Positions 1 through 64,000 of a stretch of DNA of 64,000 bases are shown in pieces. Numbering within the stretch: position 1 is the stretch's first letter; every line of letters begins with the position of its first letter. The translations under genes and the position numbers were made by a program. The stretch is from positions 1-64,000 of IMG/VR virus record IMGVR_UViG_3300043424_000625; one strand, written 5' to 3'. The stretch comes from an uncultured virus (IMG/VR IMGVR_UViG_3300043424_000625). Its lineage: Duplodnaviria > Heunggongvirae > Uroviricota > Caudoviricetes. The notes beneath the pieces are model-generated. The model was not told where the DNA came from, did no database searches, and saw only the letters and a program-made list of their open reading frames with translations.

Positions 1-1
1 C

Positions 2-1093
2 ATCATCTATGAAGGGTCTTCATTTGCGGTAGACAGTACCTTTGGAGATGACGCGGAGTTCTTTGAGAACCACGTCCTGCGAGACGACAATGCCGCGTTC
101 CGGTCCTCGGGTGTGACCGCGGATGACCGCGTCATCATTCTGAGTGGGCCAAACCGCGGCGTCTATGTAATCCAAGATCTCGGAGTATTTGACTGGGCTC
201 TCTACGCGACCTCCAACACGGGAACCCCAGATCTCTTTGCAGATCAGGAAACGGCACTTACTCTCGCGACTCCTCTTCCGGACCCCGATGAGAGCGCCGA
301 GTACCGTATTGAACGGTGGTCACTGACGAAGAACCCGGTTTACTCCGGAAGCGCGAGTACCGCGACACTCGGAGTCTCTGTAATTGAGATTGCCGATATC
401 GATCTAAAGAATGTCGAGCGCGAAGACACTCTCTATGATACGGACACCGGGGCTGCCTATAAAATTGTAGCGATCTACGGAGATCAGGTTTTCTTGAGCC
501 GACCTGTCGAGCGTCTCATAGAAAATGTAGAAATTCGCAAACAGGTATACGAAGAATTCGACGGAGACACAGATCCACGTCTTGAGCGGCTCATGGGCTA
601 TGACGACATAGAGATCGATATCTATCGTCCCCTGACGGTGGTCGACGCTGCCGGTCCGGTCACTCTTTCAGGAAGCACCCTCACGGGGTCCTTTGCCGCC
701 TCAGCAGGAGACCTGCTTGTGGTCGCTCCTAGTGCTGGCAGCCTTTCGCACGGCGTCTACACCATTGCGGAGGTCGACGGAGGGACCATCACAATCGACG
801 GTATCTTCCCCGCAGACGAAGCCGCGATTGTTTCGACGTATACTCCCGCAGTAGGCTTTGACATTGACGGGACCGCGGTCGTTACTATCTCGGATGCAAG
901 CCACGATATTGAAGAGCTTGGGGTTCGTCCAGGAGACTTTTTTGAGTTTGATTACGGGACAGATCACTTTCTGTTCCCAATCATCGAAGTAAACTCTGCT
1001 ACCCAGTTCACGATCGCAGAAATGACTCCAGAACCCGCGTCTGTCATCGGTCGTATCTTCCGTAAAGAAACGCCTTCGCAGGGTAAGCGATGA
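2..1093 (+). CDS. Virion structural protein (baseplate/tail-associated), 5'-truncated by the window edge
   Basis: Frame of ORF 113..1093 is open back to position 2; acidic, beta-rich repeats of the GV.PGD type; lies upstream of tail genes. Confidence 0.55.
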   Translation: MIYEGSSFAVDSTFGDDAEFFENHVLRDDNAAFRSSGVTADDRVIILSGPNRGVYVIQDLGVFDWALYATSNTGTPDLFADQETALTLATPLPDPDESAEYRIERWSLTKNPVYSGSASTATLGVSVIEIADIDLKNVEREDTLYDTDTGAAYKIVAIYGDQVFLSRPVERLIENVEIRKQVYEEFDGDTDPRLERLMGYDDIEIDIYRPLTVVDAAGPVTLSGSTLTGSFAASAGDLLVVAPSAGSLSHGVYTIAEVDGGTITIDGIFPADEAAIVSTYTPAVGFDIDGTAVVTISDASHDIEELGVRPGDFFEFDYGTDHFLFPIIEVNSATQFTIAEMTPEPASVIGRIFRKETPSQGKR

Positions 1094-1278
1094 TCAGGAA
1101 CAAAGAACAGCCAAGAGTCGTTGACTCCCTTAAGATTGAGGGCGGCGCCAAGGGAGCGCGTAGAGGAGGTATTCAGTCTGCGGACGGCAAACCTCTCAAC
1201 CCCGAAGTGATTGCGTTCAACTTCGGTGTTACTGTGGACGAGGCCAAAGAGATCATCCGGAGACTCGAAGTATGCTGA
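1090..1278 (+). CDS. Hypothetical protein (62 aa)
   Basis: Overlaps neighbours at both ends (ATGA coupling at 1090). Confidence 0.5.
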   Translation: MIRNKEQPRVVDSLKIEGGAKGARRGGIQSADGKPLNPEVIAFNFGVTVDEAKEIIRRLEVC

Positions 1279-1889
1279 ACATCGCGCGCCTACTGCCGTT
1301 CTTTGGCCGTAAAGTGGTCAAGGACCATGCCTCAGCTCCGGCCATCGAAGGGTTCGTCACGATCGACAGCTTCGAAAACGGCAAGTGCCGTCAGCATGTC
1401 GAAGGCTCGAACATCTGGACGCTCACGGGCCGTGAGTACTTGGCCGAACTAATCTCTCTTAAGAACTTTTCAGGCGACGAATTTTTTCGGAATGACCGCA
1501 TTGCGTTCATCGGCCTCGGCGTAGGATCCCAGCCCGAGGTCGCAAACATCTCGCAGCTTGTCAGCGGCGTCCCGTACGTTCCAGGAGAGTTCCTGGCGAG
1601 AGTCAGAGTCCCTGCTACCTTCCCCGTGTTGTCCTCCACGTCCTCCAGGACGGCGGTGCGGTTCATCCGGGAATATGGGCAGACAGAGATCAGCCTGCCG
1701 GACAACGTGATTCTCACGGAGGCCGGGCTGTTCACGGACGGAGATCCGGACAACAACTGGAGTCGCACTGCGACTCCGACTGGTATGGCCGTCGCGGATC
1801 GGGCACCAATGGCCTACAAGACATTTGAGCCCGTAACCAAGACCACTTCGTTTACTCTGCGCGTGATCTGGGAGGTCCGCTTCCTATGA
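1272..1889 (+). CDS. Baseplate/tail-fibre attachment (tail-collar-like) protein
   Basis: Pattern T.TGREYLA...IGLGVG...LTEAGLF...AYKTF..V.KT..F.L...WEVRF typical of phage tail-collar/baseplate proteins. Confidence 0.55.
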   Translation: MLNIARLLPFFGRKVVKDHASAPAIEGFVTIDSFENGKCRQHVEGSNIWTLTGREYLAELISLKNFSGDEFFRNDRIAFIGLGVGSQPEVANISQLVSGVPYVPGEFLARVRVPATFPVLSSTSSRTAVRFIREYGQTEISLPDNVILTEAGLFTDGDPDNNWSRTATPTGMAVADRAPMAYKTFEPVTKTTSFTLRVIWEVRFL

Positions 1890-4800
1890 GTTTTGTACGC
1901 CGTCCCTTTCTTGCAAGCAAGACGGACAAAGCTGTCCTCGCGCAGCCCGTTATCTTTGGCGCCAAGCCCATCAATGCCACCGGAGGCTTCGACGACATCG
2001 ATGCCATCTTGGCAGCGAGTAGCCCGGGCAGCTTTGCGATCACTTTTGCGACAGAATCCTTGGCGAGCCTGGTCGTTTCGTTCTCCTCTGTCTCTGCGCT
2101 AACCCTGGCGCAGATCGTAGATGGGATCAACACCGCAGCCGCTGCGGTATCCATTCCGGCCCCGCTGACTGCCTATGCCTACGAAGGTGTGCTCAAGGTT
2201 GTTGCCAAGAACACCGGCTACGTTGCTGCGGAAGGGACCAATGCCTTTATCGAGGTTCTTCCGACTGCCGCGGGCTTCACAGACCTTGCTCCGCTGGTTG
2301 GCCTACACGTAAACCCGCATCCGTCTGCACGGGTGACTGCGGGGGACCTTGCATCTTCCAGTCCGCGAGCTCTGACGCAGGGCAACCGTCCGCGGTCTAG
2401 CTTCGTCGCGCGTGGAGAGGACCGGACGAGCGAGAGCGTCAATCGCGCTCTGCACAGCCTAGCCAAGAACCTCGACAGCCACCAGGTCCAGCTTGTCCGC
2501 GAAGTGGCCGTACCTGTCGTGCTGGAGATCCCAGAGGACAGCCCTCGTCTGAAGTATGACGCGCTCACGGGGGCGGTGACCTCAATCGACCTGGCCACCG
2601 GATACCTCGATGATCTCGATGCAGTGCTCGAGACCGCAATTTTCGTTGATCTTCCTGCCGACGCCTCGCTTCAGCAGATCTCTCAGTACTTTGCGGTCCT
2701 CGACTCCGAGTGGAACGAGTTGCTATCTCTTGACAAGGTAGTGGGCATCGGCACCGTTGCTTACCTGCCCTCTGGCGGGATTGTTGGAGGCGCGAGTACC
2801 TTCAACGAAGACGGGTCGGCCAACCTACCGCTCAGCACAGATGACTACCCGTTCTACCGTAATGCTTTGGGCGGAGAGTCTCTGAAGCAAAGCTCTGTGG
2901 GCGTCACAGAGATTATCGATGGCGCTACGATCATTTGCTCCGGCGCGACGTTTGTCACGAACGGAGTGCGTGAAGGGGACATCGTTGAGCTAACGGGTCC
3001 GGTCGTTGTAACCCCAATCTCGAACGCGGGGAGATACGTTGTAGACACTGTCGTTTCGGAGACAGAGATCGTCGTTCGGCACGAAACAGATGAGTCTCTG
3101 CATCTTCTCAACGCCCAGTCGGGAGAGACGCTCACTGTCCACTCGAATGGACTGTTCGAAACCTCGCTGTACCTGTGGTTCGAGCCGCACATCCCGCGTG
3201 TTCCCGCAGGCGGTATCCGCATCATCCTCGGCATGCAGAACGCATTTGGTCGCGTGCCTCGAGACTTCTTGCTGGTCCCGGCCATCAACTCGTCAGAAGA
3301 GGTCGATGGCTGGGTCCTACGAAACCTGCACCGCAATCTCAACTTCGGCGGTGTCTACCAGGGACAGGGCCAGGACAAGGGTGGCGGCTTCTTTGCAGAA
3401 GTTACTGATCGCCCAGTCACTCTTTTCGCAACGCCCGCCGCAACGACGGCCGCCTCCAATCGCACATCCGTGGACGCAGCGGAAGTTCTGGAGGGGAACC
3501 TCCTCCGTGCCTCTGGATACGATGCCTCCGGCACCTACGACGCATTCACCCTTGAGGACGTTGGTCGCGCGATCAACTTCGTCATCAGCGGCACGAACTA
3601 CGCCGATTGGCGCATCACGCGCTGGATTGATGGGCGGACTGTGCAGATTGTCCCTCCGCTGCATCAGATTGGCACCGTGCTGCCGCTTGGCGGCGGTGCG
3701 GACAACGTGTCGTCATGGGAGATCTTTGACGACCTGGTCACGGACTATCGCGCAGCAATTAGCAGCGTCACCGAGAGCGTAAGGGCAGGAGGTTTCCATC
3801 ATACGAAGGTCAATGGCAGCAGCGTCGGTAGCGACCTGGCCTTTGCTCATTTCGAGCATGTGACGAAATCCGCGCTCCTTGATGGGACCACGGTTTCGAA
3901 TCTTGACATCCTGACCGGGTCGTTTGCGTCAGGTGGCGTGATCACGTCAGTCGTGAACTCGGCATCAGTCTCCGTAAATCCAGACAATCTGCGAACTCTG
4001 TACCCAATCACGCACCACTCCACGTCAGCCCGGTCGGCCAACTCGCACGGCGCAAAGACCTACGTGCGTGTGCTCACGGGTCTGTACGCGGGTCTTTACG
4101 AAGCCTACGAAACCCGTCCGAACCAGCTTACGATTCGCAATCTCGACGGTACGTCTCCGACCTTCACCGGCTCACATCAGTTCATGCTTCTGAATCTGCG
4201 CATGGGCGTCGGAGTGCCCATGTTCGGAGGCGCGGCGGCAGGCCGCGCAGCCCTGAGCGTGTTCCAGGAGCAGGATCCGGCGGCTGCAAGCGCAAACGAC
4301 ACCGTCATCGGCATTCGCGTGGGGTGGGCAGGCACCGGCGCAGGCATCCTTGTCACGGCCAATGACTCGGAGTTTTCTGCCTTGGACGGCGGGGCCGACG
4401 ATGTCAGCCGTGGCTACGCCGTGGACGTAAACGCGTTCTCACCTGCGGACGGCATCCATGTCGCCGTCGCTTCTTCCGAGACAGTCGACTCTACCGCCGT
4501 TGGCCTCTTTGTAGAGGCATCGGGGTTCGGCAACAGCTCGGCCTTCAGACTTCCGGACACTGATGGGGCCGACTACACGACCGGGGTTCGTAGGTCGTTT
4601 GCTGCTGGAGTCATTCAGCGCGGCACAGACCCTGCGTTGGTGGTCGCAAAAGGTGAAGACACTGCGGGCGGGTCACACACGCCCTCGGCTGCGGCCGTCT
4701 TCATTCGCAAGTCGGATGGGACGGAGCCCGCAATCACGGGCTTGGGCTCAGCCATCGAAACCGTCGGTTCGATTTGGGTACACGGCAATCCTCCCGACAG

Positions 4801-7800
4801 TGACTTTGGGCACGCTCTGGGAGGGGTGTATTCAGAGGATGTCATTGCTGCGGGCCGAATGATCTACCCAATGTGGGGGTCAAACTCGGATCTGCACATC
4901 GGGTATCACTGGGACCCCTCGAGCTCTTCCTACTGGGCAGCTCCGACTACTTTGGGAAGGCCGGGGATTATCCGCCCTGCCAATGAGACGGACAGCGACC
5001 CGATAGGAGACTTCACTGCCTCCGACTACACTCGCTTCAATCTTGCCCATGCAGGAGTGCTCGCGGTCTCGTCTCTCGGAGTCGGAGCCCTGCCGGGGCC
5101 GGCGTCCTCGTGGGTTGGCTGCATCGTTGAGGTTATTTCCACTGGCGAAAGATATGCGATTTTGGCAGTGGAGAGCGACGGAACCGATATCTTCTTTGCA
5201 CTGGGCGGAGATGTTGCGATCACGCCTGCGGCCGGAGCTGACTTCCGGCTGCACGGCCTGCGATGGCACCGCTCCTACATAGACATTGCGGACTGGATGC
5301 AGGTCGGCACCTATCAGGCGCTCAAGACTCTTGACCAGCTTCCACTGCTGTCCTCTGACTCAAACTCTCTGGATGAACGCGCGGACAGCACGGTTGACCG
5401 CTCCGGAAACTCAAAGACGCTCTCATTCGTACAATGGGCGCTGACCACAGATGGTGCAGGGATTGGGGCTGCCGAAGACTACGACCCTATCTCAGCACCG
5501 CTTCTTTTTGAGTCGTCCGCATGGTCCGGAAGCGCCGAGTCGCCTCACCACACGACTCCGTGGGCGACGTACTCAAATGAGCCTCGCCCTCCATTTTATG
5601 CCGACGAGACTGTGGATACCACGGCCTCCGACTTTGCGTTGACCGACATCCGCAAGGTGGGTCTGGGCGGAGCCCTCAGCTACCAGCCCACACACGGCGG
5701 CACACTAATCGTGACTAGAGCAGCTACGGCAACAGTCCTTCGCCAGCGCGGGCGTCGATACATCTGGAAGGACCACCTTCGTCTCAAGATTCGTCTGCGT
5801 GCGGCATCGGGAGGCACTGCGGCTCCTGTGACTGTCGGACTCGCCATGGTGACCGCGTCAGGAACGACAGTCGCCTCGGACTCGGTATCCGTAGTGAGCT
5901 TTGTGTCTTCTGGCGCGGTGGAGATTCGATCCTACGAAGCCACGCTCGCGGTCAATGGGGTTGTGGATCGTGCCTCAAGCGCGCTTCAGGAGAGCAGGCT
6001 TGACGAGGAGTTATTTCTCCAGATTACGGTCCCGGCTGATCCGACTACCTCGACGTACATGGCGTTCCAGGAGATCTCCGTCCAGCACGACACGGACCCA
6101 CTGAAGGTTAGCGGTCCGGTACTTACTTCGGGCCACGTTGCCGCGCATGGGTTCCGGTTTGCCAATGCCGTAAAGGGCTACCAGACGCTTGGTCCTGCCG
6201 ATACCAAGTTGCTTGGTGGGCAGGATTACGGCGTGAACATGGGCTGGCAGCGTGACTACGACTTGAGCACTTCCACATCGTTCACCCCTCCAACTTCAAC
6301 GTACTCGATGGGTATGCAAGAGCTGCGGGGAGGTCCTGGTCTGCTACGTACTGTGAACTCTCAAACAATCTTAGGAGTTAAGACAACGCAACAGATTTTG
6401 TCTGATACCTCCGGACAACCGAGCCCGGCAAATGCATGGACATATGGAAATAATCTACGTACATTGATGTTAGAGCCGATGCCAGATGCTTCCTCGGAAA
6501 TCCTGAAGTTTTCCTGGGGTACGGCATACGAGGACGCAGACGCCGCCTGGGTTGTTTTGGACAGCGCCCATACCGCAGATCCGTTGGATACCGCGGTATC
6601 GGAGGCCTTTATGGAGTTTCTTGCTACCTGCGAAAAACTGGCTTCGGCAGCTATTAGGCAGTACGAAGACACTGAGCCCAGGGTCGTAAGTAGAAATGAA
6701 GAATTCTATGTTGCTCTAGTCAACGCGGCGTATGCCCTCCGAGGTGAATGTGCCTCTATACGGGAGACCCTGTCAGCTGGACAGGGGGATCTCATTGAAA
6801 GCCTGATCAACTCTATCCCCGAGGATCGATGGATCAGGCCATCAGTAGACATGTACAGGCTGTTCGATATCGGGGTCAACTCTGCCACAATCACGTTGTA
6901 TACGGCAGCGTTTGATCCTCTTTGGTACGCGCTCCACGGACACCTGACAGTGAACTCGTCCTGGAGCGTTAATGATGTAGATATTCCTAGGGACTCGTTC
7001 ATTCCCCCTGGGTTTGTCGGCTTTACGATGCCGGTCGATGCCCCTCACGGCTCCGTACTCTCAGAGGTTTCAATTTCTCTAAGCATGCGCCCGAGCTCAA
7101 GTACTTGTTGGGGAATCTACAAGAGAGCTCCTGAGATCTTCTGGAAGATTGGTAGTGGCGCTACCTTCGAGGAGGTGTCTGATGTCTCACAGTGGGAGCC
7201 TAATGCCGGAGTGCTCGTAGAGCTCTGGAGGTTCAATACCCTGGATACGGCGTTCGATCAGGATGATTTTGCGAGATGGAACGAACACGAGCCCGAGTTC
7301 GGGTTTGGGGAGATTATCTGGTCTGGCGAAGTGGATTTGCCCGCAGTTGGCGACAATGCAGACGCGACCAACGAGGTCGAAGAAGCGTGGGAATACTCCG
7401 CCCCCTTCATCGGGTCCTCTCCTCTTAGTGTGTTCGCGCGAAAGGAATACTTCGTTAAGAAGAGACTGCACCTACCTGACGAGGCGATCTCAGCCGCGGC
7501 GCTTCGTGTAGACCGCAGGCATTTTGCATACGCACTTGTCATCCGGTTCATTGGCGGCCCCAGGAGAACGCCAAACGCGCTCGGCACAGGAGAGGTGCTT
7601 CCTTTCAACTTGTCGGATGCCGTTGGCCTTACTTCAGTGTCTCCGGATTCGTCGTTTGACTTTCCGGTAATAGTGCAGCCGCAGTATCAGCCTACCACCA
7701 CAACGGTCAGCACCCTGGCGGAGGCAGTCGCGTTCTCGTTCGGGAAGTTTGGAAAGGCGATTGCAGTTGGGACATCTGACCCAGGTCCCTTCGTTGACGG

Positions 7801-7915
7801 AGACACAAACTGGGCGCATCGAGCAATCTCTACAATGTACCCGCCGAATGTAAAGTTTCGTGGGGCGCGTATCGGCTGGCTCACGGATCGAGCAGGCGAC
7901 AAGGGTTGGGGCTAA
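1886..7915 (+). CDS. Very large virion structural protein (2009 aa), probable tail fibre/baseplate appendage
   Basis: Long ORF rich in Gly/Ser/Thr/Ala/Asp; coupled to the preceding tail gene; last gene of the + strand tail block. Confidence 0.6.
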   Translation: MSFVRRPFLASKTDKAVLAQPVIFGAKPINATGGFDDIDAILAASSPGSFAITFATESLASLVVSFSSVSALTLAQIVDGINTAAAAVSIPAPLTAYAYEGVLKVVAKNTGYVAAEGTNAFIEVLPTAAGFTDLAPLVGLHVNPHPSARVTAGDLASSSPRALTQGNRPRSSFVARGEDRTSESVNRALHSLAKNLDSHQVQLVREVAVPVVLEIPEDSPRLKYDALTGAVTSIDLATGYLDDLDAVLETAIFVDLPADASLQQISQYFAVLDSEWNELLSLDKVVGIGTVAYLPSGGIVGGASTFNEDGSANLPLSTDDYPFYRNALGGESLKQSSVGVTEIIDGATIICSGATFVTNGVREGDIVELTGPVVVTPISNAGRYVVDTVVSETEIVVRHETDESLHLLNAQSGETLTVHSNGLFETSLYLWFEPHIPRVPAGGIRIILGMQNAFGRVPRDFLLVPAINSSEEVDGWVLRNLHRNLNFGGVYQGQGQDKGGGFFAEVTDRPVTLFATPAATTAASNRTSVDAAEVLEGNLLRASGYDASGTYDAFTLEDVGRAINFVISGTNYADWRITRWIDGRTVQIVPPLHQIGTVLPLGGGADNVSSWEIFDDLVTDYRAAISSVTESVRAGGFHHTKVNGSSVGSDLAFAHFEHVTKSALLDGTTVSNLDILTGSFASGGVITSVVNSASVSVNPDNLRTLYPITHHSTSARSANSHGAKTYVRVLTGLYAGLYEAYETRPNQLTIRNLDGTSPTFTGSHQFMLLNLRMGVGVPMFGGAAAGRAALSVFQEQDPAAASANDTVIGIRVGWAGTGAGILVTANDSEFSALDGGADDVSRGYAVDVNAFSPADGIHVAVASSETVDSTAVGLFVEASGFGNSSAFRLPDTDGADYTTGVRRSFAAGVIQRGTDPALVVAKGEDTAGGSHTPSAAAVFIRKSDGTEPAITGLGSAIETVGSIWVHGNPPDSDFGHALGGVYSEDVIAAGRMIYPMWGSNSDLHIGYHWDPSSSSYWAAPTTLGRPGIIRPANETDSDPIGDFTASDYTRFNLAHAGVLAVSSLGVGALPGPASSWVGCIVEVISTGERYAILAVESDGTDIFFALGGDVAITPAAGADFRLHGLRWHRSYIDIADWMQVGTYQALKTLDQLPLLSSDSNSLDERADSTVDRSGNSKTLSFVQWALTTDGAGIGAAEDYDPISAPLLFESSAWSGSAESPHHTTPWATYSNEPRPPFYADETVDTTASDFALTDIRKVGLGGALSYQPTHGGTLIVTRAATATVLRQRGRRYIWKDHLRLKIRLRAASGGTAAPVTVGLAMVTASGTTVASDSVSVVSFVSSGAVEIRSYEATLAVNGVVDRASSALQESRLDEELFLQITVPADPTTSTYMAFQEISVQHDTDPLKVSGPVLTSGHVAAHGFRFANAVKGYQTLGPADTKLLGGQDYGVNMGWQRDYDLSTSTSFTPPTSTYSMGMQELRGGPGLLRTVNSQTILGVKTTQQILSDTSGQPSPANAWTYGNNLRTLMLEPMPDASSEILKFSWGTAYEDADAAWVVLDSAHTADPLDTAVSEAFMEFLATCEKLASAAIRQYEDTEPRVVSRNEEFYVALVNAAYALRGECASIRETLSAGQGDLIESLINSIPEDRWIRPSVDMYRLFDIGVNSATITLYTAAFDPLWYALHGHLTVNSSWSVNDVDIPRDSFIPPGFVGFTMPVDAPHGSVLSEVSISLSMRPSSSTCWGIYKRAPEIFWKIGSGATFEEVSDVSQWEPNAGVLVELWRFNTLDTAFDQDDFARWNEHEPEFGFGEIIWSGEVDLPAVGDNADATNEVEEAWEYSAPFIGSSPLSVFARKEYFVKKRLHLPDEAISAAALRVDRRHFAYALVIRFIGGPRRTPNALGTGEVLPFNLSDAVGLTSVSPDSSFDFPVIVQPQYQPTTTTVSTLAEAVAFSFGKFGKAIAVGTSDPGPFVDGDTNWAHRAISTMYPPNVKFRGARIGWLTDRAGDKGWG

Positions 7916-7946
7916 AAAAGAGGGGGACTCCGTGAGGAGTCCCCCT
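7913..7946 (-). terminator. Rho-independent terminator of the - strand replication operon
   Basis: 11-bp stem AGGGGGACTCC/GGAGTCCCCCT (7921-7946), 4-nt loop, followed on - strand by CTTTTTT; between convergent genes. Confidence 0.8.
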
Positions 7947-7950
7947 TGAC

Positions 7951-8100
7951 CTATGCGGTCAGACTGATCAAGAGCCGTTTGACTTGCTCGTGGGTCAGCC
8001 CTTTTCGCCGCACTCCGTACCCTGCGGCGGTGATGATCTCGAAGATCTCGTCGAGACCCATCGTCTCCAGCCGGTCAGACAGGATCTCAATCAGATCCAG
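7951..8100 (-). CDS. Small helical protein (49 aa, CTG start) or -1 frameshift extension of the upstream gene; not in the ORF track
   Basis: Open frame LDLIEILSDRLETMGLDEIFEIITAAGYGVRRKGLTHEQVKRLLISLTA*, preceded by GAGG, fills the gap up to the terminator. Confidence 0.5.
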   Translation of the reverse strand: MDLIEILSDRLETMGLDEIFEIITAAGYGVRRKGLTHEQVKRLLISLTA

Positions 8101-8999
8101 CTTACCTCGGTCAGAGACTTGATCTCGTTTCCCGGCTCGACGCTCGCGTTGTACTGGTAGGCGAGATGAGCGTCGATCGCCTCCACCTTCTCGGCCAGCT
8201 GGTTGAGCGTGGTGATGATGTTCTTGAGCGCGAGATCACGAGCATCGCCCGCCTTCCCGATGACCATCACCATCTCCTCAAGCTTGCTGAGGTCGGCCGA
8301 CAGGCCGCTGGTGGGTGCCGAGGCAGCAGGGGCCGCCGGCCGGACAGGGGCCGCCGGACGCTTCGCATCGGGACGGAGCGGCGCAACGGGAGCCGGAGCA
8401 GGACGCTGCGGAGCACGCGGCGCCGGAGCTTCGGTCTCTTCCTCAGCCTCAGCCTCGGGTTCCGGCTTGGAGCGAGCAGAAGCACGCGCAGCAGGGGCCG
8501 GTGCCGTCGGCTTCTTCGCGGCCGGGGCAGCGGGAGCGGGCGTCGGTGCGGGAGCGGCGGCGGCAGTCTCCTCACCACCCTCTTCACCACCGAGTTCTTC
8601 CGTGATGGCCGCGACCTCCTCATCGCTCATCTTCTCAAGATTGATGAAGCGCGGGTCGCCGCTCTCCTTGATCATCGTGCAGATCTCTTCGGCCGACAGC
8701 TTGAAGCTGGCGCCGCCCTTGGGAACAACCCCCAGGACTTTGCCCAGGGCACGGAGGTTACGCTTCGATGCGGCCGTAGATGAAACAGTACCAGCCATTG
8801 TGATGACTCCGTCTTTTAGGTTCTTCTTTGTCGGTATTGCGAGTGCGCCAAACTCGTCCATGATGCGAAGGCGGGCGCGTACGATGCCTTCGTGTGCAGG
8901 CTCGTGGAGAGAACAACCTCCCCCTTCGAGGAGGAGGTTGTGATCAACGTCTCCACACTTTGAGACCCGAGCGCAGGTAACGCACGGTTCCCAAGTCAT
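8091..8999 (-). CDS. Hypothetical protein: N-terminal Cys cluster, Ala/Pro-rich linker, C-terminal coiled coil
   Basis: ATG at 8999 overlaps the upstream stop; second in-frame ATG at 8798 has a GGAG RBS; motif CVTC..VSKC...C..H. Confidence 0.7.
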   Translation of the reverse strand: MTWEPCVTCARVSKCGDVDHNLLLEGGGCSLHEPAHEGIVRARLRIMDEFGALAIPTKKNLKDGVITMAGTVSSTAASKRNLRALGKVLGVVPKGGASFKLSAEEICTMIKESGDPRFINLEKMSDEEVAAITEELGGEEGGEETAAAAPAPTPAPAAPAAKKPTAPAPAARASARSKPEPEAEAEEETEAPAPRAPQRPAPAPVAPLRPDAKRPAAPVRPAAPAASAPTSGLSADLSKLEEMVMVIGKAGDARDLALKNIITTLNQLAEKVEAIDAHLAYQYNASVEPGNEIKSLTEVSWI

Positions 9000-9289
9000 A
9001 TTATTTCGTCCTTGAATCTCAGCCAGCAGCCAATGACAATAGCGTCTGGACAGCCGAATACTGTGCACTTCCCGTTGCAGCGCGGAAGCTGGGTCCGTAT
9101 TCGGGTCCAGTTCCGCCGGATGTGCTTCTCCATCGTAGAGCGTCTTCCCTCCAGCGGGCAGGGCTCCGGATCTTCCTCATCTTCGAGCGCAGCAATCAGT
9201 CTTGGGATCCCATTTCCTCTGCTGATATTCCCATGACCTTCTTCGCGCAAGAGCTCAATCAGCTCACTTTTGTTGAATTCGTCTGACAT
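8996..9289 (-). CDS. Hypothetical Cys-containing protein (97 aa)
   Basis: GGAG RBS before ATG 9289 (MSDEFNKSEL); C-terminal CNGKCTVFGC..C. Confidence 0.6.
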   Translation of the reverse strand: MSDEFNKSELIELLREEGHGNISRGNGIPRLIAALEDEEDPEPCPLEGRRSTMEKHIRRNWTRIRTQLPRCNGKCTVFGCPDAIVIGCWLRFKDEII

Positions 9290-9746
9290 CTGGGACTCCG
9301 AAGGAAGACGGAGGAGCACGGGTAAGAAGGATCTCAACACCCTCCCCAGTCTGGCTCATGCGCTTCACAAGCTGCACCTCGAAGAACACTGAGTCGTCAA
9401 TGTCGAGCGCAGTGGAGAGGCAGTCTTCAATCAACTTACGTCGATTGCCCACGTCAAACTTCTTATAGAGTGTTTTTGCTTGGTTTTTAGCCCATCCACT
9501 GTTGATGACAGTGTCGAAGTGGAACACCATCCGGAGCACATACAGGCTCTTCTCTGTATGACCTTGGACGAACGCGGCCAAGTCAGTGAAGAAGGAAGTC
9601 CGCAGATGATCTGCGAAAAGCGTCTGAAAGTCGCGTGCTTCCTTCGAATAGACCTGGCCGCCCTGTCTCCGATGAACGCGGATCCGGTTTTCGGACGGAG
9701 GGAGGAAGGGGACCCACAACCTCAGACTATCGGTATACTCGAGCAT
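9264..9746 (-). CDS. rusA: RusA-like Holliday junction resolvase
   Basis: PPSEN N-terminal motif and D.GNRRKLIEDCL...IDDS catalytic pattern; GGAGGG RBS before ATG 9746. Confidence 0.75.
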   Translation of the reverse strand: MLEYTDSLRLWVPFLPPSENRIRVHRRQGGQVYSKEARDFQTLFADHLRTSFFTDLAAFVQGHTEKSLYVLRMVFHFDTVINSGWAKNQAKTLYKKFDVGNRRKLIEDCLSTALDIDDSVFFEVQLVKRMSQTGEGVEILLTRAPPSSFGVPDVRRIQQK

Positions 9747-10272
9747 TGTTGTCCCTCCGCTTATTGTCCAGCTCCATCTTCTTTGTCTCAATCAGCCGGC
9801 TGAGGACCGACCGATCCCGCGACGCCGCCTTGGCCAACCCTTCCAGGAGTTCCTGGTAGGTCGCAGCCTCCACGTAGGCCACGTCCGCCTCGATGTACCG
9901 AACATCCGTGAGGCACTGGTCGTCTTTTTCCTGTGCTGTGCCCGGCTTGGTCTTGCGGACCAGCGCCTTGGTCAGTTTGAGACGGCGGTCGGAGTTGAGA
10001 ACCTCTGCGCGTGCGACCGTGTGGAGGTTCTCAAGATAATCCGCGTAGTTACACATCAAGGTGTAGACTTCCGCCAGTTCCCTCGTGGTGAAGTCCGCCA
10101 CGTTTGACGGGAGCCTTCCATCGAACGGCTGTCCGCTGGAATCGACGGGGCGCGCAGGGATCTCCAGGCCAAGCTTCTCAATTCTTTGGAGAGCCCGATC
10201 TGCGGCCCCCGAGTACATCTCTTCCCCGTCTTCCAGGGTTACGGTAAAGTCCGTGGCTGCGCGCTTCGTCAT
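9727..10272 (-). CDS. All-helical protein, possibly a UvsY-like recombination mediator
   Basis: Coiled-coil sequence, size and location next to RecA; no diagnostic motif. Confidence 0.35.
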   Translation of the reverse strand: MTKRAATDFTVTLEDGEEMYSGAADRALQRIEKLGLEIPARPVDSSGQPFDGRLPSNVADFTTRELAEVYTLMCNYADYLENLHTVARAEVLNSDRRLKLTKALVRKTKPGTAQEKDDQCLTDVRYIEADVAYVEAATYQELLEGLAKAASRDRSVLSRLIETKKMELDNKRRDNNARVYR

Positions 10273-10280
10273 CCTTCACC

Positions 10281-11090
10281 TCACAGCTTTTGAGGGCAGT
10301 GATAGGAATACGGGCAGAACCCGCAATCGTCCTTTGACGCATCGGCGATCGGAGGTTCCCCCTTCTCAAGCGCAAGGTCTACGACCTGGCCCTTGTTCTT
10401 CCACCATCTGCGGTAGTACTTCTCGTCGTAGACCATCACAAATTCTTTGACGTTGTGGGGCCACGACTTGCTGACATACAAGAAGCTGATGAACGGGACT
10501 TCGAGGGCCTTGGCGTAGATGGCCACAGCCTGCGTAATGTGATCGTCCTTCGGCTTCACGAGCGTGTCGAATTCTTTGCCAATACTTTTGATCTCGACGA
10601 GGACCCGAGCCTGCTCAATCTCGGCGACGCCGTCCGTGTGACTGCCGAGTACCATCGCCTCGTCCAGATCGACCGTCATCTCATCCGCGAACTTACCAGG
10701 CAGCGCGGCATGCAGCGCCTTCTGCACAACATCGTGAATCGCGTGGCCCATCGCGAAGGTGATCTGCAACTCTGGGGAGATCACTGACTTGGGACGAATG
10801 CTTGCATCGACATCGTAGTAGAGGCGGCGAACACAGGAGGCCGCCGAGCTTGCGTGAATCGTGCCCACGCTGCGCTCGGGCTTCTTCCAGGTTCCGGTCC
10901 CGTGGCAGGCACGGCAAGGTTCATCCGCCGGAATTGCCTTCCATGCCGTGTATTCGGTGAGCGTCATGCCCTCCTGCTGGCCCAACTTCTTCACGCCCAT
11001 GTAGTAGTAGCCGCGCATGTTGATGCTTTTGCGCACGGCCTCAATCTCTTCGGCAGAGAGACCCTCAAGGTCCTTAATCGTCCTGATCAT
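10281..11090 (-). CDS. Cas4-like PD-(D/E)xK exonuclease with Fe-S cysteines
   Basis: ASS..SCVRRLYY, G.AIH, TDG...VEIKS, C-terminal CGFCPYSYHC. Confidence 0.75.
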   Translation of the reverse strand: MIRTIKDLEGLSAEEIEAVRKSINMRGYYYMGVKKLGQQEGMTLTEYTAWKAIPADEPCRACHGTGTWKKPERSVGTIHASSAASCVRRLYYDVDASIRPKSVISPELQITFAMGHAIHDVVQKALHAALPGKFADEMTVDLDEAMVLGSHTDGVAEIEQARVLVEIKSIGKEFDTLVKPKDDHITQAVAIYAKALEVPFISFLYVSKSWPHNVKEFVMVYDEKYYRRWWKNKGQVVDLALEKGEPPIADASKDDCGFCPYSYHCPQKL

Positions 11091-11544
11091 CTTTGTACTT
11101 CTCGAGAAGTTGAAGGAACCAGTGCTCAGGGATGACGTAGTAGCCTTCCCCCTCAGTCCTGAACTCAACATAGAACAGTGGAATTTGGTCCTTGGTTGCC
11201 TGCCCGGCAATCTTGACTAAATCCGCTGCCTTTAGAGAGTATGACTTACTATCGGTGTATTTACATTCCACACGAACCAGGTCCGACTTGATGTCTCCTT
11301 TGTCCACGGGCGTCTGCCCGGATGCAATCGTTTGGCGTGCCCCGAGGTCCTTAGCAACTCGACGCTCCTGCTTGTCAGCCTGAGCGCGAGTGCTTTGGCT
11401 TCGCGGAGCCCGAGGAACGTACTCCTCGGACTGGATCTCGTGGCGGGGAAAGGCCCGGTCGCATGTGCGACAGCGGACCTTTCCCAACGACCACGGAACC
11501 AGATTGACTCCGCTACAGACGGGGCACGTTGGCCTCCGGCTCAC
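11074..11544 (-). CDS. Hjc-type PD-(D/E)xK Holliday junction resolvase with N-terminal zinc ribbon
   Basis: QERRVAKDLG...ASG...KGDI...VECK motif; CPVC...CRTC. Confidence 0.7.
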   Translation of the reverse strand: MSRRPTCPVCSGVNLVPWSLGKVRCRTCDRAFPRHEIQSEEYVPRAPRSQSTRAQADKQERRVAKDLGARQTIASGQTPVDKGDIKSDLVRVECKYTDSKSYSLKAADLVKIAGQATKDQIPLFYVEFRTEGEGYYVIPEHWFLQLLEKYKDDQDD

Positions 11545-12683
11545 CCGTACGAGCAGCGGATGCCCGCCGCTCGCATCGTGTCGTCTTCAATCTTCTGGAG
11601 AAGCCCATTGTCGAGGACGAACTTCACCGCTGAATCGAGTCCCTGCCCAATCTGCTGACCTTGGTAGAAGTACCAGGCCCCCTTTCTCGACATGACTTCG
11701 TAATCGGCCGCAACAGCAATCGAGTGCGCTGCGCGATTGATGCCCGTGTGCTTGAACAGGTAGTCGTAGGTGCCAGAGGCTCCTTCGTGACCTCCAGCCT
11801 TCTGCTTGGTGATCTCCCACCGCACTGTCTTTCCAGTGGTGAGGTCACCATCGCGGACCTTCGCCTGCGGCGACATCTCAATCGTGACCCAGCGCGCGTG
11901 CTTGAGTGCCCATCCTCCCGCCTCAACTGTCTTTGGGGAGTACTTGTTGGCGCGGTCGGTGTTGTCGCGGACCTGGTTGATCCCGATGACACAAGTGAGG
12001 TTCGGATTGCCGTCCTTGTCAGGACCGAGTGCCGCGTTCAGTTTGCGCGCAAAGCGCGTGTTGAGAAGCGCAGCACCGCCCACTCGGTTCGGCTCGCTGA
12101 GATTGCTCTCCTCGTCGTGCTCCGTCAGCAACGATCCGAAGGAGTCAATGACGACGATGTCAAACTCTCTGGTCTCAATTAGCTCGATCGCAATCTGGAG
12201 AGACTCCTCTGCAAGCGCAGGAGGAACCGTGATGAACTCACCGACCTGCCTGCGGAGTTTCTCCTCATAGTCTGCGGGGAAGGCCTCATCGTTTGCTTCG
12301 TACTGATCCCGCAAGAGGGAGATCTCCATGTCCGACATCGCAACGCGAACTCCGCAAAGCTGCGCGTACTCCTTGTCGTAGACCATCTCAGTCGAGACGA
12401 CGGCGACCGTTGTCTTGTCCCCATGTCGTTCTTGGTGCTGGCGAATGACTTGGTTGACCAGCCAGTTCTTTCCAACTCCCTGCTTGCCGGTGAGGAAGGT
12501 CATCCCGCCGGCAGGAAGACCTCCGCCCAGCGCGATGTCGAGGTCAAGAACTCCCGTCGGTAGTCTCTTGACCTTCCAGGGCATCGTGTACTCTCCGGCA
12601 GTGAAGACCTTGCCGGGGTACTTGCTCTTGATTTTGTTGATGGCCGCCTGAGCGTTACTTTCTTCCTTCTTGGCGCGAGCCAT
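11541..12683 (-). CDS. recA: RecA/UvsX-like recombinase
   Basis: PTGVLDLDIALGGGLP.G, Walker A GKQGVGKN, VVIDSFGSL, INQVRD, GGWALKH, KGAWYFY...IGQG. Confidence 0.92.
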   Translation of the reverse strand: MARAKKEESNAQAAINKIKSKYPGKVFTAGEYTMPWKVKRLPTGVLDLDIALGGGLPAGGMTFLTGKQGVGKNWLVNQVIRQHQERHGDKTTVAVVSTEMVYDKEYAQLCGVRVAMSDMEISLLRDQYEANDEAFPADYEEKLRRQVGEFITVPPALAEESLQIAIELIETREFDIVVIDSFGSLLTEHDEESNLSEPNRVGGAALLNTRFARKLNAALGPDKDGNPNLTCVIGINQVRDNTDRANKYSPKTVEAGGWALKHARWVTIEMSPQAKVRDGDLTTGKTVRWEITKQKAGGHEGASGTYDYLFKHTGINRAAHSIAVAADYEVMSRKGAWYFYQGQQIGQGLDSAVKFVLDNGLLQKIEDDTMRAAGIRCSYG

Positions 12684-12834
12684 GCTTCTCCCACGGGCGG
12701 GTGCCGCAGTTGGGACAGACCGGAGTGAGACCCCGGTTGTCGACTTTTCTTGAGCCGCAGGAAGGGCACGAGCCCTTGCCCTCCATCGCGGTCTTTACGT
12801 GTTGGTCATCGAGGACGACAGCGTACTTGTCCAT
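12655..12834 (-). CDS. Small zinc-ribbon protein (59 aa); not in the ORF track
   Basis: AAGGAG RBS; MDKYAVVLDDQHVKTAMEGKGSCPSCGSRKVDNRGLTPVCPNCGTRPWEKHGSRQEGRK*. Confidence 0.7.
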   Translation of the reverse strand: MDKYAVVLDDQHVKTAMEGKGSCPSCGSRKVDNRGLTPVCPNCGTRPWEKHGSRQEGRK

Positions 12835-13112
12835 TTGTTTAGCTCCTTTCGGAAAGCAGGAACGGGGTGGATCCCCAGGACAAGTTTATACGCTGTGGCC
12901 CTCTTGGGCTCGTTCGAACCGACAGCAGTCTGAAATGAGTTGATCTCCCGTACTCGAGATGAGATGCGAAAGAGCCCTCGAAAGACAACATCCTGCTGTC
13001 TTTCGAGGCTCTCCGAGATCAGGTCTTTGAGAGTTGTGAGCACGAGCGCAACGACCGAGTCTGGTAGCCCGGTCCTCTTGCAGATCGCCCTCTCCAGCTC
13101 GGCCTGTGTCAC
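12795..13112 (-). CDS. HU/IHF-family DNA-binding protein
   Basis: MTQAELERAICKRTGL....V..VL..L...I.ESL....VVFRGLFRI HU-fold pattern. Confidence 0.75.
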   Translation of the reverse strand: MTQAELERAICKRTGLPDSVVALVLTTLKDLISESLERQQDVVFRGLFRISSRVREINSFQTAVGSNEPKRATAYKLVLGIHPVPAFRKELNKWTSTLSSSMTNT

Positions 13113-15514
13113 TTCGCCTCTCCCCAGGACCGAGCAGAGTCCATCGAAATCAGGATGGGAACGCGCATGGGATACGGGTTCTCCATGCAGCTGCGGATGT
13201 GGATCTTTGCCTGGTCGACAACGTCTGGAATGTTCGGAACCTCGAACACGAGCTCGTCGTGGATCTGCAACAGCATCCGAACCCCGAGTTCGCGAAGGGC
13301 CTCGTTACTCTCACAGTTGATCATCGCCTGAATGGCAATATCGGCGGCGGAACCTTGAATTCTTGAGTTAACCGATTGCCGCTGAGCCTGCATCGCCAGG
13401 CCACGTTCCTTTGACAAGATATCGGGAAGGCGGCGATACCTCCCAATGATCGTCTGTACAAAGAGATCATTTTCGCACTGGTAATGAGTGTCGTCGATGA
13501 ACTCTTGTACCTTCGGGTAGATGGAGAAGTACTTCTCGATAAGCTCCTCTGCTTCGGGACAGGTTTCGTAGTTTATCCCGTTTCGTCCGTACTTCTTGAC
13601 CATCTTCAGGCCAAGTTGTTGGCCAAGCTTCTTGGGGCCGATCCCGTACAGAAGTCCGAAGCCGACTGCCTTCATCTGACTCCGAAGCTCAAGAAGCTCG
13701 AGCTGTTCCTTGGTCGGATGCTCAGCTTTCTTTGCAGCCGCGATGTCGTCATAGTTCGCGCCAACCGCAAGTGCCCCCGTCATGGAGTGCAGGTCCTTGC
13801 CGCTGCGAATCGTGTCGATCATCCGGGGATCTTCGCTCATGTGAGCCATGATCCGCATTTCGAGCTGCTCGTAGTCAGCCACGATCAGTAGCATTTCTTG
13901 GTCGCGCGGATACTTCGGGGACTGAATGTGCGCTACATCCGGCAGATACCAGTCATCGCAAGATCCCCACTGCCCGGCGATGAAGAACTCTCGGATTCTG
14001 CGGCCCCAGTTACCACGAGCCGGAATGTTCTGAAGGTTTGGCTCTCCGGATGACAGACGGCCAGTGACCGTTCCCGCGCTCTTGAGGTCCGTGTGGATCC
14101 GCCTTCGCGCATCGACGGTTCTCGGCAATGCGTCGATATAGGTGCTGTGCAATTTCTTCAAGACTCTGTGTTCCTGAAGAAGTTGTGCTAGCGGGTTTCC
14201 CTTCTCTGCCCATTCTTCAATGACCTCCTTGCTGACTGAGGGCTTCTTCACGCCCGTTGTTCCGCCGCTGCTGAGCTTGCGTGCGGGATTGCCAAACGGA
14301 TCTAGCCACTGTCCGCCCTTCGTTGTGAAGAAGAGATCGACAAGCTGAGTCGGGCTGTTTGGATTGATCTCCCAGCCGACTTGTGCGACAAACTCGCGCT
14401 CAAGGCGGTCGATGTCCATGACCATCGGAGCGGCGAGTGCCTGAATCGCATCGACGTCCAGCTGAAACCCGCGACGCTCCATCATCCACAGAATCCGGAT
14501 GAACGTCGCAGAGACGTCGTTGTAGTAATCGAGCAATGTCATGTCGGGGTTGATGTTCTCTTTCGAGAGTAGCGACTCAAGCTCTTCTGTGAGCTTGAAT
14601 GTCGCCCAGGCGTCGAGAGACGCGTAGTCACCGACAAGCAGCGTGATCATGTCGAGCGGAGACAGCTCATTCTCCGAAGCCTTCGCCAAGTGCCCGAGAA
14701 TGAACTCGTGCGCCTCAATGAGCGCGTCCGGATCAACGAGTGCGTCCTTGTGCGAATCGCGCTCTTTGTCCGCGACGGGGCCCATCCCAAGAAGTTCGTA
14801 AAAATCGCTGACGTAGCCAGACTTTCCGCGAGTGGTTGGGCAGAGCCCGTGTTTTCTGGCGATCTTTAGAACTTTGGTAGCCGGCAGAAGTTTGGAGTGA
14901 TCCTTTCGCCCCAATCCGAGCTTCTTGGAGACGGTCTGCATGTCCTCGAGGTCATCAGGATCCATGTCAATCTGGCCAATCAGCGCCAGGATCTCCAGTG
15001 CCAGAGACGTATCGGCAGTCTCAAGGGCATCGTGCATTCGGCACAAAGTTTCGACTTCTCTGTCTGTGGTCCCCACTCCTCCAAACACTTCCGAGAACGG
15101 AGCCATCTTGAGGCCGAGATAGTCCGCCGCGCACTGCTTTAGACCGTGCCGGCCCTGTCGGTTCTCATCGTGAAGCCAGTCCATCGACACGGTGTCGTAG
15201 ATGTGCCCCGCGATGTGAATGCCGTGATTGGCGGCCATGTGCATGTCGAACTTTGCGTTTGTCATGCACTTCCGGATCTCTGGGTTCTCCAGAACAGGCT
15301 GGAACACCGGAAGCAGGCGTACTGGGGCGCAAAACCGCATTCCTTCGTAGCCGAAGGAAAAGAACTTGATCCGCGCACCGAGCTTATCGAGCCCCGTGGT
15401 CTCGGTGTCAAACCCGACCCTGGGAAGCGTCATCATATGGGCTGCAAGCTTCTTGGCCTCCTCCTCGGAGAAGACGTACATCGGCAGCGGCGTGTCAATG
15501 AACTGATAGCGCAT
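13109..15514 (-). CDS. polA: Family A DNA polymerase with 3'-5' exonuclease (no 5'-3' exonuclease domain)
   Basis: ExoI FDTETTG, NAKFD, YASLD; TGRLSSGEPNLQNIP, motif A ADYEQLEMR, motif B R..MKAVGFGLLYG, motif C QIHDELVFE. Confidence 0.95.
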   Translation of the reverse strand: MRYQFIDTPLPMYVFSEEEAKKLAAHMMTLPRVGFDTETTGLDKLGARIKFFSFGYEGMRFCAPVRLLPVFQPVLENPEIRKCMTNAKFDMHMAANHGIHIAGHIYDTVSMDWLHDENRQGRHGLKQCAADYLGLKMAPFSEVFGGVGTTDREVETLCRMHDALETADTSLALEILALIGQIDMDPDDLEDMQTVSKKLGLGRKDHSKLLPATKVLKIARKHGLCPTTRGKSGYVSDFYELLGMGPVADKERDSHKDALVDPDALIEAHEFILGHLAKASENELSPLDMITLLVGDYASLDAWATFKLTEELESLLSKENINPDMTLLDYYNDVSATFIRILWMMERRGFQLDVDAIQALAAPMVMDIDRLEREFVAQVGWEINPNSPTQLVDLFFTTKGGQWLDPFGNPARKLSSGGTTGVKKPSVSKEVIEEWAEKGNPLAQLLQEHRVLKKLHSTYIDALPRTVDARRRIHTDLKSAGTVTGRLSSGEPNLQNIPARGNWGRRIREFFIAGQWGSCDDWYLPDVAHIQSPKYPRDQEMLLIVADYEQLEMRIMAHMSEDPRMIDTIRSGKDLHSMTGALAVGANYDDIAAAKKAEHPTKEQLELLELRSQMKAVGFGLLYGIGPKKLGQQLGLKMVKKYGRNGINYETCPEAEELIEKYFSIYPKVQEFIDDTHYQCENDLFVQTIIGRYRRLPDILSKERGLAMQAQRQSVNSRIQGSAADIAIQAMINCESNEALRELGVRMLLQIHDELVFEVPNIPDVVDQAKIHIRSCMENPYPMRVPILISMDSARSWGEAK

Positions 15515-15523
15515 GGTTCCTCC

Positions 15524-15558
15524 GCAAAGACCGAGGGGCCCCAGAAGGGGCCCCTCGG
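15524..15558 (-). terminator. Terminator/stabilising hairpin after the probable SSB gene
   Basis: 12-bp perfect stem CCGAGGGGCCCC/GGGGCCCCTCGG, 4-nt loop, short TCTTT tail on - strand. Confidence 0.65.
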
Positions 15559-15564
15559 CAGTGA

Positions 15565-16683
15565 TTAGCCGCGGAAGTTGTTGTACCGCTTGGCGGAAGA
15601 GGCGAACCCGATGTCGCCCTCACGCAAGCCCAGCATCTCCGCGTACTCTGCGTTTGTCCGAGGCTTGGTGTACTCCTCGAAGTCAAACTGATTCTTCATC
15701 AGATTATCCAAGGACTCGTCGTAGGTGAGGGCTCCCTCTCCATTGACCGTCACGGGGCACTGCTTGTTCTCCATGGTGAACTCGGTGACCGGAACCACGG
15801 AGTCCAGCGCAATCGTCGGGTAGCCCGTGGGTCCGGTGACCTTCTTGAGCTTGGCCACGACCTCATGGTACTCGTGGGGCCGAGGATCCGCGCAGGAGTC
15901 ACAGTCGTACTCCGCGCGCGGGAACTCCACCGCGCCACAGTGGCGGCAGCGAATGTCCTGGTCGGCGTAGTTCATGATCTCCGAGTCCGTCATGTCCGAC
16001 TCATTCGTGTCGAGCAGGACGTTCTCGCAAGCCGGGCAGACGAACACCGAGGGGAACAGTGTGCCGCCGCACTTGCAGATCGAACGCGCCTTGCGGGCAA
16101 TCTCCTGCACCACCTTGAACTGGGTGGCCGGAAGCTCCAGGAACTTCTTGCGATAGAACCCCAGGGAGTCCACGTCTCCAGCGGTGAGAAGCTGCTTCTT
16201 CTCACGCACCGACTTGACCTCATTCCACTGGTAGACGGGCTGACCCTTCAGCTTGCCTTCCGAGTAGGTAATGACCTGCCCATTCTTCTCAATCGGGGTC
16301 TTGTGGTAGAGGGCGTAGTGAATGATGCCCACGTAGAAGCGGTTGGGCTCGCCGTACTTGGGCTCCTGCACATTCGGGTTGTTCGAGTCCGCAAGCTTCT
16401 GAAGCGTGCAGTCCGGCCCGCCGTTGCCCCGGAAGTAGCCCCAGGAAGTCGTGCCGAACTTGTTGTTGAACTGGAGCTTGAACATGGGGGCGGAGAAGTA
16501 GGGCTGCACGCCCTCCTCACTGCTGTACTTACCGGGAGTCAGCTGAATCCACGCGGACTCGTCCTTCCCGATCTTCAATTCGTCGGACCACTTGGCCGAC
16601 CAGCCGGCACGCTTGCCACGGGGATTGCCTTTGCTGTCGCGCCGAGTGCGCCCGGCGCTCATGGGGATGGTCTTAGGAGCCAT
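15565..16683 (-). CDS. Probable single-stranded DNA-binding protein with multi-Cys zinc insert
   Basis: Between primase and polymerase, strongly biased C/G-ending codons, followed by a hairpin; CKCG..CPAC..CRHC..CDSC. Confidence 0.4.
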   Translation of the reverse strand: MAPKTIPMSAGRTRRDSKGNPRGKRAGWSAKWSDELKIGKDESAWIQLTPGKYSSEEGVQPYFSAPMFKLQFNNKFGTTSWGYFRGNGGPDCTLQKLADSNNPNVQEPKYGEPNRFYVGIIHYALYHKTPIEKNGQVITYSEGKLKGQPVYQWNEVKSVREKKQLLTAGDVDSLGFYRKKFLELPATQFKVVQEIARKARSICKCGGTLFPSVFVCPACENVLLDTNESDMTDSEIMNYADQDIRCRHCGAVEFPRAEYDCDSCADPRPHEYHEVVAKLKKVTGPTGYPTIALDSVVPVTEFTMENKQCPVTVNGEGALTYDESLDNLMKNQFDFEEYTKPRTNAEYAEMLGLREGDIGFASSAKRYNNFRG

Positions 16684-17621
16684 TGTCTTCTTGCCTCACT
16701 GATACTGACGGGAGTGCGGCACAGTTCACGCAGCTCTGCTGCCGTCAGGTCATCCGGTTGGTGGATGCCTTCTGGCAGCACAACCACACTAATTCGTGCC
16801 GCTTGAAGTTTTTGACTGATTTTGAGACTTCCTGCATGACCTGCGTCGTCGTTATCCAGACACAAAATCACTTGGGAAGTTAGACTCTCAATGAGCTTCT
16901 TCTGTGCATCTGTCATGTGGCTGCCCATCAGCGCGACCACATTGTTGATGCCTGCCTGGCAGAACCACAGCGCCGCCTTGAAGCCTTCGACGATGTAAAC
17001 GGGTTTCCGTTCCGTCTTGAGCTGCGTCGCGACCTTGTTGAGCCGCCAAACATGGTCCCCTTTTGAGAATGTGGGAACCTGAAGTCCATACTCCAGAAGC
17101 TCGGTAGTATAGACTTTGTATTTTCCGAATTCACTGGTGGGCTGCTTTCCAACGATGCCCACCAGCTTCCCGTCTTTGTCTCGCACGGGAAACGTGACTC
17201 TCGACAACTTCTTGTCGTACCCTACATCATTTTCAAAGAGCACTTTTTCACTGAAGCCCTCCGACACCAGCTTCGTCGGGCACCAGTCGAAGACCCCCAA
17301 AAGCCTCTCTGGCAGGCTATCCGGAGGTGCTTCCCTCTTAGCCGGTCTTGCTTTCTTTGTCGATGATTTTTTCGCTACTCGGTCAATCGTCGCGCTTGAC
17401 TCGCCCAGCAGCCTGAGAAACGTGCGGATGTTGCCACCGCCACATCCCGCAAAGCAGTGCCACAGCCCCGTCGCAGCATTGACCGAAAGACTGGGCTTAC
17501 TCTGCCCTGGCACCTCTCCGTGAATGGGGCAGAACCCCATGTAGTTGTCCCCGGACCCCACGCGGAGTCCGGGGACATACTTTTCAAACTCCGGCAGGAA
17601 CCTAAGCTCGGAATGGGTCAT
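16659..17621 (-). CDS. dnaG: DnaG-like primase (CHC2 zinc finger + TOPRIM)
   Basis: CPIH...PSLSV...WHCFAGC; IVEG, VALMG, LCLDNDDAG. Confidence 0.88.
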   Translation of the reverse strand: MTHSELRFLPEFEKYVPGLRVGSGDNYMGFCPIHGEVPGQSKPSLSVNAATGLWHCFAGCGGGNIRTFLRLLGESSATIDRVAKKSSTKKARPAKREAPPDSLPERLLGVFDWCPTKLVSEGFSEKVLFENDVGYDKKLSRVTFPVRDKDGKLVGIVGKQPTSEFGKYKVYTTELLEYGLQVPTFSKGDHVWRLNKVATQLKTERKPVYIVEGFKAALWFCQAGINNVVALMGSHMTDAQKKLIESLTSQVILCLDNDDAGHAGSLKISQKLQAARISVVVLPEGIHQPDDLTAAELRELCRTPVSISEARRQWLLRPSP

Positions 17622-19011
17622 CTCTCTTCTTTGGTTTCTTCTTTGCCTCTTGTTTGGGGGCGCCACCGCTTCCGTCGTCGTCGTCCGCCCCCTCACTCAT
17701 CTCCATCTGCTTCTTCATGTCAAGGAACGCTTTTACGTTCGCATGAGACTGCTGCACGCTGAAGTCTGAGCCAGGGTTTGCATTGATGATGAACGGAGGG
17801 ATGACTGTCTCTCTGCTTTTCGAGAAGATGAAGAGAAGCGAAGCTCCTCTTCCAGATGGATTGGGACCGCGAAACACGCGGAAGGCGATGTCTGCGTCTT
17901 GGCCAATGCCGTCTGCGAAGGACAGGTCGTCCAGGTCTCCCGAGGGTTCCTTTGCGTTCGCGCGGTTGGCCTGCGTTGTTCCAATCACAGGGCAGCCGAC
18001 AAATTGAGCCATCGCTTTTAGGTCTTGGCTGATGTGGCTGATCTGTTTCCAGTCTGCCGTTCTCTGCCCAGATCTTCCATCCTTCATCAAGTAGAAGCCG
18101 TCCACCACAATGAGGTCCGGCTGGAACCTCTCTGCGGCGGCAATCAAGTCTTCTACTGTTGAGCCTGCCTTCTTGCCCTTGTCGGACATGAACATCAGGG
18201 CTCGGTGATGAGAGCCAGTGCTGTCTTCTTCCTCAGACTCCGCAAGCTCATCCATGAGCTCGAAGAACTCGTCGGCATCTTCTTCCGACAGGATGCCTCG
18301 ACGGAGACGATCATAGTCCACGTTACCCAGCACAGAACAGACGCGCGTCAGCATCGCCTCTCGTGAGATCTCCTTGGAGAAGATCATCACGCGATGATTC
18401 TCCAGATACGCCTTCGCCGCGATGGCGCATGCTACCCACGTTTTCATGTTGCCAGGGCGGCCGTAAATGACGATGAACTCCTCGTCTCGCATACCACCCG
18501 TCTTTTGGTTCAGAACCTCCCACGGGTACGGAATGCCGACAACCCCTCCCGACTCGGCGTGGGTGTTGTACTGTTGACGTAGCAGGGCCAATGAACCGGA
18601 CAGCAGGATGCCATCTTCTTCATGGGCCTCCACATTCATCCTCCGAATCTTCGGGAGGAAGGTGTCTAAGATCAGAGACGGATCAGATCCGTCCGTGATC
18701 TCGTCCTGCATCTCATTGAGAATGCTTTGCAGGTCAGACTGTACCTTCTGGGTCCGTACGTCTGTGATTAGCGCATTTAGCGAGTTCCGACTCGGGCTGT
18801 AATCGAAGCCCGGAAACTTCCGCAGGAACCTCTCAACGGTCGGTACTTCTCCGCGCTGCTGCGGGTCGTGGTACTCGTTCCACAGCCAGTGGTACGCATC
18901 ACGAGCGACATCCAGCGTGAACCACTCTGGAGTCAATCCTTTCTTCTTTGGTGTATTGAAGTCTCCTGTGGACAGGATGTTGCTAATAAGCTCCAATTCC
19001 GGATGTGCCAT
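17602..19011 (-). CDS. dnaB: DnaB-like replicative helicase
   Basis: Walker A GRPGNMKT, FSKEIS, VVDGFYLM, TQANR, DGIGQDAD. Confidence 0.9.
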   Translation of the reverse strand: MAHPELELISNILSTGDFNTPKKKGLTPEWFTLDVARDAYHWLWNEYHDPQQRGEVPTVERFLRKFPGFDYSPSRNSLNALITDVRTQKVQSDLQSILNEMQDEITDGSDPSLILDTFLPKIRRMNVEAHEEDGILLSGSLALLRQQYNTHAESGGVVGIPYPWEVLNQKTGGMRDEEFIVIYGRPGNMKTWVACAIAAKAYLENHRVMIFSKEISREAMLTRVCSVLGNVDYDRLRRGILSEEDADEFFELMDELAESEEEDSTGSHHRALMFMSDKGKKAGSTVEDLIAAAERFQPDLIVVDGFYLMKDGRSGQRTADWKQISHISQDLKAMAQFVGCPVIGTTQANRANAKEPSGDLDDLSFADGIGQDADIAFRVFRGPNPSGRGASLLFIFSKSRETVIPPFIINANPGSDFSVQQSHANVKAFLDMKKQMEMSEGADDDDGSGGAPKQEAKKKPKKRDDPFRA

Positions 19012-19292
19012 TACAGGGGATCCTCATCGTCATATGCAAGTACTTGTTCTTCTTGCGGCGGGCCGAGGCCCAGATCCTGACAGATCTGGGCCTCGACTTT
19101 GCTGACAAGCTCAAAGAGCTGGGGGCCGAGGACCTCATGGGCGAAGGAGGTCTCTCCACCGCCGATCTCTCCGGTGAACGTCTTGTTCTCCAGGCCGACC
19201 ACGTAGGAGACCCGGATTTCTCCGGAATTGGGCGTAATCTCCACCCGTAGAATGCGAAGGGAGACTTTAGCCTCTTCCGCTGAGTTCCTCAT
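19011..19292 (-). CDS. Hypothetical protein (93 aa)
   Basis: GAGG RBS before ATG 19292; stop overlaps helicase start. Confidence 0.55.
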   Translation of the reverse strand: MRNSAEEAKVSLRILRVEITPNSGEIRVSYVVGLENKTFTGEIGGGETSFAHEVLGPQLFELVSKVEAQICQDLGLGPPQEEQVLAYDDEDPL

Positions 19293-19590
19293 AGAGTTCC
19301 TCTGCCTCTCGCTTAGCGACTTCGAGGTGGTCCCGCACTGCTTCCAGTACGAGAGTCCTGGCCTCGTCAATCGTAGCCGCGTCTTGATTGCAGGACAGGT
19401 GGACGCTGACCCTTACCTCATAGCCGTTGCCGTAATCCTTGTCCGCGTAGGACATCGCAAGACTCACAGATGCCTTGCCATCCCCTACCAGGGCGGCGAA
19501 CTGATCCTTCTCCATCGACATCTCCTTGTGCGTGACTGCGGCGGAGTACAGCCGGCGCTCCTTGCCGGCTGCGATGGACACTTCAATCAC
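19267..19590 (-). CDS. Hypothetical protein (107 aa)
   Basis: Tightly coupled within the operon, coding-like codon usage. Confidence 0.6.
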   Translation of the reverse strand: MIEVSIAAGKERRLYSAAVTHKEMSMEKDQFAALVGDGKASVSLAMSYADKDYGNGYEVRVSVHLSCNQDAATIDEARTLVLEAVRDHLEVAKREAEELYEELSGRG

Positions 19591-20009
19591 TGCACTTCCT
19601 TCGGAAGTGTGACCTTGGCGCTCTGAACAGTCTCCGTGTAGAGATCCTGGTAGTGAACCTTGATGTCTCCCGGAAGGCGCTCAATCTGGGCGGGGTCGAC
19701 TTCGGAGCGCAAAACCTTGTACTGCTGAAGCAACTCGAGGTGCCCCAGCTCCTCTGCCAACTCGAGGATGTCCTCCGTCTGGTACACGCGCTTCTTCGTC
19801 CCAGGCTGTACCCGGAACTTGAACCCACCGACATCATGCGTGCCGACACCGGCCTCACGAAGTTCCGTCTTGGCCTTCTCCGCCAAGTCCGCACGTTCCC
19901 CTTCCAGCTCCTGCATCTCCTCAAAGACCTCCGGCTCCGAGGCACGCAGGATGTCCTTGAGTTCACGGAGCCGAACGCTGATCTCGACCAGTCGCGTGGT
20001 GTTCTGCAT
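19587..20009 (-). CDS. Hypothetical coiled-coil protein (140 aa)
   Basis: GAGG RBS, TAATG coupling, helical N-terminus plus beta hairpin. Confidence 0.65.
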   Translation of the reverse strand: MQNTTRLVEISVRLRELKDILRASEPEVFEEMQELEGERADLAEKAKTELREAGVGTHDVGGFKFRVQPGTKKRVYQTEDILELAEELGHLELLQQYKVLRSEVDPAQIERLPGDIKVHYQDLYTETVQSAKVTLPKEVQ

Positions 20010-20722
20010 TAGACACCTCTCACAAGCTTTCTATGGTTGTTGACAATATCGACCGCAAAGCGAAAGTCGCCGAGCGTGTCAAATGTGTGCCCTTTCTTCT
20101 CTTTGACGAGGGCACTGTCCCCCTTCTTGAGGAGGAATCCGCAATCCAGAACCGGGAGCATCGTGTAGCGAACTTCACGTTGCGTCGAAGGAGACACGAT
20201 GGTGATGTCCATCAAGTCCCCTCGCCTCTCAAGGATGTTGACGTTCTTTCCTACGAGCTGCGATGCCGCCGTCTTACCGCCCGCGATGATCAAGATGGGA
20301 TCGATCGCGTAGATGGTCTGGTGCAGCCGCTCCTTGCACTCTTTCAGCTCTGTGGCAGAAGGCGTCCTATCATCTTCAGGGCGGCACAGGACCGAGTTTG
20401 TAAGGAACACATGCCGAAGCATGTACTCTGACAGTCGATCAAAGTAGGCATTGTTATCATCGATGCCGCGAATCTCCTCCAGCTCGTCATCTGACGGCCA
20501 GACCTTCTCGAACAGCTGTAGTAACAGCCGACCAGCCGCCCCTACAAAGGGCGTACCTTCGGCATCCTCCTCTTCACCCGGAGCGCCGCCGACGTAGACA
20601 ATGTCGGCATGCACACTTCCTGCCCCGAAGACCGGCTGAGTCCGGCTCTCACACAGTCGGGGGCATCGGGAGCACCGACTGTACTCGTGATGCAGAGCCC
20701 GAATCCGGCTCAATCCAATCAT
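20009..20722 (-). CDS. Family-4-like uracil-DNA glycosylase homologue with altered catalytic motifs
   Basis: CSRCPRL..SRTQPVFG.G, G.APG.EED..G.PFVG.AG.LL, TNSVLCRP..DRTP...E...C; GGTGAGG RBS before ATG 20722. Confidence 0.8.
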   Translation of the reverse strand: MIGLSRIRALHHEYSRCSRCPRLCESRTQPVFGAGSVHADIVYVGGAPGEEEDAEGTPFVGAAGRLLLQLFEKVWPSDDELEEIRGIDDNNAYFDRLSEYMLRHVFLTNSVLCRPEDDRTPSATELKECKERLHQTIYAIDPILIIAGGKTAASQLVGKNVNILERRGDLMDITIVSPSTQREVRYTMLPVLDCGFLLKKGDSALVKEKKGHTFDTLGDFRFAVDIVNNHRKLVRGV

Positions 20723-20733
20723 GCTTACCTCAC

Positions 20734-22107
20734 CTATATCGAGGTCCAGTTCCATTTCGTTATGACACGGTATTTCTTACGTTGACTTTCACGGATCAAA
20801 GAGTGGATCATTCCCTTACACGCGTCCACCGACTTGTCCATGATCAGAAATACCCACGGTTCCTTCTTACCCGGAAGGGCTCGGAGGATCCGCCCCACGC
20901 TCTGCTGGAACGTAATCGCCGAATGCGAGCGCGCGGCAAAGGGCGTCATCAGAATCAACGTGTCCAGGTCCTTCCGGTTGTAGGCCGCCGCCCCGACGCC
21001 AATCGAGGCAAAGACCAGATTGCTACCGTTCAACAGATCCAGCCTCTCGGTTGACTTCGTCCCTCCGTGAATGACGGTGCTTCCGGGATTGCTCTGCTGG
21101 AACGTCTCGATGTGCTCTGGCCCGTGTGAGAGCGCGTACACGGTCCTTCCTCTTTTGAGGCACTCGTCGATAACTTGCTGGATGACCCGATTCCGATCGG
21201 CATTCTCTGCGAGGGTCTTGTGAAGCCGCCCAATGTTTAGCTGCCCATTTCGGTCCAGCATCCGAGACCGCTCGGCTTCACTGAAGAAGGCTCCGGCATC
21301 TACGACAAAAATCGTAGGAGTTAGGTCTTGAGTGATGTCCGAGTAGAACACCGGGCCGAGGTGCGAGAAGAACACTCCCTCGCAGCGGTCCGTCCTCGTC
21401 GGAGTTGCGGTCAGTCCGATCCTTGTGCCAGAGCCAACACTGCTGGCCTTTGAGAAGAAATCTGCGGCCATGATGTGGCACTCGTCATAGATGACGAGCC
21501 CGAATCGACGGTAGAAGTCAGGCGGCAGCAATCCTTCCTCTGCGCGCGCGGCCAATGTCTGGACGGTCGAGACGCAGATGTCTTCCTCGTACTCGAACTT
21601 CTTACCTTGGATCCATCCAATCTTTTTCTTATAGTCGAAGAACTGGTGTAGCTCTGCAATCCAGTTGTCGAGGTGCGCCGTCTGTGGACTAACAATGAGT
21701 GTCGGCACTCCCTCATGCGCGGCCTTGGCCCATCCAAGCACGGTCTTTCCTTTGCCACATGCAAGATTCAGGACTCCGCGATCTGCCACCTTGAGTGCCT
21801 CCCAAGCCTCCTCTTGGTTGTCTCGAAGCTGAAAGGAAGGCTTTGGCGTCAACTCAATCTTTGGGAACTCTGGGCGATAGTCTATGAACTCACACCCGAG
21901 CTTCTCAATCTGGGCATCTGTCAGCGTGTAGCGCGGAACCTGAACGTGAAGAGGATGATCCACGACCAGGTCGCGCGTTCCACGGGAAGGGTCATCCCCG
22001 AAGGTCAGGAGCCCTTCAACCATGGAACGCTTGACATGGCTCTTTGGCAAGAAAAGATGCCGACCTCGGTAAGCCGTGGCCTCTTTCAAGATCGGCAGCT
22101 TGATCAT
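20734..22107 (-). CDS. Superfamily 2 DExH helicase (UvsW/XPB-like)
   Basis: Q motif LRDNQ, ACGKGKT, DECH, GLTATP.R.D, QSVGRILR. Confidence 0.9.
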   Translation of the reverse strand: MIKLPILKEATAYRGRHLFLPKSHVKRSMVEGLLTFGDDPSRGTRDLVVDHPLHVQVPRYTLTDAQIEKLGCEFIDYRPEFPKIELTPKPSFQLRDNQEEAWEALKVADRGVLNLACGKGKTVLGWAKAAHEGVPTLIVSPQTAHLDNWIAELHQFFDYKKKIGWIQGKKFEYEEDICVSTVQTLAARAEEGLLPPDFYRRFGLVIYDECHIMAADFFSKASSVGSGTRIGLTATPTRTDRCEGVFFSHLGPVFYSDITQDLTPTIFVVDAGAFFSEAERSRMLDRNGQLNIGRLHKTLAENADRNRVIQQVIDECLKRGRTVYALSHGPEHIETFQQSNPGSTVIHGGTKSTERLDLLNGSNLVFASIGVGAAAYNRKDLDTLILMTPFAARSHSAITFQQSVGRILRALPGKKEPWVFLIMDKSVDACKGMIHSLIRESQRKKYRVITKWNWTSI

Positions 22108-22511
22108 TTTCTAGATTTCCGTAAGGAAGGATAACCTTCGCGCGGAATCCGCGCAAAAGCAGATGCGATAGTCTCGAAGCTGGCAGTTGCCGCATCCAGA
22201 CTTACATTCCAGGCCAGGGCCGAGAAGAACGTGGACTCCTCGGTTGGAGGGGCGTACACTGGCTCAGGGCGACGATTCCTATATGCAGTCGCTGCGGTTG
22301 TAGGGACGGCAGTCGCTGTGTGCGGTGCTGGTGAATGAACTCTCCGTTGTTCTCGATCGAGCGCACCGACTTTGAGTCGGCAGGTGCCTTTGAACCGACA
22401 CTGCCTACACACGTCGTTCGTGATATCGTAATAGTCGGGATCTCCGTAGCACTCTGGCCTTCCTGATGAGGCATCCTCGTCATCTGCGAATCGACTTGAG
22501 AAAGTTCCCAT
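22104..22511 (-). CDS. Hypothetical protein with 4-Cys metal-binding motif
   Basis: ECYG...C.QC.F...C; first gene of the - strand operon. Confidence 0.6.
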   Translation of the reverse strand: MGTFSSRFADDEDASSGRPECYGDPDYYDITNDVCRQCRFKGTCRLKVGALDREQRRVHSPAPHTATAVPTTAATAYRNRRPEPVYAPPTEESTFFSALAWNVSLDAATASFETIASAFARIPREGYPSLRKSRK

Positions 22512-22540
22512 GCACTAACCTCTGGTTGGGTGCTACAAGG

Positions 22541-22548
22541 CTTATGAC
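22541..22548 (-). promoter_or_regulatory. Conserved octamer GTCATAAG, copy 1 (candidate phage promoter)
   Basis: Identical octamer in the divergent gaps at 22541, 28271 and 43283; about 30 nt upstream of ATG 22511. Confidence 0.6.
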
Positions 22549-22591
22549 TGCGTATACTGGGATCTACATTTTCTCCTTCAGGAGCTAAAAC

Positions 22592-23686
22592 ATGGCTGTA
22601 GTCGACCATCATGACGACCTCGGAGAGCTGTTTCGCACGACTGGACCCAAGAGCGGCGTCGAGTTCCTCAAGACGGCATCCTGGAAGGAGCGTGACGATC
22701 TGTATGACCGTGACTTCGCGCTCATCATCATGGACAGCCAAGGCAAGGAGCATCGCAAGTTTGCGTGCCATGACGCGGGCAACACCTTTCTCTCGCAGTG
22801 GTACTTGCTCAACGCAGAGCACGGCCTGCCCAGCGGGGCGGTCAAGGTGGCCGCGGCCAATCTTCTCGATGCGGCCGACGCACTCGGACTCGCCTCTCAC
22901 CCGGCACTGACCATCCTTGCCAATGAGGGAGACGATCTTCCCGGGGACGGACGCCGCGTACTGATCAAGGCGGCGTCTGCCGCTACGCAGTACGCGAAAA
23001 CCGCCTCATACGAGCCGTCGCAGATCATGCGTCCTCTTGGAAAGGGCATGTCTGTGCCGCTGGGTAGGCATGAGAAGACTGCGTCTGCCTTTGATGCGAT
23101 CTCGGCCCTCGTTGAGGCATGGGATGACCTCGATCCGTACGATCGGCACGAGGCCGCAGTCGACATTGTGAAGGTCGCAAGCGACATCGGTGCGCAGATC
23201 CCGGATCACATCTTCCGTTACAGCGGGACCACACTCAACCCGCGCTTTGAGAAGGTTGCTTCTCGTCGCGCAGAGTACACAGCCAACCCCGCGTACCAGG
23301 AAGACTACCTTCGACTGGCCAAGATGGCGGCGGCGCTCGATCCAGACGATGTCGTCGAGGCGCTCTTCCTGATGGACGAGCGTGCTGGACTCCTAAATCG
23401 TTATGGCCAGAACATCCCTGACCCCGTACTCACAGTTTTTGGCACGGAAAAGCAGGCTGAGTATTCCTGGGTTCACGGAGGCGACTACGTCACGGCTTCC
23501 ATGCTGATGCGATATGCCGGTAGCACCGCCGCACACACTGCGCTGCAAGATGTTTTTGAGGAGGACGTAGTGTCGCGGTTCAAGAGCGATCCGATTGGCA
23601 CATTCAAGAAGATGCCGCTAGAGCAGCAGATCCTCCTGTCCCGTATGGCCTCGCAGTCCAGAGATACAAACAATGGTGGGTACTGA
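22592..23686 (+). CDS. KxAS-motif protein, probable internal head/scaffold-type protein
   Basis: AGGAG RBS; six KxAS motifs (KTAS x3, KVAS x2, KAAS); upstream of portal. Confidence 0.6.
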   Translation: MAVVDHHDDLGELFRTTGPKSGVEFLKTASWKERDDLYDRDFALIIMDSQGKEHRKFACHDAGNTFLSQWYLLNAEHGLPSGAVKVAAANLLDAADALGLASHPALTILANEGDDLPGDGRRVLIKAASAATQYAKTASYEPSQIMRPLGKGMSVPLGRHEKTASAFDAISALVEAWDDLDPYDRHEAAVDIVKVASDIGAQIPDHIFRYSGTTLNPRFEKVASRRAEYTANPAYQEDYLRLAKMAAALDPDDVVEALFLMDERAGLLNRYGQNIPDPVLTVFGTEKQAEYSWVHGGDYVTASMLMRYAGSTAAHTALQDVFEEDVVSRFKSDPIGTFKKMPLEQQILLSRMASQSRDTNNGGY

Positions 23687-24461
23687 TATCCAGGTATTCA
23701 AGGACGAGAAGAGTCATCCTCTCTCCTTGCTTCGTGGCTACCTTTCTCTCTTCGGCCCAAGAGCGTTGGAGTGGGAACCTTTTGTCGTTAAAAGGTCTGT
23801 TGAGGATCGCCTGAAACTCAACATCCCCCGTGTCGTGCTCATGAAGCTACTGGCGGCCATTTCGGTTGCCAACCACGACATGTTTTGGAAGAGCTGGGAA
23901 ACGTTCCACACAGTCTCTCAGGCCCTTGTGGGTAAGATCCCATCTGTTTCACATATTGATAACCAGTCAGTCTCTGACCTTATGTTGGCCGTAGATGCGG
24001 CTAACAGAATCCGATTGGACTTAGGGACCCTCGGAGACATTCCATTATTTGCGGAGGAGGTCCGGCGGTATATGGCCGCGCAGCTCCATGAGTCGGGAAT
24101 CTGGTACGTACCGGAGCCACTGGAGTTTTTAAATCCTCTGATCTCGAAGACCACACAGGTCTGCGGAGAGTGCGGAAATGAAGAGGAGCCAAAAGAGGAT
24201 GGCCTCTGTAGCTACTGCACAGACCGATACAACACGGACAGTCTATTGAAGATGGAGCCAGACGAGGGGCTTCGAAAGAAGTTTAATGGGTCTAAGGTAA
24301 AGATTGTCACTAAGCTTCCAACTGCGGGCGTGCAGAGGACCCTGGTCGCTCTTCTAAGTAAAAAGAACCCGACCCTTCTAGAAACTGCTGATGATATATG
24401 CGCGGTAAAACTATATGAGGCCGTCGATGCCCTCTTCCGCTACACTGCCGAGCTGAGGTGA
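23673..24461 (+). CDS. Hypothetical protein with zinc-ribbon (CGEC...CSYC)
   Basis: 262-aa ORF coupled in the operon. Confidence 0.6.
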   Translation: MVGTDIQVFKDEKSHPLSLLRGYLSLFGPRALEWEPFVVKRSVEDRLKLNIPRVVLMKLLAAISVANHDMFWKSWETFHTVSQALVGKIPSVSHIDNQSVSDLMLAVDAANRIRLDLGTLGDIPLFAEEVRRYMAAQLHESGIWYVPEPLEFLNPLISKTTQVCGECGNEEEPKEDGLCSYCTDRYNTDSLLKMEPDEGLRKKFNGSKVKIVTKLPTAGVQRTLVALLSKKNPTLLETADDICAVKLYEAVDALFRYTAELR

Positions 24462-24464
24462 ACT

Positions 24465-25487
24465 ATGAATAAAAGCGTTCTTTACTCGTTCTCACTTGAG
24501 TTGCAAAAACAAGCTGGGATTTCTTCGGCTACCCCCTCTGCGCCAGAGGCACAGGAGCCAAAGAAAAAAAATATCATACAAAGAAACTTCACGGGTCCGG
24601 GCGTGGTTCTCCCCGCAATCGGAGGTTTGGTAGCTGGTGCGGCCCTACTTCGTAATCCTAGCGGGGCCGGTAAGCTCTTTACGGCAGCTAAGGAAGTAGC
24701 GACTAAGCCCGTTCAAAGTATTAAGCGCGGGCTGTCAAGCGGAGCCAGCTTCGCAGGAAATAATGCCGACGAGTTTACTCAGGGGGCTGCTAGGTCTAAA
24801 CGCGTGGAGCTTATGAATGAGGCCTTTGAAAACGCGCTTGATGGCACTGCAACACAGTTTGACGCGTTATCAGATACGGCTGGAGCAGCCCGCAAGGGAG
24901 GATGGGCAAGCGCAGGCGAAAGGTCCTCTGGTGGGCTGACTGGATTTTTTAACAAAGATCCGAAGTTTAACGCTAGCGACAACTTAAGATCTAAAATTAC
25001 AAGCATCATGGATCGCCAGCGCGCGGGAGAAATGATTCCAGAGGAAGAGTTGCTTGACGCGTATCGGCAGATCGGCCAAGAAGCTGGCGCACAGAACGTA
25101 AAATTACGCGGGGGCATCTCCACGTATATGCCAGGCGAGCGGGCGATTGAGGTCGGCCAGGTGGGAGTCACTGGTGTCGCCAACGCGCTCCCCTCCACCG
25201 ACGATGAGGGCAATGAGCGTGGTGTTGCGGAGAGGCTCGCTCGTGGCCTAACTGCTGCGGGTATCACCGCTGGAACGGCTCATCTATTTACCGGTAGAAA
25301 CTTAGGATTAGGTAAATCTAACTTGATCACAGGCGGAAAGAGGTCTTTCCTAAGCCAGAAACTGATCGTTCCGTCAGCGGTAGGGATGGCAGCAGTTCCA
25401 TTTGAAGGACTGGCTTCTGACGTTACAGGATCTGCTGGCTCTGTCTTAGACAGAGCATTCGGTCAGGGAAAGGATGAGCAGTCATGA
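24465..25487 (+). CDS. Leader-KxA protein with Gly/Ala-rich hydrophobic segments (candidate virion cargo)
   Basis: N-terminal FSLELQKQAG; segments VVLPAIGGLVAGAALL and GLTAAGITAGTA; visibly more AT-rich than the portal gene. Confidence 0.6.
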   Translation: MNKSVLYSFSLELQKQAGISSATPSAPEAQEPKKKNIIQRNFTGPGVVLPAIGGLVAGAALLRNPSGAGKLFTAAKEVATKPVQSIKRGLSSGASFAGNNADEFTQGAARSKRVELMNEAFENALDGTATQFDALSDTAGAARKGGWASAGERSSGGLTGFFNKDPKFNASDNLRSKITSIMDRQRAGEMIPEEELLDAYRQIGQEAGAQNVKLRGGISTYMPGERAIEVGQVGVTGVANALPSTDDEGNERGVAERLARGLTAAGITAGTAHLFTGRNLGLGKSNLITGGKRSFLSQKLIVPSAVGMAAVPFEGLASDVTGSAGSVLDRAFGQGKDEQS

Positions 25488-27520
25488 ACGTCATTACCAG
25501 CGAAGTAAACCGTTTTAATCCGAGGCCAGTCACCACTGAGGGTGGCCGAGGATTCGGCATTCGCTATCCGTCGCCGTTCTTTGACATCTCTCAGCAGTTC
25601 CTTCCATCTAATCAGCACGAACTACACAAGTGGTGCCGGTATTACTTCTTGACAAATCCGGTGATCAACGCCGCGTGCTCCAAAATGGCAGAGTACCCGG
25701 TCACCCCTCTTATTTTTGAGACAGACGACCCGGAGGTGATGAAGCTTTATAAGAAGGTAGAGGATCACCTCAAGCTGCGCTCATTTCAGGTCGAGGTCGG
25801 GCTCGACTACTTCGTATACGGAAACGCCTTTGTCTCGGTGTTCCTGCCGTTCGAGAAGTACCTCATCTGTGCTTCCTGCGGCGCACGCTACCGTGCCAAG
25901 ACCAACAGATTCCGCTACAAGTGGCGTGACTCTCGTTTCTACCTTCACAAGTGCGACTGTGGCCACGAGGGCTACGCGAAGCAGCACGATGTCTACGTTC
26001 GGAGCTTCCGCCAGATTCGCCTGGTTCGGTGGAATCCAGAGAACATCGACATCAAGCACAACGAGATTACTGGAAAGACCAAGTACTACTTCCGCCTACC
26101 CAAGAGCGTGATCAACGACATCAAACTTGGAGACTGCGACGAGATTGAGTCGCTTCCCCTCGAGTTCCTTGAAGCCGCCCGCGCGAACAAGTCACTCCTC
26201 TTTTCGGAGGACAACCTCTACCATCTGAAGCGACCGACGATCGCCCAGAAGGATCAAGGCTGGGGCACGCCCCTGATCTTCCCGCTTCTGAAGGATGCGT
26301 TCTACCTCCAGGTCATGAAGAAGGCCAACGAGGCAATCCTCATGGAGAACATCGTTCCCATGCGGATGATCTTCCCGGGCCAGAACACTGGAGGCAACGA
26401 GGGGCCCTACGGGGCCTACAACCTGACGAACTGGAAACGTCGGGTAGATGAAGAAATCAACATGTGGAAGCGGGATCACAACTACATCCCGGTCCTTCCT
26501 GTCAACATCGGATTCCAGCAGATCGGTGGACAAGGTCGCGCCCTGTTGATGTACCAAGAGATGCGTCTTCTGGCTGAGCAGATGCTTGCTGGCGCCGGCA
26601 TTCCTGTGGAGTTCATCTTCGGAGGACTCCAGTGGTCTGGATCGAGTACCTCGCTCCGGGCACTGGAAAACATGTTCCTGGGGTACAACAAGCAGCGCCA
26701 CGAGCTGATCAACGTCTTCATCATGGGTAAGATTGCCTCCTTCATGGAGTGGCCCAAGGTCTCGTCGAGATTCGACAAGTTCCGTATGGCTGATGACTTG
26801 CAAAGAAGCATGTTCTACCTCCAACTCAACCAGGCTCAGAAGATCAGCGATCATCGCCTCATGGAAGAACTTGGGGAGGATTTCGATCTCGAGTCGGAGC
26901 GCATGCGCGAAGAGATCAAGAAGCAGCTTCAGTCCAATCGCCGCATGCAGGTCGCTTCGGCAGATATTCAGGGAGAAGCCCAGCTTCGGACCTCACGCTA
27001 CCAAGCCAAGGCGCAGGCCCTGACCATGCGCGCACAGGGCCAGGTACAAATGGAGATGCAGCAGGCAGCGCAGCAGGCTGCCGCACAGCAGCAAGCGCAG
27101 GGCGCAATGCCGCAAGACCCGGCCGCTCAGCAGGGACCCGCTGGAGATCAGGCTCAGCAAACTCCTGGGCTTCCAGAAGGAGCTACCGCCTACGATGAGA
27201 ATGCGGCCACTCCGAATCAGGATGGAATGCCCGCCGCTATGGCGTCTGCCCAGTCACCAATCCAGCCTGGGTCAGGGGGTGTGGACCTGCGGTACATCGC
27301 GCAGCGCGCAGCATCGTTCTTACGCATGCTAAAAAAAGAACAGGGCGAAGAAGCCATGTATCAAGCTCTTCAGCAAATGCAGATGGAGAATCCTCCGTTG
27401 TATCAGCTGGTTATCCAACTAATGAATGACCGCGGCTCGCAGATCGATCCTCTCAACGCGCAGCAAAATCCGGCACCTAACGGAACGCCACAGGCTGACC
27501 CAGGAAGAGCAATCGGCTGA
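25484..27520 (+). CDS. Portal protein with zinc-ribbon insertion and Gln-rich C-terminus
   Basis: YF.TNPVINAAC.KMAEYP, DYFVYGNAF, LYHLK...WG.PLI, AGIPVEFIFGG portal pattern. Confidence 0.75.
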   Translation: MNVITSEVNRFNPRPVTTEGGRGFGIRYPSPFFDISQQFLPSNQHELHKWCRYYFLTNPVINAACSKMAEYPVTPLIFETDDPEVMKLYKKVEDHLKLRSFQVEVGLDYFVYGNAFVSVFLPFEKYLICASCGARYRAKTNRFRYKWRDSRFYLHKCDCGHEGYAKQHDVYVRSFRQIRLVRWNPENIDIKHNEITGKTKYYFRLPKSVINDIKLGDCDEIESLPLEFLEAARANKSLLFSEDNLYHLKRPTIAQKDQGWGTPLIFPLLKDAFYLQVMKKANEAILMENIVPMRMIFPGQNTGGNEGPYGAYNLTNWKRRVDEEINMWKRDHNYIPVLPVNIGFQQIGGQGRALLMYQEMRLLAEQMLAGAGIPVEFIFGGLQWSGSSTSLRALENMFLGYNKQRHELINVFIMGKIASFMEWPKVSSRFDKFRMADDLQRSMFYLQLNQAQKISDHRLMEELGEDFDLESERMREEIKKQLQSNRRMQVASADIQGEAQLRTSRYQAKAQALTMRAQGQVQMEMQQAAQQAAAQQQAQGAMPQDPAAQQGPAGDQAQQTPGLPEGATAYDENAATPNQDGMPAAMASAQSPIQPGSGGVDLRYIAQRAASFLRMLKKEQGEEAMYQALQQMQMENPPLYQLVIQLMNDRGSQIDPLNAQQNPAPNGTPQADPGRAIG

Positions 27521-27522
27521 CC

Positions 27523-27777
27523 TCAGCGAGTGAGATCGGCCGGTCTCTTCCTGGGCTGGTCGATCTGGATACCACTGTATAGACCGTCAAGAATTTCTCG
27601 CGCGTTGTCCACGAAGCACTTTTCGTGGAACATCGCCTCGCTTCCGAAGGTTGAGAAGGTTTCGTCCTCAATGTCCCACTTGCGGGGACGACGTACAACA
27701 CGATGCCGCGCCAGGCTGACCATGCGGTCATCTGTCGTGGCAGTCGCGTCGCACCAGTCGCATCGAAACGGAATCAT
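27523..27777 (-). CDS. Small hypothetical protein (CxxC...HxxC)
   Basis: 84-aa ORF convergent with portal, coupled to the upstream ORF. Confidence 0.5.
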   Translation of the reverse strand: MIPFRCDWCDATATTDDRMVSLARHRVVRRPRKWDIEDETFSTFGSEAMFHEKCFVDNAREILDGLYSGIQIDQPRKRPADLTR

Positions 27778-28094
27778 CTCTTCACCGGCGCGAGGAAGCT
27801 AGAGTAATCTCCACAGTCGGCACAGTGGCCCGACGTCCAGAACGGTTCTGCTGGGTATACTCGAACGCAGGCAGAACAGAGCCAGACTCTTGGCCCAATC
27901 GCGGGGCATCCGCCACACTCCAGAAGTCCACACTTCTCTTCGATGAGGGGGCAGTAGACCTGAATGGTGTCTTCCTCCTCGGTCTTAAAAAGAAGGTCGC
28001 TTCTGTGTGGACGCGAGGGCATGCCCCCGATCTCGGCGTTGAGCCGAGATCGGAGGCGCCCCGCGGTCTTACTTGTCACCAATCTCAGAGGCAA
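27774..28094 (-). CDS. Small Cys-rich hypothetical protein (start uncertain)
   Basis: Eight Cys including CGGC, CSAC, CADC. Confidence 0.5.
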   Translation of the reverse strand: MPLRLVTSKTAGRLRSRLNAEIGGMPSRPHRSDLLFKTEEEDTIQVYCPLIEEKCGLLECGGCPAIGPRVWLCSACVRVYPAEPFWTSGHCADCGDYSSFLAPVKR

Positions 28095-28158
28095 TCACCT
28101 GCCCCGCCGTCTTCAAAGCCGCCGCGATTGCGGCGGCAACAAACAGTATTGAAAGCAT
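28069..28158 (-). CDS. 29-aa hydrophobic micro-protein; not in the ORF track
   Basis: GGAG RBS, TAATG coupling; MLSILFVAAAIAAALKTAGQVIASEIGDK*. Confidence 0.45.
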   Translation of the reverse strand: MLSILFVAAAIAAALKTAGQVIASEIGDK

Positions 28159-28232
28159 TACCAGTCTCCGAACTCGTCCGTTTTCTTCCAGGGGTTGGCC
28201 TTCCCTTCCTCAGTATCGTCGGGCTCGCTCAT
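28158..28232 (-). CDS. 24-aa acidic micro-protein; not in the ORF track
   Basis: AAGGAG RBS; MSEPDDTEEGKANPWKKTDEFGDW*. Confidence 0.45.
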   Translation of the reverse strand: MSEPDDTEEGKANPWKKTDEFGDW

Positions 28233-28242
28233 CTACTCTCCT

Positions 28243-28272
28243 TTGCCGGGGCTATACTCCGGCTGTTATACT
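28243..28272 (+). promoter_or_regulatory. Sigma70-like promoter upstream of the RNAP gene
   Basis: TTGCCG-N18-TATACT with extended -10 TG (28264-65); GGAG RBS and ATG 28299 follow. Confidence 0.5.
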
Positions 28273-28278
28273 TATGAC
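28271..28278 (-). promoter_or_regulatory. Conserved octamer GTCATAAG, copy 2
   Basis: About 39 nt upstream of ATG 28232 on - strand. Confidence 0.6.
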
Positions 28279-28298
28279 CTGCACTGGAGATATTTTTA

Positions 28299-31200
28299 AT
28301 GTCCAATCTGAACCCGACCGAAAGCTACAATCTTCTGGTTCAGAAGACAAAAGAGGCGATTTCTTCTCACTTTCCTATCGAGGGAAGTAAGCATCGTCTC
28401 GAGCTGGTAAAGCTGGAAGTTGAGGATGACGACGCGACCGGGTCGGCCCAATTCAATCCCAGCAACTACAACAGTCAGCTCGAAGCCAAGATGAACGATC
28501 AGACCTGGGGCCCAGAGCTTGTCGGAAACTTTCGTCTGATTGATAAGGCAACTGGGAAGGTGCTGGATCAGAGATCTCGTACGCTCGCAAAGATTCCTAA
28601 AATCACCACGCGCTACAGCTACATCGTCGGAGGGAACGAGATGCAGCTGGACAGCGTGTTCCGGCTCAATCCCGGCGCGTACCACGCGGAAGCGCAGAAC
28701 GGTGATCTGCTCGCAAAATGGAACGTCGCCGCAGGCAGCAAGGTTGGTTCCTTCGATCTTTACATTGAACGTAAAGATCCTAAGAAGCTCGGCTTGATCA
28801 CGATGACGATCAAGAGCAGCGCGACATCGTCGGTGGAGGTGCCGATCTACCCAATCCTGGTAGCGATGGGCGTTAGCGACGGGCAGATGAAGAGCGCGCT
28901 CGGGGAAAAGATTTTTGCCGTCAACGAGGCCAAGGGTAGCTCGAAGGCGTTGCTTTCCTTCCACAAGGCGGTTGAGGGTCGGCGCGCGGGACCGGACTAC
29001 AAGCCTCCGGAAGTGTCAGCTGCGGCAGCCTATGTAAAGGAGACATTTGAGTCTGCTGAGGTCAGCCCACAGACAATGAAGTCTGCCTTCGGCAAGGAGT
29101 TCTCGTCGATCACGGGCGAAGCCCTGCTACTTTCGGCAAAGAAACTGGTGGACATCAGCCGCGGAGATGTTCCCGAGGATGACCGTCAGTCTCTCACAAA
29201 CAAAAGACTTTTTGGGGCAGAGGACTTCGTCTATGAAGAACTGACAAAGGGCAAGACGATCTATGCGCTCACGCGCAAGATCCGTAACAATGTCGATCGC
29301 AAGGATAGAATCCAGGACATTATTCCCGCATCTGTGTCTGGGTATGGCGCCGCGATCATTAAACCCTTTAAAGCCGGTCAGCTTCCAACGCAGACAAATC
29401 CTCTCCAGTTCCTTTCCAATCATACGCGCACAACCATCTTGGGCGCAGAGTTTGGAGGCATCAAGGGAGACAACGTCAACCTGATGCAGGATAAGCTGAT
29501 CAATCCCAGCCATCTCGGGATGCTTGACCCACTTCAGACCCCGGAAAGTTCGCACACTGGAATCATCCTCCACGTTCCGCTGGGTGCTCAGAAATTTGGG
29601 CACGACCTGATGGCGCAGGTCGTAAATGTCCGCACTGGAAAGATTGAACGAAAGAGTGCCGCCGATCTGGAGCGGGCGGTTGTCGCGTATCCTGACCAGG
29701 CCAAGGTCGAGAAGAAGCCAGATGGAACGGCTAAGGTCACGCCACTCTCTGAGTTTGTCGTTGTATATGACAAGGACAGGAACACAACGAAGCGGGCATG
29801 GAAGGATGTTGACTACATCCTTCCATCCGCAAAGCTCCTCTTCGCAGCCAGTGCAAACCTGATTCCGTTTGTACAAAACGACAATGGCAACCGCGCCATG
29901 ATGGCCGCTAAGCACCAAGAGCAGGCTGTTGGCTTGAGAAACCGTGAGGCCCCGCTGGTCCAGACACAGGCATCTGCGGGATCAACGTACGAGGACATTG
30001 TTGGAGCCACCGCAGCCGTCCTGTCTGATGCGGATGGTAATGTCACTGAGGTTAAAAAAGACCGTATTATTGTTTTGGGTACAGACGGTAAGAAGTACAC
30101 CCACGCCATCTACAACAACTTCCCGCTCAATGGCGCGAAGCACATGCTTCACTCCGATCCGGTGGTTGCTGTGGGCGATAAAGTTCGCCAAGGCCAGCTT
30201 CTCGCCGACTCAAACTTTACGAAGCAGGGAAAGCTGTCTCTCGGAACAAACCTGCGAGTCGCATACATTCCGTATCGTGGGTACAACTTCGAGGACGGCA
30301 TTGTCATCTCGGAGTCCGCCGCCGAGAAGCTTGTGTCGAGCCATCTTCACGTTGCTGAAGCGGAGATGCACCCGAACATCGTCGTCAACAAGAAACTCTG
30401 GCGCCAGTATGCTGGACCCGTAAAGGCGACGCCTGAGATTCTTCAGAAGCTCGATGACAATGGACTTATCCAGGTCGGCCAGAAGGTCGAGCCTGGGGAT
30501 GTTTTGATTGCAAAACTTCAGAAGATGGCAATATCCAAAGACACGGAGGACATCCGTCGTCGCTTGAAGGGCGCGATTCAGGACTACTCCGACGCGTCTG
30601 TGAAGTGGGATCACGAGTACAATGGGACAGTTGCGCGGGTGGTCAACAACGGTCGGCGGATCATGGTCTACATCCGTACTGAACAGACAATGGAGGTCGG
30701 AGACAAGCTCTCCGGCCGTCATGGAAACAAAGGGATCGTGACCAAGATCCTGCCCGACGACCAGATGCCGAAAGATAAGGACGGCAACCACGTCCAGGTC
30801 TTGTTGTCTCCCGCAGGCATTCCCTCGCGTATGAATCCTGGACAGGTTCTCGAGAGCGTGGCGGGTAAGGTGGCCCTAAAGACGGGTAAGCCCTTCGTCG
30901 TCAACAACTTTGATGCCTCTACAGACTACTCTGCGATGGTCAAGGACTTGATGCAGAAACACAGTGTCTCGGATACGGAGGAGCTATTCGATCCTGAGAC
31001 GGGCGAGAACCTCGGAAACGTTCTCGTAGGCAACCAGTACATCTTGAAGCTGGATCACCAGGCGGAGAAAAAGATCTCGGCCCGTGCCGGTGGTTTCGGC
31101 TACGCGTACAAGACCACGGGAGAGGCGTCACAGGGTTCGGGCATTGGAGAGGGAGGCCAGAGAATCGGAGGCCTCGATTCGTACACCCTCCTTGCCTATG

Positions 31201-34200
31201 GTGCAAAAAACAACCTTCGAGAAATGCAGACCTACAAGTCTGACCGGGAGCAGGCAGAGGATGTCTGGACCCGCATCATGCGCGGAGAGCGTCCGCCCCC
31301 TCCGAAGGTTCCTCGTTCGATGGAGCAGTTTACTCACTACTTGCGCGCGATGGGCGTCTACACTGAGCGCAAGGGTAGAGAGTACTCTCTCATGCCCATG
31401 ACGGATAAGCAGACGCTTGCTCAAAGTTCGGGTGCGCTGGCATTCCCTGAGAAAACGCTTGCTGCCAAAGGCTCTCTCACCAAAGAAGAAAAGGGTGGCC
31501 TATTTGACAAGGTTAAGACGGGAGGCCTGGAAGGTACGAAGTGGACACATATGGATCTTGGGGTTCGGATCCCCAACCCTGTGTTTGAAGAGCCCATCCG
31601 TCTACTCCTGAAAATGCCAGACGGGGAGTTTCAAAAGTTGCTGACAGAGTCCGGCTCCGTCGGCCAAAAGTCAGGCTTCGCAGTTCTCGAAGAAAAGCTT
31701 CGCGACCTGGACGTAGACACGGAACTTAAGGCCGCCGAAAAGAAGCTTCAGACTGCAACCGAGAACGAGCTGAATGTAGCCTATAAACGGGTTCGGTATC
31801 TTCGCGCTCTAAAAGAGCTCGATATCAAGCCTGTGGATGCGTACACCAACCGTGTCCTCCCAGTTCTGCCTCCGACACTCCGTAGGGTAAGCATTGGCTT
31901 TGACGGCACGCAGATCATCGATCCCGCCAACAAGATGTACGCAATCATTGGCCAAATGACGCGGCAACTTGAGCAGGCCGAAAAAGAGAAAATGCCTGTC
32001 GGAGAGATCCAGCGCATTCAGGCCGAGATTTACAACACAACGAAGGCTCTGCGCGTCACTGGCATGCAGATGGAAGGAAAGCAGGTTCCTTCTCTGATGG
32101 ACAAGCTTACTGGCAATCAGCCGAAGCAGTCCTTCTTCCAGACGGGAGTGCTCGGGAAGCGACAGGATCTTTCCGGCCGTTCCGTCATCACGCCAGATCC
32201 AGAGATGCCACTTGATGAGGTTGGCGTGCCTCGAGAGATGGCGATGGAAATGTACAAGCCCTTCGTCATCAAGGAACTGTGGCGCAACATGGGCCGTGCG
32301 ACCTCTCCGGGAGAGGCACGCATGATGATCAAGAAAAACCATCCGGCCGCCAACGAGGCCCTTGAGAGGGTGGTTCGAGACCGGCCCGCGCTCATGAAAC
32401 GCGATCCCTCCCTCCACATGTTCTCGCTGATGGCGTTCCGCCCGCGCCTGATTGAGGGGAAGTCGATCAAGATCCATCCCCTCGTCACGGGAGGCTTCAA
32501 CGCGGACTTCGACGGAGACACGATGGCGCTCTATGTGCCCATCACCGAAGGAGCCGTACAAGAAGCCAAGAACATGATGCCCTCGAAGAACCTCTTCTCT
32601 CCGACCAGTGGAGGGCTGATGGTGACGCCGTCTCAGGATTCTGTTCTTGGAATCTTCCAGGCGACGGAGTGGGGCAAGCCGGTTCCGGGTCAGTTCACGG
32701 AGGACCAAGCAATTCAGGCAGTGAGGGCCGGCAAGCTGAAGGTTTACAACGTCATCAAGGTTACGGGTCACAGCAAGCCCACTACGGCAGGCCGACTCAT
32801 GATCAACCGAACACTGCCGGCGCAGTTCCGTGGGGACGAGGAGCTTCTCTACGACTCATCTTTCCGTATGGCCAAGGGAAAGATGAAGAAGTTTGCAACA
32901 AAGATTGCACGGGCGACCCCAGAAGAGTTCGCCAAGATGATCGATGAGTGGAAAGCCCTCGGCTTTAATTTGGCGTTCAAAAATGGGTCGAGTGTGAAGC
33001 TCAATGACTTCCACGACGGATACAAACTCCGCGACGAGATCCTGGCCAAATACAAGAAAGAGGAAGAGGCCGTCCTCAAGGGCGCAGGATCGAAGGCAGC
33101 CAAGGACGAGAAGATCATCTCGATCTACGAGAAGGCCCGCAAGGAACTCAAGGAAGCTGGAGAGGCCCGCTACAACTCCCGTCTGGACAACGGAATGTGG
33201 GACTGGGCACGCTCCGGCGCCAAGGGCGATTGGAATCAGTTTGGCCAGATGGTCATGGGCCCGCTGCTCGTGCAGGATCCACTCAACCGCACAGTTCCAT
33301 TCGCGATCACCAAGTCCTTCGGAGAGGGCCTTCCGGTCTCGCAGTACTATGCGTCGCTTCATGGCGCACGGAAAGGAACCATTGACCGCGCATCGGCAAC
33401 GGCGAAGCCTGGCGCCCTGACGAAGGAGCTAATCAACACGGTCATCGACAATACGATTAAGTCAAAGGACTGCGGAACAGTTCGTGGTGCCCTGCTTTCG
33501 TCCATGGAAGCAGACATCGAAGGACGCTTCCTCGCCGGAGAGGTTCCTCTGAAGGGCGGGGAAACCATCCCCAAGGGAACTCTGATCACTCCTCAACTGC
33601 GGAGTAAGATCAAGAACGACGGCCCCAAGAAGATTCTCGTACGCTCCCCACTCTACTGCAACGAGGTCAAGGGTATCTGCGCAACCTGTTACGGTCTCAG
33701 CGAACGCGGTTCGCTGTACCCAGTCGGCACCAATGTCGGCATCATCGCCGGTCATGCGCTTGGAGAGCCGATCACCCAGATGCAAATGCGTACCTTCCAC
33801 ACGGGAGGCGTCGGCGGAACAAGTGGCGTGGGAGACTACTTCACGGCGGCAGAAAACCTCTTCAAGGTTCCGGCCAAGCTAAAAGGAGAGGCCACTCTGT
33901 CTACGGTCTCCGGAAAGGTCGAGAAGATCGAGTCAGACGCGCTCGGAGGTAAGACAGTCACAATTGCCGGTAAAGTCCACACTGTCCCGTTCACCAACCC
34001 GCTGCTGCCAAACATTCGGGTTGGTGTCGAAGTCGACAAGGCAGAGGCACTCTCTGAGGGGAGAAAGAATCCGCATCACGTCCTCGACATCACAAAGAGC
34101 ATGAGCGCAGTTCGCATGCACCTCGCGGACTCTCTCAACGAGCTTTACGTGGAGACGACGGGGAACGAGAGGAGACGCAACATCGAGACAGTGATTCGCG

Positions 34201-34649
34201 CGATGACGGACCTCACTCGTGTGGATGATCCTGGGGACGATCACGCCTACCTGCGTGGGCAGCTTGTCCCCCTCTCCGAGATCGAGCGGAAGAACAAGGA
34301 ACTGCGCGCAATGAACAAGCGCGAGATCAAGCACTCGCCACAGCTCAAGCCTCTGGACAAGATGCCTCTCGCAGGGCAAGAAGACTGGATGGCGAGGCTA
34401 AACTTCCAGCGTCTCCAGGAGACGTACACCGAAGGTGCAGCACAGAACTGGAAGTCTGACATTCACGGACACCCGATTCCGGGCATCGCGCACGGGGCAG
34501 AGTTCGGACTTGAGCCTCCGGGCTCAACAAAGCTCCCCAATGCCCCAGGCGTGCCTGATAGAATGACGAACATACCGAAGCCTGGTCAAGTGCCCACGCC
34601 GGCCCCGCAAGCTCCGCAAAAGTCACCCGGCTTCTTCTCCTTCCTTTGA
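28299..34649 (+). CDS. rpoBC: Single-polypeptide multisubunit-type RNA polymerase (beta-beta' fusion)
   Basis: Beta motifs GYNFEDGI, GDKLSGRHGNKG, PSRMNPGQ, LKLDH, GGQRIG; beta' motifs VLPP.LR, LGKR.D.SGRSVI, NADFDGD, GARKG..D bridge helix, GEP.TQM.MRTFH trigger loop. Confidence 0.95.
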   Translation: MSNLNPTESYNLLVQKTKEAISSHFPIEGSKHRLELVKLEVEDDDATGSAQFNPSNYNSQLEAKMNDQTWGPELVGNFRLIDKATGKVLDQRSRTLAKIPKITTRYSYIVGGNEMQLDSVFRLNPGAYHAEAQNGDLLAKWNVAAGSKVGSFDLYIERKDPKKLGLITMTIKSSATSSVEVPIYPILVAMGVSDGQMKSALGEKIFAVNEAKGSSKALLSFHKAVEGRRAGPDYKPPEVSAAAAYVKETFESAEVSPQTMKSAFGKEFSSITGEALLLSAKKLVDISRGDVPEDDRQSLTNKRLFGAEDFVYEELTKGKTIYALTRKIRNNVDRKDRIQDIIPASVSGYGAAIIKPFKAGQLPTQTNPLQFLSNHTRTTILGAEFGGIKGDNVNLMQDKLINPSHLGMLDPLQTPESSHTGIILHVPLGAQKFGHDLMAQVVNVRTGKIERKSAADLERAVVAYPDQAKVEKKPDGTAKVTPLSEFVVVYDKDRNTTKRAWKDVDYILPSAKLLFAASANLIPFVQNDNGNRAMMAAKHQEQAVGLRNREAPLVQTQASAGSTYEDIVGATAAVLSDADGNVTEVKKDRIIVLGTDGKKYTHAIYNNFPLNGAKHMLHSDPVVAVGDKVRQGQLLADSNFTKQGKLSLGTNLRVAYIPYRGYNFEDGIVISESAAEKLVSSHLHVAEAEMHPNIVVNKKLWRQYAGPVKATPEILQKLDDNGLIQVGQKVEPGDVLIAKLQKMAISKDTEDIRRRLKGAIQDYSDASVKWDHEYNGTVARVVNNGRRIMVYIRTEQTMEVGDKLSGRHGNKGIVTKILPDDQMPKDKDGNHVQVLLSPAGIPSRMNPGQVLESVAGKVALKTGKPFVVNNFDASTDYSAMVKDLMQKHSVSDTEELFDPETGENLGNVLVGNQYILKLDHQAEKKISARAGGFGYAYKTTGEASQGSGIGEGGQRIGGLDSYTLLAYGAKNNLREMQTYKSDREQAEDVWTRIMRGERPPPPKVPRSMEQFTHYLRAMGVYTERKGREYSLMPMTDKQTLAQSSGALAFPEKTLAAKGSLTKEEKGGLFDKVKTGGLEGTKWTHMDLGVRIPNPVFEEPIRLLLKMPDGEFQKLLTESGSVGQKSGFAVLEEKLRDLDVDTELKAAEKKLQTATENELNVAYKRVRYLRALKELDIKPVDAYTNRVLPVLPPTLRRVSIGFDGTQIIDPANKMYAIIGQMTRQLEQAEKEKMPVGEIQRIQAEIYNTTKALRVTGMQMEGKQVPSLMDKLTGNQPKQSFFQTGVLGKRQDLSGRSVITPDPEMPLDEVGVPREMAMEMYKPFVIKELWRNMGRATSPGEARMMIKKNHPAANEALERVVRDRPALMKRDPSLHMFSLMAFRPRLIEGKSIKIHPLVTGGFNADFDGDTMALYVPITEGAVQEAKNMMPSKNLFSPTSGGLMVTPSQDSVLGIFQATEWGKPVPGQFTEDQAIQAVRAGKLKVYNVIKVTGHSKPTTAGRLMINRTLPAQFRGDEELLYDSSFRMAKGKMKKFATKIARATPEEFAKMIDEWKALGFNLAFKNGSSVKLNDFHDGYKLRDEILAKYKKEEEAVLKGAGSKAAKDEKIISIYEKARKELKEAGEARYNSRLDNGMWDWARSGAKGDWNQFGQMVMGPLLVQDPLNRTVPFAITKSFGEGLPVSQYYASLHGARKGTIDRASATAKPGALTKELINTVIDNTIKSKDCGTVRGALLSSMEADIEGRFLAGEVPLKGGETIPKGTLITPQLRSKIKNDGPKKILVRSPLYCNEVKGICATCYGLSERGSLYPVGTNVGIIAGHALGEPITQMQMRTFHTGGVGGTSGVGDYFTAAENLFKVPAKLKGEATLSTVSGKVEKIESDALGGKTVTIAGKVHTVPFTNPLLPNIRVGVEVDKAEALSEGRKNPHHVLDITKSMSAVRMHLADSLNELYVETTGNERRRNIETVIRAMTDLTRVDDPGDDHAYLRGQLVPLSEIERKNKELRAMNKREIKHSPQLKPLDKMPLAGQEDWMARLNFQRLQETYTEGAAQNWKSDIHGHPIPGIAHGAEFGLEPPGSTKLPNAPGVPDRMTNIPKPGQVPTPAPQAPQKSPGFFSFL

Positions 34650-34650
34650 G

Positions 34651-34680
34651 GTCACCATGGACAAGATCGCCGCCTACCAA
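34651..34680 (+). repeat. 30-bp leader repeat, copy 1 (second copy 39524-39553)
   Basis: GTCACCATGGACAAGATCGCCGC(C/T)TACCAA, 29/30 identical. Confidence 0.9.
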
Positions 34681-35166
34681 GAAGCTCTACTCCGCAATGA
34701 ACTCGAAAAGAGGGCATCTGTTCTCGTCGAGAGGTACGGAACATGCGATGGACAGCTCCCTGCTCCATACGCGCAAGCATTCATGGAAATGGAAAAGGAG
34801 GCCCTTCTTGCAGATGTCGGCAAGGCCGTAACTGGAGGTGTTTACCGTGCTGGTAAAGCAATTGCAGGTGCGGGAGGTGCGGGTGTCTCAGGTTCTCGGA
34901 CTGGTCTTGGTGGCCGCATGATGGACTGGGCTTCCAGTAGGGGAGGCAAACTGACGAGCGGAGCTACAGACAGACTACTTGCTAATGTTAACCAGCGTGC
35001 GGCAGAACGGGGTCTTGGTCCCGTTTCGCTGAGACAGCTCGACGTGGCGAGAACGCAGGGACAGCAACTGCTGGGTGGGGCGGCCCTTACTACAGCGGGT
35101 GCGGGTGCCCTGGGGACAGGTTATTTAGGGTACAACGCCCTAAAGAATAGACGTCCGAATCAATGA
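34657..35166 (+). CDS. MDKIAAYQ-leader protein with C-terminal Gly-rich hydrophobic helix
   Basis: MDKIAAYQ..ELEKRAS..MEKEA; ends LLGGAALTTAGAGALGTGYLGYNALKNRR. Confidence 0.65.
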   Translation: MDKIAAYQEALLRNELEKRASVLVERYGTCDGQLPAPYAQAFMEMEKEALLADVGKAVTGGVYRAGKAIAGAGGAGVSGSRTGLGGRMMDWASSRGGKLTSGATDRLLANVNQRAAERGLGPVSLRQLDVARTQGQQLLGGAALTTAGAGALGTGYLGYNALKNRRPNQ

Positions 35167-36248
35167 GCAGCTTTCCGCGTAAGCCCATTGACGCACAAAT
35201 TTTCTCTGGGAGGATTATATCTGTCGATCCTTCTCGGTGGACCTGTGTCGTCAGGTGTGATCAGGTTCAGAGAGAATTTGTAACAGGGATCATATCTTCT
35301 GTGTACCAGAGCGCGACCGGCGCCGGTCTGCACTACATGCCGGAGGTAGGATCCCACTGTCTCGTGGCGGTATCTTCTGACCACTCTGGGGCGTACTTAA
35401 TCGCTGGGGCGCCTCTGGTTTCGTCCGTCACAACGGACGGTAAGCCTGGATCATACCACTCAAATCGTCCATACCTTAGTCCCGGAGATATGGCCTGCGT
35501 AGCAGAGGGACAGAATGGAGTATTTATTACCAGAAACGGTACTACTGAACTGCGAGGAAGCGGCCTTTCCCGGATAGTGGCAGAGGGTCGAACGGACACC
35601 CTCACGGTGGTCGCGCGCCACATGATCGTCGAGACAATCGGCTCCACCGAGGAAAAAGTTTGTATTGATAGCGAAGACGCCGGAACCTTCTTTCCGGCGT
35701 TCTACTACGAAACGACCGTTCGAGAATTTGCCCAGTCCCCGTCGTGGTCTGTGCGCAGTAAAGTTGGGTTTACCGAGGCCGATCGAGTAGAGCTAGACGG
35801 CAGTGTCCCAATCCCCGCACTTTCTTCACAGCAAACGACGCTTTATATAGAAGACCCTCTGTTGGGCTTAATTCCTGAAGATGTTATTGCCCTCCGTCCG
35901 TCTTCTCTCGATCCTGCCGCTTGTGTATATTTATTCGAGGTCAACTCCGATGAGGAAGCAGATGTCCCGGATCAATCTCTTTCTCTGAAAGTCGCGAGAT
36001 CCGGCAGCGCCCTCCTAACCTTGGATGGTAAACTTCGGATCGCGCAGGAAACAGATGCGGGAACGGCTCAGCCCGTCATGCTTGGGACAGAGTTCCTGAC
36101 GAAGCTTCAAGCGTCGCTTACTGAGATCAAGGTCGCCCTTAACACACTCGGATTTACGACAGCTGCGACGGATGACCTTCTTAGTGATATTGTAGACTCG
36201 CTCGCCGGACAAGGCTCCTTTCTGTCGTCAGTCCTCGAAGCGGATTGA
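35163..36248 (+). CDS. Baseplate spike/gpV (Gp5 OB-fold)-like protein
   Basis: GRIISVD....CVV...G.GLHYMPEVGSHCLVA OB-fold pattern followed by L.PGD and beta-strand repeats. Confidence 0.55.
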   Translation: MSSFPRKPIDAQIFSGRIISVDPSRWTCVVRCDQVQREFVTGIISSVYQSATGAGLHYMPEVGSHCLVAVSSDHSGAYLIAGAPLVSSVTTDGKPGSYHSNRPYLSPGDMACVAEGQNGVFITRNGTTELRGSGLSRIVAEGRTDTLTVVARHMIVETIGSTEEKVCIDSEDAGTFFPAFYYETTVREFAQSPSWSVRSKVGFTEADRVELDGSVPIPALSSQQTTLYIEDPLLGLIPEDVIALRPSSLDPAACVYLFEVNSDEEADVPDQSLSLKVARSGSALLTLDGKLRIAQETDAGTAQPVMLGTEFLTKLQASLTEIKVALNTLGFTTAATDDLLSDIVDSLAGQGSFLSSVLEAD

Positions 36249-36259
36249 CAGAGGTACGA

Positions 36260-37873
36260 ATGACATCTCTCTTCCTCAAGCCGGTGGATCCGCATAGCTT
36301 CTTCGAGAAGATGGCGTCGATCGCCAAGATGCCGGACGACGATACGAAGTGGCCCGCGCATGTGCTGAGTAACCTGCATCAGCAGCTTCCGTTTCTTTCT
36401 CAGTATGAGATCGACCTCAATATGCAGAGAGTAGAGCCGGAAGCGGGGTTTGCTTTTGGCCATGCGCTTCTGATGGCCCGCAACGATCCGGCCGCTGCTA
36501 CTGCATCAAAAAATCCACAAAATATGGTTCGAATCCCGATCATCGTTGCGGATCGACTCCTACAGCCGTTCCACACTTTTGAGCTTGGAGGGAACGTCTA
36601 TCCGTTGACCGCGGAGCGGATTGAGTCTGCGCTGCTCAACCCCGCAATGTTCCAGGGACCCGCGGATCAACCTGAGCGGCAGAAATCGCTCATCGACCAG
36701 ATGTACCCGCCATACCAACAGCGCCAAGGTTTTGGTCGTGTTGTTGGCGATGGCGCATCGTCCGCGGGCATCAACAAGATCAGCTCAGCACGAACGGGAC
36801 AGCGGAAGTTTGCCTCGGGCTTTGATTCGATGTCGACTGCCGACCTTGAAAAGAAGCGCAGAGACTTGATGACGTCTACGGTACCCTATTACGCCCTTGG
36901 GGTGCCAGCCTTTGCGGGCGGATCCATCGTCGGAGCCACCGCAGGTACGATGATCGATCATTCCATTCCATTCATCGCGAGGAACATGGATGATCTTCCA
37001 GGTCCATTTGCGCGCATGGGGGCAGTCGGAGGCGCGATAACTGGTGTCGCCCTCGCAAAAAACTTAGCTAACGAGTATATTGCTTCTAAGAGAAGAAAGA
37101 TTGACGCTGAACTTGACAGGCGGAGAGAGGAACTTGAGCCTGGTTATCTCGAATCTTTAGAGCCTGAAAAGATGGATAAAGTCAGCTCTGCACGGGAAAT
37201 TTTTCGAAAATTTAAAGAGAACTCAAAAGTGGCTGGGGCGGAAGATGCTCCAAACTACAGGCCTACCGCAGGAGACTTTCGCTGCGAGACTTGCTCGTTC
37301 TTTCGCTCCCTGAGTGATGGATCTGGGTACTGCGAGAGATTTTCTTTCCAGGCAGAGCCGCAGAGCGTATGCGACGAGTTTTCCCAGGCTGGCAGCCTAA
37401 AGCAGGCAATGAGTCCGTATACTAGGTTTGGCGCTGTAGGGGGCGCGCTTGGAGCTGGAAAGGCAGTCTATAACAGAAAAGATGCGTATTTAAACGATAA
37501 AGCCGCGTTGGATCGTGGTGAAATTACTCCCGAAGAGTACAAAAAAAGAGTAAAGCATCACTTGACGTCCTTGGCGGTCAACACCGGAGTCGGTGCGGCG
37601 GCGGGAGCCGGAGGCACCGCAGCCATGAAGCATGTGATCGTTCCTGCGGCCAAGAGTGCCCTTACATCTGGAGCCAGCTTTGTGGCCGACACAGCCTCCC
37701 GCGCAGCTCAGAAAGTAGTCAACGAAACCGCAGACACCGTCCACCGGAGAGCAGACGAGCTTGGCGATGACATCCCACTTCTTCGAACACTGGGGGCAGT
37801 CAAGAAGAAGGATTCTGCCGAAAAGCCGCGCTCTGTCTTCGATCGTCTAAGCGGACTGTTCCGTAGTGAGTAA
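36260..37873 (+). CDS. Modular KxA-punctuated protein (globular N-domain, Gly-zipper modules, 4-Cys module)
   Basis: GAGG RBS before ATG 36260; EKMAS, KFAS, KVSS, KVAG, KQAM delimit the modules. Confidence 0.65.
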   Translation: MTSLFLKPVDPHSFFEKMASIAKMPDDDTKWPAHVLSNLHQQLPFLSQYEIDLNMQRVEPEAGFAFGHALLMARNDPAAATASKNPQNMVRIPIIVADRLLQPFHTFELGGNVYPLTAERIESALLNPAMFQGPADQPERQKSLIDQMYPPYQQRQGFGRVVGDGASSAGINKISSARTGQRKFASGFDSMSTADLEKKRRDLMTSTVPYYALGVPAFAGGSIVGATAGTMIDHSIPFIARNMDDLPGPFARMGAVGGAITGVALAKNLANEYIASKRRKIDAELDRRREELEPGYLESLEPEKMDKVSSAREIFRKFKENSKVAGAEDAPNYRPTAGDFRCETCSFFRSLSDGSGYCERFSFQAEPQSVCDEFSQAGSLKQAMSPYTRFGAVGGALGAGKAVYNRKDAYLNDKAALDRGEITPEEYKKRVKHHLTSLAVNTGVGAAAGAGGTAAMKHVIVPAAKSALTSGASFVADTASRAAQKVVNETADTVHRRADELGDDIPLLRTLGAVKKKDSAEKPRSVFDRLSGLFRSE

Positions 37874-37960
37874 GGCAACAAGGAGCCTTGCCGTAGCACC
37901 CCGGACGGCTGAAGGGTATTGTCGTCTTCTATCGCCTACCTCAGATGAAGTGAGCCCAAA

Positions 37961-39463
37961 ATGAAACCTCGCACGCTCTGTTCTGCCATTTCTGGAACCA
38001 TCAACCAGTCTGACTTCGCGCGATTTGAGGGCGAGTTCGCAGACCCGGAGGTGCGGCGTATGATTGAGAAGAACGCGTCCGTAATGAGCGTTCTTCATAG
38101 GTTGACTGCCGAGCCAATCGTTCCCGCGTCAGAGCTGGCGAAGAGTGCTTCTTTGCGCTTCATGCCGGGGGTCGACGTAGTTCAGGTTCGCCCGTCTGGG
38201 TATGGCTACTCCGTGAAGGTTTCTGCAGCTCCTGCGGGCATGGCTCCGCAAGAGACGCAGATGTCTGCTCAGCAAGCTCAGCAAGTACTGCCCCCTCAGA
38301 TGCTACAGACGGCAGATCAGACCGGAGCTGCAACAATCACTGGGGTTCAGGCAGAGCCGGATCCTTTGACAGAGCAGATGGCTCCGGTAACGGCATTTGG
38401 CATCTACAAGGTGACAGACGCGACCACTGGAAAACAGTTGGTGGGATACGTAATTCCCAACCTTTTTGATCCTGTTCAGGGAGCACCTACCAGTGCCGCG
38501 CTGTTCACTAATGGAACAGCATACTCTGTTCAGCCTATGATTTCTGGATCTCTCATTGGTGTAAACCACAACTTACCAATTCCAGAAAATCCGGACGTAC
38601 GTGGCCTTGGCGTCTTCCTTAAGACCAACGGCAAGGCTATTATGTGTACGATGCCATACAATATCGTCACGAAGGTCCACGTCGAAGGCAACGGGTATTT
38701 TGCTGCGCAGGATCTAAATGGAAATGATATTCGCATCATTCCGTCACAGGGCATAGTGCGCCCAGTCGCATCCTCGACCACTGACATCGCTATTCCCGCA
38801 GACTTCAAGTTCATGCCGCTGGAGAACCCAGTGCAGCTTGCTGCCGGAAATGAGCTGATGAAGGCAGCACAGGCCAACGCATACGAGACAATGGCCGAGA
38901 TTCGCGCATGGGAAGGTGGCTGCCGCCTCAGCGGACCGGTCTTTGAGAAGGTTGGCTCGGGTGAGCACGACTGGGTGGACGGCGTGTTCTGGCTCGCTGC
39001 CGCAGGCATGCCACAGAACCTAAGTGCTGCGTGTCTAGAGAAGGCCGCGTCTTCCGGTAAGCCGATCCGCATGTTTGGTCTTCAGCCGCTCTCTACGCGC
39101 GACGAGACCTACCATGAGGCTCTCAAGGAAGCAGCAATCGACATGCTTGATACAGAGATTCCTCAGCGTGTTAACTTGCTGAGGGAGATTTCTGCGATTA
39201 CTTTTGATAAGAAGGCGTCGGCACTTGTAGACACTGCTTCTGTAGACGCAGTTCTTGCGCTAAACTTCCTCAACCCGGAGAACGTCGAGACCTTCATCGA
39301 CTTCCTTCCTCAGTTAGAGGAGGCATCGACCAAGTTGGCGAGCGTGGTGCTTGCGGCTCAGATCGGCCTGCAAAGCATCCCCAAGACCGCAGCTGTTCGT
39401 GCTATGTTCGCGCTCGAAGATGTCATCTCAGGACTGAAGAGCCTTAAAACGTATCAAGTTTGA
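37961..39463 (+). CDS. KxAS-motif protein, probable virion head protein (500 aa)
   Basis: KNAS, KSAS, KAAS, KKAS, KLAS, KEAA. Confidence 0.6.
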   Translation: MKPRTLCSAISGTINQSDFARFEGEFADPEVRRMIEKNASVMSVLHRLTAEPIVPASELAKSASLRFMPGVDVVQVRPSGYGYSVKVSAAPAGMAPQETQMSAQQAQQVLPPQMLQTADQTGAATITGVQAEPDPLTEQMAPVTAFGIYKVTDATTGKQLVGYVIPNLFDPVQGAPTSAALFTNGTAYSVQPMISGSLIGVNHNLPIPENPDVRGLGVFLKTNGKAIMCTMPYNIVTKVHVEGNGYFAAQDLNGNDIRIIPSQGIVRPVASSTTDIAIPADFKFMPLENPVQLAAGNELMKAAQANAYETMAEIRAWEGGCRLSGPVFEKVGSGEHDWVDGVFWLAAAGMPQNLSAACLEKAASSGKPIRMFGLQPLSTRDETYHEALKEAAIDMLDTEIPQRVNLLREISAITFDKKASALVDTASVDAVLALNFLNPENVETFIDFLPQLEEASTKLASVVLAAQIGLQSIPKTAAVRAMFALEDVISGLKSLKTYQV

Positions 39464-39470
39464 GCAGTCC

Positions 39471-39499
39471 TTGCGTAGTGCAGCTGTTCCAGCTACGAT
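39471..39499 (+). promoter_or_regulatory. Sigma70-like promoter
   Basis: TTGCGT-N17-TACGAT in an intergenic gap, 30 nt before ATG 39530. Confidence 0.45.
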
Positions 39500-39529
39500 T
39501 CCCGTCAGAAACCTCCAGAGGATGTCACC

Positions 39530-40090
39530 ATGGACAAGATCGCCGCTTACCAAATGCTTCTATCTGAGCACCCCCTGTGGGAAAAGACTGCCCAGGACGA
39601 GCCAGCAATGGCAGCCGAGGGAGTGTCACGTCCCGCCGGTAACCTATCGGGAATCCCTGGTTTGTACTTCCGCCCGGAGTTTGTGAGCAGCCAGTATGAG
39701 CCGGAGGATTTGCAAGTGCCTCGGTATCAAAAGTACCTTCAGGATGTAGCTGCTACTTCTCCGGCAGGTGTCGGCCATTATCTCGGTGGAGCTGCCGTAG
39801 GAGGCGCGATTGGTGGAGCACTGAAGGGAGGACTCGCGCTTGGCATTCCTCGTATGCTCGGCTATCGTGTGGATCCGGGTCTTGCAAAGGGAATAGTCGG
39901 CATTGGTACGGGGATTGGCGTACTCGGCGGGCTGGACAATGTCTACGGCGCTCGCTCTGTGGAGCCCGAACTTGCCCGCTTGGCGCTACGTCAGGACCCC
40001 CGAGTCGCCCTTATCCGTAAGAAACTGGAAGACCGTGACATGCCCATACCCGAAGAGTATGACTATCCTGGCGAGTATGCCGACGAGTAG
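39530..40090 (+). CDS. MDKIAAYQ-leader protein with glycine zippers
   Basis: MDKIAAYQMLLSEHPLWEKTA; GGAAVGGAIGGAL.GG, GIVGIGTGIGVLGG. Confidence 0.7.
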   Translation: MDKIAAYQMLLSEHPLWEKTAQDEPAMAAEGVSRPAGNLSGIPGLYFRPEFVSSQYEPEDLQVPRYQKYLQDVAATSPAGVGHYLGGAAVGGAIGGALKGGLALGIPRMLGYRVDPGLAKGIVGIGTGIGVLGGLDNVYGARSVEPELARLALRQDPRVALIRKKLEDRDMPIPEEYDYPGEYADE

Positions 40091-40098
40091 GAGTAGTC

Positions 40099-40650
40099 GT
40101 GGACAAACTTGCAGCCTATCAAGTTATTCTTGCGGATCACCCTCTGTGGACCAAGGAAGCTCGTGTCTTTGGTCTTAGCCAGCCTGACGTCTCGGAGGCG
40201 TTGGAGCCGTACGAGACTCGTATGGCTCGTATGGAGGAGTACGCCAACGCCAAAGCTGCGGAGCCCAAAACTCATTTCGGCAAAGCAGTGGGGGTCGGAG
40301 GATTGACCGGAGGTGCATTTGGTGGGGCACTTGGTCTTCTTGCAGGAGCTAACGCGCGGAGTGCCGCGCTAGGTGCGGCAGTCGGAGGTGGATTCGGAGC
40401 CCTCGTCGGAGGTTCGATGGCCATCTCTGATTCAGAAGAAATTGAGAGAATGAAGGGACTGCAAGAGTCTGGGAACTTCGGGCAGGCCGCAGTTGATCTT
40501 GGAAAGCGGCAGCTTCAGGAAAGGCGAGACATGGAGGAGGCCGAGCGCCATAGGATGCATTACGAGACGATGGACAGGCTAGATAGACTTGAAGGTCGGC
40601 TGAGCGGCGGTACGTACGGAAATAGATCCGGGAGTCCCTACCGCTACTGA
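40099..40650 (+). CDS. MDKLAAYQ-leader protein with glycine zippers
   Basis: AGGAG RBS; MDKLAAYQVILADHPLWTKEA; GGLTGGAFGGALGLLAG..GAAVGGGFGALVGG. Confidence 0.7.
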   Translation: MDKLAAYQVILADHPLWTKEARVFGLSQPDVSEALEPYETRMARMEEYANAKAAEPKTHFGKAVGVGGLTGGAFGGALGLLAGANARSAALGAAVGGGFGALVGGSMAISDSEEIERMKGLQESGNFGQAAVDLGKRQLQERRDMEEAERHRMHYETMDRLDRLEGRLSGGTYGNRSGSPYRY

Positions 40651-40657
40651 GGGGCTC

Positions 40658-41521
40658 TTGGCACATCCCGCGGAATTCTTCATCAAGTATCTACTCGTGA
40701 TCGGGGCAGCACTGTCCCATGACGACGTAAACCTGAATTTGGAGATTCACGGGCTCTCAGAGGTCTCTGATGAGGACTTCAAGAAGTGCCAAGAGATTCT
40801 TGCCAAGGTTCCCAAGGACTTCCGTCCTTGGGATTCTAAGCATCGCGCCACAACGTCCTGGCTCCGGAAGAACGGCCTCTATTCGCTGGTACATCCGGAC
40901 AAAAACACAGAAGAGATGAGAGACAAGATTCTCTCTGCTCCGATTGTGAGAGAAAAGCTCGAGACACTGCTGATGAGCGGGGTGCCGTACAGCGAGGCAT
41001 CCCGCAATCTTGCCGAGCTCGGCCATCCGGTATCAGAGTTGGCGGTGGCTGCGTTCCGTCATTACTTCTGGAACTCGGATCTGATGGGAGTTGGCGGCTG
41101 GGCCAAGTACCTCAACGGAGACACGAGCGGGAGGGTCAGTCCACTACTCCAGTCGTATCATCTGGCTGTGCGCGCAGGCCCCGAAGCTGCGGCATATCGG
41201 GCCGGGATCCGCAAAGAGCTGGACGGCAAGAAGATCATGATGGAGGTTCGATCCGAGCTGTACCACACCTTTTTGGAGACGCGGACACTTCCGCTCTCAG
41301 ACAAGAAGGTGGAGATGCTTGGTAACCTTGCGCGCGGACTTGCGCGGATCGACGAGCGTGTGCAGGCCGGAGACACGGCCCTGCAAGAGACGCTCAAGAA
41401 GTTTGAGAAGTTCAAGGTCCTTCATGGCAACAAGAAGATCCCGAGCCTGTTAGACTTGTCGCCCACGGGTTCCATCTCGAATCGATCTCGCGACGAGATC
41501 CTTCACTCGGAGAAGCGATAA
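40658..41521 (+). CDS. Hypothetical helical protein (287 aa), terminase small subunit candidate
   Basis: Helical and basic, upstream of terminase; no diagnostic motif, so the function is a guess. Confidence 0.4.
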   Translation: MAHPAEFFIKYLLVIGAALSHDDVNLNLEIHGLSEVSDEDFKKCQEILAKVPKDFRPWDSKHRATTSWLRKNGLYSLVHPDKNTEEMRDKILSAPIVREKLETLLMSGVPYSEASRNLAELGHPVSELAVAAFRHYFWNSDLMGVGGWAKYLNGDTSGRVSPLLQSYHLAVRAGPEAAAYRAGIRKELDGKKIMMEVRSELYHTFLETRTLPLSDKKVEMLGNLARGLARIDERVQAGDTALQETLKKFEKFKVLHGNKKIPSLLDLSPTGSISNRSRDEILHSEKR

Positions 41522-42078
41522 TGCCTGTTCTTCGCTCTAAGACAGTTCGTGACGAGAACCAACTCATTGAATTCATGGAAGCCAACAGTATTCCAGGATG
41601 GGCCGGTCCTGATTACTATGGAAACAGCAGCGGTTGGATCTCGATCTTCTTCAATGATGCGACGCGCGATCGCGGAACCACTCCGATCTACAATGGGTCG
41701 GGGAACTCCGCAAACTACGCCGCTGCGCTAGCGGCTGGTCATGTCTCGTCGGCCATCAATGTCGCAAATGCTGAGAGAATCATTCTTGGCATTGAGGTGG
41801 TTGCAGCACCGACCCAGGATCTGCACCTCAACCTTCGGCTTTCAAATCTCGGCGCACCCAATCTGACGACCGCTAGTCACTGGTTCAGACAGCTGGTGTC
41901 GCCGAACTACACGTCCTCTAAGTACGAAGCTGACGTAGCGGAGTACGTGATCAAACACCAGCTCCTCACTCTCGGTGAGAAGTTCACCATGGAGTTCCCA
42001 GTGGCTGCCAATTGGGCGAACTTGGTGCTGCACAATGCCACCGGCGGAACCTTCAAACTCTACGCGGACATTGGGTAA
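41521..42078 (+). CDS. Hypothetical beta-rich protein, possibly virion-associated
   Basis: TAATG coupling on both sides. Confidence 0.55.
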   Translation: MPVLRSKTVRDENQLIEFMEANSIPGWAGPDYYGNSSGWISIFFNDATRDRGTTPIYNGSGNSANYAAALAAGHVSSAINVANAERIILGIEVVAAPTQDLHLNLRLSNLGAPNLTTASHWFRQLVSPNYTSSKYEADVAEYVIKHQLLTLGEKFTMEFPVAANWANLVLHNATGGTFKLYADIG

Positions 42079-42434
42079 TGATCCCCACATTCATGGAAGA
42101 CCCCGAGCGTTCAAAGCCGGGGCATGAAGTCAAGGTCTCCCTCCCTCCCCGTGCGGAGTACCGAGGGAAGAAGTTCAAAGCAGTGATCGTCGTCAAGAAC
42201 GACGACTTGATCTACCAGTTCTTCAATGTTCGGCACAAGGACTTCCAGGCCCTTCTGGCCGAAATCATCGAAGCGCACTTTGGGAAGACGGATGACTTCA
42301 GCGCATCCTATGTTCCAGAGTTCGAGTCCTTAGCAGTGCGGGCTAAAAAAGTCTGCGAGTCGCCGTTCTTCAACTACAGTCACTACACCGAGAATTTTCT
42401 CGATCTGGTGGATCGCTGTCTTCAAGAGGCTTGA
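42078..42434 (+). CDS. Hypothetical protein (118 aa)
   Basis: ATG overlaps the previous stop (TAATG). Confidence 0.55.
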   Translation: MIPTFMEDPERSKPGHEVKVSLPPRAEYRGKKFKAVIVVKNDDLIYQFFNVRHKDFQALLAEIIEAHFGKTDDFSASYVPEFESLAVRAKKVCESPFFNYSHYTENFLDLVDRCLQEA

Positions 42435-42700
42435 AACGGATCGTTCTCGCGAATCGGTCCTAAGCCCTTAATCAAGATCACCGCCTTGAAGTCCCACTTA
42501 TCCCAGTGGGACTTCTTGTATATGGCGTCGTTTGCCTCACACCACTCTTTGAGGAGGGACCTAAAAAAAGGAACCTCCTCTTTTGTAATGTGGCGACACA
42601 GCCGCAGGTGGAACACCCACTTGAGGGGGTCCACCTGCGGCACCAGATCCCAGGCGTAGAGGTCTCCGAGCAGACTACGCTCGAAGCTCCTTACCGCCAT
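42422..42700 (-). CDS. Hypothetical protein (92 aa)
   Basis: C-terminal part of ORF 42422..42976 from MAVRSFERS is protein-like; coupled to the upstream gene. Confidence 0.5.
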   Translation of the reverse strand: MAVRSFERSLLGDLYAWDLVPQVDPLKWVFHLRLCRHITKEEVPFFRSLLKEWCEANDAIYKKSHWDKWDFKAVILIKGLGPIRENDPFQAS

Positions 42701-43244
42701 TGGCACCCACCGCAGACTGAGCGGCGGGTGCGCTGTCGAAGATGTATCGTCCATGCCCGTCCAGCGTAACCTGCCAGACGGAGCGCAGCGGGTGGGTGGT
42801 CCGGAGTTCCGCGAGGGTGCCCGCGACGTACTCGCGGAACATCTTCTGGAGGGACTCTCCCTCCTCGGGCTTGAGCTCGTGGAGTCCGACTTCCGCCACG
42901 AGGACGGGGACGTTGATCTGCCCGCCTTCCCCCTCCATGTCGAGCCACGTCCAAGCCCGAAGCCCGAACCACTCATCGATGGTGACGGAGTGACCCGCCA
43001 CCTTTCCGACCCGCTCTTTCCCCCGAAGCGTCAGCTTCAGGGGCCGGGCGGACTTGACGTTGATCTCTTCCCCGAACCGATCCTCGCGGCTCTTGAGGAA
43101 ACGCAAGATCTCCGAGACATCCTCGGAAACCATGCGGATGCTGGTCGCGCTCGTCAGCGCCTTCAGATCGAGGAGGTGGAGAACCAGCGCGAAGCTGGCC
43201 TCTCCACGAATCTGCCGAACTTCATAACCAGAGACGATAGCCAT
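42675..43244 (-). CDS. Hypothetical protein (189 aa)
   Basis: AAGGGGG RBS, downstream of GTCATAAG copy 3. Confidence 0.6.
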   Translation of the reverse strand: MAIVSGYEVRQIRGEASFALVLHLLDLKALTSATSIRMVSEDVSEILRFLKSREDRFGEEINVKSARPLKLTLRGKERVGKVAGHSVTIDEWFGLRAWTWLDMEGEGGQINVPVLVAEVGLHELKPEEGESLQKMFREYVAGTLAELRTTHPLRSVWQVTLDGHGRYIFDSAPAAQSAVGANGGKELRA

Positions 43245-43282
43245 GATGTCGAAACCCCCTTATGCTCATCGTGAGCAAAATT

Positions 43283-43290
43283 CTTATGAC
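43283..43290 (-). promoter_or_regulatory. Conserved octamer GTCATAAG, copy 3
   Basis: About 39 nt upstream of ATG 43244 on - strand. Confidence 0.6.
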
Positions 43291-43299
43291 GGAGAAATC

Positions 43300-45024
43300 A
43301 TGAGTTTTCTGAACTCACTGTCCGGTCCCTGGGACTACACGCCGCCGACTGTGGACCAGGTCCGCCTGAGTGAGCAGGACATCCGTGACGCGCAGATCCC
43401 TGTCCGGCCGTCTCAGTTCATCGAGACGACGATGATGATGCCCAACCCGCACACGCGGCAATTGGAGAACTTCTCTTTCGCCGAGCGTAGATACTTACGG
43501 GAAATCTACGACATCCAGGCTCCACGCGTCCTTTTGATGTGCGGGCGTCAGGTGGAAAAGAGCACGACCCTCGGGAACAAGACGCTGTCTTATGCGTGTC
43601 TCATTCCGCACTTTCGCATTCTCTACGTCTCCCCTTCGAGCCAGCAGACGAAGGAGTTTTCCAAGACGAGGCTCAAGGAGCCGCTGGAGACCTGTCCTGA
43701 TCTGAAGACCTGGTTCCCGATGCATCTCACTGACAACGTCTTTGAGAAGAAGGCGATCAATCGCAGCGAGATCAAGCTCAGGTATGCGTTTCTGAACGCA
43801 GACCGCTGTCGCGGTCTGTCCGCCGATCTCATTTGCATGGACGAGTTTCAGGACCTCCTGTTGGACAACATCCCAGTCATCGAGGAGGCAGCGTCCCACA
43901 GTCCATTCAAGTGGTTCATTTACAGCGGAACCCCCAAGAGCTTGGACAACTCGATCCAGGTCTACTGGGACGCGTACTCCACTCAGAACGAATGGGCGGT
44001 TCCTTGTGACCGACACGGCCTTCCAAACAATCCCGGCTCCTGGCACTGGAACATTCTTGGGGAACGGAACATTGGCATCAAAGGATTGTCGTGCGATCGA
44101 TGCGGGGAGGTCATCCGTCCGGACCACCCACTTGCCCAGTGGGTCAAGACAGGAAATCCCAACCCGAAGTTCGACATCTTCGAGGGCTTCCGCATCCCAC
44201 AGTTGATGGTCCCGTGGTTGGAGTGGAGCAACATTCTCACCAAGTACAACCAGTACCCGCGCGCCAAGTTCTACAACGAGGTGCTTGGGGCCAGCTTCGA
44301 CTCAGGCCAACGACCCCTGATGCAGGGAGATGTTCAGGCTTGTTGCGATGGAGAGTTCTCTTTTAAACCGGACAAGCTAAAAGAATTCATGACCAAGCTG
44401 AGAGGAAAGCAGGTCTACGCCGGGATTGACTGGGGACAGGACTCGAACAACTCATACACGATCATCATGATCGGGGCCTACATCGACGGCTTCTTTCGTA
44501 TCGTCTTTGCTCACCGCTTCACTGGCGCGGAGGCGGAGCCGAAAGAGCAAATCTCCAAGATCAAGAAGCTGCTTGCCGCCTTCGAAGTGTCGCGAGTCGG
44601 GGTGGACTATGGAGGAGGCTACTGGCCGAACGACGAGCTTCTTCGTCTCTACGGATCACAGCGCGTGGTGCGGTATCAGTACTCAACCCCCAAGACGATC
44701 GTGAACTACGACTCTGCAAAGGGCCGCTTTCTCATCCATCGCTCGGAGGTAATGAGCGCGATCTTCAACGCCATCAAGCGACGGTCAGTATTCCGGTTCC
44801 CCAAGTGGTCCGAGTTCGGCAGTCCTTACGGAGCGGACATGCTGGCCATCTTCTCGGAATACAACGAGAGAACGCGCATGACTGAGTATAAGAAGTCGCC
44901 AAATACTACCGATGATAGTTTTCATGCGCTGTTGCTGTGCTTCATGGCTTCGATGATCGACAACCCCCGTCCCGATATTCTCGTTCCAAGTGCTAAAATT
45001 GATCGAGAACTGGATAAGGACTGA
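43300..45024 (+). CDS. terL: Terminase large subunit (GpA-like, with zinc ribbon)
   Basis: Walker A GRQVEKST, Walker B ICMDEFQD, motif III SGTPK, nuclease AGIDWG and DDSFHA; GGAG RBS before ATG 43300. Confidence 0.88.
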   Translation: MSFLNSLSGPWDYTPPTVDQVRLSEQDIRDAQIPVRPSQFIETTMMMPNPHTRQLENFSFAERRYLREIYDIQAPRVLLMCGRQVEKSTTLGNKTLSYACLIPHFRILYVSPSSQQTKEFSKTRLKEPLETCPDLKTWFPMHLTDNVFEKKAINRSEIKLRYAFLNADRCRGLSADLICMDEFQDLLLDNIPVIEEAASHSPFKWFIYSGTPKSLDNSIQVYWDAYSTQNEWAVPCDRHGLPNNPGSWHWNILGERNIGIKGLSCDRCGEVIRPDHPLAQWVKTGNPNPKFDIFEGFRIPQLMVPWLEWSNILTKYNQYPRAKFYNEVLGASFDSGQRPLMQGDVQACCDGEFSFKPDKLKEFMTKLRGKQVYAGIDWGQDSNNSYTIIMIGAYIDGFFRIVFAHRFTGAEAEPKEQISKIKKLLAAFEVSRVGVDYGGGYWPNDELLRLYGSQRVVRYQYSTPKTIVNYDSAKGRFLIHRSEVMSAIFNAIKRRSVFRFPKWSEFGSPYGADMLAIFSEYNERTRMTEYKKSPNTTDDSFHALLLCFMASMIDNPRPDILVPSAKIDRELDKD

Positions 45025-45051
45025 CGCCCCGGCAGATGCCGGGGCGTCAGT
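45020..45051. terminator. Strong hairpin between convergent genes (probable bidirectional terminator)
   Basis: 15-bp perfect inverted repeat ACTGACGCCCCGGCA/TGCCGGGGCGTCAGT; no clear U tract. Confidence 0.6.
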
Positions 45052-45059
45052 AAATCGCA

Positions 45060-45503
45060 TCACATCGCCTTGCGCTGACTCAGCATGACGGCGATTTCGC
45101 TCACCAGCTGCTGGTCCATGCCCGAGATCTTCTTTGCGTAGAACTTCCGCATCTCTGTCGCGTCCAGGATGAGGTGATCTGCGACGACGGTCAGCACGAC
45201 GCCAGTTGCACCCGCGATCAGCGCCGACTTGATCGGATTCTCAAGGATCTGAGAAACCTCCCCAAACTTGGCGATTCCGATCGTCGCCCCGGCAGCTCCC
45301 GCGCCGTGCAGCAGTCGCTTCCCGGTGCGCCCAAGCTGTAGGCTTTCCTCAATCATGAACGAGTACTGAGTGTAGTTCTTCATGTCAGAAGACATTCTGT
45401 ATACCTCGACAGTGCTGTGAGTTTTCTGCTCTTCAATTGTGGAATCATCTGGAACGGCAAGGAAGAACGGTTCCTGAATTTTTATAGGGGGTCCTTTTGT
45501 CAT
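45060..45503 (-). CDS. Putative membrane protein with two Gly/Ala-rich hydrophobic segments
   Basis: LLHGAGAAGATIGIA and ALIAGATGVVLTVVA; start may be 45395 instead. Confidence 0.55.
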   Translation of the reverse strand: MTKGPPIKIQEPFFLAVPDDSTIEEQKTHSTVEVYRMSSDMKNYTQYSFMIEESLQLGRTGKRLLHGAGAAGATIGIAKFGEVSQILENPIKSALIAGATGVVLTVVADHLILDATEMRKFYAKKISGMDQQLVSEIAVMLSQRKAM

Positions 45504-45525
45504 CTAAGCGTTCCTTGCAGTAGAG

Positions 45526-46197
45526 TTATGACTGTTTTAGGTCATTTTTTAGACGCTCAAACACGTCCTCTTTTAGGGTACGCTCTAATGCCGTGGCCGA
45601 GTCACTCAAGCTTTCCAAGTAGATGAAGATAGAGATCTTCAACCTCCGCCGCCCATCTGCCAGTAGACGATGAATCTGCTGAAGCTCAAGAGACGTGGAG
45701 TAGTCTGGATGCGCGGTCACCTCAGAGAGCATCCGTCCGCACAGGCGAAGTAGAATCTTCCATGCAGCCCCCGCACCGCTGAATGTCAGAAGATCGGCCT
45801 CATCCATCCGTGTAAAGATGTCGGCCCATGCCCGCATCTCGGTCGTGGAGTAACTGCCAGCAGGGCGCCCATACTGCTCGATCATGGCAGCGTGAAGCTC
45901 CTTCGCGTACTGACTCGTCATTCCAAGACTTTCGTTCCGCAGGTCCAGCATGTGCTGGATGACTGCAACCTCGGACTCAAGACGCCGCACTGTTGCGCGA
46001 AGGGTGCGGATCTCGGCTACAGTAATCCTCTCTCCTTTTGGGGCGGCAAGAAGCTCGTGGACTTCTTCTGGATCCAGTAGTCGAGATCTTCCGCTACCAG
46101 TACTTGTAAGTTGTCCCGTCTTGATGTAGTTTCGGATAGTTCTCTCTGTCTTGCCGAGGACGCGTCCCGCGTCGGCTATACTCATCGAGTACTTCAT
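45526..46197 (-). CDS. MerR/excisionase-type winged-HTH DNA-binding protein with coiled coil
   Basis: MSIADAGRVLGKTERTIRNYIKTGQL....GRSRLLD.EEV; GGAG RBS before ATG 46197. Confidence 0.75.
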   Translation of the reverse strand: MKYSMSIADAGRVLGKTERTIRNYIKTGQLTSTGSGRSRLLDPEEVHELLAAPKGERITVAEIRTLRATVRRLESEVAVIQHMLDLRNESLGMTSQYAKELHAAMIEQYGRPAGSYSTTEMRAWADIFTRMDEADLLTFSGAGAAWKILLRLCGRMLSEVTAHPDYSTSLELQQIHRLLADGRRRLKISIFIYLESLSDSATALERTLKEDVFERLKNDLKQS

Positions 46198-46215
46198 TCC
46201 CACTCCAGGTTTCTG

Positions 46216-47334
46216 ATGTACGGCAGTCCGATCACCAAAGAGTATCTCCAAGGTCTCGCTCATGCGGCGACCTCGGACTTCCTGTCCAGAGGTACTCCGC
46301 TGACAGAGGCCGTAATCAAGCAGGCAAGTGCCTGTGGCGCAAACTTGACAGCTGAGCATGTTCGGCGTATCTGCGAGATGACGTACCACGACACTTACGA
46401 GCGGATGCACAAGCAGGCTTCCAGCGCCGATCGGTACATCGTCTTCGACCCTCCGGATGCAGAAGTCGCAGCCGAGGTTCTTCGCGCGGAGAAGGTCGCA
46501 TCGGCGCCTAAGCGCGCAACTTCTTTGTCCGGTGGTGTTATGACAGAAAAAACTGCATCTGCATCCGCGCCGAGACTCCCGAAGTTCAAAGCAGCTAATG
46601 CCTTTGACGAGCTGATGAAGTCTGCGTCGGACACCGACTACAGTGCTCCGTTTGCGCAGGCACAGGGCCTTCATGATCTCAAGAAGATCCATGACTCTTT
46701 GAAAGAGGCATCAGCCGCGGTGACTGCGGAACTCAGATCGCTCGATACGGAGATCATGTCCGCGAGGCGCGAGCTATCCAAAGAGGCCTACGCCGCAGTG
46801 AAGGACGGCGTGTCCGTAGAGGACGTTCTTCATGCCTGCTTCGAGGGCACAGACTGGAGCTCCACATCCCAGGAGACCGCGACCAAGGTCGCATCAGATC
46901 TCTCGGCGTACCTGCTTGGAAAGGAGCGGACGACTGCTGGGCTTCGGCTGACGAAGACCGCGTCCTTCGGAGAGATTAATCCGGCGCACCCACTTCCTGC
47001 CTCATTCTCAAAGGTGGCGGCGGTGGAGGAGCGGCACATTCACCTTGAGATCGCGTTGCGCGATATTCAGGCCGATCTTGAGTATGCAAACAAGGCACTG
47101 ACAGAGTCTCTGTTTGGTGAAAAGACGGCTGGGCTAGGCAAGATTGTGAGTAAGGCTCCAGCTGCTGCTGTTCGCGGTGCAATGATGATAGGGAAGATGG
47201 TTGCAAAGTCTCCCTCTACTGCCTTAAAATACGTTGTCGGGGCAGGTTTACCAGTAGCTGCGGCATATGGTGTTTATAAGGTCCGGCAGAAGTCCAAAAA
47301 GTCAACCCTAATTGACGACGGGGGTGGAGAATGA
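46216..47334 (+). CDS. KxAS-rich protein with C-terminal amphipathic/hydrophobic basic tail
   Basis: Eight KxAS motifs; after EKTAG a tail ending YVVGAGLPVAAAYGVYKVRQKSKK. Confidence 0.65.
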   Translation: MYGSPITKEYLQGLAHAATSDFLSRGTPLTEAVIKQASACGANLTAEHVRRICEMTYHDTYERMHKQASSADRYIVFDPPDAEVAAEVLRAEKVASAPKRATSLSGGVMTEKTASASAPRLPKFKAANAFDELMKSASDTDYSAPFAQAQGLHDLKKIHDSLKEASAAVTAELRSLDTEIMSARRELSKEAYAAVKDGVSVEDVLHACFEGTDWSSTSQETATKVASDLSAYLLGKERTTAGLRLTKTASFGEINPAHPLPASFSKVAAVEERHIHLEIALRDIQADLEYANKALTESLFGEKTAGLGKIVSKAPAAAVRGAMMIGKMVAKSPSTALKYVVGAGLPVAAAYGVYKVRQKSKKSTLIDDGGGE

Positions 47335-47876
47335 CAGTTCGAGTTCCTACAGAAGCGTACGCTGCCTATGCGCGCGGAGAGCTGAGTCATTCGGAACTTC
47401 TGGGACTGGAGAAGATGGCGTCTGACATGAGCAAGACCGCCCTCAATATTAGTCCACAGTCTCTGGCCAGTCTTGGCGGGCTACTTGTAGCAGCTCCGAC
47501 GCTCTCGTACGCTGGTGCTCAGATACCGGAAGCTTTACAGAGTGCGGAATCTGCACTAATGTTTAACCGAGACCTACGCAGGGTTGTCGCAGTTAATCCG
47601 CAGCTGGGATCGCCTGAGGATCCGAATCTCCGCATGGCGTTTAAGACTCTGAGAAGTGTTAACCCAGAATATTCTAAAGATCCGCTTATTGCCGGTACGA
47701 TTCTAGATATGGTTATGACAAACCGTATGGATCCAGACGACCCGACAAGCCCGCCGCGGTTCGACCCTGCTCTTCTTCAGAGCATCCAATCGAGAGGAAA
47801 TCCCGCTGTCGATGCCGCAAGACAGGCCGGCGCCAAGAGCACTGCCATGCCACTCTCTGCAATGCTCGCCCCGTAA
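47331..47876 (+). CDS. Leader-KxA protein (181 aa)
   Basis: LEKMASDMSKTA followed by hydrophobic LASLGGLLVAAP. Confidence 0.6.
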   Translation: MTVRVPTEAYAAYARGELSHSELLGLEKMASDMSKTALNISPQSLASLGGLLVAAPTLSYAGAQIPEALQSAESALMFNRDLRRVVAVNPQLGSPEDPNLRMAFKTLRSVNPEYSKDPLIAGTILDMVMTNRMDPDDPTSPPRFDPALLQSIQSRGNPAVDAARQAGAKSTAMPLSAMLAP

Positions 47877-49771
47877 TGGAAAAGTACTCGCTGTTTTCTG
47901 GAAAGTCTGAGTCCGGCTCTCCTCTGATCCACAGAGTAGAGCCCGGCTCGTCGTATGGACTATCCGAGACAGATGGACTTGCGAAGACTGCCTCTGGAGA
48001 GCACCTTCCCGAAGTGATTGAGCTGATTGAGTCGATCCAGGCCCAGCCTGGTCGTCTCTATCTGGTCAACTCGGCGTTAGGGGCAGGCGAGTGCGTAGGG
48101 TTCAACCTACGCGGAGACTGGTTCACCGAGGCGGGGCTGCGCCGGACACCTCCGGGTTTTGAGCAGATTCCCGTGTGGGACATCGACGCCCGAAGGCGCG
48201 CTGCAAACCAAACAGAAGCCCTCCCACAGTGGGGATCTCTCACCTGGGGCTACCCGACGTTCTATAACGCGCACCGCTTCCGGCATCATATCAACAAAGA
48301 TCCCAATAGAGCATACGGCTTCATCTTAGGTGCATTCTGGGACGACCGCATGAAGCGCGTCATCCTAGTGTCCGAGTTGATTCGAGAGATGTGTGCTCAG
48401 CAGGGCGCCATGGATCTTTACTCTCGAATCGAGGCCGGAGAGTTTCCAGACTCGAGTATGGGCAGCAAGGTCCCCTACGATCGATGCTCGATTTGCGGGC
48501 ACATTGCGCGTACGCCGATGGAATACTGCAAGCACGTCCAGCGGGGTGCCCCTCCTCCGTATGGCATGAAGGCGATGCTGCCCGATGGCCGGGTCTGCGG
48601 CGTCTACAATGACTATCCAAGATTCTTTGATGACTCTTTCGTGTTTGTCGGAGCCGAGCGTTCCGCAAAGTTGATGTCCAACGTAACCCCGCTGGTGCGT
48701 GGGCAAAACGCGTACTCGCAGACGATTTACCCCTTTCAGCCTATTGTCGTGAAGACAGCGAGTGCTCCTGCGCCGGAAGCTCCTCAGATCCCGGACCACG
48801 TCCTTGAAGAAAGACTGTCGCACGCGCTGTCCACCATTCCAACGTCATCCTCGTTGGAGAGAGAGGCTCTCCGCTATTACATGCAGGAGAGGCTGGCAGA
48901 GGAGCGCCTGGTACAGGGAACGCTGACTTCAGCAGAGTTTAACTTGTGGAAAGAGGTTTCTAATAGAGTTTTCCAAAGGAGATACGGAGTCCTCCCTTCG
49001 CAGATCACACATCTGAAGATTCTTTTCAATAATCGTGTTGACGATTTGTTCGGTGTGAAGGTTGCTTCGTTTTCCAAAGTTGCAGAGATGCTAAAGCGCA
49101 TCCCTGCTCCCTCTGCATCTCAGATGAGTTTGGTGCGCAAAGAGGAGATGTGCCTACCTGAGCTTCCTCGCGATGTGCTCGATGCGATTGCAGAGAACCC
49201 TGGACCCAATCTTCGCGCGGCAGCAAGGCTTGGGGTCGTTCTCCGCCCGCGCGAGTTCATGCGGGTGATGATCGTTCGCAAGGACCCAGATTTAGCGGAC
49301 GATCTATACAAAAACAATCAGGTCTTCGCACAGCGTCCTATTCGTATGTCATCATCTCCCTTCAATGCAGCCTCCTTTGTTCCGGAGGATGCGATGAGCG
49401 CGATGATCAATCTACTCAGCCCGCTTCTTCAAGGCCGGTCTTTTGCACCATCAGCCATGCGCGCTCGCATGGTGATCCGAGTGTCCCCGCCTCCGATAGA
49501 GGAACCGGAAGAAGTAGACGGATTAGAGGAGATCGCGGATCTCTACAACGCGTACAGACTGGGCTTGATCGATAATAAGCCTGACTTGAGTGCCGTATCG
49601 GTCCCAGGAGCCTTCGCGCCCCGGATCGAAGACGATGTAAAAATTGCAGATGATGCGATTGCGCTATCAAACATCATGCTGCATGTTGCCTACTGGCCCG
49701 GTCTTAGATTAGGATTGGCTCACGAGGCTGAGGGATCCACTCCCGAAGACGCCCCCTCTATTCACACCTAG
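47876..49771 (+). CDS. Prohead maturation protease (HK97 gp4/assemblin-fold-like) with zinc insert
   Basis: N..GDWF, FRHH.N......G.I, SMGS.V..D.CSICG...YCKH, FFDDSFV..GA...A; upstream of the capsid gene. Confidence 0.6.
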   Translation: MEKYSLFSGKSESGSPLIHRVEPGSSYGLSETDGLAKTASGEHLPEVIELIESIQAQPGRLYLVNSALGAGECVGFNLRGDWFTEAGLRRTPPGFEQIPVWDIDARRRAANQTEALPQWGSLTWGYPTFYNAHRFRHHINKDPNRAYGFILGAFWDDRMKRVILVSELIREMCAQQGAMDLYSRIEAGEFPDSSMGSKVPYDRCSICGHIARTPMEYCKHVQRGAPPPYGMKAMLPDGRVCGVYNDYPRFFDDSFVFVGAERSAKLMSNVTPLVRGQNAYSQTIYPFQPIVVKTASAPAPEAPQIPDHVLEERLSHALSTIPTSSSLEREALRYYMQERLAEERLVQGTLTSAEFNLWKEVSNRVFQRRYGVLPSQITHLKILFNNRVDDLFGVKVASFSKVAEMLKRIPAPSASQMSLVRKEEMCLPELPRDVLDAIAENPGPNLRAAARLGVVLRPREFMRVMIVRKDPDLADDLYKNNQVFAQRPIRMSSSPFNAASFVPEDAMSAMINLLSPLLQGRSFAPSAMRARMVIRVSPPPIEEPEEVDGLEEIADLYNAYRLGLIDNKPDLSAVSVPGAFAPRIEDDVKIADDAIALSNIMLHVAYWPGLRLGLAHEAEGSTPEDAPSIHT

Positions 49772-49781
49772 CGAGGATCCC

Positions 49782-50762
49782 GTGTCTCTACTCGCAGAAC
49801 TACAAACCCGGGGCATCACGGCAGAAGATCTCGAAAAAGCAGCTTCTGTTCGCCTTTTTGAGAAAGCCGCCGCCGCCGAGGGTGTAAACCTCGATGATCT
49901 GAGCGAAACACAGGTCACATCTCTATTCAACCAGTTCGTTTCCCGTTCCGCCCCGTCCACCAAAGAGGCATCTGCCATGAACAACGAAGTTATCGACCTC
50001 TTCGAAAAGACCGCTTCTGCCGAAGGCATCGATCTAGACGACATGAGTGATGCAGAGCTGGCTCAGCTCTTCAATCACTACGTCGAGAATGTTCTCCCGG
50101 AACAGCTTGCAGAGGCTGAGGGTCAGGACAAGGAGGCCATGGTCCAGGATGCACACGAGAAGCTCGCTGAAGCAGAGATTCTTGGTCGTCACATGGCTCG
50201 TGCATATGCCGATGAGATCCAGAAGATCGCAGAAAAGCCTCCTATGGGCCTCGGCAAGAAGATCGGTCTCGGCTTAGGCGCCACCGGCTTGACGGCCGCG
50301 GGCGTCTACGGCGGCAAGAAGCTGTACGATCGCCGCAAGGCGCGCAAAGCTGCTATGCAGGCTGATGCTGAGGAAACATCCTCTGAAGCTGAGAAGCAGT
50401 CGTCTGCACTAAACCTTGCGGCACTGGTCAAGATCGCGAGTGTCTACGGCTTTGACGTCGGCATGAAGGTTGCCGAAGAGGCATCCGCCGCAGCCGATGC
50501 GGCGGATGCAGTGGCGGATGCCGCCAAGGCTGCCCCCTCGTCGATGGGCCTCGGCAAGAAGATCGGTCTCGGCTTAGGCGCCACCGGCTTGACGGCTGCG
50601 GGCGTCTACGGCGGCAAGAAGCTGTACGATCGCCGCAAGGCTCGTTTGCAGGCCATGCAGGCGCCTGCGGAAGAGGCTCCTTCTGAGGCTGAGAAGCAGT
50701 CGTCGGCGTTTGTCGACGCCCGCGCAGTCCAGCTTCTCCGCATGGCCGGCTACAACATCTGA
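49782..50762 (+). CDS. KxA-rich scaffold-like protein carrying a duplicated cationic Gly-rich peptide
   Basis: Two LFEK.A.AEG..LDD.S..E...LFN repeats; MGLGKKIGLGLGATGLTAAGVYGGKKLYDRRKAR twice. Confidence 0.7.
   Translation: MSLLAELQTRGITAEDLEKAASVRLFEKAAAAEGVNLDDLSETQVTSLFNQFVSRSAPSTKEASAMNNEVIDLFEKTASAEGIDLDDMSDAELAQLFNHYVENVLPEQLAEAEGQDKEAMVQDAHEKLAEAEILGRHMARAYADEIQKIAEKPPMGLGKKIGLGLGATGLTAAGVYGGKKLYDRRKARKAAMQADAEETSSEAEKQSSALNLAALVKIASVYGFDVGMKVAEEASAAADAADAVADAAKAAPSSMGLGKKIGLGLGATGLTAAGVYGGKKLYDRRKARLQAMQAPAEEAPSEAEKQSSAFVDARAVQLLRMAGYNI
50244..50641 (+). repeat. 98-bp direct repeat, copies 300 bp apart (50244-50341 and 50544-50641)
   Basis: One mismatch (50297 C vs 50597 T); degenerate similarity continues about 60 bp further. 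Confidence 0.95.
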
Positions 50763-50768
50763 GTGATC

Positions 50769-50812
50769 AGCATGGCGCCGTTCTTCGACACATTCTAGGA
50801 CGGCGCCATGCT
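50769..50812 (+). promoter_or_regulatory. Hairpin occluding the RBS and start codon of the 50808 gene
   Basis: 13-bp perfect inverted repeat AGCATGGCGCCGT/ACGGCGCCATGCT, extendable by 3 pairs (one G-U) over AGGA. Confidence 0.55.
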
Positions 50813-51095
50813 TAACTCTTTAGTTGTTCGGCACATGTTTGCAGAACTGACCAAGATAGCGGCGAACAGAATCACTGACGGACTCCGCACCCCCGGAAAT
50901 TCTAATAGAATCTTGCCAAATGGGCCCCCGAATCCCAAACCGGCCTCCGGTAAAAACTTCGGCAAATTTCAACTCGCCGGACCGGGTAAGCCGACGATGA
51001 CCGGCACTGGTAGAACAGCTACCAACCTCGCATCCAATACTCCTGTCGGCACAACCGGCTTCACTTCTCTCCCGACTCCAACTTCCTCCGAGTAG
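50808..51095 (+). CDS. Leader-KxA protein with Pro/Gly/Thr-rich disordered body (95 aa)
   Basis: N-terminal MFAELTKIAA. Confidence 0.55.
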   Translation: MLNSLVVRHMFAELTKIAANRITDGLRTPGNSNRILPNGPPNPKPASGKNFGKFQLAGPGKPTMTGTGRTATNLASNTPVGTTGFTSLPTPTSSE

Positions 51096-51104
51096 AGGTT
51101 CCTC

Positions 51105-52343
51105 ATGAGCAACTACAGAAGCATGATTGACCAAGCCCTAGAAGCTGCTCGTGCGCGTTCCCACACGGCGATTGAAGCCGAGAAGACTGCATCCCGCCCC
51201 GGCTCCTCCTTGGTCAAGGAGGCACAGGAGGTCGCAAGTGCGCTCGAGTTCGTTTCTCTGAGTGCAACGGGTGGAAACCGGGCAGACGGATTTCGTCAGG
51301 AAATGATTAGGGACTTCTACAAGAGCGCCATGGCAAGTCCCGCACAGGGCGCCACCTCTACCAGCGGAGTCCAAGGCGTAGCGCCGACAGAAGGGAAGAC
51401 TCGGATTGCACCGAAGGGCCTGGTCACGGGTAATAGCCCTGTCAGCGGCTCCGTGACGGCAAACACTCGTGACGGCGAGAAGCCGCTACGGGAATCGTTT
51501 AAGCAAGCGGGTGGCCAGTCTCTCTACGACATCCTGATGAACAATAAGACCGCTGGTGTTGGCGGCCCTGCGGAATCCGACGCGGAAACCCTGTCCGGAG
51601 TTACGTCCGCTAACGAAAACTCAACCTACCGGGCTACTTTGCATTCAAACGAAGGGCCTGTCCTTGCAAACAAGCGTAACTTGAAGAAGTCTACGAGAGC
51701 TCGGCTTGCAGAGGCGTTCGCACATGTGGGAGATACCCTCGGCGATGCGAGCGCAGCGCAGATCTTCCCTCTCGCGGCTCGGATGGGGCACCTGAAAGAT
51801 GCGGCAGCTAGAGTGAAGAAGAGGATGACTCCGGACAACATAAATCGGCTGCCAGCGGACAAGAGAGAGAAAATTGTAGATTGGCTCATGAGCAGCCCCG
51901 ATAGTGGTAGACTGGCCTTCGACGAGGCAATGGATGAGATAGCTAAAAATGATCCCGACCTGTTCGCCCAAATGGAGGGGTTTCCTGCTGAGATACCTCC
52001 TCATCCATCGGAAAGGTACATTCCAGGCAGGGTTGGCAGGCCTGGATGGCCGGAGGTGCCAGCAGCTGCTGTGGATATGAGCTCTGCGCCGGCGTCGGTG
52101 CCAGCAGCTGCTGTGGATATGAGCTCTGCGCCGGTGGAGGCTGCGGAAACACTCGGGCGATCAATGGACGCTGCTCCGAACCAGGGAATGGGGAGATTCC
52201 TTACCCGCAGAAACCTTGGGCTGGCCGCAGGCGCCGCCGGGCTCGCTACAGCGGCGGGAGTGGGAGCCCACCTCTATAGAAAGCGTTCGGCGGCAGATCG
52301 TCTTAGGCAGATGCAGGCAGAGGGCGTCCAGGGAGGAGAGTAG
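51105..52343 (+). CDS. KxA-rich protein with C-terminal Gly/Ala hydrophobic helix
   Basis: EKTAS, VKEA, YKSA, FKQAG, NKTAG; ends LGLAAGAAGLATAAGVGAHLYRKR. Confidence 0.65.
   Translation: MSNYRSMIDQALEAARARSHTAIEAEKTASRPGSSLVKEAQEVASALEFVSLSATGGNRADGFRQEMIRDFYKSAMASPAQGATSTSGVQGVAPTEGKTRIAPKGLVTGNSPVSGSVTANTRDGEKPLRESFKQAGGQSLYDILMNNKTAGVGGPAESDAETLSGVTSANENSTYRATLHSNEGPVLANKRNLKKSTRARLAEAFAHVGDTLGDASAAQIFPLAARMGHLKDAAARVKKRMTPDNINRLPADKREKIVDWLMSSPDSGRLAFDEAMDEIAKNDPDLFAQMEGFPAEIPPHPSERYIPGRVGRPGWPEVPAAAVDMSSAPASVPAAAVDMSSAPVEAAETLGRSMDAAPNQGMGRFLTRRNLGLAAGAAGLATAAGVGAHLYRKRSAADRLRQMQAEGVQGGE
52055..52134 (+). repeat. Tandem duplication, 42-bp period (VPAAAVDMSSAP x2)
   Basis: 38 identical bp at 52055-52092 and 52097-52134. 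Confidence 0.95.
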
Positions 52344-52383
52344 TGTGTCGCCTCACAGCAGGCCTTCTCGGAGATAGCGTAAG

Positions 52384-52980
52384 ATGAGCCCGTCTCGTAA
52401 AAAACATGCCGCCGCCCCAGTCTTCTACGAGGATAAGGATCGCCTTTATCACGATATCGGAGATGGCGTTCTTTTCTCGATGGGAAAGGGCGATCGTGCT
52501 GACGCCTACAAAGCGCAAGTTGAAGGTGAGCACGGGTTTGTAGGGTCGACTGCACCATCTTCTCCGGAAGGCCACTACGGACTTCGCGCGGGTAAGGCGC
52601 TGTCGAGAACGCTGGACTCTCTAAATCCAGGAAGAGCGCGGTACAGGTCTCTTAAAGACTTAATCTTTAGGCGCCCTGACCCTAACTATCGTCTCGGATC
52701 TGAAGTGCTACCTATTCAGGCAGAGAACGTGAGCGATGAAATGAACAGGACTACACACTCTCTAAACAAGTCAGCATCTCTCGCGGAGTACTCAGTTCTG
52801 TTCGATCACATCGACTCCGGAGATTTAGGCTCCCATGTGAAACAAGCTCTAATTGGCGTTTGCGAAGCGATTACTTCTCCGCTACAATCTCCCCACGCGA
52901 AGGTTGCATCTTCGCCAATGCAGATGACAGAATCCCAGGCGAGGCAGGCTCGACTGGACCAACTACTCAGAAAGTTTTAA
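52384..52980 (+). CDS. KxAS-motif hypothetical protein (198 aa)
   Basis: KHAA, KSAS, KQAL, KVAS. Confidence 0.55.
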   Translation: MSPSRKKHAAAPVFYEDKDRLYHDIGDGVLFSMGKGDRADAYKAQVEGEHGFVGSTAPSSPEGHYGLRAGKALSRTLDSLNPGRARYRSLKDLIFRRPDPNYRLGSEVLPIQAENVSDEMNRTTHSLNKSASLAEYSVLFDHIDSGDLGSHVKQALIGVCEAITSPLQSPHAKVASSPMQMTESQARQARLDQLLRKF

Positions 52981-52994
52981 CCGCGAGGACTGCA

Positions 52995-53360
52995 ATGCTC
53001 AAGATCGGACATGCAGAACTGGCTGTAGTCTCCGCAAAAGGTGCTGCTGCCATTCGCTCGCTGACCGAAAAGGTCGCGAGCCTGGAGCAGGAGAACATCC
53101 AGCTCCGCACAAAGCTTGCTTCTATTGCACGCGACTCTCAGGTTGCTGAGCTCGCGCGTGAGATGGAAGACAAGGGCCTCAACGCCCACATGACGTTCGA
53201 TGAGAAGATTGCGCATCTCCGGGGTCATGCGCAGCTTGAGAACGTCAGGGAGGCTGTGAAGATGGCGAGCGCGGGCAATGTTCGCATCGCTGATCTATCG
53301 GACCGTCCTGGCAGGTCGGCTCTTGACCCCCTCACTTCCTTCTGCCTCACTGGCGAGTAA
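52995..53360 (+). CDS. Small coiled-coil scaffold-like protein with KxAS motifs
   Basis: GAGG RBS before ATG 52995; EKVAS, TKLAS, VKMAS; two genes upstream of the capsid gene. Confidence 0.6.
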   Translation: MLKIGHAELAVVSAKGAAAIRSLTEKVASLEQENIQLRTKLASIARDSQVAELAREMEDKGLNAHMTFDEKIAHLRGHAQLENVREAVKMASAGNVRIADLSDRPGRSALDPLTSFCLTGE

Positions 53361-53372
53361 TAGGAGCCAACC

Positions 53373-53963
53373 ATGGCTGGACAGTTCGTCACCATTCTGA
53401 ATCCTGGGTACTCTACCCTCTACACGCGCGACCTCGGGTACACCGTTGTCGCGAACGTTGATGGGGGCGCTTCTGCGAATCCCTTCAATCCTGATTCCAC
53501 GCACCCGCTGCAAGAGGGCGAGTGGCTGACTTTCGACGGTACCGGCAAACTGAAGCGCGCAGCTGCTAACGTCGCTTACGACGCTGCTTCCCCCGCAGCT
53601 CTCTCCGTCGCGGTGTCTACCGCGGGTAGCGGCAACGACCTAGCGACGACTCCCTGCTTCCTGTACTTCCAGGAGCGCGGGCGCTACGACGCGCAGCTTA
53701 CCCGGAAGGCACACTGCATCACTGGTCCAGTCGGTTTCGAATTCCGGACTAAGATGATTGTCTGTGCTTCCGGCCACGCTGGCGAGCGATGCTTCGTCCA
53801 GCTCTGCAATGACTCCAGCGGCCGTCAGGTTGCTGCCCTCGTCTCTGAGAGTGCGGTGGGTGACGGCGTAACTCCCGCTTCAGGAGATTGGTACGCTGGC
53901 GTCATCATGCAGGTTCACGGCACCAACGACGCAACCGTGCTGTTCCAGCCCGGCTACCTCTAA
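53373..53963 (+). CDS. Probable capsid decoration/cement protein
   Basis: AGGAG RBS, directly upstream of the capsid gene, beta-rich, highly expressed codon bias. Confidence 0.5.
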   Translation: MAGQFVTILNPGYSTLYTRDLGYTVVANVDGGASANPFNPDSTHPLQEGEWLTFDGTGKLKRAAANVAYDAASPAALSVAVSTAGSGNDLATTPCFLYFQERGRYDAQLTRKAHCITGPVGFEFRTKMIVCASGHAGERCFVQLCNDSSGRQVAALVSESAVGDGVTPASGDWYAGVIMQVHGTNDATVLFQPGYL

Positions 53964-53991
53964 TCGACCCAACGTCCCGTAGGAGAACACC

Positions 53992-55122
53992 ATGGACTAC
54001 TCCGCAGATATGGTGAACTCGGGCTTCATTGAGCGCCTCGAGACCGAGGGTCCAACGAAGACCGCAGCCGCCTCTCTCAACTACATCAAGGACCGCCTCC
54101 GCGAGTCCAGCTTCGCCGACATGATCGTTCCGAACGAGCGTGTTGTGCGTGGCGACCTTCAGCGTTCCACCGAGCATGACACGCTCGTGAAGATCGTGGA
54201 CATTGAGCCGGGCTCCCGGGCGATGGCCGTGAACTTCCGCGGTCAGCCGACGGCTGAGTACGTGAATGGCAAGCGGTACGCCATCTCCTTCTTCACCATC
54301 TCGTCCCTCAAGTTCGAGATCGTTGAGCAGGAGCTGATGGCCTACGAGATGCCCATCACGCGCATCATCGAGGAGAACAGCCTCAAGGACATGGTCGAGG
54401 TGAAGGATCGCGAGTTCCTGAACCACGTCGAGTCCTGCGTCAACGCCATGCAGGCCGAGGGCAACTCTGGCTCTGCTGCCTTCTCTGTCGCCGGTGGCCA
54501 GCTCACCGTCTCGAAGATCAAGGGCGTTCTCGCGACCCAGTCGGGCGGCTCGGCCACGGACTTCGACGTGTACGCGATTCAGCGCGCTGACATCGTGAAC
54601 ATCAAGAAGCTCCTGAAGCGCCAGATCGTCGTCGGCAGTGAGACCATCCGCGCTGGCCGCCTGCGGCCCGCTCTGATGCTCATGACCGAGAGCGATGCGG
54701 ACGATTTCGACCAGTGGACCCACGAGGACTACGGCGATCGTCTCCAGAGCGAGACGGCGCTCGATGGCTACACCTACAACAAGGTGTTGGGCCTTCGGAT
54801 CATCCGGACCATCAAGAACGACATCCTCCGCGAGGGGAACGTCTACGTCTTCACGGCCCCGGAGTTCTTCGGCCGGAACTACACGCTGAACGACGTGAAG
54901 TTCTACATCGACAAGGTCGCGAACCGCATCTTCTGGCAGGCCTGGATGGACGTCGGCATGGGCTTTGGCAACATCGCCGCCGTCGTCAAGCTCGAGCTCT
55001 ACCCGGGCGATGCGACAGACGCCAGCGCCACGTCGGTCATCCCTGTTGAGGAGAGCGCCATCGGCGCGCTCAACAACAAGGTCGCTGAGGGCCTGACCTT
55101 CCCGAACATCAACGTCTTCTGA
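53992..55122 (+). CDS. Major capsid protein
   Basis: Very strong codon bias, AGGAG RBS, followed by a terminator; 376 aa between scaffold and neck genes; IKDRLRE.SF...I, D.EP.S.A, K...E..D..F patterns; KTAA at residues 23-26. Confidence 0.8.
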   Translation: MDYSADMVNSGFIERLETEGPTKTAAASLNYIKDRLRESSFADMIVPNERVVRGDLQRSTEHDTLVKIVDIEPGSRAMAVNFRGQPTAEYVNGKRYAISFFTISSLKFEIVEQELMAYEMPITRIIEENSLKDMVEVKDREFLNHVESCVNAMQAEGNSGSAAFSVAGGQLTVSKIKGVLATQSGGSATDFDVYAIQRADIVNIKKLLKRQIVVGSETIRAGRLRPALMLMTESDADDFDQWTHEDYGDRLQSETALDGYTYNKVLGLRIIRTIKNDILREGNVYVFTAPEFFGRNYTLNDVKFYIDKVANRIFWQAWMDVGMGFGNIAAVVKLELYPGDATDASATSVIPVEESAIGALNNKVAEGLTFPNINVF

Positions 55123-55125
55123 CGT

Positions 55126-55180
55126 TGAGACCGGGGACGGTCTCATTGGCCCCGGTCCGCCTGTCGGGCCGGGGCTTTTT
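55126..55180 (+). terminator. Tandem hairpins and Rho-independent terminator after the capsid gene
   Basis: TGAGACCG-GGGA-CGGTCTCA, then GCCCCGGTCCG-loop-CGGGCCGGGGC-TTTTT. Confidence 0.85.
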
Positions 55181-55196
55181 ACTTAGAGGACAACAC

Positions 55197-55769
55197 ATGA
55201 AGATCGTCATCCAGAACGTCGTACGTGATCCGAGCACGCATGAGATTCGACGTCGCAATCCCGGCTCCGTGACGCCGTCTCCGGTGATTGCGGGTGCCCA
55301 TCTTCCACCGCGCCGCAGTCGGAACGTGGACACTTCGGTGCTCCAGCCTGCTGATGTGCGCTACATCATTGAGCTGATCTCTTGCGGCGTAGTCCGCGTG
55401 TTTTCGGCATCCCCGTTTGCGGAGTTGTCCGAGTCTCATCTTCGCGGGCTGTTGTCTGCCGAAGTAGCGGCACCCGAGGTGGCTGCGCCGCCTCCTGTCG
55501 TAGAAACTCCTCCCGCACCGCCGGAACCGATTGCGGTATCTCCTACTGTGGAGGCACCTCCCGTAGAGGAGCCTACCGTAGAGGATCCCGAGGCCGCTCC
55601 CGAGAGCCTTACGTGGGCGGAGGACGAGGGCGCACCTGGACTCCGCGAGTCTTTGCTCGAGCTGACCAATGCCAAGCTGCGCGCCAAGTTGGCTGAGGTC
55701 GGCGGTGGCAATGGTACAGGTCTCTCCAAGTCCCAGCTTGTCGACGCCATCCTTGAGAGGATCGCATGA
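55197..55769 (+). CDS. Hypothetical protein with Pro/Glu linker and C-terminal HeH (Rho-N/LEM-like) motif
   Basis: GAGGA RBS before ATG 55197; LLELTNAKLRAKLAEVG....GLSKSQLVDAIL. Confidence 0.65.
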   Translation: MKIVIQNVVRDPSTHEIRRRNPGSVTPSPVIAGAHLPPRRSRNVDTSVLQPADVRYIIELISCGVVRVFSASPFAELSESHLRGLLSAEVAAPEVAAPPPVVETPPAPPEPIAVSPTVEAPPVEEPTVEDPEAAPESLTWAEDEGAPGLRESLLELTNAKLRAKLAEVGGGNGTGLSKSQLVDAILERIA

Positions 55770-56233
55770 TCGTCCACAACATCAGTGACCGGCCGAACAC
55801 CGCGTCCCTCCCGACCGCAATCTGCGTGGGCAACACTCTCATCCGCCCCGGCAAGTTTTCTGAGATCCCCGAAGGGGACATCAGCGAAAAGGTCCGTAAG
55901 CTGCACGGGTCGCACCTGTGGATCGGACGCACGCTTCCTCCGAAGTTCACTTCGACGAGCAAGAGTGCGCTTCGCAATCTACAGGTGACCACGACGCCGA
56001 TGACGCAGGATGAGGCGCTGGCGTATCTGCGCACACTGGAGAAGGAGGATCTTCTCGGGCTGTGTCAGCAGATCTCCCCTCCTCTTGTGTTCAACAAGTC
56101 GCCTGGACCGCAGATGCTGGCCATCCTGCTGTCTCGTGCGATCTTCAAGGACGGCGTGCAGGTAAACCCGGAGTCCTTCTTCTGGCTTCGCCGGTGGGCC
56201 AAGCGCGGAACGGACTTTGAGGAGAGAGACTGA
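55766..56233 (+). CDS. Hypothetical protein (155 aa)
   Basis: Coupled in the post-capsid operon. Confidence 0.6.
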   Translation: MIVHNISDRPNTASLPTAICVGNTLIRPGKFSEIPEGDISEKVRKLHGSHLWIGRTLPPKFTSTSKSALRNLQVTTTPMTQDEALAYLRTLEKEDLLGLCQQISPPLVFNKSPGPQMLAILLSRAIFKDGVQVNPESFFWLRRWAKRGTDFEERD

Positions 56234-56733
56234 TGTCCTTTGAGAGCACTACAGTCATTCCCTCGGCGAGCAAGAGGATGAACGAGGTCGTGGCGATGAT
56301 TCGCCTCTACCTGCGCGACTTCCCCGAACTCAATCGTCTGATCTCTGGCGAGGAGACCAGCGATCGCATGATCGCGTGGGCAGTTGTGGACGCCATCGAC
56401 GACTACAACTCGACTCCACCGTTCATTGGGAATGTAGGGCTCAAGAACTTCCCCTCCCTCAGCATGCTGAGGGAGGCGGCAGTCATTCGCATTCTGGAAT
56501 CAGTCGGACTCCTTCAGCTGCGGAACCAGATGAACTACTCGGACGGAGGAATCTCCGTCTCGGTGTCTGACAAGTCTCAGTTCTTGATGGGCTGGATTCA
56601 GATGCTCCGCAATTCCTACGAACAAAAGAAGATGCGGGTGAAGTCTTCGCTGAACGTAGAGTACGCCTTCGAAGGCGGTGGTGTAGAGTCTGAGTACTTC
56701 GTCATCAATGGCGTCTACTTCTCGAACTTCTGA
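56233..56733 (+). CDS. Probable head-tail adaptor (neck) protein
   Basis: Position after capsid; helical, IRLYLRD...A.DDYN..PP...YSDGGISVS. Confidence 0.55.
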   Translation: MSFESTTVIPSASKRMNEVVAMIRLYLRDFPELNRLISGEETSDRMIAWAVVDAIDDYNSTPPFIGNVGLKNFPSLSMLREAAVIRILESVGLLQLRNQMNYSDGGISVSVSDKSQFLMGWIQMLRNSYEQKKMRVKSSLNVEYAFEGGGVESEYFVINGVYFSNF

Positions 56734-57220
56734 GGCTTCCGTGGAAGATCTATTTACCAATCCCCATTCGGATATTCCGGACGCTCTGTGGAAGTCGGCA
56801 TCTCCTATGGAGCGCCAGCTTGCTGCTGTCGAGTACTGGGCAGAGCTTCGTGGTGCTGAGAAGACGGCCAGCGCGCGCCGTCTCCATAAATTGAAGGACT
56901 TCATCAGAGACAACCGTACGATTACCGGAGCTGCTGCGTTGCTGACGGGCGTGCCTGCTGGAGTCCTCACCTACAAGGGGACTGCTCCCAACGAGTCTGG
57001 ACTGACAAAACGAGAGCGTAAGAACTTGGTTACAGAGGCACAGTACAACCAGGCGGACAGTGTGGGAGATATTACGCCAGAATATAAGAAAAAGTTTCTG
57101 GAAATCAACCGGAAGATCGCAGAGCTTGAGAAGGAGAACCCGAAAGCATTTGCGGCCCTCTTTGGAACTGGTGTCGGGCTGGGGACTGCGGGCCTCATGC
57201 GATCCTCCTTGAGGAGCTAA
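56708..57220 (+). CDS. Leader-KxAS protein with two Gly-rich hydrophobic segments
   Basis: WKSAS..EKTAS; ITGAAALLTGVPAGVL and FAALFGTGVGLGTAGLM. Confidence 0.6.
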   Translation: MASTSRTSEASVEDLFTNPHSDIPDALWKSASPMERQLAAVEYWAELRGAEKTASARRLHKLKDFIRDNRTITGAAALLTGVPAGVLTYKGTAPNESGLTKRERKNLVTEAQYNQADSVGDITPEYKKKFLEINRKIAELEKENPKAFAALFGTGVGLGTAGLMRSSLRS

Positions 57221-57222
57221 AC

Positions 57223-58101
57223 GTGCTGCTGCTCCGTAACGAACGCGTTGTTTCTTTCTCCATAAATTACAATGACGTGTTCTGGGAGATCGAGCCGACC
57301 ACTGAGGACGTACAGCAGTACGAGTTTTATGTGGAACGCTCTGAGGCGGAGGCAGGTCCGTGGGACACGATTGCCGGCCCACTGATCGATCAGTATATGA
57401 TCCGAGACAACGCGGTTCATGCAATCACCACAAACGCGCGCACTCTTTTTTATCGGGTCCGGTGTCGACACGTTCCTACAGATCGTGTCGTCTACTCGGC
57501 GACATTTGACCGGGAAGGAAGCCCAAACATTCTAGCGACGGAGATGATCCGACTGGAGCGGGTGCTCTTTGAAGAGTTCGTGGGGGTTCGCTGCTGGCTC
57601 TTTCCCAGACGATCGTTTGGCCAACGGTGCCCAAACTGCTATGATTCCGTACTCGGAAAGACGGTAGATACTCGCTGCCCCACTTGTTGGGGCACTGGCT
57701 TTAGCGGGGGATACCACTACCCAACAGCCTTCTGGGCTCAGATTGATCCCGTTCCGGAGGCGGAGCAGGTATCAAGCGAGGATCACCGTAGAGTGCAGAT
57801 GGCGCAGCTTCGATGCGGACCAAGTCCGGCAATCAAGCCGTTAGATCTGGTTATAGATCATCAGAATAGACGATTTCGGGTGGTGGAGTCGGGAGGCACC
57901 TCCATGTCCGGGGTTCGTGTTCGAGCAGAGGTTAAGATGGTCCTTATCCAGAAAGGCTCTATTGAGGACAAGATTCCTTTAAAAGTGGACACATCGACGG
58001 TAGTATTATCTCCAAGACGTAATTTTCAAAATGCCCAGTCCCAGGAAGCATCCAAAGCCTCTGAGTTCGACGCATTCTCTCTGTATGGAGTACGATCATG
58101 A
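57223..58101 (+). CDS. Probable head-closure/neck protein with FN3-like N-terminus and zinc finger
   Basis: FYVERS...GPW.TI; RCPNCYD...CPTCWGTGF.GGY; neck position. Confidence 0.5.
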   Translation: MLLLRNERVVSFSINYNDVFWEIEPTTEDVQQYEFYVERSEAEAGPWDTIAGPLIDQYMIRDNAVHAITTNARTLFYRVRCRHVPTDRVVYSATFDREGSPNILATEMIRLERVLFEEFVGVRCWLFPRRSFGQRCPNCYDSVLGKTVDTRCPTCWGTGFSGGYHYPTAFWAQIDPVPEAEQVSSEDHRRVQMAQLRCGPSPAIKPLDLVIDHQNRRFRVVESGGTSMSGVRVRAEVKMVLIQKGSIEDKIPLKVDTSTVVLSPRRNFQNAQSQEASKASEFDAFSLYGVRS

Positions 58102-58391
58102 GTGACGAGCCAAAGAATAAAAGATCTGCGGATATTGCAGAGATCGTGGCGCTGCCGGCACTGGCGACAGGTGCCGGTACCTTGCTTGGAGGTATTGGAG
58201 GTGGACTACTTGCTCGCGAGGCCCTGCAGACTCCGGGTGTTGTCTCTCGCCTGGCTAGAATGAGTCCCACAAAGAGAGATCGTGTGTTGGCGGCAGTCTC
58301 TGGGCTGCTGGGCAGCGCGGCAGGCACGGCTGCTGGTGTTGGGTCATTCACGCTAGCTAAGCACCTTCAAGACAAATACGAGAATTCCTAG
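58098..58391 (+). CDS. Small glycine-zipper membrane-type protein
   Basis: ATGAGTLLGGIGGGLL and GLLGSAAGTAAGVG. Confidence 0.6.
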   Translation: MSDEPKNKRSADIAEIVALPALATGAGTLLGGIGGGLLAREALQTPGVVSRLARMSPTKRDRVLAAVSGLLGSAAGTAAGVGSFTLAKHLQDKYENS

Positions 58392-59230
58392 TGAGCTTCG
58401 CGCATACACGACGCGCCGCACTTGAAGTAGGCAGGGGAGATGATCCCGCTGTCTACGCGATGCGTCTGTATGTGCAATATCTTCAGGGCCTCTTTAACTG
58501 GATGCCAGCCGGAACATTCCACTGGGAACCAGACGATGAGGTTTCAGAGATTCTCATTCGAGGACAGGCTCCCCTAAATACGGAAGTAGTGGGCAAGAGA
58601 CCCGCTCTCACCGTTGTGATGGGACCCTACCAGTATGCAGGTATCGGCATCGACAACTTGCTGTCCTACAACATGAACAATGGAGCCCGAAAGAGGACAG
58701 ATCTTCTTTCTGGGTACCTTGTCGTCTACACGCTCGCAGATTCTGACATCGTCGCCATGCGGCTTGCGCACCTCGTCTCACACCACACTCGCGTCAATCA
58801 GCGGCTGTTGGAGAGTCCAGGTGGGTTTTACTCTATCGCACGGCCCTCTCCTACGGTAAACTCTCCCAGTCCTCCAGGTCAGCTTGTTGTCGGCGACCCC
58901 GGGCAGCTGATCATGTGCCAGGTTAACATCCCCTTCCAACTTCAATGGACCTGGGAAACCAGTCCAAAACAGTCTGCCCAGTTCAGGTCTCTCGACCTAA
59001 TCACAGGATCGAGACGCGCATCAGAGTACGAATTCACACCGGACGAGACCATTACTTCTATACGATTGGCGATGAACACCGATGATGTCCGCGTGCGGCG
59101 CCTTGGTGGTGGTAGAATCGTCGACAGAAGTAACGGGATTCCGACCTACCATCAGCCGGTGACTGAGACCATCCACGAAGGGATCGAAGATTTCCAAATC
59201 TCCGGTCTTGAAGACTTCCAGGACGAATAG
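58391..59230 (+). CDS. Probable tail terminator/completion protein
   Basis: Directly upstream of the sheath gene; KRPALTV motif and beta-rich core. Confidence 0.45.
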   Translation: MSFAHTRRAALEVGRGDDPAVYAMRLYVQYLQGLFNWMPAGTFHWEPDDEVSEILIRGQAPLNTEVVGKRPALTVVMGPYQYAGIGIDNLLSYNMNNGARKRTDLLSGYLVVYTLADSDIVAMRLAHLVSHHTRVNQRLLESPGGFYSIARPSPTVNSPSPPGQLVVGDPGQLIMCQVNIPFQLQWTWETSPKQSAQFRSLDLITGSRRASEYEFTPDETITSIRLAMNTDDVRVRRLGGGRIVDRSNGIPTYHQPVTETIHEGIEDFQISGLEDFQDE

Positions 59231-59242
59231 GAGTGACCTCCA

Positions 59243-62200
59243 ATGGCAAGTGAAAACCGCCCCGGCGTCATCGTGGTTCAGGAGCTCCGTGAGACTCCTG
59301 CTGCGGTCGCAACTCCTACCCTCAACCCGGTGGTTGTCGGCCCCTGCTACCAGATCGTGAACGCGATTGACAGCTCTGGCGCGGTCAACGGCGATGCCGA
59401 GTACACCACACAGCGGTACACGCAGACCTCTCTTGCGATCACGCAGGCCGAGTTCCCCGATCCGCGCGACAACATCGATGAGATCAACATCGACGAGTCG
59501 CAGGTCGGCGCACGCCTACTGTACGCAGGCGCACTGACCACGCTGCCGCGTGGTTCGCACGGGAGCACCGGCTCTGCCTTCCTGGCCTCTCTCAACGAGG
59601 CGCGCCGCGCAGTTGTCGTGTTCGACTCTGGGAGCACGGAGTTTGCCTTTGGGAGCACCACGCTTCTTCTAAACATCAAGGCCAACAGCCCGTCTGATGC
59701 GACGCCTACAGTCGTTCCGTTTGTGGGCACGATGTCCCCTGCGGCTGTTGCGGCAGCCCTCGCGGGCGTCCCGGGCGTCACCGTCACCGCGTACTCGGAC
59801 TTGTCGGACTTCGACGCAAGCCTGAGCACGGATTCCGGCGTGGTCATCCAGAGCCGGGTGTTTGGCGCCGCGTCTTCGATCTTCGTCACCGGGAGCGCAC
59901 TACCGACTCTGACGGATGGAGAAAGCTCCGCTCTCGTGGCGGCCTCGACCTACCGGATCGAGGGTTCTGGCTTCCGTGGACAAGATGACTTGGACGGAGA
60001 CCTGACAACTCCGTGGATCGAGTTCCACACGGGCCAGTACCTCGTCAACGCCGCCGTCACTTCGGTTGCCTCTCCCTTCTTCCTTCAGGCGAAGGATGGG
60101 ACACTTGGCGGTGTTGCACCTGCTCCGGTGTTCACCGGCTCCGGCGCGACCGTCCCGCTCAAGGCGGCGACTGCCACGACCCCGGGCGATGAGTTCTGGG
60201 CCGATGGCACTCAGGTCGGCGCAGCGGTTGTGACCGCTGTTGAGAGTGCGCGCTTCAAGCTCGGCACACTCGACTCGTCTCGGTCCACATTCGATGCGGA
60301 CGGTAACCTGTCTTCTGCGGTCTACTCGACTGTCGAGGTCAGCACGCCCTCGGCGATGGTTCCGTTCGCTCCGGTGTACGCGTACTTCATCGCGAACAAT
60401 CTGGTGTGGGGGTCTGTGACTCCTGCCCCGGAAGCGGCGGAACTGTTGGGTGATGACGGGGGCGCCCTTGCTGCCCTCCCCGCGCAGCTTCTTAGCTCGC
60501 CCTTCTCTGCCACGATCCCCGTCCTGACGGGCGGAACGCTCACCTTCCGGATTGTGGAAGACGGCGTCACCCTGGACGACGTGACCCACACGTTCACAGC
60601 GTCTGTCGGGAGCAACCTGGCAGCCGCGGTCACCAGCCTGAACGCCAACACTGCCCTCTCTGCCCTTACCTTCTCCCTGGGCGAAGACAGCGGCGGCGAC
60701 AAGATCCTGATGGTCTCGACCGTCAAGACTGGCGCTGACCAGAGCGTAATGGTTCTTGGGACAGAGTCGACGACGGTCGTGACGACCTTCGGGTTCGCAT
60801 CTGGCGACACGGCCGTTGGCGTGGATGTTGAGTACGCGGAGGTAGCGAGCGTAACCAGCACTGCGCTTGACTTTGCCGGAACGGCATCCGTGACTGTGAC
60901 CGTCACCGCCGCGCTTGGAGACCTCACGCTCAGCTGGGATCTCCCGACGTTGTCTGGTTCAGGCATCGGGTCGGCCGACGAGTTTGCCGCCGCCCTTGCG
61001 GGCGAGACAGCCAGTGGCGGGACCTACCCTCTGTACTTTGAAAACGACACGGGCCTGCAACACGTTGCAAACGTGGTCGCGGTTGGATCCCAGGTCAGAT
61101 TTACACTCGTCCGTGGCGGAGCAGAGAACGACATCACGGTCGCGGTGGCAAACACTGCGCGCATGGCGTTTGGTAGCTCCGCAACCTCGGGCACGGACGC
61201 AGGCGCCGATACACTCAAGAACACGCGCCTGAAGTTCACACTGGACAGCAATCCGCATGTCTACGAGGTGGACTTTACCAGCAACTCGCTCCGTGAGGCG
61301 GTAGACGCCATCAACGAGGCAGTCGGCGGCTCTACGGACATCGCCAGCGAAGATGGACTCGCCCTTCTTCTGACCAGCGCCTTCTCGGGCGCTGCCTCGA
61401 AGATTGAGGTTGTGGACGATGCCGACGATCCGACCTCGACGGCGACGCCGGTCCTCTTCTCAACACTGACGGCTTCGGGCTCAGGCAGGCCGAACCCGAG
61501 CTTCTATGTGGATGGCGAGGGCACGGTACACATCAGCCCGCATGTCCTCCGCAACAGGAGCACGGGTGTTCCGCTGGACCTCACCTCGAGCGGTGCGCGG
61601 GTCTACATCGACTATGTCGGTCTCCGACTGGATGTGACGTCCGCAGCCACAAATCCCGCACTCCTCACCTTCACAGACGTGGAGACGATGGACGCGGCGA
61701 TTGGGCCGATCTCGACAGAGAATCCTCTGGCGCTTGCCTGCTTCCTCATGCTCCAGAACGCCCCGACACAGTCGGTGTCCGCCCTCGGCGTCAGCGCAGT
61801 GAATGACGCTGCCCCGATGGGAACGACCACGGCGCACCTGGCGGCCCTCACGTTCCTGGAGAGCAAGGACGTCTACGCCATCGCTCCGCTGACAGACGAT
61901 CCGTTTGTGCAGCAGCTCTACTCGACTCACGTCGAGAGCATGAGCGCGCCGGAAGAGCGCGGCGAGCGTATCGCGATCATGTGGCAGGGTCTTCCGACTC
62001 GCGCGCAGGATACGTCGATCCTCTCGGGCTCGGATGCTCGCGTCAACGGCGCCTCCAACAGCATCACACTCGGCTCCACGCCGATTGAGGGGCTGGCGGC
62101 ACTTGGGCTGGATCCTGCCGACCTCGAGATCGACGACAACGTCTACCTCGAACTGGTCGTCTCCCTGCTGGGAGAGACGAGCGTCTACCGCTTCTCCGTC

Positions 62201-63013
62201 TCTGCGGTGAACGGAACCGCGCTCACTCTGCGCAGCTCCTTCACCTCGAGCGAGAACACAGATGGGTTCTTTGACACGCCGAGCCTTGACTGGACGGATG
62301 ACGAGAACCTGAGCGACATGACCTTCGCTCTGCGTCAGCGCGGCAGCAAGCTGCTGGTCACCGGCACCTCGCTGACGGACTACGCAGCAGTCGCAGCGAC
62401 CGCAGCCGCCCAGGGAGAGTCCTACAACAGCCGCCGCACCTTCCTGACCTTCAGCGGGAACGTGGACACGAGCATTGATGGCATCGTTACATCAGTGCCC
62501 GGGTACTACGCGTGCGCAGCCATCGCTGCGATGATTGGCGAGCTTCCCCCGCAGCAGCCGTTCACGCTGGTGTCGATGACGGGCTTCTCCAGGGTGTACG
62601 GCACCGACGACACCTTCAGCGAGAACCAGCTCGACACGGTTGCAGACGGCGGCCGTTACATCCTCATCAACCAGGGTGGGCGGATCGCGTCGAGACACCA
62701 GAGGTCGACAAAGAGCACGTCCATCGAGGCGCGCGAGCTATCGATCACCAAGGCCATCGACTTCCTTGCCAAGGGACTTCGGGCCACGAACCGCGTGTAC
62801 ATCGGGCGCTTCGTCATCAACCCCGGCTTCATCGACCAGCTTGTCATGTCGAACGAGGGCTACCTCGCTCGCGCAGTCCAGGCCGGTGTGGTGAACTCGG
62901 CAGCACTCAACGGTGTTCTTCAGGACAGCTCCGCTCCTGATACAGTGCTGATTGAAGTGACGGTCGCTCCGGCGTACCCCTGCAACAAGATCCGCATCAC
63001 CATTGTCTCGTAA
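59243..63013 (+). CDS. Contractile tail sheath protein (1256 aa, large inserted domains)
   Basis: N-terminal RPGVIVVQE..., C-terminal ELSITKAIDF...YIG....V.V.PAYPCNKIRITI; AL..LE..DVYAIAPL. Confidence 0.85.
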   Translation: MASENRPGVIVVQELRETPAAVATPTLNPVVVGPCYQIVNAIDSSGAVNGDAEYTTQRYTQTSLAITQAEFPDPRDNIDEINIDESQVGARLLYAGALTTLPRGSHGSTGSAFLASLNEARRAVVVFDSGSTEFAFGSTTLLLNIKANSPSDATPTVVPFVGTMSPAAVAAALAGVPGVTVTAYSDLSDFDASLSTDSGVVIQSRVFGAASSIFVTGSALPTLTDGESSALVAASTYRIEGSGFRGQDDLDGDLTTPWIEFHTGQYLVNAAVTSVASPFFLQAKDGTLGGVAPAPVFTGSGATVPLKAATATTPGDEFWADGTQVGAAVVTAVESARFKLGTLDSSRSTFDADGNLSSAVYSTVEVSTPSAMVPFAPVYAYFIANNLVWGSVTPAPEAAELLGDDGGALAALPAQLLSSPFSATIPVLTGGTLTFRIVEDGVTLDDVTHTFTASVGSNLAAAVTSLNANTALSALTFSLGEDSGGDKILMVSTVKTGADQSVMVLGTESTTVVTTFGFASGDTAVGVDVEYAEVASVTSTALDFAGTASVTVTVTAALGDLTLSWDLPTLSGSGIGSADEFAAALAGETASGGTYPLYFENDTGLQHVANVVAVGSQVRFTLVRGGAENDITVAVANTARMAFGSSATSGTDAGADTLKNTRLKFTLDSNPHVYEVDFTSNSLREAVDAINEAVGGSTDIASEDGLALLLTSAFSGAASKIEVVDDADDPTSTATPVLFSTLTASGSGRPNPSFYVDGEGTVHISPHVLRNRSTGVPLDLTSSGARVYIDYVGLRLDVTSAATNPALLTFTDVETMDAAIGPISTENPLALACFLMLQNAPTQSVSALGVSAVNDAAPMGTTTAHLAALTFLESKDVYAIAPLTDDPFVQQLYSTHVESMSAPEERGERIAIMWQGLPTRAQDTSILSGSDARVNGASNSITLGSTPIEGLAALGLDPADLEIDDNVYLELVVSLLGETSVYRFSVSAVNGTALTLRSSFTSSENTDGFFDTPSLDWTDDENLSDMTFALRQRGSKLLVTGTSLTDYAAVAATAAAQGESYNSRRTFLTFSGNVDTSIDGIVTSVPGYYACAAIAAMIGELPPQQPFTLVSMTGFSRVYGTDDTFSENQLDTVADGGRYILINQGGRIASRHQRSTKSTSIEARELSITKAIDFLAKGLRATNRVYIGRFVINPGFIDQLVMSNEGYLARAVQAGVVNSAALNGVLQDSSAPDTVLIEVTVAPAYPCNKIRITIVS

Positions 63014-63023
63014 GGAGTGATCC

Positions 63024-63473
63024 ATGCCCAGCGCACCGACTTCCAAGGCCGTTCTCGCAGCACCGTCCTCTCCCTCCCGTTGGCACCAGAAGCGGCTTCA
63101 CCGTCGCCTCGACGACCGTGACTCCGTCCTGGAGGCCGCGATCCAACTCGTTGAGGAGTGGGATCCTGCGGTCTTCCCGTCTATCTCGAAGGTGGCCGGC
63201 TTCGTCTACAACAAGTCCGGGGGCGCCTCCGACGTCGTGATCTCGATTGTCGGCGCCGACTTCACGGCCGACTCCTTGATCACCGTCACGCTCGGCGGAA
63301 CCTCGGTCACTCCGACGAAGGACGTCGGTGCCCAGACCATCACGCTCCCGGGCGCAGCGGTCAACGCAATCACCGACAGTGCGTCCAACCCGATTGGCAC
63401 CCAGCTCATGCTGATGGTCCGGATCGACGGCGTCCTCTGTCCGCCGGTTGCGATGACTGTCATCCTGGCCTGA
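63024..63473 (+). CDS. Hypothetical virion protein with Ig/IPT-like C-terminus
   Basis: AAGGAG RBS; PSISKV...I.IVGADFT....VTLGG pattern. Confidence 0.55.
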   Translation: MPSAPTSKAVLAAPSSPSRWHQKRLHRRLDDRDSVLEAAIQLVEEWDPAVFPSISKVAGFVYNKSGGASDVVISIVGADFTADSLITVTLGGTSVTPTKDVGAQTITLPGAAVNAITDSASNPIGTQLMLMVRIDGVLCPPVAMTVILA

Positions 63474-63505
63474 TTTCTTCAATACCTTCTTAGAGGACAG
63501 CACTC

Positions 63506-64000
63506 ATGGCATCTCTCTCACAATGGTCGCCCTACGAGGACTTCGTCCAGGGCGGTATGGTCGACGGCCGGTTCATGAGCGCGGCGTACACCGTGATCTG
63601 TGCCGGCCCGCCTCGGCTTGCCAACGTGGGTGGCCCCGAGTTCCTCGGTGCTGCCCTCACCGCCGGAAGTGCGGCTGAAGACATGTTGGCCTACCCCATT
63701 GGGGTAGTCCAGAACTTCAACCTGTCGCACAACATGCAGGTCAACCGCATCTTCGAGTTGGGCTCCGTGCGCAGCTACCACATCCCCGGCCGTGTCATGG
63801 GACAGATCGGCCTGGGTCGTGTGCTGTACCACGGGCCCTCGCTGCTGCGGGTCCTGTATGCCTACTACCAGGACATCATCCCTCCCACCTTCGTCCAGCC
63901 GGTGTTCTCGAACATCGGTGCGGCGACCGTGGCGAACCCGCACGATGTCATCATCCCGCCTGGCTATGAGAACATCTTCCTCAACCTGGCTTCCGACTTG
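63506..64000 (+). CDS. Tail tube protein, 3'-truncated; not in the ORF track
   Basis: GAGGA RBS; MASLSQWSPY...YPIGVVQNFNLSHNMQVNRIFELGS.RSY.IPGR, open to the window end; follows the sheath. Confidence 0.7.
   Translation, partial: MASLSQWSPYEDFVQGGMVDGRFMSAAYTVICAGPPRLANVGGPEFLGAALTAGSAAEDMLAYPIGVVQNFNLSHNMQVNRIFELGSVRSYHIPGRVMGQIGLGRVLYHGPSLLRVLYAYYQDIIPPTFVQPVFSNIGAATVANPHDVIIPPGYENIFLNLASDL

Follow-up and report, generated by a model that had tools for sequence, protein, structure and literature searches.

K-x-A-S motifs in the head proteins of an uncultured phage: A probable cleavage signal of its prohead protease

Results

Motifs in the head module

The window is a stretch of 64,000 nt from the uncultured virus record IMGVR_UViG_3300043424_000625; the products of 59 ORFs were scanned for patterns. 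ORFs are named by their first position. The head module includes genes for the portal (25484), the terminase (43243), a protease (47876) and the capsid protein (53992). Apart from the protease gene, described below, the genes with motifs are the following; expected numbers come from shuffled sequences:

22592..23686, plus strand: 364-aa protein, six KxAS (0.15 expected), KVAA and KMAA
24465..25487, plus strand: 340-aa protein, possible further substrate, leader ending in L-Q-K-Q-A-G at 15
34657..35166, plus strand: 169-aa protein, KRAS 18 and KIAA 3, not significant alone (217 of 5000 shuffles)
36260..37873, plus strand: 537-aa protein, KMAS 17 and KFAS 183 (numbered from 36260), two KxAS (0.29 expected, reached in 176 of 5000 shuffles)
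37961..39463, plus strand: 500-aa protein, sites 37, 61 and 361, 389, 417, 458, 475 either side of a 300-residue core, five KxAS (0.17 expected)
46216..47334, plus strand: 372-aa core/scaffold-like protein, eight KxAS (0.45 expected, reached in 0 of 5000 shuffles), KVAA and KTAG
47331..47876, plus strand: 181-aa protein, KMAS 28, K-x-A-[SAG] in 3 of 8 orthologues and K-x-A-[ED] in 5 of 8
49782..50762, plus strand: 326-aa protein directly 3' of the protease gene, sites 19, 28, 61, 76, 217, four KxAS (0.30 expected, reached in 1 of 5000 shuffles)
50808..51095, plus strand: 95-aa product, doubtful substrate, KIAA 16 and KPAS 44, the latter kept in 0 of 6 orthologues
51105..52343, plus strand: 412-aa protein, KTAS 27, KQAG 133, KTAG 148, KDAA 231
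52384..52980, plus strand: 198-aa protein, KSAS 129 kept in 5 of 7 orthologues, KVAS 173 in 7 of 7
52995..53360, plus strand: 121-aa protein two genes ahead of the capsid gene, scaffold-like to judge from position and size, sites 15, 26, 40, 89, three KxAS (0.08 expected)
53992..55122, plus strand: major capsid protein, 376 aa, single KTAA 23-26, putative removal of a leader of about 25 residues, kept in 8 of 8 orthologues
56708..57220, plus strand: 170-aa protein, weaker sites, KSAS 29 kept in 3 of 7 orthologues, KTAS 52 in 4 of 7

Thirteen head-module proteins, 4,076 aa in all, contain 39 copies of the motif K-x-A-S, versus 2.24 +/- 1.5 in shuffled sequences, and none of 5000 shuffles is as high. 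The remaining 45 ORF products (16,792 aa) contain three copies, with 4.59 expected from shuffles. When all 59 products are pooled there are 43 copies (6.84 expected, Poisson p 1.7e-20). A doubtful GTG ORF (27825-28277) with one KVAS was left out of the shuffle test. This comparison had been proposed in the original prediction, which estimated 35 to 40 exact copies by manual count: Its twelve ORFs contain 38, and ORF 50808, which it did not list, brings the number to 39. Its counts for 22592 (6), 37961 (5), 46216 (8), 47876 (3), 49782 (4) and 52995 (3) are exact, and the additional KxAA and KxAG that it mentioned amount to 11 and 4 in the 13 carriers. Its figure of about one copy in the long proteins outside this set is slightly too low, because there are three, one each in a 2009-aa protein, the portal and ORF 9727; RNAP, terminase and sheath have none. 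The portal copy, KIAS 416, is not conserved in Salmonella phage Arash.

In an unbiased scan with eight three-letter templates, KxAS ranked first among all patterns. Permuted controls (K.SA, A.KS, SA.K and others) appear 0 to 4 times in the 13 proteins. Within the enriched motif of this phage, A-S is invariant.

Eleven proteins have a motif at the end of an N-terminal leader, with its Lys at residues 15-37, as had been predicted: 22592, 34657, 36260, 37961, 47331, 47876, 49782, 51105, 56708, the capsid protein, where the Lys of the single KTAA is residue 23 as expected, and 24465. Cutting 46216 at all its sites would give predicted pieces of 19-67 residues, and its Atlas model has a pLDDT of 0.52. 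The original prediction took the substrates to include a large set of internal, probably ejected, proteins; however, the proteins richest in motifs (46216, 22592, 52995) resemble cargo less than they do scaffold or core proteins shredded to peptides of 10-60 residues. Two modules are visibly repeated in 49782.

Selection at the protein level

Several observations bear on whether the excess of KxAS is artefactual and arises from composition, from internal repeats or from a signal in the DNA. The sites employ all six Ser codons, all four Ala codons and both Lys codons. Since all six Ser codons occur, the signal is one of the protein and not of the DNA. On the plus strand, 39 of the 48 DNA matches to the motif are in frame in carrier genes; the minus strand has 12 and is not enriched. 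The flanks of the sites are 6.4% identical to each other, compared with 6.8% for random segments, so the excess does not come from repeats. The two repeated modules of 49782 are what such an artefact would produce; nevertheless, with 39 copies against 2.24 in within-protein shuffles, 0-4 for permuted motifs, freely varying synonymous codons and flanks no more alike than chance, we consider this explanation to have practically no chance of being correct.

Conservation in homologues, the other comparison suggested by the prediction, agrees with its expectation. In 43 sites compared with orthologues, identity is 0.77 in the columns of K, A and S and 0.59 in the flanks; the x position is variable. 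Sites can be aligned with those of Arash even where the proteins are only 25-27% identical, for example three sites of 46216 with gp220 (25%). In 22592, K85/A87, K194/A196 and K244/A246 are invariant in six orthologues, with identities down to 42%. The C-terminal sites of 37961 are kept in 5-6 of 6 orthologues, sites 19, 28 and 61 of 49782 in 8 of 8, and site 27 of 51105 in 8 of 8, with V, S, A, I or T as middle residue. K26-V-A-S and K89/A91 of 52995 are invariant in nine sequences. The capsid protein matches the annotated Arash gp226 (BLASTP E 2e-29), its KTAA being aligned to KEAG. In some orthologues, site 28 of 47331, site 395 of 47876 and site 133 of 51105 are poorly conserved or end in Glu or Asp as their fourth residue.

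Ala is replaced by Ser, Gly or Pro only, Lys is occasionally Arg (REAS, RSAA, RGAS), and the fourth position interchanges S, A and G. This interchange fits a small residue at P1' and excludes a modification directed to Ser. Lys and Ser are chemically reactive, as a covalent modification of Ser or a Lys cross-link would demand, but at the same sites Ser freely gives way to Ala or Gly, and these sites lie in low-confidence, poorly conserved linkers; the probability of such a role is negligible.

The protease

The gene for the protease and its sites are:

47876..49771, plus strand: prohead protease precursor, 631 aa, N-leader 1-39, catalytic domain about 41-292, linker, C-terminal domain about 398-631
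47984..47995, plus strand: KTAS 37-40, putative site of autoprocessing at the N-terminus, found again in 8 of 8 orthologues, within a stretch (22-40) of pLDDT<50
48752..48763, plus strand: KTAS 293-296, putative point of separation between catalytic domain and C-terminal part, found again in 7 of 8 orthologues
49058..49069, plus strand: KVAS 395-398, third putative precursor site, K-x-A-[SAG] in 5 of 8 orthologues and K-x-A-E in the rest

The AF2 model of residues 1-310 has a pLDDT of 88.3. With VIA-align its best fold match is T4 gp21 (5jbl, Z 9.2, rmsd 2.8, 132 aligned residues), followed by the proteases of VZV (1vzv, Z 8.7), HCMV (8j3s, Z 6.8) and KSHV (1fl1, Z 6.1); the next unrelated match has Z 5.2. 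With Foldseek the first 15 among the matches listed are herpesvirus proteases, the best being that of EBV (E 1.6e-3). At the sequence level we have found no match to any solved chain; phrog_18299, annotated 'head maturation protease', is matched weakly (E 4.7e-5). H138, S194, D252 and S254 are invariant in 70 aligned family sequences. Equivalents of H138 and S194 are present in the homologues of phage G, Mycobacterium phage Cali, Erwinia phage Yoloswag and Arash. In Cali, Yoloswag and phage G, Glu takes the place of D252; D81 is conserved there and D202 is not. The third catalytic residue is Asp in the T4 protease and His in herpesvirus proteases. The enzyme here is best read as a serine protease whose likely catalytic residues are His138, Ser194 and an acidic residue, probably D252. 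The prediction that 47876 codes for a protease is thus borne out by the T4 gp21/herpesvirus assemblin fold and the invariant His138 and Ser194.

The enzyme shares with T4 gp21 the order of His and Ser, and its gene likewise belongs to the head module, with core and capsid genes next to it. It differs in its 631-aa precursor, a C-terminal extension of 340 residues and a conserved Cys-x2-Cys-x10-Cys insert.

The motifs were also expected at domain boundaries, which is the case in the protease: Site 37 lies in the stretch of pLDDT<50, and site 293 just past the folded domain, in a block of mean pLDDT 52. In 70 family members, conservation is 90% or more at K37 and at A39, and the same holds for K395 in alignment A2. 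A K-x-A-[SAG] motif is found in residues 11-60 of 118 of 150 family representatives (7.4 in shuffles), and 120 of 143 have a site at most 70 aa past the end of the catalytic domain (27.6 in shuffles). In total, 151 protease-family proteins contain 348 KxAS, with 44.6 expected.

Distribution among related phages

The protease family is large, with 2,527 clusters at 50% identity. When 400 a.b patterns are ranked, K.A comes first in 43 of 55 distinct uncultured loci whose protease is 34-44% identical, and in closer loci the KxA code is enriched in 16 of 16. Arash and phage G are the cultured footholds of this family. Their proteases, Arash gp222 (33% identity) and phage G gp19 (30%), adjoin head genes with an excess of K-x-A-[S/A/G], as in this phage. 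Arash has the same gene order around the protease and 16 motifs (4.1 expected), with sites in gp220-226; phage G has 14 (3.1 expected), with gp19 sites at 43, 248 and 274. The motif is absent in Cali and Yoloswag, more distant members of the family, and comparison of the enzymes revealed no residue difference accounting for its absence.

For a virion preparation of Arash, which contained 116 proteins, mass spectrometry is given as coverage only, with 100% for gp221, gp223 and gp224, 95.77% for gp220 and 86.64% for the capsid protein, and 6-9 unique peptides for the putative substrates (PMC10585845). Leader removal is not visible in these values, which however look high for so few peptides. That paper does not mention a cleavage motif, and neither 'protease' nor 'cleav' appears in its text (PMC10585845). 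The multi-omics paper on phage G calls gp19 a head maturation protease only, with no mention of a cleavage motif.

Discussion

Comparison with known cleavage rules

The phiKZ protease gp175 has the code S/A/G-x-E. In T4, core proteins have many sites, and shell and internal proteins lose a short leader only. The HK97 capsid protein is cut after Lys. In the available parts of the published accounts, T4 cuts at I/LxE (PMC12991175), SPN3US gp245 at A-X-E with Ser favoured at P1' (PMC10052503), and pseudorabies assemblin at YLQA-T and VQA-S (PMC4498786), which agrees with what the original prediction said of known phage codes, with Glu at the end, and of assemblin, with its cut after Ala. None of these codes is enriched in our phage: [LI].E is found 36 times (33.5 expected), [SAG].E 64 times (75.8, z -1.7), A.E 30 times (36.4, z -1.2) and the herpes-type [VLI].AS three times (7.7). 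We have therefore discarded a Glu-specific code as in T4, phiKZ and SPN3US, whose x-E motifs show no excess in the head proteins. We have also discarded the herpesvirus rule (V/L/I)-x-A-S as such: Instead of a hydrophobic residue, Lys stands two positions ahead of Ala in 39 of the 65 x-A-S occurrences.

There are nevertheless similarities to these systems. As in SPN3US and phiKZ, many head proteins share one short P3-x-P1 motif, with extra copies in putative N-terminal propeptides, putative self-cleavage and a preference for Ser at the proposed P1', according to the portion of the SPN3US account available (PMC10052503); P1 here would be Ala instead of Glu, and P3 Lys. With herpesvirus assemblin there is a shared fold, and Ala-Ser or Ala-Thr at the proposed bond. 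The assemblin precursor, as far as its account is available, has a site directly behind the protease domain which frees it, as proposed here (PMC4498786). The differences are P3 Lys in place of a hydrophobic residue, and a third catalytic residue that is probably acidic, of the phage type, where the herpes type has His.

A proposed cleavage signal

We consider it probable that the prohead protease which this phage encodes in ORF 47876 recognizes K-x-A-[S>A>G] and cuts there. As part of this explanation, the recognition signal would have the fuller form hydrophobic-E-K-[T/V/L]-A-S-A. The data show the motif, its conservation, and the fold and conserved residues of the enzyme; cleavage itself is inferred, and the scissile bond is probably Ala↓Ser, with P3 Lys, P1 Ala and a small residue at P1'. 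This register is chosen because SPN3US gp245 recognizes P3-x-P1 with Ser at P1' and pseudorabies assemblin cuts YLQA-T and VQA-S, in the accounts cited above. Such a cutting rule would set this enzyme apart from the phage proteases examined to date, which cut after glutamate. A literature search did not find a phage prohead cleavage rule of the K-x-A-S type in print, which agrees with the initial impression that this is not a described system.

According to this proposal, the 631-aa precursor would enter the prohead together with the core proteins and free its own catalytic domain via sites 37, 293 and 395. It would also trim leaders of 15-40 residues off some ten head proteins besides the capsid protein, and chop 46216, 22592, 49782, 52995 and the ends of 37961 to short peptides, so that the interior would be cleared for DNA.

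The same protease might instead cut after Lys (K↓x-A-S), in a trypsin-like or HK97-like manner. Lys is the most invariant position of the motif, and its occasional replacement by Arg is what a basic S1 pocket would permit. On the other hand, this register would place the invariant Ala at P2' and the small residue at P3', the replacement of Ala by Ser, Gly or Pro only is as expected of a small S1 pocket, and the fold relatives with measured sites, SPN3US (A-X-E, Ser at P1') and pseudorabies assemblin (after Ala), behave differently in the accounts cited. We regard a cut after Lys as unlikely.

Even less probable is an uncut motif which serves to bring proteins into the prohead, perhaps through docking on the protease, the scaffold or the capsid interior. 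Such a motif would explain why every carrier is a head-module protein, and the Arash coverage values, which give no sign of leader loss (PMC10585845), are in its favor. But one copy would suffice, and there are up to ten per protein, spaced 19-60 residues; in 150 family members, the catalytic domain is also precisely bracketed by sites. Copy number and bracketing fit the processed substrates of T4 and SPN3US, as described in the available accounts, better than a targeting motif. Cleavage at K-x-A-S is the reading we prefer.

It is possible, and we suggest it tentatively, that in a very large clade of phages of 120-200 kb, nearly all of them uncultured, the prohead protease cuts Ala↓Ser as assemblin does, and that its precursor of protease, linker and C-terminal domain, released at a site immediately behind the catalytic domain, has the layout of pUL26. 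If this is true, the herpesvirus Ala-Ser rule and precursor design would have a living phage counterpart, beyond the shared fold. With their distinct rule, these phages would also escape host sensors that respond to Glu-type sites; one such sensor is the CBASS loop, a target cut by T4 gp21 according to the available part of its account (PMC12991175).

Gene content of the head module

The IMG/VR virus record has a length of 75.6 kb and an estimated completeness of 41%; the window is its first 64 kb. Its head-and-tail module is a plus-strand block at 22.6-63 kb. Head genes are mostly without annotation: No PHROG or Pfam family was found for 32 of 38 products. ORFs are named here by their start coordinates. 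Those with an assigned function, besides the predicted prohead protease (47876, a 631-aa precursor), are the following, where Arash is a cultured Salmonella phage related to this virus:

25484, plus strand: portal, 31% identical (E 2e-94) to the protein annotated as portal in Arash
28299-34649, plus strand: RNA-polymerase beta-like protein, 2116 aa, several phage RNA-polymerase beta-subunit PHROGs matched along its length
43243, plus strand: large terminase
53992, plus strand: capsid protein, E 2e-29 to Arash gp226
59243, plus strand: sheath-related protein, 1256 aa

In virion mass spectrometry of Arash, two homologues of the 28299 product, gp206 and gp216, rank among the most abundant proteins, which by analogy suggests a virion-packaged RNA polymerase. 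In the 780 bp between the portal and RNA-polymerase genes (27520-28299), the one ORF is a doubtful one with a GTG start (27825-28277) and an odd composition. A minus-strand ORF (45526-46692) has a helix-turn-helix (HTH_17) match at residues 170-216, with an E of 9.7e-6, under Pfam's cut-off, and in its long form it overlaps with the 5' end of head gene 46216. Translation probably begins at an internal Met, which would make the product a divergent regulator beside the head operon. Scans of the whole window detect no tRNA and no Rfam family.

Excess of K-x-A-S in head proteins

The excess of K-x-A-S in the head proteins of this virus is confirmed. We have counted the motif in the translations of 59 ORFs. 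The original prediction named twelve ORFs which contain it; they hold 38 copies, and its per-gene counts are exact wherever given. One further copy is found in ORF 50808. In an unbiased scan of all three-letter patterns in eight spacing templates, K.AS ranks first, with 43 occurrences, where the composition of each protein predicts 6.84 in total (p 1.7e-20). The runner-up in the same template has a p of 3e-5.

Shuffled sequences give the same picture. The 13 head-module proteins which carry the excess (4,076 aa) contain 39 K-x-A-S vs 2.24 ± 1.5 after shuffling, a number reached by none of 5000 shuffles; the remaining 45 products (16,792 aa) contain 3 vs 4.59 in within-protein shuffles. The doubtful ORF 27825 was left out of this test, and shorter starts were taken for 46216, 52995 and 36260. 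When the letters of the motif are permuted or reversed, the counts of the twelve resulting patterns lie between 0 and 4. The 2116-aa RNA-polymerase-like protein has no K-x-A-S and only three K.A[AG].

A preferred context surrounds the 43 sites. Position -2 is Leu in 13 cases or Phe in 5, position -1 is Glu in 15, and Ala follows Ser in 13. The x position is Thr or Val in the logo.

A signal at the DNA level is ruled out as the cause of this excess. Every synonymous codon of Lys, Ala and Ser (two, four and six) occurs in the motif, at about the background usage. The degenerate DNA pattern has 48 matches in the plus strand, 39 of them in frame in carrier genes, and 12 in the minus strand. The motif is therefore selected at the protein level. 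Amplification of a repeat is also ruled out: The flanks of different sites are 6.4% identical vs 6.8% for random segments, no more alike than chance, so the copies do not derive from such a process.

Conservation of the sites

Orthologues were taken from eight non-redundant related contigs out of 16 loci, whose proteases are 61-88% identical to that of the window; redundant copies and the longer contig of the window itself were excluded. The sites are conserved in these homologues. For 43 K.A[SAG] sites, the K, A and S columns have a mean identity of 0.77 vs 0.59 for the flanks. The x position varies (KTAS, KNAS, KHAS, KIAS and KVAS, for example, are all found at a single site), and the fourth position is Glu or Asp at some sites. 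Three sites are weakly conserved: 50808 site 44, 52384 site 7 and 53373 site 61, numbered by their Lys.

Some sites may be followed over larger distances. K85/A87, K194/A196 and K244/A246 of the 22592 product are invariant down to an orthologue with 42% identity; a search for its homologues in cultured phages found none. The site in the capsid protein aligns with K-E-A-G of Arash gp226 (27% identity), and three sites of the 46216 product align with sites of Arash gp220 (25% identity).

A predicted protease with the T4 and herpesvirus fold

The 47876 product had been proposed to be the protease, and its predicted structure, of the assemblin/T4 gp21 fold, bears this out. Residues 1-310, modelled from 62 sequences, have a pLDDT of 88.3. 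In a structure search independent of Foldseek, T4 gp21 comes first (Z 9.2, rmsd 2.8 Å, 132 residues), varicella-zoster protease second (Z 8.7), with the HCMV and KSHV proteases at 6.8 and 6.1; unrelated entries reach at most 5.2. In Foldseek, all of the first 15 matches listed are herpesvirus proteases, the best with an E of 1.6e-3, none passing 0.001.

Sequence searches are less informative. One PHROG, with the label 'head maturation protease', has a weak match to the product (E 4.7e-5) and also hits 42 of the 62 aligned members. Pfam has no family for it, and no PDB chain matches by sequence the protease profile (best E 0.45) or the capsid protein (best E 0.29). In the ESM Atlas there is no usable relative for the C-terminal part of the protease or for the 46216 product (best score 0.77).

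The protease family is very large, with 2,527 clusters at E ≤ 0.001. H138, S194, D252 and S254 are invariant in 70 of its sequences. The homologues in phage G, a second cultured relative, and in the more distant Mycobacterium phage Cali and Erwinia phage Yoloswag keep H138, S194, an acidic residue at 252 and Cys204/207/218. These cysteines belong to a Cys-x2-Cys-x10-Cys(-x-His) insert (48485-48535, protease residues 204-220) which is found family-wide, including phage G gp19, Cali gp93 and Yoloswag gp142. From its sequence, this insert looks like a small, putative zinc-binding knuckle. To our knowledge, such a knuckle has not been described for T4 gp21. Cali gp93 has the protease-domain homologue at the start of a 1286-aa protein annotated as 'tape measure', and that of Yoloswag gp142 lies in a protein annotated as 'putative endolysin'; both annotations are probably wrong.

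The protease itself has sites at residues 37, 293 and 395. In the predicted structure of residues 1-310, site 37 sits within the only stretch with a pLDDT <50, and site 293 comes after the last strand of the domain. This arrangement is general in the family. K.A[SAG] is present in residues 11-60 of 118 of 150 representatives, mostly at 28-33 (local shuffles 7.4, maximum 18), and a site lies at most 70 residues past the domain in 120 of 143 (shuffles 27.6, maximum 43). The 118 N-terminal sites have L, F, I or M at position -2 in 110 cases and Glu at -1 in 51, their final residue being S (45), G (42) or A (31). We should also note K-I-A-D at residues 589-592 (49640-49651), about 40 residues from the C-terminus of the precursor. 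Asp is atypical in fourth place, and the family consensus also has K-x-A near this position. As a sequence feature, it is a possible candidate for a further site near the C-terminal end, recalling the herpesvirus maturational site.

Proposed processing and scissile bond

We propose that the protease precursor would co-assemble with core proteins and release its own catalytic domain by cuts at 37 and 293 (and 395). Leaders of 15-40 residues would be trimmed off the capsid protein and some ten further proteins, the 46216 product would be cut into 11 pieces of 19-67 residues, and 22592, 49782, 52995 and both ends of 37961 would be reduced to small peptides. Proteins with multiple sites resemble a core or scaffold that is expendable; in the Atlas, the model of the 46216 product has a pLDDT of 0.52. 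Proteins with only a leader are possible ejected cargo.

Three small paralogous proteins are found in the plus strand (34657-35166, 39530-40090, 40099-40650). They begin with M/V-D-K-[I/L]-A-A-Y-Q and end in a Gly/Ala-rich hydrophobic region. Similar uncharged Gly/Ala-rich segments are present in 24465, 36260, 47331, 51105, 56708 and 58098, and two, flanked by Lys, in 49782. These segments may be membrane-inserting or self-associating parts of head-interior proteins.

The favoured scissile bond is Ala↓Ser, on three grounds: In fold relatives, the measured sites have the form P3-x-P1; orthologues replace the Ala by Ser, Gly or Pro only; and the next residue is small (S, A or G). Among these relatives, the SPN3US protease uses A-X-E sites with Ser preferred at P1' (parts of PMC10052503), and pseudorabies assemblin cuts YLQA-T and VQA-S (parts of PMC4498786). 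The same motif might be cut after Lys instead of after Ala, which we consider rather improbable.

Enrichment, conserved sites and a protease similar to T4 gp21 and assemblin all support the reading of the motif as a cleavage code, but virion data from Arash count against processing. Mass spectrometry coverage is 86.64% for the capsid protein, 95.77% for gp220 and 100% for gp221, gp223 and gp224 (PMC10585845), figures from which leader loss is not apparent. With 116 proteins in the preparation, ribonucleotide reductases among them (PMC10585845), precursors may have been present. One Arash supplement holds gene features without peptides, and the phage G multi-omics paper gives no protein termini.

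Distribution among relatives and comparison with known systems

The K-x-A signal extends to distant loci. We have examined 55 distinct loci with a protease of only 34-44% identity to that of the window, and K.A tops all 400 a.b pairs in 43 of them. Of the remaining 12, six have L.K as the top pair and one has F.K, pairs which may reflect the hydrophobic residue at -2 in the fuller motif. The Arash region has 16 K.AS vs 4.1, with sites in gp220-gp226 (gp222 is its protease); that of phage G has 14 vs 3.1, and its protease, gp19, is bracketed by sites 43, 248 and 274. On the other hand, the K-x-A excess is absent from the head regions of Cali and Yoloswag. The K-x-A rule is thus a property of a sub-clade, and the cleavage rule of these two phages differs. 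Comparison of conserved columns between K-x-A users and these non-users gave no clean candidate for specificity residues, as phage G agrees with the non-users in many of the columns.

The proposed system would work like the maturation programmes of T4, phiKZ and SPN3US, with an enzyme in their fold class. However, their Glu-type code is not found here (z values are 0.5 for [LI].E, −1.7 for [SAG].E and −1.2 for A.E), nor is the hydrophobic-P3 rule of herpesviruses ([VLI].AS, 3 vs 7.7 expected). In the full-text literature we have found only Glu-type rules for phages, no Lys-x-Ala one. The original prediction is partly supported. We read 47876 as a prohead protease whose predicted rule differs from those of known phages and is herpesvirus-like.

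Significance

Proteolytic maturation determines which proteins remain in the phage head, and in which form. A simple code of this kind would let ORFs without annotation be read as a map of predicted processing, with leaders, shredded core proteins and mature products. It is open to direct test in two cultured phages, Arash and phage G. According to portions of a preprint (PMC12991175), bacterial CBASS enzymes sense T4 gp21 through a loop bearing LxE; a differing protease rule therefore bears on which defences detect these phages. The code would also give phage proteases of the T4 fold a second specificity class, akin to the herpesvirus rule, and would allow head-interior proteins to be recognized from sequence only in thousands of metagenomic phages.

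What the first reader, a model, noticed from the sequence alone, without database searches (positions are those of the whole stretch)
24465..58391. Family of glycine-zipper membrane-type modules placed immediately after KxA sites
Seen: at least eleven genes (24465, 34657, 36260, 39530, 40099, 46216, 47331, 49782, 51105, 56708, 58098) encode GxxxG/small-residue hydrophobic helices, often ending Y-K/R-K/R. They are mutually dissimilar, mostly follow a KxA site (58098 lacks a clear one), and are scattered between core morphogenesis genes; several look more AT-rich than the core genes. None has an obvious signal peptide. Known: glycine zippers drive helix oligomerisation in pore-forming bacteriocins and toxins, and phiKZ-like phages enclose the injected genome and virion RNAP in a membrane vesicle. 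Inference: soluble pro-forms are packaged, unmasked by cleavage and insert into the host membrane on ejection (DNA/RNAP conduit, protective vesicle, or superinfection-exclusion/anti-defence effectors). The variety suggests a polymorphic repertoire.
Basis: partly seen in the sequence, partly recalled or inferred. Interest (0 to 1): 0.85.

Follow-up and report, generated by a model that had tools for sequence, protein, structure and literature searches.

The report
Protease-tagged glycine-zipper phage head proteins
An uncultured large contractile-tailed phage encodes about a dozen fast-changing head-region proteins with glycine-rich, weakly greasy helices. They also carry a short Lys-x-Ala-Ser tag that is probably the cutting site of the phage's own head protease, so they look like packaged and injected cargo, but neither cutting nor action on membranes has been shown.

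Summary
The core observation holds. All eleven ORFs exist and carry Gly-rich, uncharged helix-type segments: 10 strict segments in 31 head-module proteins against 1.06 in shuffles. K-x-A-S is strongly over-represented: 37 against 4.4.

Four details fail or need changing:
- The segments are not "immediately after" the sites. Distances in the window run from 23 to 137 aa, and across relatives proximity is no better than random placement.
- Total GC does not differ; only GC3 is lower.
- Three proteins share an N-terminal leader, so they are not all dissimilar.
- The phage is not phiKZ-like. Its nearest named relatives are Vibrio phage D69 and Salmonella phage Arash.

Best reading: K-x-A-(S/A/G) marks sites of a T4 gp21/herpes-type head protease. 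The glycine-zipper parts are swappable add-ons C-terminal to conserved sites. They evolve much faster than flanking genes. They resemble the membrane-embedded C-terminal hairpin of P22 ejection protein gp7 without being homologous. Arash counterparts were detected in virion preparations.

Membrane action is plausible but unproven. The main rival is a herpes-like, assembly-only hydrophobic tail. I rate this a new variant of a known kind.

The parts
24465..25487 (+). g24465, 340 aa, directly upstream of the portal gene. It has K-Q-A-G at residue 15 and the most hydrophobic Gly-rich segment of the set, at residues 41-60.
   Evidence: Translation. Kyte-Doolittle 19-aa maximum is 1.81. Identity to relatives is 37-50% where the portal is 78-96%. 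It is fused to the upstream gene across a K-T-A-G junction in 4 of the 6 relatives printed (L056, L057, L059, L063).
34657..35166 (+). g34657, 169 aa. It has an MDKIAAY-type leader, E-K-R-A-S at residues 17-21, and Gly-rich segments at 65-80 and 137-162 followed by a basic C-terminus.
   Evidence: Identity is 61% in L044, where the RNAP C-terminus is 98% identical, and 34-40% in four other distinct loci.
36260..37873 (+). g36260, 537 aa. The N-domain (about residues 1-180) is conserved and carries E-K-M-A-S at 16-20. The rest is variable, with four Gly-rich segments and a Cys motif.
   Evidence: Residues 1-177 are 85-98% identical in relatives and the remainder is not alignable. The relatives printed carry two separate genes here.
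39530..40090 (+). g39530, 186 aa. It has the MDKIAAY...HPLW-E-K-T-A leader and two Gly-zipper segments (73-107 and 116-136).
   Evidence: Together with g40099 it is absent at this position in L041, L042, L043, L045, L048 and L049, where the two flanking genes abut.
40099..40650 (+). g40099, 183 aa. It has a leader paralogous to that of g39530 and a two-helix Gly-zipper hairpin (60-86 and 87-112).
   Evidence: BLASTP to g39530 gives E 3.6e-7. Pfam Gly-zipper_Omp scores 15.8 bits (cut-off 25) and P22_gp7 13.4 bits (cut-off 28). Only 6 clusters were found in 5.8 billion proteins, none named.
46216..47334 (+). g46216, 372 aa, a core or scaffold-like protein with 8 K-x-A-S sites. A cationic hydrophobic tail of about 70 aa follows a final E-K-T-A-G site.
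   Evidence: In alignment A1 of 19 orthologues, K35/A37, K112/A114 and K266/A268 are invariant. The tail is present in 7 of 19, differs in each, and always starts after an LFG-[ED]-K-x-A-[SG] or LFS-E-K-x-A-G junction.
47331..47876 (+). g47331, 181 aa, translationally coupled to the protease gene. It has E-K-M-A-S at 27-31, a hydrophobic segment at about 42-60, and then a conserved helical domain.
   Evidence: 24 distinct orthologues. In the AF2 model, the N-helix and the domain at 70-140 are confident (pLDDT 84-96), while the hydrophobic segment is not (48-58). It matches Arash gp221 weakly (E 5e-4) at the same position.
47876..49771 (+). Putative head maturation protease, 631 aa. The N-domain (about residues 1-270) is conserved and the C-terminal part is variable.
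   Evidence: PHROG 18299 'head maturation protease' E 1.5e-4. The AF2 model has pLDDT 63.7. Its best structural match is T4 gp21 5jbl_B: Z 5.1, rmsd 4.3 A, 123 aligned, with the next row at Z 3.6. Herpesvirus proteases score Z 2.5-3.3. H137, H138, S194 and G196 are invariant, and K37/A39 are nearly invariant.
49782..50762 (+). g49782, 326 aa, an acidic scaffold-like protein. It has 4 K-x-A-S sites and two copies of a Gly-zipper-plus-basic-cluster module.
   Evidence: A 101-nt direct repeat is 98% identical and spaced 300 nt apart (50244-50344 and 50544-50644). Identity to L022 is 56% over 46% of its length, where the MCP is 100% identical.
51105..52343 (+). g51105, 412 aa. The N-domain (about residues 1-235) is conserved and carries E-K-T-A-S at 25-29. 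The C-terminal extension is variable and ends in a Gly/Ala-rich helix (371-390) with a basic cluster.
   Evidence: Among 22 distinct orthologues, the conserved part mostly ends in an L/M/I-K-[VIT]-[AS]-[SAG] motif, and the extension after it ranges from about 10 to about 520 aa.
56708..57220 (+). g56708, 170 aa. It has K-S-A-S at residue 29, E-K-T-A-S at 51-55, and hydrophobic segments at 71-89 and 145-168.
   Evidence: Identity to L022 is 42%, while its neighbours are 100% and 90% identical. In distant relatives the same slot holds proteins of 335-705 aa with several K-x-A sites, one with a ferritin-like domain.
58098..58391 (+). g58098, 97 aa. It has two conserved Gly-zipper helices (18-40 and 66-86) joined by a polar linker, and no K-x-A site.
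   Evidence: Nine orthologues share 28-46% identity and conserve the small-residue pattern. Three distant ones carry E-K-x-A sites in added termini. Identity to L022 is 44%, against 90% and 99% for its neighbours.
53992..55122 (+). Major capsid protein, 376 aa, with K-T-A at residues 22-24 near the N-terminus.
   Evidence: PHROG 2522 E 2.2e-4. K-x-A is kept at this position in 27 of 28 distinct orthologues down to 37% identity.
37961..39463 (+). g37961, 500 aa, a conserved head-module protein with 5 K-x-A-S sites.
   Evidence: Identity to relatives is 69-89%.
22592..23686 (+). g22592, 364 aa, the first gene of the + strand module, with 6 K-x-A-S sites.
   Evidence: Identity to relatives is 53-97% and the motifs are retained in the printed sequences.

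Best explanation
The window is the head-to-tail module of an uncultured contractile-tailed phage of roughly 185 kb. It belongs to a barely studied clade that also holds Salmonella phage Arash and Vibrio phage D69.

The proposed mechanism has three parts.
1. The head proteins carry a Lys-x-Ala-(Ser/Ala/Gly) motif. I read this as the recognition site of the phage's own T4 gp21/herpes-assemblin-type prohead protease (g47876).
2. The eleven named proteins are prohead-core or internal head proteins, not one homologous family. Conserved N-terminal parts, or a portable leader of about 20 aa of the MDKIAAY...HPLW-K-x-A type, would take them into the prohead.
3. Downstream of conserved K-x-A junctions sit variable, often cationic extensions. 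These contain glycine-zipper helices or two-helix hairpins that are duplicated, swapped, gained and lost between close relatives.

After protease cutting, the Gly-zipper pieces would stay with the DNA and leave through the tail at infection. Their marginal hydrophobicity would keep them soluble until they oligomerise. By analogy with P22 gp7*, they could then enter a host membrane.

Shown here: motif enrichment, conservation of motif positions, modularity and turnover, a weak protease fold match, and likeness in composition and hydropathy to the gp7 hairpin.

Inferred: cleavage at the motif, packaging in this phage, ejection, and any membrane activity.
For: MOTIF
- K.AS occurs 37 times against 4.4 +/- 2.2 in 31 head-module proteins.
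- None occurs in the 2116-aa RNAP, the 1256-aa sheath or the large terminase, and only 1 occurs in the - strand block 8091-22511.
- The same enrichment appears in the D69 head module (20 against 4.3, maximum 11 in 300) and in Arash (16 against 3.9, maximum 9 in 300).

CONSERVATION OF MOTIF POSITIONS
- g46216: three K/A pairs are invariant in 19 sequences.
- MCP N-terminus: 27 of 28 sequences keep K-x-A.
- Protease N-terminus: K37/A39 are kept in at least 90% of 22 sequences.
- g51105: both junctions are conserved.

PROTEASE
- PHROG hit.
- T4 gp21 is the top structural match, Z 5.1.
- Arash gp222 is 34% identical, E 8e-34.
- Herpesvirus assemblins cut after Ala; YLQA-T and VQA-S are quoted in passages of PMC4498786.

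MODULARITY
- g46216 tail: present in 7 of 19 orthologues, all different.
- g51105 extension: 10 to 520 aa.
- g39530 and g40099: missing at their position in 6 of the 8 non-identical related loci.
- Leader proteins: 17 distinct, with unlike cargo, at several genome positions.
- Module duplication inside g49782.

RATE OF CHANGE
Against L022 (MCP 100% identical):
- The six named genes covered are 42-83% identical.
- Of the other 10 genes in that table, 7 are 90-100% identical. The other three are 87%, 73% and 50%.

P22 gp7 PRECEDENT
- The record notes that the N-terminal 20 aa are removed.
- The C-terminus is Gly-rich. Its 19-aa hydropathy maximum is 1.31, inside the range of the window segments (0.97-1.81).
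- Passages report that 12 copies place two helices each in the outer membrane.

VIRION DATA FROM A RELATIVE
- Table 2 of the Arash paper lists three proteins in which I found Gly-rich segments:
  - Gp213: 93% coverage, 143 spectra.
  - Gp221: 100% coverage, 355 spectra.
  - Gp224: 100% coverage, 222 spectra.

PFAM
- 15 of 92 Gly-rich proteins of relatives hit the Pfam glycine-zipper families at E <= 0.01. One passes the curated cut-off.
Against: - No cleavage product, virion proteome or membrane assay exists for this phage.
- The Arash particles were purified on a sucrose gradient only. 116 proteins were called structural, many of them enzymes, and the authors themselves allow carry-over.
- Gp221, Gp223 and Gp224 are listed at 100% coverage. 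Peptides on both sides of the putative sites were therefore seen, which does not fit simple loss of a propeptide. The one supplement I could read holds only the gene table.
- Gly-rich segments are no closer to upstream sites than random placement would put them.
- Hydropathy is marginal. None looks like a classical transmembrane helix. No transmembrane predictor was available.
- The K-x-A site of g47331 lies inside a helix that the model places with high confidence.
- The protease fold match is weak: Foldseek E 0.17 and model pLDDT 63.7.
- A contractile-tail phage has no obvious need for a podovirus-type ejection conduit.
- g47331, g58098 and g24465 are fixed-position genes across the clade.
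Confidence: 0.5

Rival explanations
1. Assembly-only role, as in herpesviruses. The hydrophobic Gly-rich tails would be the parts by which scaffold and core proteins bind the inner face of the capsid shell or each other. Cutting at the K-x-A-S site upstream of the tail would free the scaffold so that it can leave. The tails would have no function after assembly.
For: - In herpesviruses, M-site cutting near the scaffold C-terminus removes a tail (37 aa in PrV) and frees the scaffold from the major capsid protein. The paper's reference list cites work on a minimal hydrophobic domain needed for that binding (passages and references of PMC4498786).
- The tailed proteins g46216, g49782 and g51105 flank the protease and lie upstream of the capsid gene.
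- They carry 4-8 K-x-A-S sites (g51105 has 1 strict K.AS and 5 K-x-A-[SGAQ]), as expected of proteins that are broken down.
- The protease is of the same fold class, though the match is weak.
Against: - The tails differ completely between phages whose capsid protein is 100% identical, and 11 of 19 g46216 orthologues lack any tail.
- Some relatives carry several modules in one protein.
- Stand-alone leader-plus-hairpin proteins exist that have no scaffold part.
Confidence: 0.25
2. The proteins are not packaged. They would be membrane proteins acting in the infected cell: holin-like or pinholin-like proteins, superinfection exclusion factors, or anchors that hold prohead assembly at the inner membrane until the protease releases it.
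For: - g58098 is 97 aa with two weakly hydrophobic Gly/Ala-rich helices and charged ends. That resembles small two-helix holins (a resemblance from recall).
- Several modules sit at the extreme C-terminus next to basic clusters, like tail anchors.
- T4 proheads start on the membrane (recalled, not checked here).
Against: - All lie inside the head-to-tail late module and most carry the head-specific K-x-A motif.
- Arash counterparts were detected in particle preparations.
- Hydropathy is below that usual for co-translationally inserted helices.
- No lysis genes were recognised next to them in Pfam or PHROG scans of 38 products.
Confidence: 0.12
3. The segments have no specific function. They would be low-complexity Gly/Ala-rich linkers in fast-drifting, poorly constrained head proteins, and their co-occurrence with K-x-A sites would only reflect that both are common in this module.
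For: - Proximity to sites is no better than random.
- Basic flanks are equally common on both sides.
- Sequences are poorly conserved, and lower GC3 suggests weak codon selection.
Against: - Segments are about ten-fold enriched over composition-preserving shuffles.
- The small-residue period-4 pattern and segment positions are kept in g58098 and g47331 orthologues at 28-68% identity.
- The feature recurs in D69 and Arash at about 25% capsid identity.
- One module was recently duplicated, with 98% nucleotide identity.
Confidence: 0.08

Closest known systems
Phage T4 internal proteins and prohead core proteins (IPI-III, Alt, gp67, gp68, gp22), loaded through a capsid targeting sequence and cut by prohead protease gp21
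   Same: - A shared short N-terminal leader sits on otherwise unlike proteins (3 of the 11 here; 17 distinct in relatives).
- Small core genes sit just upstream of the protease, and scaffold-like genes lie between the protease and the capsid gene.
- The protease's best fold match is gp21.
- The cargo is polymorphic.
The T4 side of this comparison is from my own knowledge and from listings and abstracts only.
   Different: - The motif is K-x-A-(S/A/G), not the Glu-directed site of T4 (recalled).
- The cargo is glycine-zipper and hydrophobic.
- Modules are also appended C-terminally to conserved core proteins.
- PHROG and Pfam scans found no sequence match to T4 families.
Phage P22 ejection protein gp7 (Pfam PF25688)
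   Same: - It is a packaged protein whose N-terminal 20 aa are removed (record note).
- It has a C-terminal Gly-rich two-helix arm of the same marginal hydropathy.
- That arm is reported to sit in the host outer membrane as a 12-mer together with gp20 (passages).
   Different: - There is no homology: BLASTP E 8.5, and Pfam 13.4 and 10.5 bits against a cut-off of 28.
- gp7 is cut by a host protease, per the record note.
- P22 is a short-tailed phage that needs a conduit, whereas this phage has a sheath.
- Here there are about a dozen such proteins rather than one.
Herpesvirus assemblin and the scaffold M-site with its C-terminal capsid-binding tail
   Same: - Cutting occurs after Ala, before Ser or Thr, near the scaffold C-terminus, and releases a hydrophobic tail.
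- The protease fold class is shared, weakly (Z 2.5-3.3).
- The protease carries a long C-terminal extension in the same ORF.
   Different: - Lys is the fixed residue two positions before the Ala.
- There are tens of sites in more than ten proteins.
- The tails vary while the capsid protein stays identical.
Head-protein processing and ejection proteins of phiKZ and SPN3US
   Same: A large myovirus in which many head proteins are processed at one short motif, and with virion-associated RNA polymerase in a relative (Arash). The phiKZ/SPN3US side is from abstracts and from recall.
   Different: - No detectable relation by capsid protein search.
- There is one fused beta/beta' RNAP ORF rather than split subunits.
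- The motif differs.
Pfam glycine-zipper 2TM families (PF13488, PF13441, PF05433; SlyB/Pcp-type lipoproteins)
   Same: A period-4 Gly pattern in a two-helix hairpin. g40099 matches PF13488 at E 0.013, and 15 of 92 relatives' proteins match the clan at E <= 0.01.
   Different: - Only 1 of 92 passes the curated cut-off.
- There is no lipoprotein signal.
- The context is a phage head module.

Membership tests
T4-type protease-processed internal head proteins (functional class) | The phage encodes a gp21/assemblin-fold prohead protease | tested here: inconclusive
   PHROG 18299 E 1.5e-4. 5jbl_B scores Z 5.1, rmsd 4.3 A, 123 aligned, and stands 1.5 above the next row. However, model pLDDT is 63.7, Foldseek E is 0.17, and a PDB profile search found nothing.
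T4-type protease-processed internal head proteins (functional class) | A shared N-terminal targeting sequence on unrelated cargo | tested here: met
   The MDKIAAY...HPLW-K-x-A leader is on 3 of the 11 window proteins and on 17 distinct proteins across loci, with unlike downstream parts. That it targets proteins to the capsid is inferred.
T4-type protease-processed internal head proteins (functional class) | Cleavage at the consensus site, and presence in virions | not testable with these tools
   There are no data for this phage. Arash counterparts are listed in a virion proteome of modest purity.
T4-type protease-processed internal head proteins (functional class) | Sequence homology to T4 IP, gp67 or gp68 families | tested here: not met
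   None of the 11 proteins has a PHROG or Pfam family match.
P22 gp7 family (PF25688) | Profile match at the curated cut-off | tested here: not met
   13.4 bits (g40099) and 10.5 bits (g39530) against a cut-off of 28. BLASTP E 8.5.
P22 gp7 family (PF25688) | A Gly-rich two-helix arm able to enter a membrane | tested here: inconclusive
   Two adjacent Gly-zipper segments occur in g40099 (60-86, 87-112), g39530 and g58098. Hydropathy is in the gp7 range. No membrane test was possible.
Pfam glycine-zipper 2TM clan (PF13488/PF13441/PF05433) | Profile match at the curated cut-off | tested here: not met
   In the window, the best score is 15.8 bits against a cut-off of 25. Among relatives, 1 of 92 passes and 15 of 92 match at E <= 0.01.
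phiKZ-like phages (Chimalliviridae) | Capsid and terminase relatedness; split virion and non-virion RNAP subunits | tested here: not met
   A capsid tblastn search found only 3 Vibrio phages at 25% identity. The RNAP is a single 2116-aa beta/beta' ORF. A megablast search found no match.
phiKZ-like phages (Chimalliviridae) | Nucleus-shell protein and PhuZ tubulin | not tested
   The record is about 41% complete, so absence would not be informative.
Leader-bearing class II bacteriocins and microcins | A double-glycine leader with a dedicated peptidase-transporter and an immunity gene | tested here: not met
   The leaders end in K-x-A, not Gly-Gly. No peptidase or ABC-transporter family was found among 38 window products.
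Small two-helix holins | A small protein with two membrane helices, placed in a lysis cassette | not tested
   Only g58098 fits by size and helix count. It lies between neck and sheath genes. No lysis cassette was identified, and no predictor was available.

The most novel reading that the evidence does not exclude
This clade of RNAP-carrying myoviruses is unrelated to phiKZ. In this reading, its phages pack a variable set of protease-released cationic glycine-zipper peptides that are shot into the cell ahead of or with the DNA. The peptides would co-assemble in the inner membrane into a phage-made structure. That structure could be a channel, a depolarising pore, or a membrane-bounded shelter for the incoming genome and the injected polymerase. 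The module turnover between near-identical phages would then reflect an arms race with host envelope-level defences or exclusion systems.
Probability: 0.12. Interest if true: 0.85.

Novelty: new variant of a known kind. Interest (0 to 1): 0.55.

Why it matters
Three points would matter if the reading holds.

First, it would define a second kind of head-protease code in large phages: Lys-x-Ala then Ser, closer to herpesvirus assemblin than to the Glu-directed cuts of T4 and phiKZ. That code could be used to predict processed virion proteins in a whole clade. I found 38 related loci in IMG/VR and cultured members in Salmonella and Vibrio.

Second, it would show that capsids can be loaded with swappable modules bounded by protease sites. 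That is of interest both for phage-host conflict and for engineering cargo into capsids.

Third, it offers a testable route to an open question: what travels with the DNA in RNAP-carrying phages, and whether such proteins act on membranes. Arash and D69 are culturable, so the decisive experiments are ordinary ones.

I found no paper describing glycine-zipper virion cargo of this kind. The search on 'glycine zipper', 'phage', 'virion' and 'membrane' returned 2 unrelated titles. The search on 'glycine zipper' and 'DNA pilot protein' returned 0. Only open-access full texts and bioRxiv were searched.

Tried and rejected
UNAVAILABLE OR DELAYED TOOLS
- Complex prediction (4 copies of g58098 with alignment A3) was unavailable. 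Self-association and tail-to-capsid binding are therefore untested.
- Structure prediction was not ready. It worked later.

SEARCHES THAT FOUND NOTHING USEFUL
- ESM Atlas for g40099: no usable feature hit. Its own model is poor (pTM 0.25) and its structural neighbours are meaningless.
- PDB profile search with the protease alignment: 0 hits at E <= 10.
- Foldseek with the g47331 model: nothing below E 1.7.
- Megablast of 20 kb against phage records: no match.
- Rfam on the whole window: 0 families.
- The scan's notes by place and by sequence: nothing.
- The Arash supplement I could read holds only the gene table, with no peptide lists. The other supplement was too large to read.

IDEAS TESTED AND DROPPED
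- 'Immediately after a site' was tested and rejected.
- 'More AT-rich' was rejected for total GC.
- I first took the + strand ORFs 27530-27802 and 27825-28277 as genes. Conservation shows that the real genes there are on the - strand. The one K.AS site in 27825-28277 should therefore be dropped from the count.
- I considered an internal lipid membrane, as in PRD1-type phages, and set it aside. The capsid, portal, sheath and terminase genes are those of an ordinary tailed phage, and nothing tested bears on lipids.

Full report
WHAT THE WINDOW IS

The window is the first 64 kb of a 75.6-kb IMG/VR virus record rated about 41% complete. From 22592 to the end, the + strand carries a head-to-tail module:
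- a portal-like gene, 25484-27520 (31% identical to Arash 'portal protein' gp204, E 3e-93);
- a single 2116-aa fused beta/beta' RNA polymerase, 28299-34649 (Pfam Rpb2_6, Rpb1_2 and others);
- large terminase, 43243-45024 (PHROG 675, E 1.8e-53);
- a putative head protease, 47876-49771;
- the major capsid protein, 53992-55122;
- a sheath, 59243-63013.

Megablast finds no phage record. By capsid protein, the only named relatives are three Vibrio phages (D69, D181, D148) at 25% identity. Direct comparison also ties Salmonella phage Arash to the clade through its portal, protease (34%, E 8e-34), capsid protein (27%, E 8e-28) and a neck protein. Nothing links the window to phiKZ.

IMG/VR holds 38 related loci around the capsid gene at 37-100% identity. 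Further loci surround g37961 and the portal.

CHECKING THE OBSERVATION

All eleven ORFs exist. Ten have orthologues or positional counterparts in relatives.

Gly-rich uncharged segments are enriched about ten-fold over within-protein shuffles: 10 against 1.06 +/- 1.00, maximum 5 in 1000. GxxxGxxxG occurs 22 times against 6.6.

The 'KxA site' is real and sharper than stated. K-x-A-S occurs 37 times in 31 head-module proteins against 4.4 +/- 2.2. The consensus is [L/F]-[E]-K-[T/V]-A-S-[A/V]. It is absent from the RNAP, the sheath and the terminase. One of the 40 sites counted lies in a + strand ORF that later proved spurious.

Other details do not hold.
- Distances from the nearest upstream site to the Gly-rich segments are 23-137 aa in the window.
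- Over 173 segments in relatives, proximity is no better than random placement: 10% against 15% within 20 aa.
- Basic residues flank both sides equally.
- Total GC is the same as in other module genes. Only GC3 is lower, 0.552 against 0.664, p 0.0015.
- Three proteins share a leader, and two of them are paralogues.

WHAT THE MOTIF PROBABLY IS

Motif positions are conserved where the flanks drift:
- three invariant K/A pairs in 19 g46216 orthologues;
- K-x-A at residues 22-24 of the capsid protein in 27 of 28 sequences;
- K37/A39 in the protease N-terminus;
- both junctions of the g51105 N-domain.

The enrichment recurs in D69 (20 against 4.3) and in Arash (16 against 3.9). It is therefore a property of the clade.

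The candidate enzyme g47876 has a conserved N-domain with invariant His137, His138 and Ser194. It has a weak PHROG protease hit. Its model's best structural match is T4 gp21: Z 5.1, rmsd 4.3 A, 123 residues, next row Z 3.6. Herpesvirus proteases score Z 2.5-3.3. The model is only moderate (pLDDT 63.7), and Foldseek alone is not significant.

Herpesvirus assemblins cut after Ala before Ser or Thr (sites quoted in PMC4498786, passages). A cut between the Ala and the Ser is therefore the natural guess. No cut has been measured.

WHAT THE GLY-RICH PARTS ARE

They are not one homologous family. They are a shared style of module that is added, lost, duplicated and replaced.
- g46216: 7 of 19 orthologues carry a C-terminal tail. 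Every tail begins after the same LFG-E-K-x-A-[SG]-type junction, and the tails are unalignable although the preceding 300 aa are 84-88% identical among the closest four.
- g51105: the extension after the conserved ...L-K-[VI]-A-S junction ranges from about 10 to about 520 aa and may hold several glycine zippers.
- g36260: it keeps residues 1-180 and varies beyond them. The relatives printed have two genes there.
- g39530 and g40099: they are absent at their position in six related loci where the flanking genes abut.
- Leader proteins: an MDKIAAY...HPLW-K-x-A leader of about 20 aa heads 17 distinct proteins with unlike downstream parts at several genome positions. One further copy lies in the unseen tail of this record.
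- g49782: it contains a 98%-identical internal duplication of one module.

Against a contig with an identical capsid protein (L022), g56708 and g58098 are 42% and 44% identical, while their neighbours are 90-100% identical.

In distant relatives, the g56708 slot holds proteins of 335-705 aa with many K-x-A sites, one carrying a ferritin-like domain. A Gly-rich protein with a DnaJ domain occupies another slot.

By contrast, g47331, g58098 and g24465 are fixed-position genes throughout. The g47331 model shows a confident helical domain with the hydrophobic segment left unplaced (pLDDT 48-58).

HOW IT MOST LIKELY WORKS

The gene order is small core genes, then protease, then acidic multi-site proteins, then capsid protein. 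This order and the shared leader parallel the T4 head cluster and its capsid targeting sequence (my knowledge; listings only).

I therefore read the set as prohead-core and internal proteins. They would be brought in by conserved parts or by the leader, cut at K-x-A sites, and leave Gly-zipper pieces in the head.

The closest worked example for the Gly-rich part is P22 gp7.
- Its record notes removal of the N-terminal 20 aa.
- Its C-terminus is a Gly-rich two-helix arm with the same marginal hydropathy as the window segments.
- A 2026 preprint reports 12 copies placing 24 helices in the outer membrane (passages read).
- There is no homology: BLASTP E 8.5, and Pfam scores below cut-off.

Fifteen of 92 Gly-rich proteins of relatives touch the Pfam glycine-zipper families at E <= 0.01, and one passes the cut-off.

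Table 2 of the Arash paper lists Gp213, Gp221 (positional counterpart of g47331, E 5e-4) and Gp224 among particle proteins. It lists the RNAP beta subunit as the most detected protein.

WEAKNESSES AND RIVALS

The Arash preparation was purified on a sucrose gradient only and yielded 116 'structural' proteins. Coverage of 100% for Gp221, Gp223 and Gp224 shows peptides from both sides of the putative sites. The supplement I could read has no peptide lists.

No transmembrane predictor or complex prediction was available. Hydropathy alone would not call these helices transmembrane.

The main rival is a herpes-like, assembly-only role, in which a hydrophobic tail binds the shell or the core and is cut off to free the scaffold. 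Against it stand the complete divergence and frequent absence of tails beside an identical capsid protein.

I give lower odds to unpackaged membrane proteins of the infected cell and to functionless low-complexity linkers.

COMPARISON AND NOVELTY

Protease-processed internal head proteins and a membrane-inserting Gly-rich arm in an ejection protein are both known. What appears new, within the open literature I could search, is threefold:
- the K-x-A-S code;
- the portable leader;
- the scale and turnover of glycine-zipper modules C-terminal to conserved sites.

Earlier notes of this scan on related genomes reached similar readings, and one also found the site-to-helix proximity no better than chance. 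They are not independent evidence.

My verdict is a new variant of a known kind, of moderate interest. It is directly testable in Arash or D69.

Noticed in passing
window 28299-34649 (+): A single 2116-aa ORF fuses RNA polymerase beta and beta' domains. It sits inside the head module right after the portal region. In the distant relative Arash, the homologous beta subunit is the most detected protein in the particle proteome (3516 spectra). The polymerase may therefore be virion-borne in a clade unrelated to phiKZ.
   Followed up: partly
window 27523-27777 (-) and 27774-28094 (-): Two small - strand genes (84 and 106 aa, the second Cys-rich) lie between the portal and the RNAP. They are conserved in all 11 related loci (E down to 1e-63). 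The + strand ORFs there are spurious. As RNA, the + strand of 27521-28298 folds with z -6.7 against shuffles. I did not pursue this, and it may only reflect coding composition.
   Followed up: partly
L019:2660-5800 and L020:3159-6299: The protease orthologue is 1046 aa. Its alignment breaks right after the invariant Ser-Met-Gly, where a stretch begins that looks like an intein (by recall). This would mark the motif as the active site.
   Followed up: no
L036:13341-15398; L009:7021-7653: In relatives, head-module slots that hold Gly-zipper proteins also hold two proteins with recognisable domains. One has a ferritin-like domain (58.9 bits) and the other a DnaJ domain (32 bits). Both also have K-x-A sites and Gly-rich segments. 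This is reminiscent of encapsulin cargo.
   Followed up: partly
window 36260-37873 (+): g36260 looks like a fusion or deletion product of two genes that are separate in the relatives printed. Its second half keeps a conserved Cys motif of the C-x-x-C...C...C type, with a weak HiPIP-like Pfam hit (E 0.09).
   Followed up: partly
window 52055-52134 (+): There is a perfect 42-nt tandem repeat (1.9 copies) inside the variable C-terminal extension of g51105.
   Followed up: no
window 35163-36248 (+): g35163 (361 aa) has no K-x-A-S site. It is nevertheless only 51% identical to L041/L042 and L044, where neighbouring genes are 89-99% identical. It is a second kind of fast-evolving gene in the module, of unknown function.
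   Followed up: no
window 45526-46692 (-) against 46216-47334 (+): A 388-aa - strand ORF with an HTH domain overlaps the well-conserved start of g46216 by about 480 nt. The - strand gene probably starts further in. The neighbouring - strand ORF 45060-45503 has the most hydrophobic 19-aa window among the window ORFs scored (KD 1.97).
   Followed up: no
L050:1622-1960 (+), L050:6950-7291 (-), L050:9197-9835 (-): The last 11.6 kb of the same record hold three more proteins of the same kind. One is a 112-aa protein with K-T-A-G directly followed by a Gly-zipper helix. One is a 113-aa protein with the MDKMAAY leader. One is a 212-aa protein with K-T-A-S and E-K-Q-A sites. The set therefore extends beyond the head module.
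   Followed up: partly
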